From the IMG/VR virus record IMGVR_UViG_3300043398_000057: a stretch of 64,000 nt of DNA, one strand, 5' to 3'. A program made the translations under genes and the position numbers. Of the stretch, positions 1 to 64,000 are shown one piece after another (within the stretch, counting starts at the first letter, position 1; each line of letters begins with the position of its first letter). This DNA comes from a virus. The notes below the pieces were generated by a model. It was not told the origin of the DNA. It did not search any database and saw only the letters and a program-made list of their open reading frames with translations.

Positions 1-1
1 T

Positions 2-2647
2 GGTAGATTCGGCTTTGAAACTAACACAACTGTTCAGTCAAATCAGACTAGAACCGGTGTGACAACATCTGTCACCGAACGTTTTGACAACAAGCTGATT
101 GGTGACAGAATTGTTTCGACAACTTCTGTGCCATTCATCCGTGCCCGTAGAATTTTGGTGCAAACCAAGGCTCTCAAGCCTAGCACAAAGTTCTTCCCAT
201 TCTTTGACAATGTTGATGTTTCTCCTTACATTGATTATCCAACTCGAATTGCTTACAGTACAACATCTCCATTGAATTTCGACGATTCGACGAACGTTGG
301 TGGCGACATTTTTGAAAACGCCCGTAAGATTTCTGGTGATACGACAAGTTCTCTGTCTCGCGGGGATGTTATCAGAAACTCGAACGGTGCAACCGCTGTT
401 GTGATTGGCACCTTCACCGAAAACAACATTCGATATTTGGATGTTATCAACGTCAAGGGTACTTTCTCAACTGGTAATGTGATCACGGGTAGCATTTCAA
501 ACGCCACTGGCACCATCATCACAACGCCAACTGTTCTGAACAATTTGATCAGTAACAAGTCGGGTGAGTTGAACTTCATTTTCCGTTTGCCATGTGATGA
601 TATCCAACGTTTCAACACTGGTACACGACAGTTCAAGTTGATTGATTCTTCTACAAACAATCAAACTTCTGGTAACTATACCTCTGTTGCGTTCGGGTCA
701 TATGAAGCAACTGGCGTTCTGAATACTCGTCAACAGACTATCGAATCGACTCGCAACGCCAACGTTGCAAGTCAGTATGTCAGTGAAACTAGAACCACGA
801 TTACCAATCAGACAACCTTTGTCGCACAAGATTTTTGGGTTGATCCTTTGGCACAATCTTTCTTTGTTGACAACTCTGGTGGCTGTTTCATCACATCGGT
901 TGACATTTATTTTGCTTCCAAGGATGCATCAATTCCTGTTTCTCTCGAAATTCGAGAAATGGTGAATGGCTACCCTGGCAAGAAAATTGTGCCATTCTCC
1001 AAGGTTGTTTTGAAGCCTTCTGATGTTAAGATTTCGGGTTCGACCGTTACTGTTGATGGGGCGAATGTTGCATCGTTCAACACTCCAACACGTTTCACGT
1101 TCAAGTCTCCCGTGTATCTGATGGAAAACACCGAATACTGCTTTGTGCTGTTGTCGGATTCCAACAAGTACAACGTGTGGATTTCGCATCTTGGCGACAA
1201 GATTCCCGGCACAACTCGTTACATTTCGGAACAACCTTACGCGGGTTCTATGTTCAAGTCGCAAAATGCTTCTACTTGGACTGCCGAACAAATGGAAGAC
1301 ATTAAGTTCACCATCAACCGCGCCAAGTTCAACACCAATGTAAACGCTGTTGTTGATTTTGTCAACGGTGAACTGCCTCAGGTGAACTTGACAACCGACC
1401 CAATTGCAACGACCAACGGTGTTTCAAAGGTTCGAGTCAACTTCCCCAACAACTGTTTGAGCGTTGGTGATAAGGTTAATCTGGTCAACACCGATGAAAC
1501 CATTACTTCTATCAATGGTATTCCATCTTCTGAAATTTTTGGTGAGCATATTGTTCTTAGCACTGATCCGGACAGCATTGTGATTGATGTTGCTACGAAT
1601 GCAACTGCTACAGGTTTCGGTGGTGGCGATAGCGTGTTTGTTGTTCCTAACATCACGTTTAACAACATTCATCCAAACATTCAGCACACAAAGTTGGTCG
1701 ATACATCAATTGATTTCCAAGCTGCATTCACTACAGGCAAGTCATATGATGGTACGGAAATTGCCTATAGCCAAACCGGTTACACAAATGTTCAAGTTGG
1801 CGATAACACGGAACTTCCGGTGACATATGGTGTTTACAGTAAGTTGAATGAAACGACTTATCTGGCAAGCAACAAGTCTTTGAAGGTTCGAGCATTTTTG
1901 AGTTCCAAGCGTGACAACCTTTCGCCGGTCATTGACGTACACCGCACCGATGTTACTTTGATTCGACATGAGTTGAATGCGCCAACATTTGAAAACTCGG
2001 TTGTCAGTGATATTGATCGTAGATTGATTATTTCTGATGCTACCGATATTTCATCGTCAACAACAGGTTTCTCAAGTTCTAACGCATCTCGTCAACAACT
2101 CAATACAATTGAAGTTGGTCAGTATATTCGTGTTGATTCAACCTCGAATTCTGGTGACTATCTGGTTACCGATGTTTCGATTGGTGATACTTCGACAACG
2201 ATTACTGTTAATACACCACTGACAGCATCAACAACGGGGCAACTTGTCAACGTTTCCGTGTATGACAGATTCTTTGAAGAAACCAATCCCAATAGTGGTT
2301 CGGCAAGGTCTAAGTACGTTACCAAGTCTATGGTGTTGAACAACTCTTCGGATTACCTGAGTGTTGCATTTGACGCGAATTTGGTTGCTGGTAGCGATGT
2401 GAGAGTTTTCTACAAGATTTCTCCTGTTGGTTCAACTCTGAATTTTGAAAACCAAAAGTGGGTTGAAATGACTTTGGAAAATCGTAAGCAGTTCGTATCG
2501 TTTGGTACCAAGTCTTTTACCGAACTTCGCTATCGCGCTGAAAACTTGCCAAACTATGACACTGTTGCTGTTAAGGTTGTTGAGTATTCTTCTAACCAAT
2601 CGGCAAAACCGATTATCCGTAGATTCAGAATGATTGCTGGTGTATGA
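2..2647 (+). CDS. Large virion structural protein (DUF4815/VrlC-like), 5'-truncated by window edge
   Basis: Frame open from base 2. Motifs DPLAQSF, FITSVDIYF, EIREMVNGYP, F.SPVYL..EY.FVL, GSMFKSQNASTWTA.Q.ED.KF are typical of cyanophage/T4-like DUF4815 proteins. Confidence 0.75.
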   Translation, partial: GRFGFETNTTVQSNQTRTGVTTSVTERFDNKLIGDRIVSTTSVPFIRARRILVQTKALKPSTKFFPFFDNVDVSPYIDYPTRIAYSTTSPLNFDDSTNVGGDIFENARKISGDTTSSLSRGDVIRNSNGATAVVIGTFTENNIRYLDVINVKGTFSTGNVITGSISNATGTIITTPTVLNNLISNKSGELNFIFRLPCDDIQRFNTGTRQFKLIDSSTNNQTSGNYTSVAFGSYEATGVLNTRQQTIESTRNANVASQYVSETRTTITNQTTFVAQDFWVDPLAQSFFVDNSGGCFITSVDIYFASKDASIPVSLEIREMVNGYPGKKIVPFSKVVLKPSDVKISGSTVTVDGANVASFNTPTRFTFKSPVYLMENTEYCFVLLSDSNKYNVWISHLGDKIPGTTRYISEQPYAGSMFKSQNASTWTAEQMEDIKFTINRAKFNTNVNAVVDFVNGELPQVNLTTDPIATTNGVSKVRVNFPNNCLSVGDKVNLVNTDETITSINGIPSSEIFGEHIVLSTDPDSIVIDVATNATATGFGGGDSVFVVPNITFNNIHPNIQHTKLVDTSIDFQAAFTTGKSYDGTEIAYSQTGYTNVQVGDNTELPVTYGVYSKLNETTYLASNKSLKVRAFLSSKRDNLSPVIDVHRTDVTLIRHELNAPTFENSVVSDIDRRLIISDATDISSSTTGFSSSNASRQQLNTIEVGQYIRVDSTSNSGDYLVTDVSIGDTSTTITVNTPLTASTTGQLVNVSVYDRFFEETNPNSGSARSKYVTKSMVLNNSSDYLSVAFDANLVAGSDVRVFYKISPVGSTLNFENQKWVEMTLENRKQFVSFGTKSFTELRYRAENLPNYDTVAVKVVEYSSNQSAKPIIRRFRMIAGV

Positions 2648-2847
2648 CAAATAAGGTAGGCATTGAAACAGATGCCTCCCTTGAGCGAGATATTCACTCA
2701 GGGGCGGTGCTAAATAAAGACACAGATGCATTGCAAAAACATATTGCTTCGCGTCAACGTATCAAAATTCTTGAACAAGATATTCAGGAACTCAAAACGG
2801 GTATGTCTCAAATTTTGATGTTGCTGCAAGAACTCAAAGGAAAATAA
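2644..2847 (+). CDS. Small coiled-coil virion-associated protein
   Basis: ATGA overlap with the upstream gene. The L.RD..SGA.LN.D motif is typical of the small gene following DUF4815 proteins. Confidence 0.6.
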   Translation: MTNKVGIETDASLERDIHSGAVLNKDTDALQKHIASRQRIKILEQDIQELKTGMSQILMLLQELKGK

Positions 2848-2850
2848 CCG

Positions 2851-4431
2851 ATGGCAATCATTACACTTCGCAATGAAAAGGGTTCGGCCCTTACCATTGC
2901 TGAAATGGACGCGAACTTTGTCAACTTGAACACCGACATTCAGACCCGTCTTCCAATCGAATCTTTCAGTGGCGAGGAAATTCTTTCTCGTTTGTTGAAT
3001 GTTGACGGTTCCGGTTCTGGTCTTGATGCTGACACGATTGATGGGTTCTCCACCTCGATTGTTTCAACAGGTTCAACCGTTGTTGTTCGAGATTCTACCG
3101 GCGCTATCAATGCTGGCGCGGGGTCGTTTACAACACTTTCTGGCACAACGTTGACGCTTGCGAACAATTTGATTGTTGGTGGACAAGCATCAATTGTTTC
3201 AAACCTGATTGTCAACGGAAACTTGACCGTCAACGGTACATCAACGTCTGTCAATACTTCGGTTGTCACAATTGAAGACCCGATCATTGAAATTGGTGGT
3301 GGTGAAGGTGGCTCGGCCCCTGCTACTAACGATGGTAAAGACCGTGGTATTGTTTTCCGTTATCATGATGGCAACACCGCAAAAACTGGCTTCTTTGGTT
3401 ATGATGCCCGCATGGCTAGGTTTGTGCATATTCCTGATGCTACTGTTACAGGTGAAGTTGCCACAGGCGTTTCTGTACCTTTGGTTTACCCCGAAGAAAC
3501 TATTCAAATCAACCGTCTTGGTGTTGGTATGTCTGCTAGTACCAACTACAGTATTAACGCAATTGGTGGTATTTCCGGTGCATCATAGAGTCTGAGTCAG
3601 TCGAACCCAACGGAAAAGTTGGAAGTCGGTTCCGGCTCTGTTAGAACTACTGGCGACAACCATGGTCTGAAAATTTCAAACGCTGCTGGGAACGGTGGTG
3701 GTAACATTATCGCGTTGAATGGTGCGAATAGTGGTTTGTCGATTTCATCGGGTAATGGCCCGATTAACGTTTCACATTCACTTTATCTCAAGTCTCAGTC
3801 AAACACCAATCAGTCATACATTCACATTGTCAATACTGCAACCGGTACAAACTTGACAGATGGGTTGATGATTGGTAATGATTCAAGTGGCAAGACTTTT
3901 ATCCGCAACTTGGAAAATGCCGGTGTTAGCATTCTGACGAATAACACAGAAGCTGTTGCAGTTGATCAAAACCAAAATGTTGGTATTGGTATCACACCGA
4001 CACGAAAACTTCATGTCAACGGTATTATCAAATCTGAAGTTGGTGGTATCGAGTTTCCTGATGGGTCGGTTCAAACAACTTCTGCGTCAGGTGTGCAACC
4101 AAACTTTGAACTACAGCACGCTCAAATCGCATCAACGACATTTACAACAAGTGTGATTGGTCAACAAGTTATTGACACAATTTCGGCAGTCAATTTCACA
4201 ACGATCAACTACACTGTCCAAATTTTTGCCAATGGTTCATATCATAGCACGAACTTGACCGTTGTTCATGATGGTGTGAATGCATATATGTCCGAGTATG
4301 GTGCGATCACAACGGTTTCTACGTTGGGCACATTCACAGTAGATATCAGCGGTGGATTGGTCAGATTGTTGTTCGATCCTATTTTTGCAAATAGCACAAT
4401 CAAGGCTGTTCGCACTTCGATTAAGGCATAA
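2851..4431 (+). CDS. Tail fibre-like protein, read through TAG at 3586-3588
   Basis: ORFs 2851-3588 and 3619-4431 are in frame and separated only by TAG (GAS*SLSQSNPTEKLEV). N-terminal LR..KGS.LT..EMD.NF, GSGSGLDAD, VGIG..P..KLHV.G and I.FPDGS.QT motifs. Confidence 0.75.
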
Positions 4432-4433
4432 TT

Positions 4434-5732
4434 ATGGCGACAACGAATGTTAATTTTCAGGTCAAGAATGGCCTTGAGGTTCCAACTGCAAACGACATTT
4501 ACGTTTTCGGGAAGACCCCCGCATTGGTAAGTCCGTTCGCTACATTCGATTTCTCCCGTTCAAAGGTTCTTGACCCTAGAATTACACTGACTAGAAATAG
4601 TGTCGCAACCGGATACAACGAATTTGGTAAGCTGATCACTTATGCAAATGATACACCAGTTTTCGAATGTGATTCCTTTACGGGCGAAAGTCTCGGGCTT
4701 TTGATTGAAGACTCCGCGATCAATTACGCTTTGTATTCTGAGCAAGCTGATAATGCAGTTTGGACAAAAACAGAAACTACAGTTTCCGCGACTACTTCTG
4801 TAGCTCCCGATGGAACATTGACTGCCGATAACTTCATCCCAAGCACAAATTCAACTGCGCACTCGATTGAACAAATTGTTACATCAACAACTAGTGCAGT
4901 GACTATTTCTGTTTTCGTTAAAGTCAACTCACTGGTTAACAAGGTTTCGATTTCACCGGGTGGCGCAAACAGACTTGCACATTTTGATTTCACCAATTTG
5001 ACTGTTGCAACTGAATCTGCGGTTCGTTCAGCAAAGATCAAAAAATTGAGAAACGGTTGGTACCGAATTTCAGCCAGTTATGCCGCTAGCGCAACCGCGT
5101 ATGACCGTTTCCGTTTCTTCGCTTCCAGTGGTTCACTAGGAAACTCTGCAACGGCTTCGAATGGTACCAATGGTATCTTGGTATGGGGCTTTCAGTTTGA
5201 ACGCAATACGCTGGCTACATCTTACATCCAAACGGTTGCGTCAACTGCGACTCGCGCAGCAACCCAAGTTTCTATCACCGGCACAACTTTTACAGATTTG
5301 TTCAAGGCTGTTGATGAAGGAACGCTCGAAGTGTTTTACAGGGTGTCCGAAGACGTTGACGGTTCGAGAGTTTTTGTGAGTCTGAATAATGGTACAGCAA
5401 ATAATGCATTGAGCATTTTGTCAAGTGCCGAAAACCAAGTTTCATCGTCTGTTGTCAGTGGTGGTACAACAGTTGCCTCTCTTACTGCTACCGACAACGC
5501 TATTGGCGAAACGTCAAACGTTGTTGCAGCGTACAACACAAACTTTTTCACCTTGAGTGCTAACGGTGGCAATGTTGTTACTGACGTTACTGGTACTGTT
5601 CCATCATTCAACAGAATTGATATTGGTAGTTTGTCGTTTCAGTCTCAAACATATTGCAACACGACAATTCGTAGAATTTGTTTTTATCCAATTGCTTTGA
5701 CAATTGACGAGACTAAGATTCTCTCAGTCTAA
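4434..5732 (+). CDS. Fibre/spike protein with LamG/ConA-like domain
   Basis: Motifs LDPRIT.TR.S.AT, GLLIE, NGWYR.S, WG.Q.E....ATSYI.T.....TRAA. Confidence 0.65.
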   Translation: MATTNVNFQVKNGLEVPTANDIYVFGKTPALVSPFATFDFSRSKVLDPRITLTRNSVATGYNEFGKLITYANDTPVFECDSFTGESLGLLIEDSAINYALYSEQADNAVWTKTETTVSATTSVAPDGTLTADNFIPSTNSTAHSIEQIVTSTTSAVTISVFVKVNSLVNKVSISPGGANRLAHFDFTNLTVATESAVRSAKIKKLRNGWYRISASYAASATAYDRFRFFASSGSLGNSATASNGTNGILVWGFQFERNTLATSYIQTVASTATRAATQVSITGTTFTDLFKAVDEGTLEVFYRVSEDVDGSRVFVSLNNGTANNALSILSSAENQVSSSVVSGGTTVASLTATDNAIGETSNVVAAYNTNFFTLSANGGNVVTDVTGTVPSFNRIDIGSLSFQSQTYCNTTIRRICFYPIALTIDETKILSV

Positions 5733-5771
5733 ATATAGTTTTAACGACCTTTTGGGGATAGGGAACCAATA

Positions 5772-8093
5772 ATGGCGTCACAAAGTTTGTTTGGTAAGGG
5801 TCCAAACCAAATTCCAAGAAATTCTGATCTTGGAAATATCGCGTTTCAAAACTCTGATTTCTTGAGAGTTACAAAACTTTCTTCTGATTTTTCACTGGCT
5901 GTTGGTAAAACTGTCGCGTCACATGCTGTTGATGTTGTTGGTGATGTGAATAGTACGGGCGTTCTAAGAATTAACGGTTCACAAATTCTTTCGAGTACAT
6001 CACTTGCAGAAAGTGTTGTCAATTCTTCTTTGACAAGTGTTGGTAACATCACTACCGGTACATGGTCGGCATCAATTGGTGCGGTTTCTGGTGCAAACCT
6101 CACAAACCTTACCGCTGGCAATCTTACCGGCACGATTACACCATCAGTTCTTGGTAATTCAACATTGTTTGTTGGAACCACACCAATTTCGCTTAACAGG
6201 TCGTCGTCAAATCTGACGCTCGCCGGTATCACATCGATTCAATAGCCCGGTTCTACATCGGGTACTGTAACGTTGGTTCCTAACGCTGTTGCTGGTACAA
6301 CTACACTGACTCTTCCCGCAAATTCTGGAAATATTGCTCGACTTGAAAACAACCTTGGTAGCTTTGCTCAAACAACATCGGCTCAGTTGTCAAACATTAT
6401 CAGTGATAAAACTGGTTCAGGTTTGTTGGTTTTCGCAAATTCTCCATCACTTCAAACCCCATCAGTTTCAACGTCAATCAAATCAAATTCTTCAACTTTT
6501 AGCATTTTTCCGGATACAGTTACATCTTTGTCTATTGGAGGAACTGAAACAACATCACTGAGTATCGCTGATGGTGTAGTCAACTCACAAGTCGTCAGAA
6601 TCTTTTCTGGTGATGTTCCTTCTACAGTTACAAGAAATTTTTTTATTGGTACTGGCGCGGAGTTGGGGTCTACAACCAATGTTACCGTAGGGAGTTCGGC
6701 AAATGGTCTGACAACCTTTTCATTCTCAAATACATTGCTGAAAAATATCTCTAGTGGTAGTTTTACATCAGCAAGTGGCAGTTTTAGTGGCGCGGTTACC
6801 GCTTCTCAATTTGTTTCAACTGTCGAAAACGGTACATCACCATTTGTTGTTAATTCTTCAACAAAAGTCGAAAACTAGAATGTTCATTCAACCGAAACAA
6901 CTTAGCAGTTTTCGATCCCGATACAGATTGATGTATCGGGAGATGTTACTAACACACAGATTCGAACTTTCGATGGTACAGCAAACGTTTCTATTCCAAC
7001 TCAAATTTTGACTGATATCACACCAACAAGTGTTTCTACAACGTCGCAGGGCGCCTTGAGTGGTTTCCGAAACCGTGTTATAAACGGTTGTATGAGAATT
7101 AGTAATAGATCGAATCAATCTTATATTAACACAACAGATGGTTCGATTCGTAAAACATTTTCAGCAATCGATAGATGGTATATGCGTGGTAGTGGTGGTT
7201 CCGGGGATGCTTTTAACGTATCGCAAGGTTTGAATTCTATTGTTTTCAACAATATCGTATATCCAGCCTGCCGACAAACCGTTACATCAGCGGCAAATCC
7301 AACAACTTTGTCAGGTTTTTTCTTTTACAGTGGAATTTCTCAACTTATCGAGTCAAGTAATGTCTATGATATGTTTAACGGTTCATCGAAAACTTCATTG
7401 TCTTTTATTTTTCTCACAAATGTTACGGGGACATACCCAGCGGTTCTAACGACTATCAGTTCAAATGGTAATGAGGCTAATACTTATTCGTTCACCTTTT
7501 CTGCAACTGCAAATACACCAATCAAAGTATCATATCTTATCCCATCTGTCACTCTTACAAATAATTCTCCTACGACTTCTAGCGGTTTGCGGTTATCTAT
7601 AGGCTCTATAGCATCAACGAATTATCAAACACCTTCGGCAAACGGGAGTATTTGGTCTGGTATTACCGGTGAAGCCCCTCCCAATGTTACTAATTGGTAG
7701 ACAACTTCTGGAAACTATATTTCTGTGGCACAAGTTCAATTTGAGCTTGGTCATGCAACATCTTTTGAACACAGACCTATTCAAATCGAACAAATGTTGT
7801 GCCATAGGTATTTTTGGAAAATTCGTAGAACTATTCAAACTCGCGTTTACAATCCAAGTACAGCAAGTCAAACAAATTACATTCATGTACAATTGCCGAC
7901 TCAAATGAGAATTGTTCCTACTGTGACATTTTCAACAAACACACAAACTGCCGGGACTACAGTGGCGTCAACAAATGTTAGTATTGATGGTTTTGAGATT
8001 TCACAAACTTCAACCGCTGTTGGTGACTATAGTGTAAGCATTGCGGGTCCAACTGGAACCAGTGTAAATCTATCCGCTAGCGCAGAACTATAA
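5772..8093 (+). CDS. Tail fibre protein A (774 codons) with 4 in-frame TAG (6243, 6876, 6903, 7698)
   Basis: Four ORF pieces form one frame ending in TAA and are colinear with paralog 8132-10426. GFRNR.ING and VQ.E.G..AT.FE.RP...E..LC.RY receptor-binding module. Confidence 0.8.
6225..6316 (+). repeat. 92-bp exact direct repeat, copy 1
   Basis: ggtatcacatcgattcaatagcccggttctac...actcttcc is identical to 8585-8676. Confidence 0.9.
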
Positions 8094-8131
8094 GTAAGTA
8101 AATTTATCAACCGTTTGTGTAGGAACCAATA

Positions 8132-10426
8132 ATGGGTACAAAAAGACTGATTGGCATTCTGCCCGATCAAATTCCAAGAAATTCTGATTTGGGGACACTT
8201 GCTTTCCAAAGTTCGGAATATGTCCGTGTTACCAGACTCGCATCAGATTCTTTTGTTGCTGTTGGTAAGGCTATCGCTTCACACCCATTGGATGTTGTTG
8301 GTGATCTAAACAACACTGGTTCATATCGAATCGGTGGAAACGTTATTCTGTCCACAACTACATTGGGTAACAGTGTAGTCAATTCATCGCTTACAAGTGT
8401 TGGAACAATCACAAGTGGTACATGGTCAGGTTTGTTCGGAAACATTTCTGGTGCAAATCTGACGAACCTTACTGCCGGAAACTTGACCGGTACAATTCCT
8501 TCTGTTGTTCTCGGCAATTCCTCACTTTATGTTGGTACAACTCAGGTTGCGTTGAATAGACCTTCAGGCAATCTCGCACTTTCTGGTATCACATCGATTC
8601 AATAGCCCGGTTCTACATCGGGTACTGTAACGTTGGTTCCTAACGCTGTTGCTGGTACAACTACACTGACTCTTCCAACATCGAGTGGCACCATTGCACT
8701 GTTGGCAAACAACCTTGGTAGCTTTGCTCCAACAACATCGGAGGAATTGCTAAGTGTTATCAGTGATGAAAGTGGTTCCGGCCAATTGGTGTTTTCAAAC
8801 TCGCCAACATTGACAACCCCAACAATTTCAACGTCGATCAAATCAAATTCTTCAACGTTCTCTATTGTGCCGGAAACCGTGACAACATTGAATGTCGGTG
8901 GTTCCGATTTGACCGACTTAACTATTGGTGCAAACACAACTACATCTCAAACTGTAAACATTGCAACAGGCGCGACAACAACTGGAAACACCAAGTCAAT
9001 TTTTATTGGTACCGGTGGTCTGAGTGGTTCAACCACTAATGTTACTATTGGTAGTAACACAGGCGCAGGAACTTTGCAAATTAACAGTCCATCAGTATCT
9101 TTCTCTGGCAATATGAATGTTGATGGTAGTGTTACTGGCAACACAGCAACATTTGTTTCGTCCGCAACTTCGAGGACATTTAATTCAACAGTCGCTACTG
9201 GTACTGCGCCATTTGTCGTGAACTCGACAACCCGTGTCGCGAATTTGAATGTTGCTGCTGCTGATGTTGCTGACAGGCTTACAACTCCTAGAACTATCAG
9301 TCTCAGCGGCGCTGTGACGGGCAGCGTGTCATTTAATGGTAGCTCAAATGTTAATATCGTAACATCGGTTACAGGCTCAATTACGCCATCTAGTATTGTT
9401 ACCACACAGCAGGGTGCGCTGAGTGGTTTCAGAAATCGAATTACTAACGGTGACGCAGTTTCATCTATTGTATATCCAACATCCACTATTACCGCTGGCA
9501 ATTCGGGGTTTTCCGGTCCCGCGAGATGGAAAATTGTACTGAACAATATAACCGGGCTGGCAATTACACAAACTTCTATTATCAACACCAACGCTACAAC
9601 AACACCTGTTGGCGGCATTAAACAAGCCGTAAGTTCTGCTGGTCCAGCCTCAATTGGCGCAACTCAATACTACCCTGGTATTCATCAAGTTATTGAGAGT
9701 GTAAACTGTGTTGATCTTTCTCAAAAAACTATTACAGTTTCTTTCTATTTTAGGTCTTCTGTGTCTGGAACATATGCGCTTGCTATTGGACAACATTCGG
9801 ATGCATCAAACGCTAACCCATCGTTTAGTTATGTGACAACTTTTACTATAGCTGTTGGTCAGGGCACTACGTTCCCTACCAGAATTGTTAAAACTATCCC
9901 CGCTGGTGGTATTACTCAAATTGCTTCGGCTAATGGTAATAAGGGAATTTCAATTTACATTGGTGCTATTGCAGGTTCAAATTTTGTTGCTGCTGCTGAT
10001 ACATGGACAAATACTTTTGCTGTTTCTACTGCGAATGCAACAAATTGGGCGGCAACCGCAAGTGCGGTAATTGAAGCATATAACATTCAATTGGAAGAAG
10101 GGCCAGTCGCAACACCATTTGAAAAAAGAACAGTCAGTGCTGAAAACCTACTGGTTAACAGGTATGTAGTTATTACAACTCGTCCCGTGTCATTTCTTGG
10201 ATACAGCCCAAATGCGAATGGTATCGCATACATGAATTATCATTTCCCCACGCCTATGAGAATTGCTCCAACACCAACATCAAATTTTACGGTTAGTGCA
10301 AATACTACGGGGTCATTTCTTGATGTTGGTGTTGATGGTATGACACTATCCGCTGTGAGGACTGATGCGGCAGCATCAATCTCGGCAACATACAACACAG
10401 GCAACATCATTTCAGCGGAGTTCTAA
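8132..10426 (+). CDS. Tail fibre protein B (765 codons) with in-frame TAG at 8603-8605
   Basis: ORFs 8132-8605 and 8633-10426 are in frame. Paralog of 5772-8093. Confidence 0.8.
8585..8676 (+). repeat. 92-bp exact direct repeat, copy 2
   Basis: Identical to 6225-6316, including the in-frame TAG. Confidence 0.9.
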
Positions 10427-10471
10427 GTAATTCAAAACTATAAGTCAGGGACAAAAAGTAAGGAAGGATTT

Positions 10472-10497
10472 GAGAGGGCTTCGGCCCTCTTTTCTTT
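10472..10497 (+). terminator. Rho-independent terminator
   Basis: gagagggc-ttcg-gccctct followed by tttcttt. Confidence 0.8.
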
Positions 10498-10529
10498 GGT
10501 AAGTAGGAAATCGCATATTGAGGTAAAAC

Positions 10530-10802
10530 ATGTCACCCGCAAGAAACAGACTTTAGGAAATCATCACTGACAGTAAAGACAAAAGATTGTCGCTGACCAA
10601 AATTGGTTCGTTCATGTCTTACATCATCATGAGTGTTGGTTTCGTTTACATCACCATGAAAATTGGTTTTGTTGCTGAAATGTGGATGATCTATGCCGCT
10701 GTTATGTCGGGTCATCAAACACTCAATAAGTTCTTGTCCCTGAAGTATGGCGCAGACAAGAATACCTCTAACGAAAGTTCAAACGATGGCACTCCCAAGT
10801 GA
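10530..10802 (+). CDS. Small two-TM membrane protein, holin-like, TAG at codon 9 (10554-10556)
   Basis: GAGG RBS, then MSPARNRL*EIITDSKDKRLSLTK followed by two hydrophobic segments. Confidence 0.55.
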
Positions 10803-12606
10803 TTTGAAATCAAGTCTCAAGAATCAGTCAAAATCATCTGATATTGAAAAGAGTCTTGAGAAACAAAACCAAAATATTGGCGAAACGCTCAAGGAATCAA
10901 TCAAGGATGGTTTCACTGAAGCTAAGAGTAGTGCTTCGGAATTCCGTACCAAATACTTTTCTCGTAGAGGTATTGGTAGAGAAACCATTCGAGGTGGTTT
11001 GTCAATTGCGGAAGAAATCATCCCGTTCGCAAAGAGTATCACAACGCCTATCAAGATGACGCTTGAGCGTGATTTGCAGGCTGAAATCAAGACTAAACGC
11101 GCACTGAACAATACTGAACTCAAGCGTGATGAAAAGGCTCAAAACGTCTTGCTTGAAAAGTTTGGCGAGTCTGTCAAAGACCAAGAACAAGGTCTGAGGG
11201 ACAAGTTCAAACAAATCATGAAACTCAAGGAAGAGGGTTTCAATGAACGTGACATTTTCGCTCAAGAAGGTTTCAAAGACTTCGAGAAGTTCTTTTACAA
11301 CAGTTTCAAGAAAACTGAAATCTCGCAAGATTCAAACCAAGAAAGTGGTTTGGGTGGTGAAACCACAACCGCAATCAAAGAACAGACAAAGATCATCACC
11401 GATCAAACTCAGGCGTTGCGTGATCAAACGCCCATTCTGAGCGCACAGGAAGAATCTCTAAAGAATATCAACACTTTGGTTGAACAGGTTGCAAATAGCC
11501 CACTGGCTAAAGAAATTCTGAACGATTACCAAACCAAACTCGAACAAATCATTAAGACTCGCGCAGAACAACAACCAAAAACTCTCAGTGATGAAGAAAA
11601 GGTTGCAAAGACTGTCACGGAGTTGGACGCTTTTACAGAATATCGAAAACTCAACAAAGACCTTGAAAATAAGTTGAAGCCTATTGTTGAGAAAGAGACT
11701 GTCAAAAAGAAAGTTTCCGAAAATCCCGGTTTGCCACTGATTACGAAACTTGAGAAACAGAAAGATCAGCTACCATTTAAGAAAACGGGTGTTGCAACTG
11801 GTTCTGCACTGTTGATGCAATTGCTTGAACGCGCGGGTTCAAACCCTAGTGATTCTATTGCTCAAAAACGTGCACAAGAAACACAAAAGGAAAACGAACT
11901 GGTTCACAATGAACTGCAATCCGAACAAAACAAAAAAATTGATACTGTAGCACAAAACACCGATGAAACCGTCACGGTTTTGAAATCAATTGAGGCAAAA
12001 CTTGATAAGGGTGGTGACGACACTGGTTCTTTCTATGATCGTCTGAAAGACCGATTTGGTGGTGTTATTGGCGGTGGCGGTGGAAAGGGTGGCAAGGTAA
12101 CGCCTCCGAAACCATCCCCGGGCGATGCTGGAAAAGCTAGCAAACTTGGAAAAATTGGTAAAGCTGGAAAAATGGGTTCGAGTCTTTTGAAGAAGATTCC
12201 GGGCGTTGGTCTTGCCGCTGGCATCGGTCTTGCGGGTAGTGCATTGCTTGATGGTGACTTTGTTGGTGCCGGGCTGAACCTTGCTTCCGGTGTTGCATCA
12301 ACGGTTCCGGGTATTGGAACCGCAATTTCTTTGGGTCTTGATGGTATCGATATGGCGAGAGATTTGACCGCTGTGACAGATAATATTTCCGCTGGTGTGG
12401 ATATGTTGCCCGATGTTTTGGAGAAAGCCGCAGATTCGAATCAATCGTTCATGGATGTTATCAAACAATCTCAAACACCATCAATTGTTGATGCATCAAC
12501 AGTGAACAACAATACATCGATTCAATATGTTGCGCCAAGGGTAAGAAATCCTGAACCAACATTTGAGCGTCTTAGTAATTCCAGATATGACACAAGGGTG
12601 AACTGA
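10786..12606 (+). CDS. Tail length/baseplate hub-like protein (gp29-like)
   Basis: Long helical protein with LKKIPG.GL..G......GDF.GAGL.LASG.AST.PG.GTA.S.G.D, a motif seen in T4-like tape-measure/hub proteins. Confidence 0.5.
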   Translation: MALPSDLKSSLKNQSKSSDIEKSLEKQNQNIGETLKESIKDGFTEAKSSASEFRTKYFSRRGIGRETIRGGLSIAEEIIPFAKSITTPIKMTLERDLQAEIKTKRALNNTELKRDEKAQNVLLEKFGESVKDQEQGLRDKFKQIMKLKEEGFNERDIFAQEGFKDFEKFFYNSFKKTEISQDSNQESGLGGETTTAIKEQTKIITDQTQALRDQTPILSAQEESLKNINTLVEQVANSPLAKEILNDYQTKLEQIIKTRAEQQPKTLSDEEKVAKTVTELDAFTEYRKLNKDLENKLKPIVEKETVKKKVSENPGLPLITKLEKQKDQLPFKKTGVATGSALLMQLLERAGSNPSDSIAQKRAQETQKENELVHNELQSEQNKKIDTVAQNTDETVTVLKSIEAKLDKGGDDTGSFYDRLKDRFGGVIGGGGGKGGKVTPPKPSPGDAGKASKLGKIGKAGKMGSSLLKKIPGVGLAAGIGLAGSALLDGDFVGAGLNLASGVASTVPGIGTAISLGLDGIDMARDLTAVTDNISAGVDMLPDVLEKAADSNQSFMDVIKQSQTPSIVDASTVNNNTSIQYVAPRVRNPEPTFERLSNSRYDTRVN

Positions 12607-13019
12607 TGAACTATCCAGTTAATCACAATTTGCATCCATTTAACGTTTACAATCAAAACAGGTTTGATATGACATACCTTGACATTTATGTTTCGACTGG
12701 TACAGACTTTGAGTTTACTTTTGATGTGAGCGAATTCATCGAGCCGGAAGACGATTAGCTTGATGGTTCGTGGACAATTGAAACCGTTTACTCTCAAAGC
12801 CGATATTCAAAAGTTAAACAGAATTTCTCGACGGAGATTTTGAATTCAAGAGAAATCAAAATCAGTTTGCAAGATTCGCAGACCGTAAATCTCAAATACA
12901 ATAAATATGTGTATTCGGTTTTTCTTGTAAAAGATTCTGCGAAGCGAACCCTTATTTCTGAAGGCGTGATGCAAGTAAATCAGATTGTGACTCCTAACAG
13001 ACAGAATGGGGGAATTTAA
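12606..13019 (+). CDS. Virion structural protein (absent from ORF track; TAG at 12756-12758)
   Basis: TGATG and TAATG couplings to both neighbours. GTDFEFTF...ISL...QT..LK...YVY.V......LISEG is the cyanophage-type small virion protein pattern. Confidence 0.7.
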
Positions 13020-13984
13020 TGCCTATCATTTCGACTAGAGAAGAATTCATTGACAATGTGAAACGCCGCCTTGGATGGCCCGTTATCAGTTTGGAACTTG
13101 AAGAAAACCAGATTGACGACCGTGTTGATGAAGCAATCGATTTTTTCTTTGATTTCCACTATGACGGTACTGTTAGAACCTACTTGAAGCACCAACTGAG
13201 TGCAACAGAGGTATCATTCGTGAGTCCTGCTTAGGGAATCATTCCGGGTGAGCGTTTGGAACGCTCAGATGGCTCAGGGTTCACCGTTTTGAGTGTTGCC
13301 AATGGCTCAGGTAGTGTCCTCACAAAAAACTCGTCTGGTGTCCAAATTGGCGAAACGCTGACCGGTAACATGTCCGGTGTCACTGTTGTGATTGACGCTG
13401 TTGATATCGGAGACATTGAAAACCGGTTCATCGACCTTCGTGACATTAACGGTAACCATGTGATTCGAGGCGTTTCAAGAATTGTTCCGATTGAGAGTGC
13501 ATCCGGTACGTCAAATGGTCATGTGTTTGATGCGCGTTATCACGCAACAATTGACGCTTTGTATACCATCAATCATGGCGGAATGCTTGACTACAGCATT
13601 GCAATGTCAAACTTGACTTTGTTGGATCAAGTTTTGCGCCCACGCCAATCAGTTCGGTTCAACAAGGCTCAAGGGTTGCTGTATGTTGATATGGATTGGG
13701 AAAAATACACCCCGGGCGACTAGATCATTGTTGATTGCTTCCGTGTTGTTGATCCTGAAATTTTCAGCGACATTTACAATGATCGAAACTTGCAAAAACT
13801 TGCCGCAGCATACCTGAAAAAGCAATGGGGTACAAACATCAAGAAATATGCAAACGTTTCTCTGATTGCTGGTGTCACGATTGACGGTAACACGATTTAT
13901 CAGGAAGGTGTTGCGGAGTCTGCCGAAGCTGAAACTTCTATCAGGGATAACTATGAAATCCCACCTATCGGATTCTTTGAGTAA
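13019..13984 (+). CDS. gp13: Neck protein gp13, TAG at 13232 and 13721
   Basis: RRLG.PVI..E....QIDDR.DEA, K.QWG.N.KKY..V....GVT.DG..IY and C-terminal YE.PP.GF motifs, all in one frame. Confidence 0.9.
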
Positions 13985-14778
13985 TGGCAACAATCAACCC
14001 ATTTTTTAACCGTTCGGCCAAACAAGTCGAGGCCGAATATGTTCAGGACATGATTGAAGAATCTATCAAGATTCAGGGTCTTGAGGTTTACTACATTCCT
14101 AGAATCCTGAACAATTTTGACAAGATTTTCGGCGAGTCAACTGACGTTTCTTTCAACGTTGCTATTCCAATGGCAATGTATCCCGAAACTCGTCAATTCA
14201 TCGGTCAAGACACGTTGACACGTTTCGGTTTGCAGTCTTTCCAAACATGTGATTTTTCTGTTGGTAGAAGACACTTCGAAGAACAATATCGAGATAATAT
14301 CCCACCATCGCGTGACCCAAAACTAACTTGGCGACCATGTGAAGGTGACTTGATTTTCATTTCGTCTAATGTTATTCAGGGCAACCCATCAATTTTTGAA
14401 ATCAAGTTTGTTGATGATGATTCACCTGTTTGGCACCAATTGGGTAAGAATTTCACATGGAAACTCAATTGTGAATTGTTCCAATACAGCAAAGAAGAGT
14501 TCTCTACCGGTAACACCGAAATTGACAATGATGTGTTCGGAAAGTACAACACAACAAATGAGAAATACATTTTGTTGGAAATCTCTTCGGATGCCATTCA
14601 AACCAGTTTGGCATATGAGCAATCCGGTACACCGATCAATCTTGAGGCATCAGAAAATTCAGAAACTTCTACTGTTGTGACAACGCCATATGGCGACAAC
14701 ATGGAAATCAAACAAGAATTTTGTGAGAAAATCGTAACTAATGAATGGGATGAATCCGATCCCTTTGGAGGTTTCTAA
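13984..14778 (+). CDS. gp14: Neck protein gp14
   Basis: EES.KI.G.EVYYIPR......D.IFGE, RP.EGDLI, FEIKFV, QLGK motifs. Confidence 0.9.
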   Translation: MATINPFFNRSAKQVEAEYVQDMIEESIKIQGLEVYYIPRILNNFDKIFGESTDVSFNVAIPMAMYPETRQFIGQDTLTRFGLQSFQTCDFSVGRRHFEEQYRDNIPPSRDPKLTWRPCEGDLIFISSNVIQGNPSIFEIKFVDDDSPVWHQLGKNFTWKLNCELFQYSKEEFSTGNTEIDNDVFGKYNTTNEKYILLEISSDAIQTSLAYEQSGTPINLEASENSETSTVVTTPYGDNMEIKQEFCEKIVTNEWDESDPFGGF

Positions 14779-15599
14779 TGATTCCGGGTTTCACTGGTCA
14801 TCAAGTAATTCGTAAAACGGTTGTTGCTTTTGGTAGCTTGTTTTCTCGTTTGTACGTTATCACCAGAAATAAGGATGGTGAAATCATTCAATCGAAGAAG
14901 ATTCCGATCACATATTTGCCAAAGGAAAAGTGGGTTCGTCGTACTGGTGAAAACCCTCTGGTCACAAACGAAATTTTGACAACTCTTCCGCGTGCTTCGT
15001 TCGAGTTGACAAACCTTTCATACAACTCTTCGCGTCAGTTGCCAAAGTTCAACCAAACTTCCATCAATGGCGGTGGAACACAGGGTTCACCAACGCCTTA
15101 CGACTTGTCATTTAACCTTTATGTGACCACCAAGACGCTTGATGAAATGTATCAGGTCATGGAGCAAATTCTTCCATTCTTCAGCCCGGAATAGGTTGTC
15201 AGTGTGAAGGTGGACGGTTCATCTGATGGTGTCATGGATGTTCCAATTATTTTGGAAAGCAATACAACTGAAGACTCGTATGATGGTGATTTTGTTGACC
15301 GTAGAGAAATCATCACGACATTCACGTTTACAGCCAAGGTAAATCTGTATCAGGCAACCAAGGGTATTGATTACGCCAAAATTGCCGGTATTGTTGATGA
15401 ATGCTGTAATGATGGTGAAGTGCTTGGTAGAATCAAGAAAGTCATTATCGACATTCCTCAAGGCAACACAAGGTATACGGCACAAGTTGTGCAGGCTTCA
15501 GCCGAAAAGGAAGACTTGCACAAGGTTATCGAATCCGAAAACGAAATGCCTATCGAAGACCTTATCAAAAACGTGAACATTCATCCTGAGTATTTCTGA
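14778..15599 (+). CDS. gp15: Tail sheath stabiliser/terminator gp15, TAG at 15192-15194
   Basis: IRK.VVAFG.LF, TLPR.SFE, EQILPFF.PE*, D.PI.L, Y.GDF..RR motifs. Confidence 0.9.
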
Positions 15600-16045
15600 T
15601 GCCAACGAAAAATCAAAATCAAAGTATCGCTGATGCGCTTGACGTTGAACCTTTCTTCCCTGAACAGGAAGAGAGTTTTGATATTGTTGAGCAAATCGAG
15701 AATTAGCCTGATCAGGGTTCGGTTGATGAATATGCTGAGTAGGCAAAATCAAAGGCAATTGCCAAGAAACAAATCATTGGTTTGATGCAAACCGCAAATG
15801 AGGCAATTTCGGAACTTCATGAAATCGCTCGTTCAACAGAAAAATCTTTCGACTACGAACGTGTTTTCAAGGGTATTGAGTCGGTTTCGCATCTTGCCAA
15901 AACTCTAGTCGATATTGACAAGCCTGTTGAGAAAAAGCAACCACAGAGTTCAACTGTGATTGACAACAGTGTTACAAACAACACCATGAGTTTGAACACC
16001 AATGATGTTTTTGATGCTGTTCGTAGAGCACTGAACAAAGATTAA
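15599..16045 (+). CDS. gp16: Terminase small subunit gp16, TAG at 15704 and 15740
   Basis: TGATG coupling after gp15. I..ALDV N-terminus, helical core and NSVTNN C-terminal motif. Syntenic position. Confidence 0.65.
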
Positions 16046-16416
16046 ATCTGACAGAAGACCTGTTTACCAAGTCTTTTCTTTTTCTTGCATTCATCTGCCC
16101 AATGTGGGTAAATGTCGGCGCGATAGAAGTGTGTGGCCCCCTTTGTGGGGTCTTTCTTTTTCCCATCGAGAATTTCTTGAGCGAGGTTCATTGATTTGAA
16201 CCATGCTTCCGACTCAGTGACCTTTGGCGAAGTCTTGTTCGGTTTGACCCATGAGAATTGATTTTTCTGTTTCACTGTGTCGCAAACACGTTCTTCATCA
16301 TTTTCCGAACGATTCATGACAACGTGTGCCACAGCGACTTGAGCGACAACCGGTTCTGACCGACTTTCATGGTAGATGGTTGACGCCAAGCAAATTAGTG
16401 CAGTTTGTAGAATCAC
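16042..16416 (-). CDS. Cell-wall hydrolase (SleB/Hydrolase_2)
   Basis: CLA..IYHE.R.E...AQ.AVA.VV.NR, QFSW, DPT.GATHF motifs. Confidence 0.85.
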   Translation of the reverse strand: MILQTALICLASTIYHESRSEPVVAQVAVAHVVMNRSENDEERVCDTVKQKNQFSWVKPNKTSPKVTESEAWFKSMNLAQEILDGKKKDPTKGATHFYRADIYPHWADECKKKKRLGKQVFCQI

Positions 16417-16795
16417 GATTTTTCCAACACCCCATCAATTTCTTGATCAGTTGCCCATATTTGACCACCCGTGTCCAGAAGTTCAATGTTGTGTGGCATG
16501 GCATAGTCTTCGGGATCGCGACAAATATAAATCGCCTCACGATGTTCACCATATGCGAAGTACCAACAACGTTCACCACGTTCGAAAAATTTCAGTAGCT
16601 TCATCAGAACCCCACTTCGATCTTGCCATTTTCGCGGGTAACCTTTGCCCATGGCAGTGCCACCATAGCAAAAAGAATTACAATCGGTAAAACAATCATC
16701 GCGACTGCACCGATGATAGGCAGAGTGAAGAAAATGAAAGTCTTGATTGCGAAGTTGGACATGATTTTCCTTAGTTGATTTGTTGCGATGTATGA

Positions 16796-16843
16796 ATTAT
16801 GTCCCTTCGGGACCATCTTGTCAATCACAAAGTTGTAACAGTT
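16796..16843 (-). promoter_or_regulatory. Early sigma70 promoter-stem-loop cassette
   Basis: - strand TGTTACAAC..TTGACA-17 bp (hairpin)-CATAAT. Confidence 0.8.
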
Positions 16844-17223
16844 TGTGTGGTTTCAGTGTAGGTAAGATTCCAACGTTCGGCAATTCTTTTCATTTCGCGT
16901 TCAAAACTTGGGGCTCCATTGACGCTCCAAATACCATCATGTGCCCGTTGAAGTTCTGTCAGAAGATTCAATTGATGAACAGAAAAGAACTTTTCGTATT
17001 CAGCCTTTCGATAGCGTTCCATCGAAACAATTGAAGTTCCGTGTCCCACAATACTATCCCACGAATTTGCAGTTTCATCATCGATGCAATGACCGACAGC
17101 ACATTTCAAACCACCATTACCACGATATGCACAACCATAGTCACGAGATGATTGTTCGTAACCCTGTTCGCGAATACCGAACAGTGCCTTGTCAAAGATT
17201 TCTTGATTGGTCAGTTGAGTCAT
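16825..17223 (-). CDS. Hypothetical early protein, family A copy 1
   Basis: TNQEIFDKALFGIR.QGY...CAYRG..GLKCAVGHCIDDETA is shared with three other copies. Confidence 0.75.
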   Translation of the reverse strand: MTQLTNQEIFDKALFGIREQGYEQSSRDYGCAYRGNGGLKCAVGHCIDDETANSWDSIVGHGTSIVSMERYRKAEYEKFFSVHQLNLLTELQRAHDGIWSVNGAPSFEREMKRIAERWNLTYTETTQTVTTL

Positions 17224-17258
17224 GATGTTCAATTGAAAGTTGTGTTGCGATGAAATGA

Positions 17259-17304
17259 ATTATGGTTCAGAAATGTTTCAGTGTCAACAACAAAGTTGTA
17301 ACAG
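17259..17304 (-). promoter_or_regulatory. Early sigma70 promoter (no spacer hairpin)
   Basis: TGTTACAAC, TTGACA-17-CATAAT and the same leader TCATT.CATCGCAACACAAC. Confidence 0.75.
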
Positions 17305-17308
17305 AATG

Positions 17309-17331
17309 AAAAAAGACCCCGAAGGGTCTTT
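17309..17331 (-). terminator. Terminator after gp32
   Basis: aaagaccc-ttcg-gggtcttttt on the - strand. Confidence 0.8.
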
Positions 17332-17351
17332 CGTGTCAGGTCAATCAGAAA

Positions 17352-18434
17352 TCAATCAACCAGATTCTTGAAGAAATCGTCTTCGTCATCAATCGCAGGG
17401 GTTTGATCCGCGACGGGCTTCTTTGTAGCCTTTGACGACTTCGTTTCCTTCACCGCAACATTTTCCGAGATTTGTTTGGTGGTTTCCTTGATATCAAAGA
17501 ATCCATCATCGTCATCATCAGACCATGGCGCAGTCTTATCAGCCGCAACAGACTTCTTTTCAGCAGTCTGTTGCGGCATCGTGACACTATCGGGAATGTC
17601 AGTGAAACCATCGTCATCATCAAGATTGTTGTCTTGATTGTCGCCACTCTTTTCCGACTGTTGACCCGAATTCTTCTGATCGATGTTCATCACCCAATTG
17701 TACTTGTTCATCAACTCTTCGGGAGTCAGGAACTTTTCAGGCTTGATGAATTCTTGAAGATCATAGCACTGAGCCATGATTTCATCATGATCACCGGGAC
17801 AAGGCTTGATCTTACCAAACTTCGAATCATCGTAGTTGTTCAGATTATTGACTTGCTTGCAAACGTAGGTAAAATTTGCACCGTTGGTCAGGTCGAACGG
17901 GTTCAGAGGTTCGGGAATTTCAACGTCATCATCATCCATGTCAAGCATAGCGGGTTGTTGTGGCTTTGCGGCCTTAACAATCAAATCCATGATTGACTTA
18001 CCGAAACGGAACACCTTAACCTTACCGTTGTTCTCTGGCTTTGCCGGGTCTTTCACAACGAGAATGTTGGCGTAGAAGTATTCATTTCGGCGTTGCTTCG
18101 TGGCTTGCTTTTTCAGTGATTCGTTACCACTGTTGTAAAGATCACCATTCATCGTGTAAATGGGGTCTTCCAGACCAATCGAAGTTGGCGAGTTTTCAGC
18201 GAAATAACGCTTCTTACCGTTGACAGTGTTGAAGAAATAATACTGATAACGACGAACGAACAGATCACCGTCTTCAGCCTTAGGTGGCAGGAATCGAATC
18301 ACAGCAGCGAATTCGCCCTTTTCATCAACAGTGCCTTGCCACAGCAGTTCCTTTTCACCGTCATTGGTCTTTTTGTATGTGGTCTTCTTGGATTGAACAC
18401 CATCGATAGCATTAAGCAGTTTTGAGAAGTCCAT
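17352..18434 (-). CDS. gp32: Single-stranded DNA-binding protein gp32
   Basis: AVIRFLP, Y.ANILVVKDPA.PENNGKV..FRFGK.I.D and acidic tail ending DDFFKNL. Confidence 0.95.
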   Translation of the reverse strand: MDFSKLLNAIDGVQSKKTTYKKTNDGEKELLWQGTVDEKGEFAAVIRFLPPKAEDGDLFVRRYQYYFFNTVNGKKRYFAENSPTSIGLEDPIYTMNGDLYNSGNESLKKQATKQRRNEYFYANILVVKDPAKPENNGKVKVFRFGKSIMDLIVKAAKPQQPAMLDMDDDDVEIPEPLNPFDLTNGANFTYVCKQVNNLNNYDDSKFGKIKPCPGDHDEIMAQCYDLQEFIKPEKFLTPEELMNKYNWVMNIDQKNSGQQSEKSGDNQDNNLDDDDGFTDIPDSVTMPQQTAEKKSVAADKTAPWSDDDDDGFFDIKETTKQISENVAVKETKSSKATKKPVADQTPAIDDEDDFFKNLVD

Positions 18435-18470
18435 AAGTTTTACCTTTCAGTTTTGAGTTTAACGTAAGTT

Positions 18471-19007
18471 TTACAAGAATTTTTCAGCATTGAAAAACGC
18501 TTTGTATTTAGTGAGTCGAAAAGCAAGGGGTTTGAAACCAATCAACATAGTGTCATAGTTGGCACTTTTGAGAAATTTCTTCTTTGCTTCGATCACCATT
18601 GCAAACTCTGGTGTGACTTTCTTTGCCGCCACCAGTGAAAGCAATGTTAGCACAGGATGGTTGCTTTTTTGCAACGCCTGTTGAAAAGTCTTGTTGTCTG
18701 CATCAAGGTTGTGCCGAATGGCCCGCATCCTACCAACGTATTGCAAATACAGTTCATACGATGTACCGTTATCGATCCATCGGATATCTTTGTCATCAAG
18801 ATGACATGCAACACAAGACTTTGAGAGTTCGCGCAAATCTCGATACTGATTTGCAATAGACTGAATCTTTCGGTACTCCGCTTCTGTTAGGTTTTGAAAC
18901 CTAGCCTCAAGTCCCGAAAGATGTTCCGTGGAAGTCGCATCAAACTTCACCTGAGTAAAGTGAAGTCTGATAAGTTCCATGTGACGAAATGCGTCAAATT
19001 CATTCAT
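18471..19007 (-). CDS. gp59: Helicase loader gp59-like
   Basis: F.A......I.LHFT...FD N-terminus, KY..F C-terminus, adjacent to gp32. Confidence 0.6.
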   Translation of the reverse strand: MNEFDAFRHMELIRLHFTQVKFDATSTEHLSGLEARFQNLTEAEYRKIQSIANQYRDLRELSKSCVACHLDDKDIRWIDNGTSYELYLQYVGRMRAIRHNLDADNKTFQQALQKSNHPVLTLLSLVAAKKVTPEFAMVIEAKKKFLKSANYDTMLIGFKPLAFRLTKYKAFFNAEKFL

Positions 19008-19729
19008 TTGAGTCTTACATGAGAAAGTTTTCCGGTGTAGTAGGCCCCGGTGTCAATGAACGACCATGACCAATCATTTTTCTGCAATTCTACAACATCA
19101 TCAACGATGGTGTGACCCGAAATGATGTTCGGAAATTGAGGATCGTTCAGAGCAGGGTTTTTAAGCAGTTCTGCGCGTTTGTTTGGGTAGATGTAGTGTC
19201 GCTCCCATTGGTGAACTGGACACTCCCAAAACCCTTTATTTCGCGGTTTGGTGACTTGTTCAAACCATTTCTCTGACAGTGCCGGTTCAGTGATGTGGTC
19301 AAGGTTCAATTCAGCATGAACAAGCATTGTCTTGCGATTTGAACCGGTGTCGATAACGATCAGGTTCGGACACTTTTGAGGAATGTCCAACGTGATACCC
19401 TTCAGCACATCACGATCTTCACTGTAAGCCCAAAGCCCACCGTTTTGGATGAACAGGTCGGAATCGAAATTGTCATCAATCCAATCACACAGCATTCTTT
19501 CATGGTTGCCTTCGATTGAAAGGAACCATGGTTCATAGATCAGGTTCAAACACTTCATCGATTCTTCGCCACGGTCAACCAAGTCGCCACAGCAAATGCA
19601 CAAATCGGTGGAAAAGTTGAAGTTCACGTTGTCGAGTAGTTCCATCAGTTCATCATACGAACCGTGAATGTCGCCGACAACAATGACCTTGTTCCAGTCT
19701 TTTACGTTGATGTGTTTAACGTTAATCAT
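19004..19729 (-). CDS. Ser/Thr protein phosphatase (metallophosphoesterase)
   Basis: GDIHG, GDLVDRG, GNHE, GHT, IDTGA motifs. Confidence 0.9.
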   Translation of the reverse strand: MINVKHINVKDWNKVIVVGDIHGSYDELMELLDNVNFNFSTDLCICCGDLVDRGEESMKCLNLIYEPWFLSIEGNHERMLCDWIDDNFDSDLFIQNGGLWAYSEDRDVLKGITLDIPQKCPNLIVIDTGSNRKTMLVHAELNLDHITEPALSEKWFEQVTKPRNKGFWECPVHQWERHYIYPNKRAELLKNPALNDPQFPNIISGHTIVDDVVELQKNDWSWSFIDTGAYYTGKLSHVRLK

Positions 19730-19875
19730 TTTAGTGTGAAGTAGATTGCGATGTTTGAAATTGTGTAACCAAAATACATGAAACCAACTGCATAGTTTTT
19801 CTTTAGCAGTTGGTCAACACATATGAACAGATATCCTATTGTGCAAAATGCGAGGAAAATCTGTGAGTAGTTCAT
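19726..19875 (-). CDS. Small membrane protein (49 aa)
   Basis: MNYSQIFLAFCTIGYLFICVDQLLKKNYAVGFMYFGY..., ATGA-coupled on both sides. Confidence 0.55.
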   Translation of the reverse strand: MNYSQIFLAFCTIGYLFICVDQLLKKNYAVGFMYFGYTISNIAIYFTLK

Positions 19876-20468
19876 TTTTGATCCGGTGCCAATTCGAGGT
19901 TGTCAACACTGATCAGGTTTGTCCTCAGTTGTCGTTCACGCCGAACAGTGATGAAGTCAACACCTTCCTTTTGAACAATGGTGTTGTCCACAACAATGAA
20001 CTTGTCCACACCATTGATGAACTTCACCTTTTTTCCGATTGTGAACTTTTTGTGCTTAGGTGTCATTTTTTCTTTCCTTTACATATTTTGTCGCCGCTTC
20101 AGTGCTGGTGAATGCAATCATCTCAAAATTTCCAGTACCACTGTCATTATAGAACAAAAACAGACTGGTTTTGGGTCGGAGTTCACCCTTCATGACATAT
20201 TTGAAATGTGAAATCTTCAGTTGTTCACCGGTTGTTTCATGCACCATTGTGGGTTGAGGAAAGATTTGATAACGTTCAATGTTACGCAGCATAGGGGTCA
20301 TCCTCACTCAGATTTCCAATCTTGGAATGTGAAATTACACCCTTGACTTTGACGACATTGCTTTCCAGAAAGTCAATGATTTCTTGAGTTGTATTGCCGC
20401 CGAAACCAAAGAACAGAAGAATTGGGGTGGTGTTTTCGGGCAGATTTTCAGGAATGCTGTGCATGGTA

Positions 20469-21074
20469 TCAACCTTTCAGGAAAGAATTCAGAACATCAC
20501 GAGTCAGTTCGAGTTCGGCAAGACGCTTTTCGCAGTTCTTCGTTTGTTCTTCGAGTTCGACCATTTTAATCGTGAACTTTCGATTCATGGTTGTGGCGCG
20601 AGAAATTTCCAGTTGCATCATCAGGTCAAGACCGTTCAAACGACGCTTCACATGTTTGATCGAATTCTTGATTTGATGGTGTGCAGATTGGATGCCGCTT
20701 CGACGCTTCAGATTTCGCTTTTGTTGAGCACTCATTTGTTTCTTCTTTGGTTCTTCGGTCATTGGTACTTGAATGGGTTGGTTGACGATTGGCGAAGTTT
20801 CCAGTGCTTCATTCGCGAGTTTTTGTGCATACACATTTTGCAAAATCCCCCTAACCGATGGGCGATTTTGTGTATCAACGTAGTAGTTTTTCCCGGGCAT
20901 ATCAAAATACTTTGCGATTTGACCATACCTACGGTATGAACGTCGAGTGCCATTATAAATGGGCCAAAATTCAATTTGTGCGCCACGCTTGGCGGCTTCG
21001 ATCAAAGCCCAACGCGGGTAACATTCAGAAATGCCTTCAATACTCAGCAGTTCATTCATATCGAGTTCTTGCAT
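20469..21074 (-). CDS. Hypothetical protein with basic coiled-coil C-terminus
   Basis: Intact ORF in the gene-dense - strand array. Confidence 0.55.
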   Translation of the reverse strand: MQELDMNELLSIEGISECYPRWALIEAAKRGAQIEFWPIYNGTRRSYRRYGQIAKYFDMPGKNYYVDTQNRPSVRGILQNVYAQKLANEALETSPIVNQPIQVPMTEEPKKKQMSAQQKRNLKRRSGIQSAHHQIKNSIKHVKRRLNGLDLMMQLEISRATTMNRKFTIKMVELEEQTKNCEKRLAELELTRDVLNSFLKG

Positions 21075-21091
21075 GATAGACCTTTCAAAAA

Positions 21092-21439
21092 TTAGCAACG
21101 GTTTGCACGTTCGTGACAAGCAGCTTCGGCAACCATCCAAGCAAGATGGTTAGCCAGATATGTGTCGATTTCCTTACCCGACAGGGTGTTGTACACGACC
21201 TTCCGACCATGGGCTTTTTCAAGTGCCGAAGTGCTGACGATACCTTCATCAACCATTTCGTCAATCCATTCAAAAATCAGTTCACGATTGTCTTCGTAGA
21301 ACTTGTTGGTTTCGCTGTAGTAGATGAAACCACTGAAGCCACCAGCAATACCATGATTGCAAACATCTTGGAAGCATTGCTCGAACTCTTCTTCGCCACC
21401 GAATTGTTCAACCACAGCGTTGTACAGATTTTGGTTCAT
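21092..21439 (-). CDS. Conserved phage hypothetical protein
   Basis: D...HG..GGFSGFIYY.ET..FY motif. Confidence 0.65.
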   Translation of the reverse strand: MNQNLYNAVVEQFGGEEEFEQCFQDVCNHGIAGGFSGFIYYSETNKFYEDNRELIFEWIDEMVDEGIVSTSALEKAHGRKVVYNTLSGKEIDTYLANHLAWMVAEAACHERANRC

Positions 21440-21726
21440 GATCAGATTCCTACTTCGTTGATTTGATGTTTGAGATTATCCAACTCTTCCATCAGTTTGT
21501 CAATACGTTGGATGATTTTTTGTTTTTGCATTCTTCGGTCGGCGTCTTTGTCATATTGAACCCAAATCATCCGATGGCAACCTTGAGCCGAAAGTTTCCG
21601 ACAAAGATCATGTTCATAGATGGCGACACAACCGCCACAACCAAGGCTTTCGCGTTGACGATAGTTGCCACATTCGGAAATTCTCATGATGTTCTTTCTG
21701 TTGAAAACTGTGTAGCGATGGAATGA

Positions 21727-21773
21727 ATTATGGCCCCGAAGGCCATGTTGTCAAGCACAAAGTTGTAACAGTT
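21727..21773 (-). promoter_or_regulatory. Early promoter-stem-loop cassette
   Basis: TTGACA-16 bp (atggcc-ttcg-gggcc hairpin)-CATAAT. Confidence 0.8.
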
Positions 21774-21787
21774 TACTTTGTTGCGAG

Positions 21788-22345
21788 TTAACCACGGTCT
21801 TCCAGCTTGACAGATTCTTCGATGATTCGAGCGAACTTTGCTTCCAAAACAGGATTTTGTTGGTTGAATTCTTCGGCACTTTGGTAGTATTCGAGTGAAA
21901 CCTTAAACTCACCATCTCTACCTTGGTACAGAATTTTGTACGTCTTCACCGGATCAGGCTTGATACGAAACTCGCAATGTGGGTGCGTCAGACAATCAGT
22001 ATGCGCGGCTTCAACCCAAATATCATCATCTTCGTCTTTGTATTGCAGTTGAATGTTCTTGTTGTTTGCAATAGCAATGAGGATTTCCGCGTGTGGATGG
22101 CGCAAAACATCTTCGGTATGTTCCAGACACTCAAACGGAATACCGAGAAAATCACGATATCCGGAAGAATTGGTGAATTCAACCCTGCAATAGTCACTGT
22201 ACACTTTTGTGACTGTCATGACGCAATCATTGGGGATACTTTTTTCAAATGCGAGACTCCAACCAACCCGACTCTGAAGTTCGTCGAGTGAAAGTGCATT
22301 TCGGATGAAGCGAACAGTGTCGCCAACGTAGAAAGTTTTTTCCAT
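21788..22345 (-). CDS. Hypothetical protein, family B
   Basis: HPHAE...RIKPDPVK.YKILY...AEEF...FARII is shared with 22348-22950. Confidence 0.65.
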   Translation of the reverse strand: MEKTFYVGDTVRFIRNALSLDELQSRVGWSLAFEKSIPNDCVMTVTKVYSDYCRVEFTNSSGYRDFLGIPFECLEHTEDVLRHPHAEILIAIANNKNIQLQYKDEDDDIWVEAAHTDCLTHPHCEFRIKPDPVKTYKILYQGRDGEFKVSLEYYQSAEEFNQQNPVLEAKFARIIEESVKLEDRG

Positions 22346-22347
22346 GA

Positions 22348-22950
22348 TTAGACCTTCGTGTTATGAGATTCAACAAACTTTTCGGTTTCGGGAATGATTC
22401 GAGCGAAATCAAAATTCGAACCGGAATATGATTTCGTGAATTCTTCAGCATCTTTGTACATGCCCTGACTGATTTCGACATTACCACCTAGAGAGTAGAG
22501 AATTTTGTACTTCTTCACCGGATCAGGCTTGATACGATATTCTACACCAACAATGAAGATTGGGCTTGCAGTGTCAACCCAAGCACCATCAGTTTTATCA
22601 TAAGTTTGAAATTTCAGCGTGCAGTCATTTGCATACGCGATCATTAGATCAGCATGAGGATGCCTGTTCGGAGACTGTACAACAGGTTCTTCAACAAAGT
22701 GTTCAAGGCATTCAATTGGAACATTGATACTATTCCAATTCCCATCTTTTGTGGTGTATTCAACACATGCGATGGTTCGACCCTTCATGCCAATTTCAAA
22801 AGAAGAAAATTTGTGTTCCGAACCTGCGAGAATCTTTTCTTGCAGTTCTGATGACCAATAAATGTAGTTGTCCCGAATGTCTCGAATCGAAATACGGGGG
22901 ATGAAAACCACACGGTCACCACTTTTGAACTTTTCATGTTCCATGATCAA
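22348..22950 (-). CDS. Hypothetical protein, family B
   Basis: Tandem paralog of 21788-22345. Confidence 0.65.
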   Translation of the reverse strand: MIMEHEKFKSGDRVVFIPRISIRDIRDNYIYWSSELQEKILAGSEHKFSSFEIGMKGRTIACVEYTTKDGNWNSINVPIECLEHFVEEPVVQSPNRHPHADLMIAYANDCTLKFQTYDKTDGAWVDTASPIFIVGVEYRIKPDPVKKYKILYSLGGNVEISQGMYKDAEEFTKSYSGSNFDFARIIPETEKFVESHNTKV

Positions 22951-22998
22951 AACTCTTTCTTTACGATGTTCCTATTGTCACTGTGTACGGATTCTTTG

Positions 22999-23355
22999 TC
23001 AAATCAGTATAAACCCTTTGTTGTTTTCAACATACAGTTTTGCATACTTTGCTTTGTGAACCGGTTCGTCATTCGACTTCATGAAAAAGTGTCCGGCGAC
23101 ATAGGGATTGTACGAAACTTCTTCTTCACCATGATGTGAAAATGGTTTTGTGATCAGGGTGCCAACAGCGAATGCATGAACATTCTTTTGCTTTTCCTTG
23201 ATCACTCGTTGGCGAGATGCCTCACTTACCTTAAACACAACATCGCGAAGATACACCTCATGGCAATGCGCAATGACAATACCCTTTCTGTCACCTTCAT
23301 TTGCCATGATGCTAAACATCTTTTTCTGAATGTTGAAATAAACCTTAACTCTCAT
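22999..23355 (-). CDS. Conserved phage hypothetical protein
   Basis: V.VYFN..K..FS...G.VIAH...V.L.DV.FKVSEA.RQRV..EK.KNVHAF motif. Confidence 0.7.
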   Translation of the reverse strand: MRVKVYFNIQKKMFSIMANEGDRKGIVIAHCHEVYLRDVVFKVSEASRQRVIKEKQKNVHAFAVGTLITKPFSHHGEEEVSYNPYVAGHFFMKSNDEPVHKAKYAKLYVENNKGFILI

Positions 23356-24303
23356 TTGGTGTTCGGGTGTTCCACTTTTTCACACATTGATCAATACCGA
23401 CCGCCGAAATTTCGGCACCACAACCAAAATTGTGTTCGGTGCAATGCATAGTGTAAATCAGTTTTCGGGAGATTTCATTGTCCCCCGTTGGAAGATGATA
23501 GTAGTCAGTGACCGATTTGTGTTCATACCGGTCATAATCTTCATGATTACCTTCATAGCGAAACTCTGAACCCGTTGGATAGAGGTAGTCATGAAGGTCA
23601 TCCGAGAAGAATCTTTTACCACAGAACGGGCAAGGCTTTGGTGTAGGAATTTTCATTATCCGGGTCCGAAATTTGTCGTTGGTTTGGTTGCTTCATTAAC
23701 AATGAAACGCCAAATCCTTTTGTACCATGGCGCTTTTGGTTCTTCACGTTGTTCGAACCACTTTGCATCATGTCCACAAAGTTCTTCATCATTTCGAGTT
23801 CGGTCACATGAAAAATGCTCAAAAGTTTCACCATTAAAAACATAGTCACGTTTTGTGCATACTTTGGGCGACTTCAAACATTTGACTTCGTAAGGACTAC
23901 CACTTTTATGTGTAAACCCAATGGTCGAATTCTTGCACTGCGAACAAAGTTTGATTGAATCAGTCATTATGACTTTCCGGGTCAGTTTGAGTGTAGTACC
24001 AATGCAGATAATTGATTTCATCATCACCGTCAATGAAAATCTTCTGGTTTGTTTCTTCGGCATATTGAGCGCGAAGCATCATTTCATAGTAGTGATCAAT
24101 ATGGCGTTCGATTGCAGCAGCCTTCAAATGCAGTCTATCAATGTCCGGTTCACCCATGAGAAACTTGTAAATTTTCCCACGCTTAGAGAACTTTTCATAT
24201 TCATCGGCAATCGCCTTTTCGGCGCGAACAAGACGTTGTTGATGAAAGTTCTTTCGATATTCGGCAAACGCCTTGATAGATTTTGGTTCGTAATGCATAT
24301 GAG

Positions 24304-24509
24304 TTATTCCAATGTTCCGAGATTGAGCACAACATCACCCTTGTGATTCTTTGCAATTTTTGTCGCGGCTTCAATTGTTGAGCTTGTGTTTGTTGAACCG
24401 CTTACACCAATTTGCCTCCAAATAAGAGGAAACCACCAAAACTTTACTTGGCCTCATACCCACAAAAGTTGTCACTGACAATTCGATAACGGTTCTTGAA
24501 AATGTTCAT
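24304..24509 (-). pseudogene. Small gene apparently broken by a 1-nt deletion
   Basis: MNIFKNRYRIVSDNFCGYEA| continues as QVKFWWFPLIWRQIG...LE* in another frame. Span is 206 nt (3n-1). Confidence 0.55.
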
Positions 24510-24519
24510 AAATTTCACC

Positions 24520-25557
24520 TTATTCGTTTTTGCCAAGCCACTTGTTAGAAACAACCTTGAAAGACCCACGACCATTCAAATGCTTGAAAACCAAACCTTC
24601 GCGGGCAACCTTCGGGTTCAGCGATGAAATGCCATCGGCTTGCTTAATGAAAGTTTCAATGTCCATGTCTTGAGGAATGGTGTATTCACTTTCCACCACT
24701 GGAACATGGTCTTTCCTGAAACCGTGAGTCACACAGAGACTGTAAACAGTTTCCGGTGGGAGATATTCTTGCGTGTCGATGTTGAAAATGTTGTAGATTC
24801 GAATCTCATGCTTCTTCAATTTGTAATGATTCGATTCGATACCGGGACCGATCAGTTCACCTTGAAATGCGAGGTTACCAGGGTACAGTTCCAACCATTC
24901 GACAAACCCAAGTTCTCGCGCAGTTTTCCAATAAGTTCCGCCATTGTCAACAAGTTCAACATTTCGGGCGCAAACACCGATTTGACCTTCATTCTTGTAG
25001 ATTGTGATAGAACCACCATCCAACTTTTCAGTCACTTGAAACTTTGTGCCAATCTCCTTATAGACTTCGAACAGGTTCGCGATGTTTTGAATCCGTTCTT
25101 GATCAGTCTTTGGAATGATCCATGCGGGGAATTCACCCTTGGTATCAGCACCAAGGAATTCGGAAGGACGTTCCCACTTCAGGATGCCCAAAATTTCAGA
25201 AACATCGTAACCTTCATCAAGGCAGTCTGTCATACTACCACGTTCTTCAAGAATCTTCAGAGGCAAAACAAGACCCTGAGAGTATTGGCCCTTGAACTTT
25301 CTGGTGCGCAGGCGTTGACCGATAACGCCATCATATTCCATTGGAGATTCGTCATGTCGAGTCAGAAATGGTGCAATATCATGCGGAATGAATGAATCGA
25401 TTTCACAGTAAACAACCCTGTCACCGATTTGATATCCCATTTCCTTTTGTGTGACAACCTTCCAACCACCGAAGTGCAGAAGATGAATGAAGTCAGCACC
25501 TTCAATCGGTGTGATGTTGTCGATTCGGCGGATAGACGCCAGCTTACGTTCTGCCAT
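24520..25557 (-). CDS. RNA ligase, DRB0094/Rnl2-like
   Basis: RKLASI..I..I.PIEGAD.I, IPKTDQERIQN, TEKLDG, QGELIGPGI, REGLVFK, SFK.VSN motifs. Confidence 0.9.
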   Translation of the reverse strand: MAERKLASIRRIDNITPIEGADFIHLLHFGGWKVVTQKEMGYQIGDRVVYCEIDSFIPHDIAPFLTRHDESPMEYDGVIGQRLRTRKFKGQYSQGLVLPLKILEERGSMTDCLDEGYDVSEILGILKWERPSEFLGADTKGEFPAWIIPKTDQERIQNIANLFEVYKEIGTKFQVTEKLDGGSITIYKNEGQIGVCARNVELVDNGGTYWKTARELGFVEWLELYPGNLAFQGELIGPGIESNHYKLKKHEIRIYNIFNIDTQEYLPPETVYSLCVTHGFRKDHVPVVESEYTIPQDMDIETFIKQADGISSLNPKVAREGLVFKHLNGRGSFKVVSNKWLGKNE

Positions 25558-26393
25558 TTTTCAATCCTTTGCTTTCCGTTTATTTGTCTTCGGGTTCGTC
25601 AATGACCCACGACTTCCCGATCACAACACCATTGTTCACACTTTGAAAACTGAAAACGTCATCCATGATTTCATTGGTTTCGTGACTAATCCATTGAACA
25701 AGGATATCATTTTTTCGGATGGTTGCAACAAATTGAACACCGACATTGTTATGTCTGAAACTGAACTTGAATCCTTGGAACTTGTCAGGGTGTTGAATTG
25801 CCAACAGAACCTGTTCACGGCTAGCGGGAATCTTGGCCAGTGACATAACCTTGGGTTCCCAAAAGAACAGCATCTGGCTTTCTTCTTTAAGACGCATGAA
25901 GTAATTTTCAAACGCTTGTTCATCAAACTTGTGAACGATGTATTCATCACCATCAAAACACATTTCGTTATGATAGATTCTACCTTGTGCGAAACGGCAA
26001 CCCTCAGCTTGAATCGCCAACAGGTTTTTTGGGGTAAAGTATTCCCGAATTTCTTGAGGGAAATTGGTGCCATCGGCACGAAAGACTTGTTTAGGTTCGG
26101 TTTGATTCATTTTCAATCCTTCAGGTTAGATGCAAGTTTTTCTTCCATGTCACGCATCGCGGCATAGGTGATTGCAACGCTGTCATTGTTACCTTTGATG
26201 TAAGCATCGATGTATGGGCGAACATCTTCATCAAAGTTTTCGATGTTGAACGTCTTGCAACCGCCCAAACCACCCATACTGTTTTGAATGGATGCGGTAA
26301 AAATGTTGGATGTGACTTTCTCACCGAAAGCCTTTACTTCTGGACTTGGGTAGTTGTTCATGACAGTCATGATGAAGTGTTGCGATGTAATGA

Positions 26394-26447
26394 ATTATGG
26401 CCCCGAAGGGCCATCTTGTCAACACTGATTTTGTAACAGTTTGTAAC
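26394..26447 (-). promoter_or_regulatory. Early promoter-stem-loop cassette
   Basis: TTGACA-17 (atggccc-ttcg-gggccat)-CATAAT. Confidence 0.8.
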
Positions 26448-26846
26448 TCACTTGCGGTTCGCACCAAGCGAGTATTTTTGCTTGAGTTGCCATTGATCAC
26501 GTTCGGAGTGCTTGACGATCTTGATCATTCGAGGTGAACAAGAAACAAGTTCTTCCGATGTGACTTGCTTGCACATACCCCAATCCATCAACAGCTTTAC
26601 AATCAGATTTCGACGCGCCAAATCTTCTTCATAGATGATTGTCGGCTTACCATCCAAGTAGAACAGTTCCTTGAAATGGACAATGAAATACTTCCCGCGA
26701 CGATGCAAAATATGCGCAGTTTGCCAAAGAGTCTTTTCACCACGAACGGAAATACCAATTCGAGTCTAGGTTTCCCGAATCTTCAGAAAGTCATCAGGGT
26801 TTTCAATTGAAACCTCAACACCTACATCTTTATCAAATTCACTCAT
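26448..26846 (-). CDS. regA: Translational repressor RegA, TAG at 26766-26768
   Basis: PDDFLKIRET*TRIGI...L.Q..HILH.RGKY.IVHFKELF.LDG; compare T4 RegA PEDFLKVKETLTRMGI. Confidence 0.95.
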
Positions 26847-26884
26847 TTTTCTTGACCTCACAAATATAACTGCACATGAAATAC

Positions 26885-27310
26885 TTACTGTTTAGACCGT
26901 TTTGGCTTACTGGTTTTGGTACTCATTTTACCACCCTTACCCTTGAGGATATCGGACTTCATCTCTTCTGTTAAAATGTTGTCGATATACCATTTTGCGC
27001 GAATGAGATTGATATCATAAATGCTCATGACCATCTCTTCGAGTTCTTCATTGGTCTTTTCAGATTCTTTCTTTGCCCACTTGGAAAATGCCAAATCCTT
27101 TGGCAACCCATGATAGAAAAAGTCATATTGCGCTTTCTTTGGCAGTTCATAGAACTGATTCATGGTATTGGCGAAAAGCGCACCAACCGGTGTTTGTGAG
27201 ATTCCGCGATTAACCATGAAAGCGTTGTAATGACTTTCTTGAAAGTTGTCATCCCAAATGTCGGTCTTTTTCTTGACCGCATTGATAATGTCAAAGAATG
27301 GTGCAGACAT
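26885..27310 (-). CDS. gp62: Clamp loader small subunit gp62
   Basis: Y..FM.NR.LS-like, AN.MN, QYDF, F.KW.K motifs and synteny. Confidence 0.85.
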   Translation of the reverse strand: MSAPFFDIINAVKKKTDIWDDNFQESHYNAFMVNRGISQTPVGALFANTMNQFYELPKKAQYDFFYHGLPKDLAFSKWAKKESEKTNEELEEMVMSIYDINLIRAKWYIDNILTEEMKSDILKGKGGKMSTKTSKPKRSKQ

Positions 27311-27566
27311 TGTTAAACCTCATTAGGCCATGCGAAAACCGGTAGACCACTCAGAACACCTTCAGCAATGACAAGCCTTCCGGACAAACGTTGCAGATGT
27401 TCAACGCTTCGAATCTGAGACTTTCGCACAGAGCACAAAACAAACTTCCCATCGTTCACTTCAAGGTGATAATGATACAGCGGATCGTATGCTTCATACT
27501 CTTCATCAGTTGCGAAAGACGCTGAAATCGCGGCATCCTGAACCTTGAAATGTTCCAGAAACTTGC

Positions 27567-28481
27567 TCATTTGAACTTTGCCTTCTTCATGAATTCAACG
27601 CAAAACGCTGCAATGTTGATTTCGGGGTCGGCACCATTGTTTGAACGGTATTGATACTCACCAATGGTCAAAATGATTTCAGGAATGCAAGACGGTTCAA
27701 GAACACCATCCAAAGCCTTGTAAAGATCACGGAAAACAAGTTCAGAGGCATTGTTAGCTGCCCACTTGCGACATTCACCAAAGTTCTTTTCCTTCATTGC
27801 ACTGACCAGAGATTCAATGCTACTGGTTTGCAAATTGGTCAGAATCGATTCATCAATTTCACCACTCATTGCGAACCGTTGCAGTTCATCAATGGACTTG
27901 CGGAAGTCGGGGAAGTTCTTGTTGATCAGTGACGCGACGGCTTGCTTGTCGAACTTGATTTCTTCATTTTCAAGAATCGAGAATGCACGCTTGCTCATAC
28001 CAATCACAAGTGCCTTACGTTCATCCTGAGGAACAGTGAACGAATAGGTTCGCAGGCGAGATTGCAGGGCAGGAATGACCTTGTAGAGATTGTTTGCTGT
28101 GAAGATGAAGCTACAGGTCTTGGCGAATTGTTCAATCACACCCTTGAGCGAATCTTGAGCCTGAGATGACAGACCATCCGATTCGTCAAAGATGACAACC
28201 TTTTTGCCACCGGTCAGAGAAACCGTTGATGCAAATTGTTCAACACGGCTTCGAACCATGTCGATACCATTGTCTTTGGATGCGTTGATAAACAGCACAT
28301 CCGTTTCCAATTGGTCACAAAGAGCCATAGCAACCGTTGTCTTGCCAATACCCGGTCGGCCAACAAAAAGCATGTTAGGAATCTCGCCACTGGCGACGAT
28401 TTCATTCATTTGCTTCTTTGTTTCCTTTGGAATGATGCATTCATCAATGGTTTTTGGTCGATAATCAAATGTCCACAACAT
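27567..28481 (-). CDS. gp44: Clamp loader large subunit gp44
   Basis: YRPKTIDECI, G.PG.GKTT, INAS, DE.D, FPDFR motifs. Confidence 0.95.
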   Translation of the reverse strand: MLWTFDYRPKTIDECIIPKETKKQMNEIVASGEIPNMLFVGRPGIGKTTVAMALCDQLETDVLFINASKDNGIDMVRSRVEQFASTVSLTGGKKVVIFDESDGLSSQAQDSLKGVIEQFAKTCSFIFTANNLYKVIPALQSRLRTYSFTVPQDERKALVIGMSKRAFSILENEEIKFDKQAVASLINKNFPDFRKSIDELQRFAMSGEIDESILTNLQTSSIESLVSAMKEKNFGECRKWAANNASELVFRDLYKALDGVLEPSCIPEIILTIGEYQYRSNNGADPEINIAAFCVEFMKKAKFK

Positions 28482-28495
28482 GATGTAGTTTCTCC

Positions 28496-28672
28496 TTAAT
28501 AGACTTGGATGTAACCGGTTCGCTGATAGATTTCAGCAACCATTTCAACATTTGCCCAATCGGGAATTGTTGCAACCGAATAGTCGTCACTCATGTGAGA
28601 GTAGTATTCGACTTGATCGATTGTGCAATATGTCCCATCGGGCCAGAATGCGTATTCTACACCATGACTCAT
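28496..28672 (-). CDS. Small hypothetical protein (58 aa)
   Basis: WPDGTYC...Y.HMSDDY motif; fills the gp45-gp44 gap. Confidence 0.55.
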   Translation of the reverse strand: MSHGVEYAFWPDGTYCTIDQVEYYSHMSDDYSVATIPDWANVEMVAEIYQRTGYIQVY

Positions 28673-29334
28673 TGCGAGAACTCCGAACTAGGTTCAATAC
28701 CAAGGAACATCACATACGAACCGTTATTGTTCACCCACTTGGTGATTTTCTTCTTCGACACTTCGACGCTGTAATCACCATCAATCATCTTCATGTTGTC
28801 CAGATTGAACACAACCGAGAAGTCTTCTTCAAACTTGTCTGACAGTTCAACCGTGAAAATGTTGCTCGAAGGTGTGGTCTTGTCATAGACATTGGCAACA
28901 AACTTGCCATCCTTGGAAACAAAGGCAACTTCGTTCAAACCAAGCGTCTTCGCCGCCTTGTCAATCGAATTCTTCAGAGTTTGGGTCACATTGAATGTGA
29001 AGTCGGTTTGAGGGAACTTGACCGTATTGGGGTAATCACTCAGAAGTGCCTTGTCAGTGGTTCGGTACTTGACGTTGACCGAATTTTCGCTGATCGAAAG
29101 AACACCGTTCGAGAACGTCAGTTCAGGCGATGCAAACATACCAAGAACATTCAGGAATTCTCGCATGTCATAAATTCCGAACTCGTCATCAAAAGCATCC
29201 GGCAGTGTTGCCACCACAACCGAAGTTTTTGCTGGTGCCATGGTCTTTTGAGTGTTGCCAGCAATGAACCATGCATTGCTATTGATTTGACCGAAGTTCT
29301 TCAGGATTTCGATAGATTCTTTGCTCAGTTTCAT
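28669..29334 (-). CDS. gp45: Sliding clamp gp45
   Basis: MKLSKE...ILKNF..IN, FGIYD..EFL, N.KM..GDY.V motifs. Confidence 0.95.
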   Translation of the reverse strand: MKLSKESIEILKNFGQINSNAWFIAGNTQKTMAPAKTSVVVATLPDAFDDEFGIYDMREFLNVLGMFASPELTFSNGVLSISENSVNVKYRTTDKALLSDYPNTVKFPQTDFTFNVTQTLKNSIDKAAKTLGLNEVAFVSKDGKFVANVYDKTTPSSNIFTVELSDKFEEDFSVVFNLDNMKMIDGDYSVEVSKKKITKWVNNNGSYVMFLGIEPSSEFSQ

Positions 29335-29346
29335 GATTAACCTTTC

Positions 29347-30717
29347 TTACATTGTCCAACCGGAAAAGTCTGTTGTTCCGGTACTTTCACCACCATTGTT
29401 GATAACATCCGACATTTGGGCTTGCGCCTTTTGGGTCTGAGTGTTGTCAACATCATACCACATCATCTTGTCTGTATCGACGCCAATCGCGAAGCAATTG
29501 TAGTAGTCGATTGATCCAAAACGATTCTTCAATTGCTTGATAATACGTTGCTTCATAGCCTTCAGGTCATCTGAAGTGATCATGACGAACATGCTGTCAA
29601 GCGTCATTGGGATACCCCAAGATTCCGAAACATCATTCATTCCCGGGTCAGAGCTTCCGCCACCACCACGGGTTGTTTGCACGGCAGTCCATACAACAGT
29701 GTTTGTCTAAATTGCCATAGACCGCAACTCTTCAGCAACCGATTTTTGTAGCGTGAATGAGTTTGCTTGAGTGTTCTTAACTCTAGCCGAACCAACGATA
29801 CCCATATAGTCAACCACGATCTAATCGGGTACGAAATTCTTAACTCTTTTCAGTTCATCGATCAGGGCTAGAAAATGGTTAGCGTTTGCGCCACCGGTAG
29901 GAAACTCTCTAACGATCAGTTTACCGAAACCCTTGTCTTTCAGACTGTTGATGCGTGAAATAAAATCACTCTTTGTCATACGCATCAATTGATCTTGGTC
30001 AACTTCAAAACGGCATTGGTCGAAACGTTTTGAGATTTCTTCCTGAGCCATTTCAGCGGTAATGTACAAAACATTGTATCCAGCATTCAATGCGCCACGC
30101 GCAATGTTTACCAGACCAAGGGTTTTACCCGCATGGGGCGGCGCCATCAAAGCATTCAGGGTTTTTCTTGTTGGCCCACCACGCATCACCTTATCGAAAA
30201 ATGGATGCCCCGTGGGAATCTTCAAATCCTTCTTGTGGTAATACTCGAAACGGTTTTCAGCATCATCCTCATAATCATGCCCAACTCGCGTGTCGAATTT
30301 AACGCTTAGTGCATCCTGAAGAATTGATGGGATAGCATCAGAAGAACGTTTTTCATCATCACCATTGGCAATGGTGATACTTTCCATGAGTGCATTGAAA
30401 AGTGCATTATCCTTACAGAAAGTCTCAGTTTCATCAATCAGCCAAGAAACCTCATACTCTTTCGAGAAGTCGATTGATTCTAGCTTTTCTGTAATACCAT
30501 CAAGAACACTTTCGGTCTAGTTCTTCGCCTTTGACAACGAGATTTCAACTTGTTCCTTTGTGGGGCAACGCTTGTACTTGTCAAACAGATGAACGATGAT
30601 TTTCAGAAGAACCTTATCAGACTTTTCCTTAAAGTATTCTTCCTTCAGATGTGGAATGACTTGCTTTGCGTAAGCCTCATACTTCATCAAACCGGTAAAA
30701 ATTAGTGTTTCAATCAA
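29347..30717 (-). CDS. gp41: Replicative helicase gp41, TAG at 30517, 29821, 29707
   Basis: Three ORF pieces join into one 457-codon frame: VGHDY, Walker A APPHAGKT, YIT.EMA, FVPD*IVVDY, AEELR, QTTR, KQLKNR. Confidence 0.95.
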
Positions 30718-30804
30718 TGTGTGAACCCCTTATAGTTCTGTGCCTCAACTGCTACTATTGTAACACAGTTGAGGCACATTCAGTTACGCGCGAAAAGGGT
30801 TTAC

Positions 30805-31878
30805 TTAATCGTCACTATCCAGTGCATCGATTTCAGCCTCTCGATTGCGGGACTCTTCCAGCTTGTGACCAAGTTTGTACTTGCCCATGATGAAATTGTC
30901 GAACTTGTCACACTTGAGAATATCGGACCAGAATTCTTCGGTTTCGGTATCCTTCAGGCGCAGCTTACCACCAATCAGTTCACCGGTAGAGATATCAACC
31001 TTTTGATACCAACCTTGATTGGGCTTGACAACGTGACCGGATTCAAGTGCAATATCCATCAGACCGGAATAGGTCTTGATACCACCATCAAAGGTAACGG
31101 TAAATTCCAGCTTTGACTTTTCCTTGACGTAACGCGACTTTTCAACAGTCAGCTTAAAGTTGTATCCGATCAGGTCGGTTCCTTCTTTTTCTTGACTCTT
31201 TGTGATGATGAAGCCAGTGTTTGCACTGTACATCAGACCGGTACCACCGCTGATGATGGCCTTAGAGTACATTTCCATGGTGTTGTAGGTGTGGCAGATT
31301 GCCAAACATGGAATGTCTTTTGCTACCAGCGAAGGTGTCACCATACGGAACAACGACTTGATGGACTTTGCACGTTGCATGTCGGCAACAGACTTTTCAT
31401 CAAGTGCGTCTTCAAGTTCCTTCAACGATGCAGTGTTACCAATCGAGTCAATCGCAATGATGACCTTATCGCCACGTTCGATTTCCTTGAGTTGACGAAC
31501 AATGTCAAACTTCAACATTTCGATATGTTCGATAGGAATGTGAATAACTCGCGACGGATCGATACCATGGGTCTTCAGGTACGCGGGGGTAATACCACCT
31601 TCCGAATCGTACAGAATGCAAACAGCTTCGGCATACTTGTCGAGATATGCCTTGACACACAGAAGCGTCAGAAGAGTTTTGTAGGACTTTGATTCACCGG
31701 CAATAAGGGTCTAACCACTTGACATACCACCACGAGTAGAACCAGAATACGCCACGTTGATGATAGGAATGTCAACCTGAATCACATCCTTGTCATGAAA
31801 CATCACCGATTCACTCAGAACAGAGGCATTCTTGGTGGGTGATGCCTTCAGAAGTTTTTCCATCAGTTTACTAGCCAT
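30805..31878 (-). CDS. uvsX: RecA-like recombinase UvsX, TAG at 31711-31713
   Basis: NVA.SG...GGMSSG*TLIAGESKSYKT, YDSE.G, IDSIGN.AS.KE.EDA, DM.RAK..KSLFR motifs. Confidence 0.95.
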
Positions 31879-31952
31879 GTTTTTCCTTTACGTTAAATGG
31901 GCCTTATCGTATTTTCCGTGAGTGCCCAACCTCACGAATCTTAGTTAGGGTG

Positions 31953-32924
31953 TCAGCCGAAGAAACTTGTAATGTCAGCGGCATCAGGGATGACAACACC
32001 AGCAGCACTCAGGAAGTCTTCAACAGGCTTCATGAACGACTTTTCCCACATTGTACCATAGTCAATGTAAGGTTCCATCTTGAACTCGCTAGGCAGCTTG
32101 TCAATGAAACCAATCACATTGTTCTTGGTCGGATTGGGCAACACGGTATAGACAAACTTCATTTTGTCGCCCGGGTTGATGTTAGGAACATCGTTTTCAA
32201 GTTTCTTGTCCTTGACCATCATGTTATGGACAATCGATGCGCGAACGTGAATAGGGCAACCCTTCTTGGGACCGGTAGGCGTTTCCCATTTAGCGATATC
32301 CTTTACCCCACGCGGGAATGCGATTTCTTCGGGCTTTGCATTCATGTAGATTTCGCGGGTCTTTTCGATATGGTTTTGAATCTTTCCAATGTCTTCGTCC
32401 AAAAGCATTGGCAACATATCGGTTAGATGGGTTCTAACAATTTGGGGCGTGGAAGAACGGACAACAGTGATGCCCATGATCTTCAAATCACCTTCAGGAT
32501 ATTCAACACCTTCATTGTTGTAAACGCGGGTCATGTACATCTTCTTAGCAATCATCAAAGCCCGATCAGCAACGAATTCTCGCTTGAATGATAGCCGTGT
32601 AGCATCGAGGTTCAAATAATCGCTCAGAGAGGCCATAGAGGCGTTCAGGATGGGTTGAATCTTGGCATCGATCACCTTGATCAGACCGTTTGTGATCTTG
32701 GTCTTGTCTTCAACACCGGACATGTACTTCTTAACAATCTCGTCAAGACTGAAAAGAACGGAGTCAGTGTCAGTGTAGAACCTTGAGTTACATCCGAACA
32801 GTTCTTGATACCATTTATCAATTCCGTCACCAGCATATCGAACCATGCATTGACCTGTCAGTGTAATGCCTTCAGACAATCGAGAATCCTGAAGGAAGAA
32901 CCAATCGTTTGCGGTTGCGCCATA
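31953..32924 (-). CDS. gp43: DNA polymerase gp43B, exon 2
   Basis: YGA..N.WF, ITLTGQ, YTDTDS (motif C), KKMY, LKIMG...VRSSTP, FPRG, KG.PIHVR motifs. Confidence 0.92.
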   Translation of the reverse strand, partial: YGATANDWFFLQDSRLSEGITLTGQCMVRYAGDGIDKWYQELFGCNSRFYTDTDSVLFSLDEIVKKYMSGVEDKTKITNGLIKVIDAKIQPILNASMASLSDYLNLDATRLSFKREFVADRALMIAKKMYMTRVYNNEGVEYPEGDLKIMGITVVRSSTPQIVRTHLTDMLPMLLDEDIGKIQNHIEKTREIYMNAKPEEIAFPRGVKDIAKWETPTGPKKGCPIHVRASIVHNMMVKDKKLENDVPNINPGDKMKFVYTVLPNPTKNNVIGFIDKLPSEFKMEPYIDYGTMWEKSFMKPVEDFLSAAGVVIPDAADITSFFG

Positions 32925-33175
32925 CATTTGTATTCAGTGCAAGTCGTTAATTTGCACCCGTCATTAAGACTGCTCATAGTCACCTATGAGATTAGACTAT
33001 CTCACCATCTTCCATGGAAGATGCCCACCACTTCGAGCCACTTGACCCTACGGATAAATCCTAGTCGTTACACTTTTCCGGTTTCCCGGACTTAGCACGG
33101 TATTGTCTCAGTGAGAGTTTCACCGTTTTCGATGGGTTATTCGATCAGTGTCACCACTGAAAGCCTCTACATTCA
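32925..33175 (-). ncRNA. ORF-less group I intron (IA-like), 251 nt
   Basis: Removal restores KVAGNSL|YGA. Exon ends in U paired U.G in P1 (ccUU|u with agagg) and intron ends in G. Core elements aaaacggtgaaactc, aataccgtgctaag, tgtaacgactag, gagatagtcta (P7 gacta/tagtc). Confidence 0.9.
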
Positions 33176-33292
33176 AAGGGAATTGCCAGCAACCTTGAAA
33201 GAACTTTGCCGAGTGTCATACTCTGCAATTTTCTTATCACAGAACTTCAACTTTTCCAACAGTTCGTCATTACTCAATTTGCTTAAATCCAT
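33176..33292 (-). CDS. gp43: DNA polymerase gp43B, exon 1 (39 codons)
   Basis: AAGGA RBS. MDLSKLSNDELLEKLKFCDKKIAEYDTRQSSFKVAGNSL is the second fingers helix and the start of motif B. Confidence 0.85.
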
Positions 33293-34356
33293 ATACATTC
33301 CTTTATTGTTTGCATGTTCTCAATTATAGCAGACTTTGGGTAAAATTTGAAACCATAATCGGCCATCGTTTTCCCTACATGATCAACCAAGAATGGAATA
33401 GCTTGAACTCTTCTTTTTGTTATTCTCATATCGAGTTTTCTCAGAATGTTCTAATCGACTCTTTTGACACCAATAAATTTTGCGAATCTTGTAGTATTGG
33501 CAAACGCATAAGTTTTACCATTGTAAGGGAATGTCCAAACGCCGGAAAAATTTTGTGTAGCCGAATACTCGGTGTATTCTCTTCTTGTAGTACCATCAAA
33601 AATATCAACGTATATCGGTTCATTGAAATTGTTGTTTTTGTATATTCTACCCGGAACCAAATTATCTGGTTGTGTACCTTTGTAATATCTAAAATTTTTC
33701 AAAGTTTCTGGACAGTGAAACCAATTTTTGTGACCGTTCATTATTCCTTTAAGTTTGATATTTCCTTGAAAGAAACCTTCCGGTACTATTTCCGAATCAG
33801 AGAAATATCTAACAACGCCATATCTATTACTATGAGCGGTCTTACCGGATAGTGATTTTGATTGTCTCTTTTTGAATTCATTACTTCTTCTATTTCCCAT
33901 ATTTGCCGGAACTAACTCACCTGTTGAGATTCTAGGATCATCTTTGAATACAAGAAAAGAATCGCCAGATAGGTTCTTTACTGTAACTTTTCCAACCATT
34001 TCTTTCTTGAGTAATTGTCTATGCTATTCAGCATCGTAACCATATAATTCAATTTCTTTCCAGCAATTTTCATCAACGCTTTTCCTCAAAATCTATTTCA
34101 CCGAATTGAGCATGAGTAAAGATTTTGTTATTTTGTATAGAAGTAAATGCGCTTTAGCATGATTGATTAAAGATAGCTTCGCGCAGTTCCAAGGATAATC
34201 GGAGAAACTTCTATATTCCGGGAAGATACTTTTTGGAAGTATGTGGTGCATATCCACAAATTCAGAACTTTCTTCCTTACTACAAAGTGCTAGATATTCA
34301 TCTATTAGATCGTTTTCACCAAACTTTGAAACTAGAGTTTTCTTCTAATCTATCAT
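33283..34356 (-). mobile_element. Free-standing HNH homing endonuclease (Mob-like), TAG at 34345, 34093, 34024, 33451
   Basis: One 358-codon AT-rich frame with HHILPKS.FPEY...WN...L....H..AH.LL. ATGA-coupled to gp43A and overlapping the gp43B start. Confidence 0.85.
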
Positions 34357-35909
34357 ACAGTAACACCGCGCTTTTTAAGTTCATTTTTGATTTGAGTCTT
34401 CAAATCCTTGTACTTGAGCATTTCCTTCTTTGCAACTTTACGACCATCGAAAACCTTTTCAGTTTCTCGCGCAATGAATCCAAGTTCATCTTTTCTAAAC
34501 ATTGCACCGTTTGCCAACATGGCGTAATTCATTGACTTGAGGTATTCGCCCAAACCAGAGATGCCTTGTTTCAGAACCAATTCAACGTTGATTTTTGTGT
34601 TTTCATCAACCGGTCCATAACCATTGGCGATAGCCCATTCATTGAAATGTGCAGCTTTGAACATTCCAACAAAGGTTTCGGTTGAAAGGTTTGATGCCAT
34701 CATGATAGATGGATACTCGGATGTTGCATCAACCGAACAAGCCCACTTGTAAAGGCCCGGCTTAGGCGTCATCACATAACCACCTTCATATGGGTATGAT
34801 GGACCCTTTTCACCATCAATACAGACAAGTTTCTTATCGAAGAACAGTGTCGAAACCAGAAGGTTTTCCCAATACCGAACAGGGCTGAAAACATCCTCAA
34901 GATTTGACCGCATCACTTGAGCAAGGGTGAATGCCAAGTTGATAAGATTCAGCTTATCATCGATTTCCACACAACGAATAACGTCAATACGGTTGTACTT
35001 TACAAAGTGAGTGTCCCATGCTTTTTGATAGTTGTCGCGAAATGATGCGTATGGCATTTCCAGCTTACCAACACCCAGCACCACAGTTGAAATATGGTCG
35101 AGCTTGTAGGTTTCCTCTTTCTTGAGGACGAACTTCTTATAGAGTTCCATCAGGTCAAGACCGGCGATACCGTAAATGTCAAAATAGATGTTGGTTTCTT
35201 CTTCATCCCATTCAGACTTTTCCTCACGCTGGCGTACAACCCCAAATGGCGACAATTCATTAACAAATTCTTCACCAAGGATTTTGGAGATACGAACACA
35301 GAGATATGGAATATCGAACAACCGGCAACGCCATCCGGAATAGATATCAAGATTCAGAGTCTTCCAGTAGCGAATGAATTCGCGAAGCATGATATCTTCG
35401 CTTGTGTAATACTCGTAGTCAAACTCTTCATTACCGTAGTATGGACGACACGAAAACGTTTTCACCCGTTTGAAATTCTTGTCATAGATGGTGATCAACG
35501 TGATCATCTCAGCGGCAATCTTAGGTTCAGGGAACCCGGTCGAATACTCACCGACAGTCGTTTCAATGTCGATAAACCCGATTTTCAGGTCTTCGAAGTC
35601 ACCCGAATAGTTTTGAGGGAAGTTTCGGTTGATGAAGTCTTGCGCGGAATTCTTAACACCATAGAACTTCAGGTTCTCAACATTCCCATGAGATTCCTAG
35701 AACTTGTACTGATGGTTCGTGCTATCGAATTCGACGGGCACCAAGGGTTCACCCTTCATGGTCTTGAACTCAGACTTTTCATCACCACCACGCCGGTACA
35801 GAACAGGCTTTAGCTTTTGCTTGGTCTTGAATGGCTTACCGTCTTTGTAGCCACGAATGAGAATGTCACCCTTGTAAGTGTTCCAATATGTTGGATACAT
35901 GCTTGTCAT
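34353..35909 (-). CDS. gp43: DNA polymerase gp43A (exonuclease + motif A), TAG at 35697-35699
   Basis: FIDIET, FDIPYL, YKLD.I, YNRIDV, YEGGYV, motif A DATSEYPS. Ends with TGA after the first fingers helix (..IKNELKKRG). Confidence 0.92.
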
Positions 35910-35955
35910 CAAAATCCTTTCATCACTGTCAGTCAATGGTGCAGTGTACCATAGA

Positions 35956-35976
35956 AAATGGCCCCGAAGGGCCATT
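35956..35976 (-). terminator. Hairpin of the cassette family with U-tail
   Basis: aatggccc-ttcg-gggccatttt on the - strand. Confidence 0.6.
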
Positions 35977-36070
35977 GTTCACACGCAAACCTTGATGATT
36001 TCGACTATGAACGGTGCAGCAAACATTGCACCAATAGCGATAGCACCGAGAATTTCTTTCATGATTTCTT

Positions 36071-36475
36071 TCAGAGTTGTTGTTCAGTTGGTTCAGTGTA
36101 CACCAAGTCGAAGTGTTCCGCAAGTTCTTTCATACCGGTTTCAAACAATTCCTTGTTATGAACCTTTGGGTTCAGTTTGCCTGTATCGTTCATACCATCA
36201 TGAACAAATTGCAACCTTTCGAGAAAATCGATTTGTTCAAAATCGAAAAACAGTAAAAATGTCGGGTCGGTTTTGCCAATATGTGAAATTGAAGAGTCAT
36301 CTTTAATGTCCCACAAATTTGCGGTTTCATCATCGATGCAGTGCCCAACGACACACTTCAAACCGCCATCACCACGGTATGCACAAATATCAATCTTTTC
36401 AGACTTCACATAGTTCTGTGCACGGATTCCGAACAGTGCCTTGTCAAAGATTTCTTGATTGGTCAGTTTAGTCAT
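36071..36475 (-). CDS. Hypothetical early protein, family A copy 2
   Basis: MTKLTNQEIFDKALFGIRAQ...CAYRGDGGLKCVVGHCIDDETA...LVYTEP. Confidence 0.75.
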   Translation of the reverse strand: MTKLTNQEIFDKALFGIRAQNYVKSEKIDICAYRGDGGLKCVVGHCIDDETANLWDIKDDSSISHIGKTDPTFLLFFDFEQIDFLERLQFVHDGMNDTGKLNPKVHNKELFETGMKELAEHFDLVYTEPTEQQL

Positions 36476-36491
36476 GTTGTCACGATCACTC

Positions 36492-36908
36492 TCAAAGTTG
36501 TTGAACGGGTTCAGTGTACACCAAATTGAATTCGTATGCAAGTTCGCTCATACGTTCTTCGAAGAGTTTACCGTTTTTCTCCAAAGGATCAAAAAATTCG
36601 TCATTGCTATGGCGCATATTATCGTGAATATGTTGAATTTTTCCCAGAAAATCAACCTGGGATTCCGAGAAATACTTCTTGAAAGATTCTGGAATTTCCT
36701 GGGAAACATATTCAATTGAAGTGTCAGATTCCAACAAATCCCACTTGTTAGCGGTTTCATCATCGATGCAATGACCCACAGCACATTTCAAATCATCACC
36801 ACCACGGTATGAACAGCCACCTTCAAATTTCCCGGATTGTTTGTAACCTTGTGCACGGATTCCGAACAGTGCCTTATCAAAGATTTCTTGATTTGTAAGT
36901 TGAGTCAT
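36492..36908 (-). CDS. Hypothetical early protein, family A copy 3
   Basis: MTQLTNQEIFDKALFGIRAQGY...CSYRG...KCAVGHCIDDETA...LVYTEP. Confidence 0.75.
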   Translation of the reverse strand: MTQLTNQEIFDKALFGIRAQGYKQSGKFEGGCSYRGGDDLKCAVGHCIDDETANKWDLLESDTSIEYVSQEIPESFKKYFSESQVDFLGKIQHIHDNMRHSNDEFFDPLEKNGKLFEERMSELAYEFNLVYTEPVQQL

Positions 36909-37946
36909 GCTGTCCCTTTATTCAAAAGTGATTTTGACAACGACACCGAGATTTTTCAATTCTGATGCCGCATACTTCAAGCGTTCTAGGTTCAGCTTGA
37001 TATCATCATTGCGCTTCTTTTCAGCAATAGCGTGAAGTGCAGCGTCTTCAGACTTCTTAATCAGGTAGTCAATGTCTGAAATTTGATGAGATTGTTGCTG
37101 CACCGGTTCGGGGATTTCGGGTTCGATGTAGCAATCAACCCGGGGAAGCATGATGTTGTAATCACTGTCAAGGATTGTATCACCAACCACAGGATTTACC
37201 GGGACAATGAAGGTGACAACAACATGATGAACCTTACTGTCAGTTTCCAAACTTTTCATCGACCATGTGAGTGCATCACTATCTTCATACTTTGGGTTTT
37301 CCCAACCATTTGCAAGAAAGTATGTTGTATTCCTATAATCATCAGAATAGATGACATAAGAATTTTGTGGGATTTCGGGGGTATTTCGCCAATTTTCGCT
37401 GGTGATTTGAATCACTGCGATAGTTGCATCTTTATAACATTCGGTTTCATCAATGATGCTAAGAATCATACCTTTACTGATATGCGATTTTTCGGGATGA
37501 ACAATTGTTTGTTCAATGTCTTGGTAGAACAGTTTGCAAATCATGATGTGTCCTTTATTGGAAAATGCGGGCGATTTCAACGGTTTCGCCGCACGAAAAT
37601 TGTGTATCGGTGAAACGATTATGCGAGATTGTGTTGGCGGCAGGTTCGATCATGAAAACTTTGAGAACATCAATACCAACTTGGATGAAAACGAACTTTC
37701 GACCATCATATTCAAAATGTTTACCAATACCAGCGACAACATATTTGTCAGGGTTATTCAATTTGTTGACGAAAGAATTCATGTTGTCCTTCAGGTATTG
37801 CGGGAAAGTGAGTGAAGTAATTGTTTTGCTGTATTCGTCAAATGCCATATCAATCAACTTCATATGGTATTCAGTGAATTGCGGTTCAACGAGATTACTG
37901 GTGTTGCTCATAATGTTCACTTGAAAGTTGTGTTGCTATGGAATGA

Positions 37947-38000
37947 ATTATGGCCCTTCGGGGCCATCTTGTCAATCACAAAGTTGTAACAGTTTGTAAC
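37947..38000 (-). promoter_or_regulatory. Early promoter-stem-loop cassette
   Basis: GTTACAAACTGTTACAAC, TTGACA-17 (hairpin)-CATAAT. Confidence 0.8.
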
Positions 38001-38360
38001 TCAGACCACGTTAAAGAACTTGGTCACGGTCACTTCGCGCGGTTCAACAAGATACATGTCATCATAGTAAGAACCAGAATACGATGCATACGAACCATTG
38101 AACTTGATGTGAACCGTTACACCATTGCGGGTGAACTTGTACACTGACCAGTATTCTTCACCTTGACCTTCACCACCATAGTTGTCAACGTATTCATAAC
38201 TGATCGTGCCAGTAGTGGTATCGAGCCAACCATCTCTACCAGCTTCAGATTGAAACATTTGCGCTCGATAGCTATCGTAGCAACCATCTTCAGGTTCATT
38301 ATCCCGAAGATAGTCGTAAAGGAAATCGAACAAAATAGTTTGTTCATTTGTTGCTGCCAT
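38001..38360 (-). CDS. Conserved phage hypothetical protein
   Basis: VD.YGGEGQG.EYW.V.KF...G.Y.SY.GS motif. Confidence 0.65.
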   Translation of the reverse strand: MAATNEQTILFDFLYDYLRDNEPEDGCYDSYRAQMFQSEAGRDGWLDTTTGTISYEYVDNYGGEGQGEEYWSVYKFTRNGVTVHIKFNGSYASYSGSYYDDMYLVEPREVTVTKFFNVV

Positions 38361-38385
38361 AAGTGTTTCTCCTATAAAGGTTGCA

Positions 38386-39213
38386 TCAAGCAACGGTTTG
38401 TAAAATTTTCTGAACTTTTGTGAACTTTTCATAGTCCACCGACTTCATGATTTCATCAAAGTTGTCGATTGCGTAATCTCTGAAAAAACCACTGGTGAGT
38501 GTGGTGCAAATCTTACACATCGCTTTGTAGAAAGCAAGGCGTTCATTATACACCCAATCTTTCGGAACCATGAATCTTTCGGTTGCGATAACGTAAGCCT
38601 CTTCCTTGATGCACATCAACTTTTCTTCATGGGAAAATTCTTCCCACTTCTGTTTGTGGCAAAACACCGAATCAATCGACTTGTCTTGCATACGCTCATA
38701 CAGCGGTCGATCTTGATGTGCGAAAAGTTCATGAAGGTAATCGTGATCATACTTCTTAATCACATAGTCATCAAAGAATTCGTCTTTCGTCTTCTTCAGA
38801 CTGATCTTGTGTTGAGGAAACTCCTTTTCCGTGTACTCGATTCGTTCTTTCAGAAGGTGATCGTACAGCCACCGGTTCTTGTATTGGTCATGGTATCGTT
38901 TCAACCACCGGGTGTACATGGTGATATGTTTGTCAAATGACAAATCCCGCCAGAGATGGCTTCGCTTGATCAGCGCAAGAAATTCCGGCCTAGCAACCTC
39001 AACCATGTGACCATGATAGTTCACAAACTCACCAGAACCACCGAAGTTCAAAATGGCTTGATTGTTAAGGGTTTCAGTCGGGTGCCACTCATAAAGTTTG
39101 TCAGAGACTTCATATTCTTCATGACTGATGATATCCCAATCAGTTGTTTCCTTGATTTTGAATTCAGGATGCCAGTAGTTCAGTGCGCGGGAACCAATCA
39201 GAAGTGTTTTCAT
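38386..39213 (-). CDS. Nucleotidyltransferase-fold phage protein
   Basis: LIGSRAL.......D.DI, K.SH, FF.D.V.K.YDHD.LH, EE.YV.A.ER, ICT.LTSG.FR motifs. Confidence 0.65.
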   Translation of the reverse strand: MKTLLIGSRALNYWHPEFKIKETTDWDIISHEEYEVSDKLYEWHPTETLNNQAILNFGGSGEFVNYHGHMVEVARPEFLALIKRSHLWRDLSFDKHITMYTRWLKRYHDQYKNRWLYDHLLKERIEYTEKEFPQHKISLKKTKDEFFDDYVIKKYDHDYLHELFAHQDRPLYERMQDKSIDSVFCHKQKWEEFSHEEKLMCIKEEAYVIATERFMVPKDWVYNERLAFYKAMCKICTTLTSGFFRDYAIDNFDEIMKSVDYEKFTKVQKILQTVA

Positions 39214-39537
39214 TGCTTGTCCTCATTTTCCATTTCTTTAATCAGTTGATTGATCAAAATTTCCGCAAGACGTTCACGTTCAGCAAGTTCCTCAACAGAC
39301 ATACCTCGAACCGCGTAACCGGGTGTAGGGCTGAAAAACTTGTTGGCGACAGAGAATTGCTTGGTTGATCCAGAAGGAATGTGTTCGGGCGCATCAAGAC
39401 AACCGGTGAACGCAGTTGCACAGAGTTCGGAACTTGTGTTCAAAGAGTGCAGATACACAGCATCAATCTTTGCCCAAACGTTGTCGCGATCACGGTAAAA
39501 GTTTTGCATGGTTGTCTCGAAATGTGCGTTGAAATGA

Positions 39538-39566
39538 ATTATGGCCCTTCGGGGCCATGTTGTCAA
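39538..39566 (-). promoter_or_regulatory. Early promoter-stem-loop cassette
   Basis: TTGACA-17 (hairpin)-CATAAT. Confidence 0.8.
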
Positions 39567-39882
39567 GCAACTTTTTCAATGTCGAAACATTTTCCGTACA
39601 TCCTTTCAAGGTGTTGTTGGGTTTCGTAGAACATCCCTTGATCAACAACCACACCATCTTCATCAATACATTCAACTTTGATCCACTCCATCGGACCAAG
39701 TTTGCGAACCCGAAAAACGCAAGACACTCCATAGAGAATGTCGCTTGTGCGATAAACCTTTGAATCGATGTTTGAAACAAAGATGCCTTCAACGAACTCA
39801 CCATTCAAAACCTTTTCAAAAGTTTGCGGTGTTGCGTAATGTTTCATGATGTTCACTTGAAAGTTGTGTTGCGATGGAATGA

Positions 39883-39911
39883 ATTATGGCCCCGAAGGGC
39901 CATGTTGTCAA
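39883..39911 (-). promoter_or_regulatory. Early promoter-stem-loop cassette
   Basis: TTGACA-17 (hairpin)-CATAAT with the shared leader. Confidence 0.8.
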
Positions 39912-40924
39912 GCGATTTATTGCGTGACTTCTATTTCTGGATTGAATTGCGTGACTTTTGTTTCTTCGATCAAACGGATGAAATTTTCCCCGAAGTATTG
40001 TTTCGCACCTTCATGCGTGTACAAACCAGACGAAACGTAACATTTGTTACCTGATCGAAACATAACTTGATAGTAGTCAGTTCCTTGGGATTCTGGCTTG
40101 ATTCGAAGTTTCAAATTTGGCCAACTAAACACATGCAAACTGGTGATCGTATGCCATTTTTGAGAACTATCACAGAAATACTGAACCTCCTTACCATCCA
40201 ACGCACAAAGAATGAATTCCTTATACTCATGGACAGCATTTTCAGGTTTCGAGAAAAGCCTCTTCATGAAACGTGGATCGGGACCAATCAGTTTATACGC
40301 CGGAATCATACGACGAACTTCATTTTCCCGGCACCATTCATTTGTCAACTCATATCTGGTACCAAGAAGAAAAACGTAACGGGCATACGTTTCTTCGACC
40401 TTCGAAGACTTATATTGATCACTCGAATAGTCAAAATTCGGTGCATGAGGCAGAACCTTACCGTTCAGAAGAATTCGGTAACCATCGACATAATCAATGA
40501 TCAAATCCTTGTAACCCGCATACTTTTCAGAAAACTCCGACATGTTTACTCCCAAACGTTGATAGTCTTGGTGATACGTTGGACAATCTTGGTTCCATAG
40601 AAGTAAGCACCACCATACGAACTGTAACCATACCTCACCTTGATGAACGTGGTTGTGCCGGTTTCAGTGTTGCGAACTTCATAAATCAGGAATTCATCAT
40701 GATTGTCATTGTCATCATGTTCTTCCCGTTGTGACGAATCCAAAAGAGTTGCCTCGAACTTATAAAAGCTGATTGATGGTGTTTGCAATTTACAAACCTT
40801 GTCACCAATCTTATAGAAATTGATCCAATCAATTTCTTCATTGATCGGTGTGAGAAGATGTTTGTTGAACTCTTCACGAATGTTTTCAGCATCGGTTGCG
40901 TAATTATATGACATGATGTTTCCT

Positions 40925-41311
40925 TTATTCGGTTGTTTCAGGTTCGGATGCAGTGTACACCAAACCAAACATTTGTGCAATGTGTTTCATGTAAGTTTCG
41001 AAGTCTTCAACGCTATCTCGCAAAATGCAGTCATGAGCAGTCTGCAAAAATCCTAACAGGTTGATTTGATATGGTTCGAAATGTTTCTTGAAATTGTTGA
41101 AGTCTACCATGTAAATGTAGTCAAGACCATTTTTACCTTTGAAAAATTCGTCCCACAAAATCGCAGTTTCATCATCAATGCAATGTCCAACTGCACACTT
41201 GGTACCGTTTTCACCACGGTATGCGCAACCAAAGTCGCTAACTGATCGTTGGTAACCTTGACCACGAATGCCGAACAGTGCCTTGTCAAAGATTTCTTGA
41301 TTGGTGAACAT
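40925..41311 (-). CDS. Hypothetical early protein, family A copy 4
   Basis: MFTNQEIFDKALFGIRGQGY...CAYRG...KCAVGHCIDDETA. Confidence 0.75.
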   Translation of the reverse strand: MFTNQEIFDKALFGIRGQGYQRSVSDFGCAYRGENGTKCAVGHCIDDETAILWDEFFKGKNGLDYIYMVDFNNFKKHFEPYQINLLGFLQTAHDCILRDSVEDFETYMKHIAQMFGLVYTASEPETTE

Positions 41312-41616
41312 TACAGTTCAACCTTTTCTTCGGCAACAGTGTCGCTATCAGGAAAAACCTTCATGTACAGTTCAACAACTTCCTTGGTTTGTTCAACTGT
41401 CTGTTGCAGGTTCGACTTGTGGTAAGACACAGCGGCCTTACGCAAATGCTTCTTACTGATCTTGTGCTTTTCGGCAACGTTGTTGATGGCTTCCTTGATG
41501 AAGTCTCGTTCAGACTCAATTCGAGTCATGGATGCGGAAATTTCAAAGATGCAATCCTTGACTGCCTTCAGTGCAATAGGATCGTTAGGGATAATGGACA
41601 CATCGTTTTTACTCAT
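41311..41616 (-). CDS. DsbA-like dsDNA-binding protein
   Basis: EIS.S..RIE.ERD.IKE......K..I.KK...K.A..YHK.N pattern of T4-like DsbA. Confidence 0.65.
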   Translation of the reverse strand: MSKNDVSIIPNDPIALKAVKDCIFEISASMTRIESERDFIKEAINNVAEKHKISKKHLRKAAVSYHKSNLQQTVEQTKEVVELYMKVFPDSDTVAEEKVEL

Positions 41617-42519
41617 TTGTTTCCTTTCAGTCAATACTTGTGCCGTCAGCAGGCACTTCAATGAAACGATTCACCGTACCACGAGTGAAATTGATCCCAA
41701 CCACGGGATACCCCATTGGCGATTTCGCAACGCATCGAACAGTGTAGAATTCTCCGTCAACACTAGTGATCAGACAATTATTGCAAAGAGTTGCAATTTC
41801 CTTCTTCTTCATTTCTTTGAAATTGATCGGTTCAAGTTTGACCTTACATCCAATCCATGACAAACCGTTCCCACACTTAGATTTGGTCCCAACAACTTCA
41901 TAAATGACGCCGGGCTCAAGTTGATCAATACGCAATTTTTCGGACATGGGTTTCCTCAGATGAAAAAGTTGAAAACAGCGGCACCCACAACCAACACCAG
42001 AACTACCCAACCAACACGAACAGCGATCTTGCCTTCGGTGGAACTATAGTGTTCGATTGCGTTATGGTAACCCTCAGACACGGGGAATGCTTCTTGCAGA
42101 GAACGAGAATACATTTGGGCCTTGTATTCGCGACGGTTGTATTCATTCATGATGTAGCTCCAAATGTGTAGTAAACAAAGTCACCGATTTGTTGACGATG
42201 GAAAGAGTTTAACCCAAGAATCTCAACAAAGCAATACTCAGCCAAAGAAATTCTCTCTTTGTTGTAGTAAAGCGTCATTTCGGGTCTGAAGTCTCTTAGA
42301 CCTTCCAGAAGATTTGTGAAAAAGTTGATGGTGTGATGGTTCTTCAGTTCTAGATAAACCGTGGTGGAATCAGAACAGAATTCAACATGGCAACAACTGA
42401 TCCCACCCGGAATACCAACAATCTTTTGAACCGCCAGCTTGATGGATTCTGAAGTTGTCTGACCATCAAAAGTTGAACTCCCGGTTTTCAGACAATCCTC
42501 AAGAATCCTCAAAATCAGT

Positions 42520-43101
42520 TCAGAGACCATCTTGGTACGACCTTCCACCATGGTGCTTCATGATTTCGCGGGTTTCCATGATCTTCAGAATTTCTTCTTC
42601 CGAAAAAGGAATCATCAGCTTGTCAGAACGGGCATCAACACCAACGTCCATGATTCGGTACTTGCTCTGTCCCAAACCGCCATGACAATGCCCGTGAAGC
42701 ATGATGGCACCATAGCTACATTGGTTCCATTCCATCATGGGGAAGTGAGACATGACAACCTTTGTCTTATTTTCATCATTCAGGCGGATTTCCTTGTACG
42801 ACGAAACTGACCGGAAATGCCGGTGCAGATGATCGTTCTTGTGGAACAGACGGTCATGGTTGCCCAAAATGATGTGCTTGTTAGGGCACTTGATTTTGCG
42901 AATCAGTTGCTGAGTTCGGTCATAGTTGCCGAATGAGAAGTCACCAAGAATGTAAAGTTCGTCGGAACGACCGACAGTTTCATTCAGGTTATGAACCCAA
43001 ATTTCGGTCATTTCTTCTTCGTCTTGACCATCGCGGGTGTCGGCGCAAAAATTCATCACACCTTTATGGAATGCATGAATGTCGCTTGTGAAGTAACGCA
43101 T
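42520..43101 (-). CDS. Calcineurin-like phosphoesterase
   Basis: FTSD.H.FH, LGDF, GNHD, SHFP, HGH.H, DVGVD motifs. Confidence 0.85.
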   Translation of the reverse strand: MRYFTSDIHAFHKGVMNFCADTRDGQDEEEMTEIWVHNLNETVGRSDELYILGDFSFGNYDRTQQLIRKIKCPNKHIILGNHDRLFHKNDHLHRHFRSVSSYKEIRLNDENKTKVVMSHFPMMEWNQCSYGAIMLHGHCHGGLGQSKYRIMDVGVDARSDKLMIPFSEEEILKIMETREIMKHHGGRSYQDGL

Positions 43102-44680
43102 GTTGTTCTTTCTGTGAAATTGATGGATGAATCATAACATCATCAAGGTATTTGTCAATACATTTCTGAACCTCTTTGTGGTCTTCCATCATCTTTTTTG
43201 TAACAATTGTGCCACTAGGGTAAACCCTTAGGAAAGATTGGAGCCTTGACATATCACAAACTTTCTTGACCCACCTTCATAACAACTTCATAGAAGTCTT
43301 TCCGGTAGTCACCAATTCGCATGTCATCCTTGTTCCAAATCATGACTTTCTTGAAAACTAGGTCATGAATCGAAATGTGGTACTTGTCATAAAGGTCTAA
43401 AAACTCTAGCGCATGAACGTATTCGGGGGTTCCATACATTCCCCAAAAGAAATCGTAATACTCTCTTCGCAATTGGTTTTGTTTCGAGATAACGTACTCA
43501 TGACGAATCCCAACAAGGACGAAAAGAACCAGTAGAACCGTGAAGAACACACTAAAAAATTCAGCCATTGTTTTCAACCTTTGCCTTTTCCAAGTATTCA
43601 ACAGTTTCGTAGAAATCAACGCGGAAGTCGCCAGTACACATTTCATACTTTCGCCACATCCAAAATTTCTTCAACACTGCCGTGTCGTAACTCATGTGAT
43701 AGTATTGAAACTTTCCGGTGAAACGTGCAACAACTTCGGGGTGTGTATTGGCGTGTGATTCAAAGAAGCTGAAATACTCATTGATTAGTTCTTTGTACCA
43801 CTTGTGAATAACGTTGTTGCGAATGTTGAAATAGATCAGCACAACACCCATAACAACACCAAAAAGAATCAGAAAAATATCCATGTTAAACACCTCGAAC
43901 GTGAGAGTAAAAGATTGTGTACCATCCTAGAATATGCACACTCGATGCTGAAAGTGTTGCCAGCGTTGGAATCAAAATTTCATAGATCATTGTAGCACCA
44001 CGAAGATATCAGGGTAAGAATTTGTGATTCTGAAAAGATACAGCAACTCTTCATAATCGTTTGTGGTGTGTCCACCTTGATCAAGGAAAACTGTGATTCC
44101 CTCGAACCTCATTCCGCAAAGTTTTTCCATTTCAACACCATGGAAAAATTTGACTCCAAGCATCAATTCTTGAGGTTTCTTGTAGCCCTTAGACATGAAC
44201 ACAATATCATCGGGCCTTGCGGCTTCCTTGATGAATGTGGTGTGTCCCATACCACGACCAAGATTGATCTTCATGAAACGATGGTCAAAGAAAAACTGTT
44301 GTTTTGAAACAAACGAATCGATTCGATTAGCAAGCAACAAGTTAATTTGTTTGCGCTTCGCTTCAAGAATGTCACGGAAATATGTGTGCATCAATTCGAC
44401 CTTTCTTGTTTTTGCTTCAGGGAGTTGAGAAATTGTTGACCTTGAGCCGACTTTTCTTGCATACGCTTTTGAGATTCTTCGGCGTAACGTTGCTGATCAT
44501 ACTCACGAACTTGTTGAGTCAGAATGTAGACAACAACCGGGTTTTGGGGTGCCGCGCGTTGCAGCATCAGATTCTTGTAAACGTCAACAACGTTTTGCGC
44601 TTGTGCGCTTGCGATGCAGACAAACATTGCGGCAGTTGCGATGAATTGCTTGAACATGGTATCTCCTAAGTTGATGATGA

Positions 44681-44735
44681 ATCATAACACATCTGGTGTG
44701 TCTTTGTCAAGAAAAATGGCCCCGAAGGGTCATTT
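44681..44735 (-). promoter_or_regulatory. Terminator hairpin followed by sigma70 promoter
   Basis: aatgaccc-ttcg-gggccattttt, then TTGACA-18-TATGAT. Confidence 0.6.
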
Positions 44736-44737
44736 GT

Positions 44738-46198
44738 TTACAGAGTTGCGCGAACTCGCTTGACGGCTTCCTTAAAGTTGCCATCACGAATATACGGTTC
44801 GGGATTATAGTCATTCATAGCGTAATACAAGATTTCGACATTCTCCCATAGAGGACCGACTTCTTCATAGTGTGCAAAAGTCTTGTATTCACCGGTCACA
44901 CAATTCATGTAAAGCGTTTGAATACCACGCTTCGATTCTTTGCCGGGATCGGTGATAGGACTCTTGTAAATGTTCTTTTCAACACGATCAACAACCACAA
45001 ACGATTGCTTCATGGCAACCTTGAGCCAGTCACGATCACATGCTTGCAGCAGAGCGCCACCCATACCGAAGACGATGTTTTCCGAAGACCAATTAGCATC
45101 CTTCAGAATCTGAAGAATTTTATTGATGCTTTGCATGTTCACACCGTCACCTTGCAGAACACGGATGCAGTCGGGAAGAACCTTGTAACCCTTACTGTTG
45201 ATGGTGTAGCCGAAACCTTCACCCAAAATTTCAAGAATCTTGGGCAAGATCACACGCGCATCACCAGAGTCGGGGCGGACAACAAAACGACCACCAGACT
45301 TGATGATTCGATCCTTGAACACGGTTGCAACACGTTCAGTGAAACGATACACATTAAAGGTATCAGCAACCGCCGAAACGATACCACCCTCACGCTCAAG
45401 CAGACTGACCATCATTTCGAGTGCGTCAATGTCTTCCTTGTTTTCACAGTCACTGTTTGCGCAAGTGACAGAGTGTTCAGAGGCGAGAACGCTGAAAGCG
45501 GGCATGGATGCATCATCTTCTTCATCCAGACCGTAATAGTCATACAAGTGAGTGATTGCTTGCATGGTATCGGTACCGTTGAAACTCAGCAAGTGACCGG
45601 AACCACCACGACCGGCAGTTTCAACCGAAGATGCGCCACGGAAACCGAAATCATGCAGTGCAAAATCCAACCCACCCATACGGTCATCATCAACGGTTTC
45701 TTGCCAGAACTGACCAATGTTCTGGCGGCACTGATACGACAGGCTTGCAACCGTGATAGGATACCAGATGTTCAGCAGCAGAGGTTCAACATAGGAAACA
45801 ACCCATGCGAAATCGGGGTGGGTGTTGGAAACACCAATCAGAGAATTCTTCAGAGGAATGACAGAACCTTCCTTTGCACCAGTGATGGTTATCGGAAGAT
45901 AACCATTGAACTCGGTCACGATTCGCTTCCAACCTTCATAGTTGAATGCACCGGGCTTCAGGTGACGATCAGCAAAACGCTTGGCACGTTCAACATCTCG
46001 CATGGTGACAGGCTTGCTCAGGTACTTCTTCACCGTGTAAACGATATCCCAAACAACACTTTGTTCGATACCAACGGTATCACCACGACTCTCGATGTAA
46101 GAGAATGCATAGGTAGTGTTTGCAGGTTCCATCTTCCAGTGACCAACCTTGTAGGAATCGGTCAGCAGGGGCAGAACATCAGAGAGAAAATCAGACAT
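44738..46198 (-). CDS. nadV: Nicotinamide phosphoribosyltransferase
   Basis: TDSYK.GH, SYIESRG, WYP.TVA, LHDFGFRG, GTDT, SEHS, VRPDSGD, QGDG, FGMGGALLQ motifs. Confidence 0.95.
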   Translation of the reverse strand: MSDFLSDVLPLLTDSYKVGHWKMEPANTTYAFSYIESRGDTVGIEQSVVWDIVYTVKKYLSKPVTMRDVERAKRFADRHLKPGAFNYEGWKRIVTEFNGYLPITITGAKEGSVIPLKNSLIGVSNTHPDFAWVVSYVEPLLLNIWYPITVASLSYQCRQNIGQFWQETVDDDRMGGLDFALHDFGFRGASSVETAGRGGSGHLLSFNGTDTMQAITHLYDYYGLDEEDDASMPAFSVLASEHSVTCANSDCENKEDIDALEMMVSLLEREGGIVSAVADTFNVYRFTERVATVFKDRIIKSGGRFVVRPDSGDARVILPKILEILGEGFGYTINSKGYKVLPDCIRVLQGDGVNMQSINKILQILKDANWSSENIVFGMGGALLQACDRDWLKVAMKQSFVVVDRVEKNIYKSPITDPGKESKRGIQTLYMNCVTGEYKTFAHYEEVGPLWENVEILYYAMNDYNPEPYIRDGNFKEAVKRVRATL

Positions 46199-46224
46199 TT
46201 GAAACTCCTTCAAATTGAGGTTGA

Positions 46225-46252
46225 TGTTTACTTGGGTCTATCCCGTTCAACA
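46225..46252 (-). promoter_or_regulatory. Conserved leader hairpin upstream of nadV
   Basis: tgtt-GAACGGGATAGACCCAAGTA-aaca; the 20-nt core is identical to 47374-47393. Confidence 0.6.
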
Positions 46253-46292
46253 TGTTGAGATTGTAGCACCCTTTGAACCCGGGTGCAATAGG

Positions 46293-47348
46293 TTATTTGA
46301 TGCGAGAACGCAACGTTTCGATGATGCTGAAGTGATCTTCGAAAATCTTGTGACTGTTTTCGATGATTTCAGCAAATGAAATCCAACGTGCACCGTAGGT
46401 TTCAGTTGGGCAACCCTTGATTTTGGGCAGACGATTTTCACCAACAAGGTTGAAAATGTATGCGTGAGTGATCGTTCGGCCACGGGTAGAACGCAACGGG
46501 TGATCAAAAACTTCGGAACTCACCAACGAACCGCGCATGACCTTTTCAGGCACACCAATGTTGGTTTCTTCATAAAGTTCCTTGATACAGTTGTCAAAAA
46601 TCTTGATATTCTGTTCAAGGAACCCACCCGGAAGTGCGTATTGACCCTTACCGGTGCTTGCCGAACGCTTGACCATCAGGATGTGACCATTACACACAAC
46701 CACAGCGTCAGTGGTGACAAAGGTGGGTGCATATGGCGCGTTGTTCCACGATTCTTTGTAAGCCTTGACAAGTAGATATTCATCAACCATTGCGGCTTCA
46801 TCACTGATGGACCAAAGATCGGTCAAACTCCATGCATCGGCATAGTGAACCTTACCAGACTTGATCAGATTTTGAAATTCCGTGTAATTGGAAAACAACG
46901 CATCACGGACACGGGTTCCATCGATATCTTGATTGTTTGGAATGTGCATGAAATCAAACCCGAAGATTCGCAGGTAGTAGGTTGTTTCATCCTTATCGGA
47001 ACCAACCACAACCACATCTTTGGGATTGTAGGTCATGTTTCGAGTTTCAAACCATTGACGAACAGTGCTTTGAATTTGTTGAACCCACTGCGCATCATTG
47101 TAGAGATAGTCTTGCGCAAACGACAACGTGAATTCATCACGGTTGTAACGACTTGTAAGCGCACGATCAATGATCTTCATGCGGATTTGGTGGGGAACCG
47201 GGTTTCGAATGCTTGGCGCAGAAAACGCAGAACCGACAACGATCAGAGTGTGATCAGCAGTTTTGTTGGCAGCTTCGAAAAGTTCAAAATGACCACTGTG
47301 AGGCAGTGGTTGAAAACGCCCAATGACTAGGGCCAGCTTGTATGACAT
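46293..47348 (-). CDS. Bifunctional NMN adenylyltransferase / ADP-ribose Nudix hydrolase (NadM-Nudix, NatV-like)
   Basis: IGRFQP.PH.GH, PY.PTFVT.DAVV, ALPGGF, EL.EET, RS.RGRTITHA, FEDH motifs. Confidence 0.92.
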   Translation of the reverse strand: MSYKLALVIGRFQPLPHSGHFELFEAANKTADHTLIVVGSAFSAPSIRNPVPHQIRMKIIDRALTSRYNRDEFTLSFAQDYLYNDAQWVQQIQSTVRQWFETRNMTYNPKDVVVVGSDKDETTYYLRIFGFDFMHIPNNQDIDGTRVRDALFSNYTEFQNLIKSGKVHYADAWSLTDLWSISDEAAMVDEYLLVKAYKESWNNAPYAPTFVTTDAVVVCNGHILMVKRSASTGKGQYALPGGFLEQNIKIFDNCIKELYEETNIGVPEKVMRGSLVSSEVFDHPLRSTRGRTITHAYIFNLVGENRLPKIKGCPTETYGARWISFAEIIENSHKIFEDHFSIIETLRSRIK

Positions 47349-47371
47349 ACAAAACTCCTTTGCAAATAAAA

Positions 47372-47395
47372 CCTACTTGGGTCTATCCCGTTCGG
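47372..47395 (-). promoter_or_regulatory. Conserved leader hairpin upstream of NadM-Nudix
   Basis: cc-GAACGGGATAGACCCAAGTA-gg. Confidence 0.6.
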
Positions 47396-47403
47396 CATGG
47401 TAC

Positions 47404-47694
47404 TTACTTTACCAGTTGGAATGTCTTTTTGTCAACCTGTTGACGCCACAAAAACACGTTCGTCATATGGGCATACAACCTACCTACAGATTGATCACCA
47501 AGAATAGAGTAACTGTAGCACAGTTGCCCCTTTTTGATTGGTTCACGTTCAAGTTGGTTGATGAAGTATTCCCAAAACAGTTGTGATTCTTCAGTCTCAG
47601 CGTTGTCAAATTCTTGAATCGCTTGATCAACTACAGCACACCAACGGTTTTTCTTGACCGATACAATCTTCGTAGCCTAAACGTTTCCGGTCAT
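47404..47694 (-). CDS. Hypothetical protein (not in ORF track; TAG at 47677-47679)
   Basis: ATGA-coupled start; MTGNV*ATKIV... runs 97 codons to TAA and fills the gap. Confidence 0.55.
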
Positions 47695-47946
47695 AGCTTC
47701 ACCATTTCGTAAAGTTGTGCACGGTTCATGAACTCGCAATCCTTTTCAGCATCAACCAGATAACGGTAAATGCTATGTGCACCTTTATCGACAGCACCCT
47801 TGACAGGCTTGAACGTCACCGCATCAAGCATGACCATACAGAACTTGTCAAGATGTGGAACATAGATCAGCTTGAACAAAGTGTTGTCCAATTCGCAAAT
47901 CGTTCCACGGGGTGCAGTCAGAATTGATGCCGGATGCGTATTCAGG

Positions 47947-48264
47947 TTAATGATCTTGTCCATCTTCACACCTCAAATAGTTAGAGATTGAGTGATACTT
48001 CTCGATACGATCAACTTTTTGTTTGGCAACATCTTTGTCAATCAAAGGGTCGGTAATACCAAGTTCATGCTTGAGCATCATCATACACGAAAACAGTTCA
48101 GAAAACTCGGTAAAGAGATGTTCAATGTTGGTTTTCTCCAACACCACACCATCAGAGGTTTGTTGATGGTTGTGGTAGCCAAACTTTTGACACTTGGACT
48201 ATGCTTGTGCAACTTCAGCACACTCTTCCATGACCGACAGACCGATAAAATCAATTCGCTTCAT
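47947..48264 (-). CDS. MazG-like NTP pyrophosphohydrolase, TAG at 48199-48201
   Basis: MEECAEVAQA*SKCQKFG...N.E.L..E..EL; TGATG-coupled to gp46. Confidence 0.75.
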
Positions 48265-49967
48265 CACTTTCCTTCCAAGTAGCTGAACCCGTCAACGTCC
48301 TTAGAGAACGTCACAACATCATCAAACAGGTGGGTGATACCGGTGTCAGTTGCCTTGTGAGAAACCACATAGACGCCCATATCATCAAATTCCTTATCGT
48401 AGAACATTTCAATCATGGTCACGAATGAATCACCGGCAAGGGTTTCCAGAACTTCGTCACAGAACAGAATGTTACACTGGAACTTCGCCTTCAACTGGCT
48501 AATCTTTCGGAATGCCATCAAGATAGCCATGTCCAACTTTGCCTTCTCGCCACGACTCAAATTGTTGTAGCTGAAGTTGTCGCGATCACGACTCAGAATC
48601 TGCTCATTGAATTCACCATCAAAACTGAATTTTGTTGACAGTTCAAGCATGTCGGTGTAATCATAAACAGCAGAGTTGAACTCTGACAGGTATTGCTCGA
48701 TAACCGATTTCTTGATACCGTCATCCTTCAGAATTTGAGTCATCACCGCGCCGATTGAAACTTGTTCTTGCAGCTTGGCGATTTCGCCCTTCATGGTCTT
48801 GGCACGGGCAGCAATCGATTTTGCTTCTTCCTTAGCTTCGGTCAGCTTACTTTCATCAATGCTTTGTAGCTTTGATTTGATTTGTGATGCACGTTGTTTG
48901 ATAGAGTTTGACTCGGTGCTGATCATCTGAAGTTGCTGAATCAGGTTTGTGGATTCTTGGCGAAGGTCGGCTGGTTCAACAAGAACACCAAAGTTTTCAA
49001 TCTTGTCGAGCGTCTTAGCGAGTTTGTCTTTCGCCCCAACAATACATTCTTCAGCATGTGCAATTGTTCGGTCAACCTTTTCACCGGAAATAGAACTTGA
49101 ACATGTTGGACAAACACCAGCGATCTTCTTCTTTTTCTCAGCGTCTTCAATTTCTTGCTTGTATTTGATAACCGAATTCTTGAGATTTTGCAGTTCTCGT
49201 TCACGGTCATAGTACGCATCAAGTTGTTCCTTGATTTTCTGACTTTGTTCGGTCAGCTTTTCATAGGGTTCGGTGACTTCCTGATACTTCAGACGACACT
49301 CTTCCAACTCATTGGTAAGTGTGGTCTTTTGATCACCAAGCATTTCACTGATGGTTTCGACAGTCTTGGTAGCGAGTTGGAACTTTTCTTTCAGGGCTTC
49401 ATAGTTGTTTTGCATTGTCTGCAAATTCTTCTGAGCGTCCTTATATTCCTTGGCGTGAATATCCTTCATCATCGTGAGAATACCAAGGTCAATGATTTCG
49501 TCAACAAATGACCGGCGTTCGGCAGCTTTCATCATCATGAACGGTTGATAGTTTTCAACGCTGATCATGACGGTTCGGATGAAGTGCTTGTAGTCGCAAC
49601 CAATCACGCTATCGAGGTATGTCTGATAGTCGCCAACGCGCGTTTGGTCAAGCAAAACGCCATCTTCATAGATTTCAAAGATGTTAGGCTTGATGCCACG
49701 GACAACACGATATTCAATTGTTCCGCGATTGAACTCGATTTCGGTGACGCAATTCTTGTTGTTGATGGTGTTGACAATCTGAGGCTTGTTAAGTTCCTTG
49801 ATAGGCTTACCGAACAGCGCAAACACAACAGCCGAAACCAGTGTTGACTTGCCAGCACCATTTTTACCAACAATCAAGAACTTTCCGTGCTGAAAATCAA
49901 ACTCAATCTCAGCGTTACCGGTAGAAAAGAAGTTCTTGTACTTGACTTTCTTGAAATTTACGATCAT
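48264..49967 (-). CDS. gp46: Recombination endonuclease ATPase subunit gp46 (Rad50-like)
   Basis: YKNF.STGN, G.NGAGKST, CPTC hook, LS.GE, CDE, SH motifs. Confidence 0.95.
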   Translation of the reverse strand: MIVNFKKVKYKNFFSTGNAEIEFDFQHGKFLIVGKNGAGKSTLVSAVVFALFGKPIKELNKPQIVNTINNKNCVTEIEFNRGTIEYRVVRGIKPNIFEIYEDGVLLDQTRVGDYQTYLDSVIGCDYKHFIRTVMISVENYQPFMMMKAAERRSFVDEIIDLGILTMMKDIHAKEYKDAQKNLQTMQNNYEALKEKFQLATKTVETISEMLGDQKTTLTNELEECRLKYQEVTEPYEKLTEQSQKIKEQLDAYYDRERELQNLKNSVIKYKQEIEDAEKKKKIAGVCPTCSSSISGEKVDRTIAHAEECIVGAKDKLAKTLDKIENFGVLVEPADLRQESTNLIQQLQMISTESNSIKQRASQIKSKLQSIDESKLTEAKEEAKSIAARAKTMKGEIAKLQEQVSIGAVMTQILKDDGIKKSVIEQYLSEFNSAVYDYTDMLELSTKFSFDGEFNEQILSRDRDNFSYNNLSRGEKAKLDMAILMAFRKISQLKAKFQCNILFCDEVLETLAGDSFVTMIEMFYDKEFDDMGVYVVSHKATDTGITHLFDDVVTFSKDVDGFSYLEGK

Positions 49968-51031
49968 TGTGGTGTAGTCTCCGCAACAGTTTTGAGTCTA
50001 TTCAACTCGTTCATGATTTTTTCCTTGTCGAAATCGGTGTCCATCTTCTGAACAAAGTTGCTCATGATGGTGTCAATGTCCGAGTCTACCACAGTTGGCG
50101 CGGGCGTTTGTTCTTCACCGTCTTCAGTTTCGGTGACAACCTCAGTCTTAACGAATACCGTTTTATCGATGGTGTTCACAGTGTGAGGATTGGCCTTAGC
50201 GACAGCATCCATGTACTTGTTGAAAGTCTTCATGTTGGTGCGCTTTTTGATGATGATGCGAACCTTTTTTCCGGCAATTTCGCCAATCTCGTTCTTTTCA
50301 TCTTCATGGTAGTCAAGACTCACATGAACCTTGTTCGGGTTCTCGATACGCGCGATCTTACCCGTTTCGGTATCGAGCACTTCAAAGCCCCGGGAACAGC
50401 CGTAATCGGCCCATGTCAGTTCGTAAGGTGTGCCGACATACCGAACGTTGTCCTTGGTGCTTGGTTCGTGATAGTGCCCGCTAAACACGGTCTTGAACTT
50501 ATCGAAAATTTCGGTATGGTTCAAACCATGGGTCGCATTTCGACCCTTGTAAAGTGGGAAGTCGTTAAACTCGAAGTGACCGACACAATACTTCTTTTCA
50601 GTCTCATTCAGAAACTTCATCATCGAGTCATGATTGGTCTGATTGATCCATGGAACAATGGCGAAACTACCCCATTCGATAGGTTCATTATCGACCACAA
50701 CAAAGTGTTCATTATCGGGAACAATCGAACGAATCGCGTTAACTCGATTAGTGTTCTTATAGGTCGAATCATGGTTGCCACACAGAATGACACACTTCAT
50801 ACCATATTCAACAATCTTCTCGAAAAAGAAACTTTGAACACTCATTACACTTTCATAACTTGCGCCCTTTGGACGGTCGAACAAGTCACCAGTTTGAATG
50901 ATGTGATAAATCTTGTTCTTGATCAGTGTCGGGAAAAACACATCATCAAAAAACTGTTTCTGGTACTGCATGTAATACAAATCACCATTACCAATATCAA
51001 AGTGGGTGTCACCCAAAATCGCAATACGCAT
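49964..51031 (-). CDS. gp47: Recombination nuclease gp47 (Mre11-like)
   Basis: GDTHF, GD.FD, GNHD, GHFE, SGHYH, Y.GTPYELTW.D motifs. Confidence 0.95.
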   Translation of the reverse strand: MRIAILGDTHFDIGNGDLYYMQYQKQFFDDVFFPTLIKNKIYHIIQTGDLFDRPKGASYESVMSVQSFFFEKIVEYGMKCVILCGNHDSTYKNTNRVNAIRSIVPDNEHFVVVDNEPIEWGSFAIVPWINQTNHDSMMKFLNETEKKYCVGHFEFNDFPLYKGRNATHGLNHTEIFDKFKTVFSGHYHEPSTKDNVRYVGTPYELTWADYGCSRGFEVLDTETGKIARIENPNKVHVSLDYHEDEKNEIGEIAGKKVRIIIKKRTNMKTFNKYMDAVAKANPHTVNTIDKTVFVKTEVVTETEDGEEQTPAPTVVDSDIDTIMSNFVQKMDTDFDKEKIMNELNRLKTVAETTPQ

Positions 51032-51322
51032 TATCAGTTTCTCCAAGTTGCTTTGGCTTCAACTTCAGCAAATGTTGTTTGCTCAATTTCAATGAGTTGA
51101 TCCAAGAAATGATTCGCCAGTTTAACCCACAATTCGCACGCAAGACCTGCATGAACAACTCTATCAATCTTTTCCAGAACATTCAGTGCAGTGAAATCCC
51201 AATCGTTTGTTTCCTTGAAAAACTTCGTGATAACGGGTTCACACAATTCTTCAGGTGCTGTGCGCAGAAGTTCAACAGTTTGGGCGATATCGCCAGTAAA
51301 TTTCAACATCGTATCTCCAATG

Positions 51323-51382
51323 AAAAATGCGGGAAATGATAGAATGTGATCAGTTTACCACACCTACCATACTTCCCGCATT
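51323..51382 (-). terminator. Long hairpin with U-tail
   Basis: aatgcgggaa...ttcccgcatt with a paired interior, then ttt on the - strand. Confidence 0.55.
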
Positions 51383-51397
51383 CGTGTTACAAATTTC

Positions 51398-51625
51398 TCA
51401 GTCGAGGTACTTCAGAAGGTCGTTGTAACCGCCAATGTGGGTTTCGCCAATGAAAATCTGAGGCATGGAACGATACCCACCCTCACTGATGAAACGCATA
51501 GCGTCAACGTCTTCGTCAATCGAGCGAACATCAATGGTATAACCCTTGCTTTCCAGAAGCATCTTGGCTTTCTTGCAGTTGGCACAGTTGTTCATGGAAT
51601 AGAGGACAACATTACTTGCAGTCAT
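51398..51625 (-). CDS. Glutaredoxin (NrdH-like)
   Basis: CANC, RSMPQIFI...HIGGY.DL motifs. Confidence 0.9.
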   Translation of the reverse strand: MTASNVVLYSMNNCANCKKAKMLLESKGYTIDVRSIDEDVDAMRFISEGGYRSMPQIFIGETHIGGYNDLLKYLD

Positions 51626-51936
51626 TTAGAATCCTTTCGTTATCTTTTTGTTGATGCGGGTGAAAACCGGAATTTTACTAATCCAGTGGTGAAACTTTAG
51701 TTGCTTTTCCAGACCGGGCAACTTGTCTTGATTGACCGAAACCGATTCTGTCATGAAAGGGTTATCGGTTGTTAGGAAGATCGTGATTTGGTTTTCCTTT
51801 GTTGGAATGTATGATAACTGATGGGCAAAATAGTCCATCCAATTATCAACTTCCATCGGGGCCTTTTCTTGCGTTGCAATTACCTGAACCGGTTCAGGCT
51901 TTTCTTCAACCTCTTCAGAAAAGAAATCGGCCAAAG

Positions 51937-52179
51937 TCATCCCAAAAACTCCGTCAACGTGATGCCACGCTTGATGTAACCAAGTTCTTGAAAGTTTACC
52001 TCAAGTTTTTCCTTGATTGCCTGAGACATGAACTTTTTAATGTCTTCAGGGTCGGTGTCGTATTCCTCACAGAATTTCAACACCGCATCAATGTAAGAAA
52101 GTTCATCATGGATGACATAGTTTTCAATGATTACCGAAAACTTGCTTGGTGTCATGATTGAATCGTGATCACTGCTCAT
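51937..52179 (-). CDS. gp33: Late transcription co-activator gp33
   Basis: FS..IE..V.....SYIDA...FCE....D.E...K.....IKEKL motif. Confidence 0.8.
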   Translation of the reverse strand: MSSDHDSIMTPSKFSVIIENYVIHDELSYIDAVLKFCEEYDTDPEDIKKFMSQAIKEKLEVNFQELGYIKRGITLTEFLG

Positions 52180-52657
52180 TGTCAATCCTCTCGAAACCGC
52201 GTTCGGGGAACACACGACAGAAGTATTCAAACGTGATGTTCGGGTAAACTTCAGGTAGAGACTTTTTGTAACATGCGTACACAAATTCGGCTTCACTCTT
52301 TGGCATGGTTTCGAGGTAATGCACAAAGTGCATATCATTGTGCAACTTGGCGAAACCTGTATTTGGTGCAGAGGTCAGCGACTTACCCATTCTACGCCAG
52401 AAGTAAGTGAACGTGTTGTCGGCCAAAACTTCATCATGAGGAAAAGGCTTGTAGGTCAGGTCATCACTGAGATTCCACCATGTGAATCCCATGAAGCTGT
52501 ATTCCACAAGATCAATGGCCCATGGGTGAAGTTGTCGAATCATCGACGAATGCGGGTTCTTCGCAATATCCTCATTGACTTTGCGAAGTTGTTCACCTAC
52601 AGTTGTATAACCGTTTAGCATGGCTTGCGCCCTTTCATATTGTGACTCAAAATTCAT
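52169..52657 (-). CDS. Conserved T4-like protein next to RNase H
   Basis: Y.F....W.L.....YKP and F...LE....EAE patterns; synteny. Confidence 0.55.
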   Translation of the reverse strand: MNFESQYERAQAMLNGYTTVGEQLRKVNEDIAKNPHSSMIRQLHPWAIDLVEYSFMGFTWWNLSDDLTYKPFPHDEVLADNTFTYFWRRMGKSLTSAPNTGFAKLHNDMHFVHYLETMPKSEAEFVYACYKKSLPEVYPNITFEYFCRVFPERGFERIDNEQ

Positions 52658-53564
52658 TGATGTTCCCCATAAAGTTGTCCAGACCCATGGTGACGAAAAA
52701 GTTCATCATTTTCATGGTGTTTTTCTTCTTTCCTTGATGTGAGGTGTACTGGTTCACGATTCTCTCACGAATCGACACGGGAATCTTGGCGAAGTCTACC
52801 AAAATTTGATTTCTCATGAACCTTTGCTTCTGAATATCGTCTTCAAAAGGTAGTGGTTCACCAGCCATCATCTTTTCATAGAAGGTGTCGATCAACTTTT
52901 GTGAAACTGGTGGTTGTCGCTTTTCCTTTGTAACAAACTGATCATCAGGGGACTTGAAATTCGGAACACCGTCACCTTCATCACCTTTCATGATCTTTGT
53001 CAACAAATCAAGTTTTGGGCGTTCAGAAACAATCATGGTGTCGTCACGCTTTGAGTATTGCTGAACATTTTCGTGAACTTGCAGAGACTTGTAATCATGG
53101 TCAGAAGACACGATCAAGATAGATTCAGATTGCTCGAACACACCGCGCATTTGAACCGTGTTTTTGGTGATATAACGGGTCAAAACGCCGATACCATCAT
53201 CAGCTTCAGCCTTGTCATCTCGAATCGCAATCCATGGAAGATACTCATTCACATCATCATGAAATTCATTCAGGTACTGATTGAACAGATTCCAATTGAT
53301 TGCTTCCGTCTTGCGCTTTTCTTTTCTGGCAGATTTGTAATACTCGAAAACATCGTTACGCCAAGTGTTGCTACCATCAACACACATAACAATTTGTCCG
53401 AAGTCTTTTGAAAACTTTCGGTTGACGTTAAGCATTTGACTCAAGATGTGACCATAGAGGTATTTCTTGGTTTCATCATCAGGTTTACAGAACGATGCCT
53501 TTAGGTATGGGTCAGCGTGTAGACTCGCAACCGCTAGACCGTTGGTGTCCACAAGAATTGTCAT
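52647..53564 (-). CDS. rnh: RNase H (T4-type 5'-3' exonuclease)
   Basis: WR....YYK..R, EADD.I, I.SSD.D...LQ, GD.GDGVPN..S.DD, RN..L.D motifs. Confidence 0.92.
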   Translation of the reverse strand: MTILVDTNGLAVASLHADPYLKASFCKPDDETKKYLYGHILSQMLNVNRKFSKDFGQIVMCVDGSNTWRNDVFEYYKSARKEKRKTEAINWNLFNQYLNEFHDDVNEYLPWIAIRDDKAEADDGIGVLTRYITKNTVQMRGVFEQSESILIVSSDHDYKSLQVHENVQQYSKRDDTMIVSERPKLDLLTKIMKGDEGDGVPNFKSPDDQFVTKEKRQPPVSQKLIDTFYEKMMAGEPLPFEDDIQKQRFMRNQILVDFAKIPVSIRERIVNQYTSHQGKKKNTMKMMNFFVTMGLDNFMGNINEF

Positions 53565-53899
53565 TTTGGCGTGATCCCCAAAGCCTTGTCAGACTTGTTC
53601 ATGTGATACTTTTGCAAAATGAACAGCAAGCAGCAAATCGCATGGGCGGCATGGTGCTTACCAGATTCTTCATCAAGTTCGATACCATCCAACATATCAA
53701 GAATGTGACGCAAAACAGCGTCATCATAACGATAGTCTTCAACGTTCATGTAGTTGCCACGGGCGTACTTTGCTGCACCCATTTCAAGCACATCAATAAC
53801 GTCACGAAATGCCGCGATGAGGTCTTTCAGAATCTATGTGGGGCGAGGCTTGCCGCCATCAAATTTAATGCCACCAAGCTCGTTCTTAGGCGTTTCCAT
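53561..53899 (-). CDS. dATP/dGTP diphosphohydrolase-domain protein, TAG at 53834-53836
   Basis: GIKFDGGKPRPT*I...VL..GA.KY...N....RY.DA..RH...D.ESG.HH.AHA.CC..F motif. Confidence 0.85.
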
Positions 53900-53909
53900 G
53901 GTCTTCCTT

Positions 53910-54452
53910 TCAGAAAATTGATCCCTTGAATGTCCGACACAGAATGTCGGCTTGCGCTTTCACATGCGCAACGGGATCGTTTGGGTTGTTGTATTGATCT
54001 TGCTTCACTTTGTTGACATTGATGCCAGCCAGTGATGTAATCGTGAGCATATCATGAAACCGGTAAAATGGTGCAGGTTCAGCCAAACCCAAGATTCGAT
54101 ATGCGGTCAAGATTTGACCTGCATGAGCATGTGAACCATGCGTCCAGATGCAAGGATTCTTGAACTGACTGACCCATGAGGTGAAATCGACCAAAACCTG
54201 AATGAGTTTTCTTGGATTGGTTTTCAGAAACTTTTTGTATTCAGGGTCGAAACTCTTCCAGTATTCGATAGTCTCAGGGTCAAAGTGAAAAACCGAACGA
54301 TCAATACTTCGAGGGTCAACAGCCGCAACAAAACAATCATCACTGATCGAATTCATTGTAAAGTGACACGCTGCAATATGCGCAATCGCGGCATTACCAA
54401 GCAACGAATATGTGTCAACCTTCAGCATTACATGATCTTGTTTTTCATCCAT
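53910..54452 (-). CDS. 3'-5' exoribonuclease-like (DUF5051/DnaQ fold), degenerate active site
   Basis: AAI..I.A..F, D.ETI.YW, D..T and H...QA patterns; the DxET motif reads KVDT. Confidence 0.6.
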   Translation of the reverse strand: MDEKQDHVMLKVDTYSLLGNAAIAHIAACHFTMNSISDDCFVAAVDPRSIDRSVFHFDPETIEYWKSFDPEYKKFLKTNPRKLIQVLVDFTSWVSQFKNPCIWTHGSHAHAGQILTAYRILGLAEPAPFYRFHDMLTITSLAGINVNKVKQDQYNNPNDPVAHVKAQADILCRTFKGSIF

Positions 54453-54463
54453 TCTGTAATTCC

Positions 54464-54925
54464 TCAATAAAAATCTTCATCATCAGGGGCCACATAAAAG
54501 TATTCATGTGGGTCACACTCATACAAAATTGCTTGGAACACTGCGATTCTATCATCTTTTCCCTTCAGATTGAGGTACTTGCATGTCTGGTTTGCCAGCA
54601 CGAAACGGTTGTAGAACTTCTGCGATGTGGTTACGATAAGATTCACATCATCAAAATTTCGGAATGTGACGAAAATCATTTCTTCATCCCATTCCTTCGC
54701 GTGTTCATAATCGTGATCCGTACCAATCGGATAGTCGTAATCATCATCCAGAACAGAATCTTGAAATTCTTCAAACTTGTCTTCTTTGACAAGCACCAAA
54801 ATGTCGGTGTCGCTTTCTTCAATCGGTGGCGGTGGACTCACCGATGTTTGAGAACCTACAGCAGAGATTTGAATGATGTATTCACCGTGTTTCTCAAGAA
54901 TTTCCTTCATGTAAATTTCATGCAT
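54464..54925 (-). CDS. Small nucleotidyltransferase-like protein
   Basis: VGS....PP....D.D.LVL, F...R....NLIVT, K.DRIA.FQA.LY motifs. Confidence 0.6.
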   Translation of the reverse strand: MHEIYMKEILEKHGEYIIQISAVGSQTSVSPPPPIEESDTDILVLVKEDKFEEFQDSVLDDDYDYPIGTDHDYEHAKEWDEEMIFVTFRNFDDVNLIVTTSQKFYNRFVLANQTCKYLNLKGKDDRIAVFQAILYECDPHEYFYVAPDDEDFY

Positions 54926-54936
54926 ATATCAACCTT

Positions 54937-55536
54937 TCAACGTGCCGGGTAGTCTTGAATGAGTTCTTGGATGAAACCGAACCATTCACTGTTGTTCTCC
55001 ATTTTGTAGTGACGCGAGAAATCATGAGAAACAATCGGCATCGCATAAGCGGTTAGCGAATACATGTCCGCACGATTGCGCCATTCGTCAATGTTTCCCT
55101 TATGGTCATCAACCAAAACTGTGTTTGAGTCACAGTAGTATTTCTTATCGGTGTTCTTTGAAACAAAAACAACATCATCGAAGAAATCTTTGGTGTTGCC
55201 ATACTGTGCATCCAACCATCGCAGTTTTTCTTGCATGATGATAATGGATGTGCTGCCACTTTGACCGGCAAGCGAAGTCAGGATTCGGTTCTTACCACCA
55301 TGAGACTTGTTCAACAACATCAAAGTCATGATGGTTTTCATCAGAGGTGAAGGTTCAAGTTTCAGGAAAAGTTCATTGTTGCGAACCTCGTTTGTGTACC
55401 AATCTTCAAATTCTAGAACCCCTGCAACTTGCGTGTGAAAGTTCGCGAGGTTGCGAGGGGTCATGTAGTTTTTGTGAACGTACTCGAACCATTGCGCTTG
55501 TACGTCATCCATGTCCCAATAAATTGTCAATGCCAT
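54937..55536 (-). CDS. HAD-family 5'(3')-deoxyribonucleotidase-like
   Basis: IY.DMD.V, ILTS, K..WL, LVDD...N...W motifs. Confidence 0.75.
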   Translation of the reverse strand: MALTIYWDMDDVQAQWFEYVHKNYMTPRNLANFHTQVAGVLEFEDWYTNEVRNNELFLKLEPSPLMKTIMTLMLLNKSHGGKNRILTSLAGQSGSTSIIIMQEKLRWLDAQYGNTKDFFDDVVFVSKNTDKKYYCDSNTVLVDDHKGNIDEWRNRADMYSLTAYAMPIVSHDFSRHYKMENNSEWFGFIQELIQDYPAR

Positions 55537-55555
55537 TGAAAGCCTTTCATAAAGT

Positions 55556-55581
55556 AAAAAGGGAACCGTTGTTGGTTCCCT
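55556..55581 (-). terminator. Terminator after phoH
   Basis: agggaacc-aacaac-ggttccc-ttttt on the - strand. Confidence 0.7.
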
Positions 55582-55606
55582 CATTGTAGCACAAGTTCAG
55601 AAGATT

Positions 55607-56374
55607 TTACTTGGCGCGTCCATATTTTGCGGTCAAGTAAGCCTTCACGAAACCAGAACGAACAATGTCATCAAGACCGAAATCAATGAAGTATGTCCCG
55701 GGTGTGCGGCGCAGAATCGGGATGATGTGCATGAAACCAGACTTGTTACCAAGATCGTTTTGAATGTCATCACCACAAATGATCATTCGAGTTTCATCAC
55801 CAATGCGGGTGATACAGGTTTCACCTTCAACTTCAGTAGCGTTTTGAATTTCGTCAACGATGATGATGGCGTTATCGAACGTGTTACCACGCAAGAATGA
55901 GGTGCACTCAAATTCGATCTTACCAAGTTCCTTCAGATTGTCGTAAGAGTTGCGGAACTTGAACAGTTTATCACAGATTGCACGATAGGGTGCTTCATAT
56001 GGCGCAATCTTGTCTTCCATCTCACCGGGCAAGAAACCGATTTCGCGAGATGGCACAACTGAGCGAAGAATCACGATCTTTTCATATGGTGTTTCAGGAT
56101 CAAGAACTTCCTTCAGTGCCATGTACATTGCCAAGAAAGTTTTACCGGTACCGGCATAGCCCAACATGGACAAAACTTGAATCTTTTCGGAATTGAATGC
56201 ACTAAATGCTTCTGATTGATGTTCGGTCAAAGCATCAATATACTTGAGGTCTTTCAATGTAAATGTCTTTTTGATTTGTGGTTTGACAGGTACCACAACA
56301 TCCTCAAAAATTTGAGATTCTGTCTTTTTTCTACGGGCAGTTTTGGTAGCGAAGCGTTGTGCAGACTTTGACAA
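55607..56374 (-). CDS. phoH: PhoH-family ATPase
   Basis: G.AGTGKT, GFLPG, FLRG.TF, DE.QN, TRIG, GD..Q.DL, DIVRS motifs. Confidence 0.92.
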   Translation of the reverse strand: MSKSAQRFATKTARRKKTESQIFEDVVVPVKPQIKKTFTLKDLKYIDALTEHQSEAFSAFNSEKIQVLSMLGYAGTGKTFLAMYMALKEVLDPETPYEKIVILRSVVPSREIGFLPGEMEDKIAPYEAPYRAICDKLFKFRNSYDNLKELGKIEFECTSFLRGNTFDNAIIIVDEIQNATEVEGETCITRIGDETRMIICGDDIQNDLGNKSGFMHIIPILRRTPGTYFIDFGLDDIVRSGFVKAYLTAKYGRAK

Positions 56375-56433
56375 GGTTTGTTCTCCTTGATTCAGTTAAA
56401 GAAAAGCCCCAACGATGCGGGGCTTACGGGAAC

Positions 56434-56694
56434 TCAGGAATTCAGTGCGCTAGAGGTCTTATCGAGGGTCGAACCCGGGCAGTTTGCGTGCATGTGCTTT
56501 AGCACATCCTTGAAACCATCGGGAACCTTCAGACCACCAGAACCGGCCACAATTTTGATAGGCGTCACAGTCTTGAAAATTTTTCCACCACACTTTTGGC
56601 AAGGTGTTTCACAAGGCTTTTCTCGGTTTGAAATTGATTGCAGATCATCAAAAACATTGTCACATGATTCACATGCATAGGTGTACAGCGGCAT
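56434..56694 (-). CDS. FmdB-like zinc-ribbon protein
   Basis: MP.Y.Y.C..C...F...C..CGG and PDGFKDVL motifs. Confidence 0.8.
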   Translation of the reverse strand: MPLYTYACESCDNVFDDLQSISNREKPCETPCQKCGGKIFKTVTPIKIVAGSGGLKVPDGFKDVLKHMHANCPGSTLDKTSSALNS

Positions 56695-58256
56695 TAACTC
56701 TTTCTCCATTTTCCATTGATGATTGTAACCAATTGTCGCTTTCCGTTGTTGTGGATAATGCAGTTTGTATGTAACCAGCTTGATGGGCCAGTCAAATACT
56801 CCAAATCCATTCTACTTAGAGTGCCAACTTGGAAACAACCATTTTGAATACCGGGGGTATGCGAGTGACCGATAATCAGTTTATCACCAATCTTAGCCAG
56901 ATTTTGAATACTGCCTCTCGCACCATTGGGACCACTGTGACCATGAAGACCACATTCGATACCAGCGATATTCACAGAACCATTTGAGAATTCGATGTTG
57001 CCACAAATTCCCTTAGATTCCCAAAGAGTGTCACGGAAAATTTCAAATGCAGACTGCGACTTACCAGTTTTCTCAATTTGCTGAAGTTTTGTGTACATCA
57101 GGTAATGGTAGATTTTCGCATTCACATAGTCATTTCGAATGTCAGCACTATTCAACCACTGCTCAACATGGTCATGGTGATTCGATGAAACGATAATGGA
57201 TTTTGAGAATCTTGGCGTTGTCATTGCAAGATGATCCAAAGTCAGTCGCATTTCTCGTTCAATCGAATTCATTCCAGAACTCATGTTCTTGGTGAACCGG
57301 GTGAAGAAATCATTGTTGTGCCACTTGGAAACACTGTAGGAATCCAGAACATCATGGCGAACAATGACTTGAGGTTTCAGAACGTTCACCATAGATTTCT
57401 TATCGAAGAACGTTGCATCAGCGGCCTTTTCATCTGAGAACAAAACGTGTTCATCACCACAGACCAATGCGGCAACACTACACTTCGAACCATTGCTTGT
57501 TTCATCCCATCGTTCATCAAGGTCATAGAACCCGCCTGTATGGTCAGCAAACAGTTGTCGAAGGTGGAAGGTACTACCTTCATCAAATTCGATTGCAACA
57601 GCCGCAAAACAATGATGGAAAGAGGCTTGATAACCAGCCTTTGATGCCGAATAGTTGTTCTTGGATGAAATACTACCAGTTGAATGTAGAATGATAGGTT
57701 CATTCCATGGATTCACCGGCAGAGACTTCATCTGAACAACCGAATGCCCGACGATTGTTGTAATACCTTCACACAGCTTATCAATACCGGTCAGAGGGTG
57801 GGTTGCGGTCGCTTGAATGTTGCAATCGCCAATGATCTTGAACTTATCTTTCCATCGAACAGTTGTATCAAGAAAATACTTTGTGGCGCGGGTAGGCCAA
57901 GTTTTACCACCATCCTTGTGCATGGCGGAAGGGTTTTGATACTTGATAGGAATCACAAACAGTTTGAAGTTTTTGCGTTTGCAAAACTTCTCAAGGTTTG
58001 TCAAAAAGCTATCATTGATGGGCGTGTCATTGATGCAAGATGTTACAACAATACCACGATAAGAAGGATAAGCATACTCAAAGTCAACAGAGGGAAGAAT
58101 CGGGTTAGATTTGTTTGCAACTTCTCGAACAAACTTCTTATCGCTTTTTGTGACATGGTTACATTCCTCACATTCATAGTGGTGCTAACTTTTCTTACCG
58201 GCGAACCGTGGGCCGATATATCGTGTTTTGTATGATCCACAACTTTCACACTTCAT
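56694..58256 (-). CDS. T5 A1-like metallophosphoesterase nuclease with N-terminal Zn ribbon, TAG at 58185-58187
   Basis: CESC...CEEC, GDEH, HDVLD, SNH, HGH.GPNGARGS, IGHSH.P, QVGT, GPSSWLHT, NGKR motifs. Confidence 0.7.
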
Positions 58257-58319
58257 CTAGTATTTCCTTTACACACGATTAAGAACCAAAGGGGCCGAAG
58301 CCCCATTCATAGGTATCTA

Positions 58320-58577
58320 TCAGTCCTGATACAGACAAATCAATCGATAACGATTGTAGGTAACACGACGACCCGAACGAACCTTGGTTACCGGTTCAGA
58401 AATAATGTTGAAACCATCAACAATGCAACGCTTTCGCAGACGACAAATTTCAGCGGTGGGCTTTTCAATCTTGAACTGTGCCCGAATCTGTGCAGAGGTA
58501 AGGGGTCGATCCTTCAGTGCCAGATACAGGCGTTCGATCTTTGCAGTCTTCTTAACGGTCTTGGTTGTCTTGGTCAT
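58320..58577 (-). CDS. Small winged-HTH protein
   Basis: LT..QI...F.I..P.A.I..LR and YRL motifs. Confidence 0.6.
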   Translation of the reverse strand: MTKTTKTVKKTAKIERLYLALKDRPLTSAQIRAQFKIEKPTAEICRLRKRCIVDGFNIISEPVTKVRSGRRVTYNRYRLICLYQD

Positions 58578-59008
58578 GTAGATTTCCTTCTATAAGTTTT
58601 GTAATCGATGCCAGCTTCGATAAGCATCGAGATTGAAAAATCAGGGTTCCAACGTTCGGCAAACTCTGGTTCGGGCTCATACCACACAACGCGAGAAATG
58701 CCACTCTGAATCAGCATCGATGTGCAGTTTGAACATGGTGGATGGGTGATATAGATTGTAGCACCCTCAACCGATGTTCTTGCAGTGAGTCTAGCATTCA
58801 ATTCAGCATGAATTACGGTCTTGTATTTGATTTCTCGGGTTTCAAGATACCTTTCATCATCTAACCCGGATGGAATACCGTTGAAACCCTATGAAATGAT
58901 TCGGTTATCCTTGACAATGGTAGAACCAACTTGTGTTGAAGGGTCTTTCGACCACGACGACACAAGTTGTGCCATCTCAAGATACCGTCTATCCCACTTT
59001 TCAGACAT
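58574..59008 (-). CDS. cd: dCMP deaminase, TAG at 58889-58891
   Basis: SKDPSTQVG, IIS*GFNG, HAE.NA, PC..C motifs. Confidence 0.92.
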
Positions 59009-59504
59009 TATCAAACGTGTGAACAAAGGGCTTCAGGTCGGGTGGAGTCCAGCCTTCAGGCTTGAGAATCTTACCGTCTTCACGCTTGATGCAAACACCG
59101 GTTGTCGGATCGATCTTAGCCAGATTGGAACGGGCAACCTCACGCCAAGCACCATCGAAGTCCCAATTCATGCGTTGACAATGATCAGTTGCAAACGTCA
59201 TGAAATTAAAGAATTCCTTGACATTTTCATTTTCCGACATAACAATGTCGGTGTAGTCATTACCCTCAGAAACGAACTTACCAATCCATACCCATGCGGT
59301 ATCACACAGACCATCAAGGTGTTCGACATAGTTTTCAAAAGTTGGTGCGCCAGAAGCAGCAGCAGCAGTTTCTTGTTGTTCTTCGGTGATCAACTTTTCA
59401 TACAGTTGAACTTGTTCAGGGTTGTTCACATCAATGGTCTGACCAGCGGCAGACATGAAAGTGACAACATCGGAAAACATATCAATCAGAGTCAGTTCAC
59501 TCAT
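59001..59504 (-). CDS. MazG/HisE-like (PRA-PH-like) NTP pyrophosphohydrolase
   Basis: LI.EE..E, D.L.D, EV.RSN..K, REDGKILKP.GW.PPDL motifs. Confidence 0.8.
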   Translation of the reverse strand: MSELTLIDMFSDVVTFMSAAGQTIDVNNPEQVQLYEKLITEEQQETAAAASGAPTFENYVEHLDGLCDTAWVWIGKFVSEGNDYTDIVMSENENVKEFFNFMTFATDHCQRMNWDFDGAWREVARSNLAKIDPTTGVCIKREDGKILKPEGWTPPDLKPFVHTFDNV

Positions 59505-59687
59505 TTCATTCCTTTTCTTCGATGATTGGGATTTGCGGGTCTTCAGCCAAAATATCATCAATTTTGACAACGCCTTCGATTTTCTTACACACATCACACT
59601 GAAAACCAATGTAGATTCCTGTACCTTCTTGAAAGGTACAGATTCTACCATTGTAACGGTTTGTGAGATGTGCTAACCAGTGGAACA

Positions 59688-60362
59688 TTACTTCTTCCTT
59701 GCTGCAACCTTCTTAGCTGGAACCTTCTTTGATGCAACCTTCTTCGCGGGTGCCGCAGATTGAAGCAGTTCCATAGCTTCGAAGTATTCCTTACGCTTTT
59801 GCAAACGTTCAATGATTTGTTCAGCATCAAACCAGAATTCCATACCCATGATGACCTTTTCAATTTCGTCTTCTGAGAGGAAACCTTCATAAACCTCATG
59901 CACGAACTTGTTGACCCACTTGTTCGAGAATGAGGCGTATGCGTTGATGTTGTTGTCGGTACCACCATAGCCGTGCGATGCGGTATGGATCATCATTGTA
60001 GCACCGGGAAGAATGATTTGTTCGTCACATCCCAAAAGAATCATGGAACCGGCAGAGGATGCCGAACCAACATGAATGCCGCGAATGTGCGCTTTGGTGA
60101 TAGCCATCGCATCAAGAATTGCGCGGCACGATTCCATCATACCACCGGGGGTGGCAAAGAACATGTCAACTTGATCACTCTCAGTCGCAGAGTAAAGAAA
60201 GTCAAGCAGTTTTGAATACTGCATAACATCCACAATGGGACCATAGAACCGTGCCTTGGCAACGTAGTTCGTCAGTGGAATCTACTCAAGCTCAAATGGC
60301 ACCCGCGTTTCATCTTCATCAAGATCGATTTCGGTCTTTGGAGTTGTCTTTTTGGTTGTCAT
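59688..60362 (-). CDS. ClpP-like protease, TAG at 60282-60284
   Basis: TPGG, ASSAGS.I.L, M.H.AS.G, GFLS..EI motifs; the N-terminus extends through TAG to a proper ATG. Confidence 0.75.
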
Positions 60363-60371
60363 CGGATTCCT

Positions 60372-60851
60372 TTACAGGTAGGGTTCCCAAGTATCGGGGA
60401 ACGAACAATTTGCACCACAATCGCGGAACAGGGGAGCAATTTCTTCGGGAGTGTAACCGGCAAGACCGCAACCAATACCGGTAATGAAAAAATTCAGATC
60501 GAAGTTGTCTTTGGTAAACTTCACGAACTTGGCGACGTACTTGAAGATTTCTTCGATTTCCATCGTTTGAATGTATTCATCCTTGGTGGGGATGGCGTAG
60601 GTCTTACCCGTGATACCATCCCATTCACCCAGCTTGGCACCAAGGTGATCCATGGCGTAACGTGCTGCGCCAGCACCATGAACACCACGCTTGTTGGAAC
60701 CAAAAACAAAAAATTGGTCGGGTTCAGGTCCCGAACCATCAACATGGAACTTGCGGCGCTTGTTGCCAAAAATGGCATCGTAGTTTTCGCGATACACTTG
60801 GTTACCCCACTTGGTGATGATGTTATCGCCAGTAATGTCATTCTTGCTCAT
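60372..60851 (-). CDS. Macro-like phage protein
   Basis: FVFGSN..G.HGAGAA..A, YAIPT, T.IGCGLAGY...EIAP.F motifs. Confidence 0.75.
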   Translation of the reverse strand: MSKNDITGDNIITKWGNQVYRENYDAIFGNKRRKFHVDGSGPEPDQFFVFGSNKRGVHGAGAARYAMDHLGAKLGEWDGITGKTYAIPTKDEYIQTMEIEEIFKYVAKFVKFTKDNFDLNFFITGIGCGLAGYTPEEIAPLFRDCGANCSFPDTWEPYL

Positions 60852-63118
60852 GATTAACCTTCAGTCAAAATTTGCTTGTGGAAACCGGTAACGCTTTCAC
60901 CAAGTTGGTTGTAGCGATCACCGTTGTTGTCAACGTATTCTAGCACAGTGTTCCCGGTAATGGGGTCATTGTACGTCACAACCGAAGTGATTGTGACAAA
61001 AGTTTGATCAGATTTTTGATAAGTCTTGCCAAGTTCCATGTTATGACTCCTTATTCACATTGAATTGCTACACACGAGAACTTTTTCTCCGCTTGCACGG
61101 AGTGTAGCACACGGTCGCTGAATTTGTACCATGATCCCTTAACAAGCTGCACATAAGAGTTTCCAACATGCAGATAAGCATGATACCCCGGGTCGGAAAG
61201 AACACCAAACAGACTGTAGTTCGTGTCAATCTCGCCAACAGGGTCATCAGTATGAGGAACAACGTTTTTCACATTCAGTGCAACAGCACTCGCATATGAA
61301 TACACCAAACCTTCAGGAAAAAGATGATGAAGTGTTTCGGGAATGGAAACATTGAATTCGGCGTCTCCATTTTCTTTGACGAACTTCAAAAGTTCTTTGG
61401 GAACATAGTCGCAACTGATAAGTTCAATCTTTGGCATTTTCGGTTTCCGTGGTTTGATCGGTGTCCACAATCACTTTCACACTCTTTGTCTTGGTGTGCA
61501 GACAGTTGAGAAACTCCAAAGCATCAGCTTTGTATTCTTCACACACCTTAGGGTCTTCGAGTGCCGCACTGAGCCATGGTGCAATTTTATGGCATGACTC
61601 GATGAACATGGCGTCAAAAACCGCAAAGTATGCAATTTTGTGAGAACTCATAACATCAACCCAAATTGTTGGATGTGAGGTAATCTTGCAACAGTTCTTC
61701 GGCGGTTCGATGACCCTCAAGGATGCCAGAAATTAGCGCAAATGCATGATCCAGAGACTTGCTCACATCATCAGGCGAGACACTGTATTCGGTGCCGACA
61801 CGGTATGACCGCTTCAGTGCTTCGGGCGAAAACAGGAAAGATTGCGTCATGGTAACCCACTTCATGCGGGACCGGCTGTAAATTTCAAAATTCTTCGAAG
61901 AGTCGGAGAACCAAATCTTGAAAATTTCCGCATGAGGTCGGGGAGTGACAGAAACAGGTTCAGCCGTTTCATACGGAAGAACAGCCGAACGTGGGAACCA
62001 AAATGTTTCATGCAGTGTAGTGTTGTGAACATTGATCATTTTATGACGGATGGAATCACCAAGAGGAGTGTCGAAAATTACAAGTTCTTGATCAGCTTTT
62101 TGCGAATCAATGAAATTCTGAATGTCACTTTCATAATACCCAATACCATCCCAAATCGGACCATCACCCTTTTCGATGATATCGATATCCAACAGAACAC
62201 GTTGACCGGGGTAAAAATTAGTCATATAAACCTTTCAGGAAATTTTGGGGAGATATTCTTTTTCGATATGATCAGCGATTTCAGAGAAAGTATACCCTTC
62301 ATCGTTCATATTTGCAACATCAAGTGCGTCATCATGACTCATACCCACATATGTTGTAATTTCTTCTGGTGGCATTTCGGTGTCTCTAATGTTCCCAAAT
62401 CCAACAAAAGCAAATTGACCATCTTGATTGGGAGCATACCACTTGTTACCACCATCTTTCGATGCTAGGTCACAAAGAACGCCAAGACAACAGAACCCTT
62501 CATCATTTTTCAAACAAGACTTAGTTTGTTTGTACTTTCCAGAACGAAGGGTTTTGATCCACAGTTTCATAAACTCTTTCGGTGTGCGATAACGAATCTT
62601 CTTAGCCATTTTTCACCTCTTCGAAATTTTGTTCATCGACGTACTTGTAGCGACTATAGTGTGCAGTGTACATGTCTGAGCTATGTGGCTGAAAAGAACT
62701 TTGTGAACCGAGATGAAGGTTAAGTGACCAACCACCATCTTCACATTCTTCGCGTTCCTTTTCGGTCAAATACTCACGCGCAGCATCCTTGTCATACACC
62801 ATCTCTCTAGGGATAAGCATTGATCGATGTTCATGAACAAGTTTCTTACCAACCTTACCAAGACTGCGAACAGTTGCCTTACCGGTTGCTTCAGAACCGG
62901 CCAGCATGTTTGCAATGTCTTCGGGCTTGAGTTGAATCTCGATGAAACCAATTCGTGAGTTGGTGTCAACCACCGAGATAAAAAATTGACCATCCTTATC
63001 AGGATCACTGGAATTTCTGCGAGAGATACGAACTTCAACGTCAAATTTGTCTTGTGCCATGATTGTCTTTCGGTCAGTGGTCTATAACAATGAACTCATT
63101 ATAGACCACTTTTGAAAC

Positions 63119-64000
63119 TTATGCAAGTGCCAGAAGTTGTTCCAGTGCAGAATTCTTCAGAGAGTTGCCAACACCGAACTCGGAATTGTTGAACTGGTGC
63201 GAAGCATCACGCTTGCCGGTACCATGGGTTGCCATTTCGGTCACAGCGTTCAGAACACCCCATTGGGTACCATACGAAAAATCTGCGCCAGCACCATTCT
63301 TGTAAAAGTGCATCAGGGCATCAGTTTGACGCGAAACGGTCAGCTTGGTGGGGTCGATGTTCTTGGGGTTCACCAGTTTGTTAAAAAATTCAGCAGCGAA
63401 GTCATCAGTGACCTTCTTTTCTGCGAAACCCTTCAGATTGGTGATGAACGAATCCCACGACGAATCAATCAGACCCAAATCAACCTTGAATTGCTTGGGG
63501 TCGAATGCGCTTGCATGGGTCTTGCGAACACTGCTACCTTGACCACGCAGTGCAACTTGCAAAGTGTTGTTGCACACAGTGCGAGTCGATGTGAACTTTG
63601 CTTGAGTCGAAAGCGAACCATCAGCCGAAGTAACCAGCAGCAGTTGACCCTTGATTTCGTCACCGGGAACAATGAAAGCATTCTTGCCGATTTCGGCAGT
63701 GGCCCAAAAACGCTTACCGCCGAACAGGGTGCCAGCAGCAGACAGCTTCATTTTGTTGGTTTCCGTGAATTCACGGAAAAATTCCAGAACTTCCTTGGGT
63801 TGCACAACGTGGTATTCTTCACTCACGATACCCAGCACATCGGTCGAGTCCGAACGGTACAGAACCTTGTTTTGGGTGTCGGTGATCAGACCACCGGCAG
63901 TTTGGAAACGAACATTCGATTCCATGATTTCCCAATCCATACCAGCAGCAGTTTGCCACTGTTCGATGGTTTGGTTTTCGGGCAGGTATTGACCCAAACC
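63119..64000 (-). CDS. DUF932/DUF945-family protein, 5'-truncated
   Basis: W...AG.DW, Y..VQ, AG.L.GGK..W, TS.DGS, R.VCNNTL, T.WG..NAVTE motifs. Confidence 0.85.
   Translation of the reverse strand, partial: GLGQYLPENQTIEQWQTAAGMDWEIMESNVRFQTAGGLITDTQNKVLYRSDSTDVLGIVSEEYHVVQPKEVLEFFREFTETNKMKLSAAGTLFGGKRFWATAEIGKNAFIVPGDEIKGQLLLVTSADGSLSTQAKFTSTRTVCNNTLQVALRGQGSSVRKTHASAFDPKQFKVDLGLIDSSWDSFITNLKGFAEKKVTDDFAAEFFNKLVNPKNIDPTKLTVSRQTDALMHFYKNGAGADFSYGTQWGVLNAVTEMATHGTGKRDASHQFNNSEFGVGNSLKNSALEQLLALA

Follow-up and report, generated by a model that had tools for sequence, protein, structure and literature searches.

In-frame amber codons in a T4-like freshwater myovirus are most probably read as leucine

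The 64,000-nt window, which is the whole stretch of viral DNA analysed here, carries TAG triplets inside otherwise intact genes, raising the question of whether TAG is a sense codon in this phage and, if so, for which residue. A first-pass annotation had counted 29 in-frame TAGs in 20 genes on both strands and proposed that they encode leucine. Each of the 29 coordinates holds a TAG (CTA where the gene is on the - strand) that is in frame within an ORF bounded by TAA or TGA, but the genes that carry them number 19 rather than 20. Homology continues across the TAG at 25 of the 29 sites, either as PHROG or Pfam profile matches or as homologue alignments on both sides; for the TAGs at 33451, 47677, 58185 and 60282 the basis is ORF continuity and tight gene packing. 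Five further in-frame TAGs (8120, 16596, 32997, 33048 and 63082), which precede a probable start or belong to a doubtful ORF, are left out of the count. The frequency of TAG is about 1.4 per 1000 codons.

TAG terminates none of the 103 called genes in the window. The stops are 55 TGA and 48 TAA, in agreement with the earlier observation that credible genes end in TAA or TGA. Under code 11, 17 ORFs end in TAG, of which 16 are in-frame fragments of longer frames, and the seventeenth is a 48-aa ORF inside the bounds of the 47404-47739 frame. Among ORFs of at least 100 aa in T4 and the relatives G001-G004, 5-23% end in TAG, and no in-frame TAG is found in the orthologues of related phages. Treating TAG as sense raises coding density, which had been suggested as a check, from 92.6% to 95.7% coverage and reduces the gene count from 123 to 103; it lengthens the long ORFs by 9.9% in the window versus -2% to +3.4% in G001-G004 and T4. 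It is firmly supported that TAG is a sense codon here and not a terminator.

TAG is a stop in the standard code, and this one consideration favours the view that the TAGs are untranslated, being either sequencing or assembly artefacts or the marks of broken pseudogenes in a defective phage. The likelihood of this is negligible. Logan contigs from the likely source run, a separate assembly, have zero differences over 12500-26418, and a 2018 riverine metagenome has zero differences from the record over 29679-30034, including the TAGs at 29707 and 29821; related strains are present in 8 studies. The TAGs are therefore genuine and are not assembly errors. A decayed genome does not fit either, since TAG alone interrupts frames, TAA and TGA never do so, TAG is missing from all gene ends, and the placement of the TAGs with respect to gene class and to position in the gene is non-random. 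Taken with the independent matches, this refutes both the artefact and the pseudogene explanation.

The TAG-bearing virion, fibre and terminase genes are on the + strand. The virion structural protein gene (2851..4431) has a TAG at 3586, codon 246 of a 526-aa frame that exists if TAG is sense, and its phrog_15769 match (residues 158-256) spans the TAG. Tail fibre A (5772..8093), which matches phrog_4492, has TAGs at 6243, 6876, 6903 and 7698, and aligns with its paralogue, tail fibre B (8132..10426), across all four. The TAG at 6876 faces TTG (Leu) in fibre B, so that the paralogue pair cited in the first-pass annotation does set a TAG against a leucine codon. The TAG at 8603 in fibre B corresponds to the one at 6243 in fibre A; here the paralogues align X to X and the surrounding DNA is identical.

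A small membrane protein gene (10530..10802) has a TAG at 10554, codon 9, spanned by phrog_1322 (residues 6-86). The phrog_1084 gene (12606..13019; match to residues 22-134) has a TAG at 12756, codon 51, and scores 2.6 bits higher with leucine than with X. The gp13-like neck protein (13019..13984; phrog_211, residues 5-313) has TAGs at 13232 and 13721, where the homologues have G/T/A (mostly gaps) and F/Y/V. The gp15 tail sheath stabiliser (14778..15599; phrog_227, residues 7-252) has a TAG at 15192, codon 139; the column is Y 16, F 15, L 3 and I 1, and the closest relative has isoleucine in a near-identical context. The gp16-like small terminase (15599..16045; phrog_445, residues 5-139) has TAGs at 15704 and 15740, in columns that are uninformative for the residue.

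The other TAG-bearing genes are on the - strand and include several for replication and nucleotide metabolism. The regA translational repressor (26448..26861; phrog_242, residues 10-136) has a TAG at 26766, codon 32, and this column is leucine in 9 of 9 homologues, T4 included. The uvsX recombinase (30805..31878; Pfam T4_UVSX_C and RecA) has a TAG at 31711, codon 56, where at least 90% of 113 homologues have leucine, as does T4. The alignments of these two proteins to T4, which were among the original grounds for the leucine assignment, thus hold. The gp41 replicative helicase (29347..30717; Pfam DnaB_C) has TAGs at 30517, 29821 and 29707, corresponding to codons 67, 299 and 337. Among 120 homologues the first of these columns is L64/I29 and the second I52/V30/L20/M10, while the third is glutamate in 109 (91%) and leucine in 0.

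The gp43A gene, encoding the exonuclease and the N-terminal part of the polymerase (34353..35975; Pfam DNA_pol_B_exo1 and DNA_pol_B), has a TAG at 35697, codon 93, in a V/I/M/Y column. An HNH homing endonuclease gene (33283..34356; phrog_655, residues 3-226) sits between the gp43 halves and becomes a single 357-aa frame if its TAGs at 34345, 34093, 34024 and 33451 are sense. For gp13, gp15, gp41, uvsX and gp43, which the first-pass annotation had named, the TAGs are in frame and the matches span them.

The MazG-like NTP pyrophosphohydrolase (47947..48267; phrog_4856, residues 10-102) has a TAG at 48199, codon 23, for which isoleucine and leucine give the best scores. The dATP/dGTP pyrophosphohydrolase (53561..53899; phrog_801, residues 8-96) has a TAG at 53834, codon 22, and its profile score is 87.3 bits with leucine, 81.4 with X and 80.1 with glutamine. 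The dCMP deaminase (58574..59026; phrog_174, residues 7-145) has a TAG at 58889, codon 46, where the residues in solved homologues are I, V, T, T and H. The phrog_1745 protein gene (56694..58256) has a TAG at 58185, codon 24, which is supported by gene packing and not spanned, since the match begins at residue 26. In the ClpP-like protease (59688..60362) the CLP_protease match likewise begins past the TAG (60282, codon 27), and reading through it places the start 9 nt from the stop of the upstream gene. The gene at 47404..47739 is of unknown function, with no family match found by profile search; ORF continuity places its TAG at 47677 in codon 21. This TAG is elsewhere than the stop of the 48-aa ORF nested in the frame.

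The residue was scored with two separate gene sets. In the first, PHROG hmmscan scores with TAG read as each residue were summed over 9 genes, giving L 908.5, F 904.1, I 899.8, M 897.9, V 889.9, Y 885.6, Q 884.7 and X 883.9 bits. In the second, locally built HMMs covering 10 TAG sites gave L 10.3, M 9.5, V 8.6, I 8.6, F 7.5, Y 5.6, Q -2.4, K -5.2 and E -5.6 bits, with serine about 11 bits below leucine. Leucine ranks first in both sets, which supports the original interpretation, and in profile scoring it leads tyrosine by about 18 bits and glutamine by about 26. The TAG columns are hydrophobic and leucine-like, with leucine columns in UvsX, RegA, gp41 codon 67 and the dATP/dGTP pyrophosphohydrolase, and the commonest leucine codon in the window is TTG (442 uses). 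Leucine is most probably the residue, judging from the column scores.

Among recoded phages, the only reading of TAG that has been widely reported is glutamine (preprint 10.1101/2021.08.26.457843; PMC9523058), and the glutamate column of gp41 would accept it. It is nevertheless very unlikely here: glutamine lies 23.8 bits below leucine over the 9 PHROG genes and 12.7 bits below over the 10 local sites, and the invariant leucines of UvsX and RegA would become glutamine. Code 15 is effectively refuted by these column scores (884.7 against 908.5, and -2.4 against +10.3).

The columns are hydrophobic in general, and TAG might instead specify isoleucine, methionine, phenylalanine or valine through an unusual suppressor tRNA. 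Isoleucine, methionine and valine are within about 1-2 bits of leucine on the 10 locally modelled sites, phenylalanine is second in the PHROG sum (owing mostly to the fibre gene), and the sites in gp41 codon 299, gp43A, MazG and HNH slightly favour isoleucine or methionine over leucine. This is improbable, as leucine ranks first in both gene sets and the three hydrophobic columns with the strongest conservation, those of UvsX, RegA and the dATP/dGTP pyrophosphohydrolase, are specifically leucine. The lead of leucine over isoleucine and methionine is about 4-5 bits across roughly 17 sites, and with this margin the preference for it over the other hydrophobics draws also on known tRNA-synthetase biology. 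The anticodon is a main identity element for IleRS, MetRS, ValRS and PheRS, and CUA is two or more changes away from any of their anticodons, so efficient amber suppressors inserting these four residues are not expected.

Some sites do not look like leucine. In gp15 and gp13 the columns at the TAGs are mainly aromatic, and a column like that of gp41 codon 337 occurs at 0 of the 48 true leucine codons of gp41 and gp15. With shallower homologue sets, the leucine fit of the 10 TAG sites falls below that of 99% of sets of 10 true leucine codons drawn at random. Such discordance could point to ambiguous decoding, in which more than one suppressor tRNA, or near-cognate host tRNAs once RF1 is disabled, insert varied residues, and the TAGs derive from several neighbouring codons (TTG, GAG, TAY) and are tolerated. 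GAG (Glu) and TAY (Tyr) are each one change from TAG, matching the conserved glutamate (gp41 codon 337) and Tyr/Phe (gp15, gp13) columns, and in the shallow sets the TAGs fit every residue worse than real codons fit theirs. The chance of such decoding is nonetheless slim. Deeper alignments leave one strongly discordant site, the residues normally inserted by near-cognate reading of UAG (Gln, Tyr, Trp and Lys) score 10-26 bits below leucine, and a statistical proteome would be costly in a helicase, a recombinase and a polymerase.

The distribution of TAG is uneven, and its use does not extend across the genome as first described. Two blocks of genes on the - strand, 16100..26400 and 36000..47400, contain none of the 29 TAGs, against 10.1 expected from the distribution of leucine codons over 16.1-26.4 kb and 36.0-47.4 kb. 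By Pfam annotation gp32 and an RNA ligase are in the first, which is made up mostly of small genes, and the second includes NAMPT and NMNAT/Nudix genes. Early-type promoters (TTGACA-N16/17-SATAAT) end at 16824, 17287, 21503, 21754 and 26422 in the first block and at 37975, 39566 and 39911 in the second. All eight sites of this type fall within the two blocks on the strand of the genes, with 0.07 expected by chance, and the early genes are thus compatible with the standard code. Elsewhere the TAGs lie preferentially towards the 5' end of the gene, 19 of 29 being in the first third (p = 0.0015), and only one of the 29 is directly followed by T (p = 0.024).

The reading that we consider probable is that TAG is a sense codon, most probably for leucine, in this T4-like freshwater myovirus, which terminates only at TAA and TGA and reads its TAGs by suppression in the course of infection. 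The two small-gene blocks behind sigma-70-type promoters would be expressed first and, lacking TAG, would therefore be translatable by an unmodified host that still reads TAG as stop. A phage-encoded leucine-type amber suppressor tRNA with anticodon CUA would then decode the TAGs of the genes for replication, nucleotide metabolism and the virion. ARAGORN finds no tRNA genes in the 64,000-nt window; a distant relative, G001, has a tRNA-Leu(CAA) in a tRNA cluster. In the E. coli suppressor supP (Su6) the anticodon of a tRNA-Leu(CAA) has become CUA, and since the bacterial leucyl-tRNA synthetase (LeuRS) ignores the anticodon, the putative suppressor would be charged with leucine. It would have to compete with host release factor 1. 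RF1 competition may explain why TAGs are rare and clustered near 5' ends, where an aborted chain is cheapest, and the 5'-end TAGs could double as a timing gate. The scarcity of T directly after TAG is in line with such competition.

Glutamine is the residue in the crAss-like, Lak and other gut phages of code 15 type. The present phage resembles these in having in-frame TAGs in conserved genes, in dropping TAG as a terminator, in early genes that fit the standard code while later ones are recoded, and in the expectation of a phage suppressor tRNA. It differs in that the residue is leucine-like, glutamine being 24 bits worse, and in that it is a T4-like myovirus of fresh water rather than of the gut. 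Its TAGs are sparse and 5'-biased, and extend beyond late and lysis genes to the polymerase, helicase and recombinase. For metagenomic phages with UAG reassignment and a cognate tRNA(CUA), the summary of Ivanova et al. 2014 in PMC4695839 lists only serine and glutamine. Those are also uncultured phages with a reassigned stop codon, but serine scores well below leucine at the locally modelled sites here. No description of TAG as leucine in phages was found in the literature searched.

Outside phages, TAG is leucine in NCBI codes 16 and 22 (chlorophycean and Scenedesmus mitochondria). The codon and residue are the same, and the route, a tRNA-Leu anticodon changed to CUA, is likely the same. However, organelles own their translation system, whereas in the present case the reading would be forced on a standard-code host by a virus, and only after the early phase of infection. 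The window is not from a green-algal mitochondrion, as it encodes T4-type gp13, gp15, gp16, gp32, gp41, gp43, UvsX and RegA; T4-type gp44, gp46 and gp47 are also encoded.

The supP suppressor is like the proposed tRNA in requiring one anticodon change and a LeuRS that ignores the anticodon. Unlike the situation proposed here, supP is a laboratory mutation, only partly efficient, in a genome where TAG stops are retained. The phage genome is purged of TAG stops, and its essential genes would depend on suppression. It represents a new and real phage variant of stop-codon recoding, with a leucine-like residue at TAG.

The window is DNA of a T4-like myovirus (64 kb, 42.7% G+C), in which profile searches identified gp13, gp15, gp16, tail fibers, RegA, gp41, UvsX, gp44, gp32, gp46 and gp47, along with a dCMP deaminase, a MazG-like protein, a dATP/dGTP pyrophosphohydrolase and a ClpP-like protease. 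Genes lie on the plus strand as far as about 16.1 kb and on the minus strand from about 16.8 kb. Two Logan contigs cover window positions 41.3-64.35 kb, where a public gene call on the Logan contig places every gene on the same strand. A 144,862-bp contig is listed as carrying P0208, the UvsX fragment of the window itself. This DNA occurs in sequencing runs of freshwater, riverine and aquatic metagenomes (eight studies, dated 2018 and 2025), and none of the runs listed is an RNA run.

Judging by sequence comparison, the phage lineage is isolated. UvsX has 55% identity to its Tequatrovirus counterpart, no sequence in IMG/VR or the JGI metagenomes exceeds 72%, and the top match for gp41 among 5.8 billion proteins is 52%. 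A protein-based locus search of genome contigs returned no relatives, and neither did a locus search with the phrog_1745 protein as query return a match. An exact uvsX 41-mer was not found in IMG/VR or JGI metagenome contigs, and PDB sequence searches found nothing for either the MazG-like protein or the pyrophosphohydrolase. The UvsX genes of several related phages are broken by intein-like insertions with Hint and intein-splicing Pfam domains (L010:4125-5598; P0224, P0283, P0288, P0291, P0296), giving proteins of about 490 aa against the usual 357 or so; the window uvsX has no such insertion.

TAG is almost certainly a sense codon in this phage. The first-pass annotation had counted 29 in-frame TAGs in 20 genes; all 29 are indeed TAG (CTA on the minus strand) and in frame, and the genes that hold them number 19. 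The reading frames of all 29 close with TAA or TGA, and 25 of the TAGs are spanned by a PHROG or Pfam match or by a homolog or paralog alignment. When genes are called with TAG as sense, the 103 genes end in TGA (55) or TAA (48), in agreement with the earlier reading, in which every credible gene end checked was TAA or TGA. Changing TAG from stop to sense in the gene call turns 123 genes covering 92.6% of the window into 103 genes covering 95.7%, and reduces the intergenic gaps longer than 100 nt from 15 to 6. With TAG as a stop, 17 of the 123 genes "end" in TAG, and 16 of these are in-frame pieces of larger frames. The 17th, a 48-aa ORF, falls inside the coordinates of the 47404-47739 (-) frame, and the in-frame TAG of that frame (47677) is at a different place. 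By comparison, 5-23% of long ORFs end in TAG in T4 and in four related phage contigs taken whole. Reading through TAG lengthens the long ORFs of the window by 9.9%, versus -2% to +3.4% in the four relatives and T4. Orthologs from related phages contain no in-frame TAG.

The TAGs are genuine. Logan assembled the likely source run separately, and that assembly agrees with the window at every base across 12500-26418. An independent 2018 river contig has zero differences over 29679-30034, a stretch containing two of the TAGs (29707 and 29821). Mapping of sequencing runs onto the window gave 447 base differences, and one run, X1, has no cover over 26444-32400. A base-calling artefact caused by DNA modification was considered and rejected, since independent assemblies agree and the TAGs have no common sequence context.

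The residue was assessed with two kinds of profile. In the first, nine genes were scored against PHROG profiles with X, L, Q, Y, I, M, V or F in place of TAG, so that differences in bit score give the emission odds of the profile at the columns where TAG falls. The sums were L 908.5, F 904.1, I 899.8, M 897.9, V 889.9, Y 885.6, Q 884.7 and X 883.9 bits. The score of the fiber gene moves with the alignment envelope, so sums were also taken without it, and Leu then leads Ile by 4.4, Met by 5.5, Phe by 8.3, Tyr by 17.3 and Gln by 20.1 bits. In the second, local HMMs were built from homologs of gp41, gp15, UvsX, RegA, gp43A, gp13 and dCMP deaminase, and all 20 residues were scored at ten sites. 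Here the sums were L 10.3, M 9.5, V 8.6, I 8.6, F 7.5, Y 5.6, W 0.2, S -1.2, Q -2.4, K -5.2 and E -5.6 bits. Pyrrolysine was rejected on the poor fit of the Lys-like residue.

Several individual sites point to leucine. The UvsX codon 56 column has Leu in at least 90% of 113 homologs and in T4, the RegA site has Leu in nine of nine homologs, and the gp41 codon 67 column contains 64 Leu and 29 Ile. The pyrophosphohydrolase gains 5.9 bits with Leu, and the TAG at 6876 in tail fiber A (5772-8093, +) faces a TTG in its paralog. Among residues one anticodon change from CUA (Leu, Ser, Trp, Tyr, Gln, Lys, Glu), Leu is ahead by at least 10 bits; its margin over Ile and Met is only about 4-5 bits. Bacterial LeuRS ignores the anticodon, while IleRS, MetRS, ValRS and PheRS do not, and it is partly for this reason that Leu is preferred over Ile and Met. 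Leucine is the most probable meaning of TAG.

Some sites fit leucine poorly. The column of gp41 codon 337 (TAG at 29707) has Glu in 109 of 120 homologs and Leu in none, with V, T, K, H, Q and D also present. The four closest relatives share an identical context there, and the TAG is kept in the independent 2018 sample. None of the 48 true Leu codons of gp41 and gp15 falls on a column like this one. Since GAG is one change from TAG, the codon may be a tolerated Glu-to-Leu replacement that arose by a GAG-to-TAG change, or this site may be decoded differently. The columns at the gp15 and gp13 TAG sites are mainly aromatic; at the gp15 site the closest relative has Ile in a near-identical context and three others have Leu. 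With the first, shallower homolog sets, the Leu fit of the ten TAG sites was below that of 99% of random ten-codon sets of real Leu. Deeper alignments shifted two of the sites toward Leu and Ile. Taking all of this together, we regard it as probable that this freshwater T4-like phage has recoded a stop codon to leucine.

No tRNA genes were found within the 64-kb window, and no release factor or aminoacyl-tRNA synthetase is present among its annotated genes. In a distant relative, G001 (IMGVR_UViG_3300028601_000023, 141 kb), ARAGORN calls a 78-nt tRNA-Leu(CAA) gene within a six-tRNA cluster at 101163-101896. TAG is a normal stop in that phage, ending 33 of 141 long ORFs.

TAG is used sparingly, 29 times in about 20,800 codons versus 442 for TTG, and its distribution is uneven. 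The recoding had been described as extending across the phage genome, but two minus-strand blocks (16.1-26.4 and 36.0-47.4 kb), defined post hoc, contain no TAG versus about ten expected if it were spread like Leu codons. The window has eight exact matches to a promoter-like motif, TTGACA-N16/17-SATAAT, and all eight lie inside these blocks on the gene strand (-), with 0.07 expected by chance. Five are in the first block (16796-16824, 17259-17287, 21475-21503, 21727-21754 and 26394-26422) and three in the second (37947-37975, 39538-39566 and 39883-39911). The TAG-free genes are thus those behind early, host-type promoters. Six of the eight sites have a G+C-rich hairpin (GGCCC-CGAA/TTCG-GGGCC type) in the spacer between the hexamers. 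Contigs of the Logan source run break close to several of the sites, which thus behave as dispersed repeats. The second block also encodes NAMPT (44738-46213, -) and an NMNAT/Nudix fusion protein (46293-47348, -), which together form a pair for NAD salvage.

Where TAG does occur, 19 of the 29 codons sit within the first third of their gene (p = 0.0015 versus random Leu codons), and the base right after TAG is T in only one of 29 cases (p = 0.024). This crowding toward the 5' end suggests incomplete suppression in competition with RF1. TAG interrupts the polymerase, helicase, recombinase and RegA genes, which means that the code switch must precede replication. We somewhat favor a model in which a T4-like freshwater lineage independently evolved an infection-timed TAG-to-leucine code. 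The early genes would be written in the code of the host, a phage tRNA-Leu(CUA), the presumed decoder, would then open the replication and virion genes, and TAGs close to the 5' ends of genes would act as cheap checkpoints.

The gene for the DNA polymerase gp43 comes in two parts, gp43A (34353-35975, -) and gp43B (31953-32927, -), separated by an HNH homing-endonuclease gene (33283-34356, -). With four TAGs in 357 codons, no gene of the window is denser in TAG than the HNH gene, which is thus written in the code of the phage and is not a recent arrival from a standard-code genome. The tail-fiber paralogs A and B (5772-10426, +) have 46% identity overall, and about 50 nt around their shared TAG (6243 in A, 8603 in B) are identical. 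The identical DNA suggests gene conversion or a strong constraint on the N-terminal domain.

Recoded phages are known mostly from gut communities, and in green-algal mitochondria TAG is known to encode Leu (NCBI tables 16 and 22). The reassignments described for phages in the papers searched are TAG to Gln, TAG to Ser, TGA to Trp and TGA to Gly (10.1101/2021.08.26.457843; PMC9523058; PMC4695839; PMC13037316), and no phage with TAG as Leu was found in the searchable literature. According to a published model for recoded gut phages, early genes can be read in the standard code and the switch of code follows later (preprint 10.1101/2021.08.26.457843). The TAG-free genes behind early promoters resemble this arrangement; here, in contrast, TAG also interrupts the genes for polymerase, helicase, recombinase and RegA.

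With code 11, and even with code 15, standard gene callers would break up or mistranslate roughly one in five of the phage genes, among them the DNA polymerase, helicase and recombinase genes. Together, the 5' bias and the early blocks that lack TAG lead to a concrete hypothesis, in which suppression, in competition with RF1, gates gene expression. If TAG does encode Leu in a T4-type phage of rivers and lakes, this would be a new stop-codon meaning for viruses. It would also bring recoding into the most thoroughly studied family of virulent phages, in which timing, tRNA genes and the control of translation are open to experiment. On the infection-timed model above, stop-to-Leu reassignment would be a recurrent viral solution, beyond gut phages and beyond Gln or Trp.
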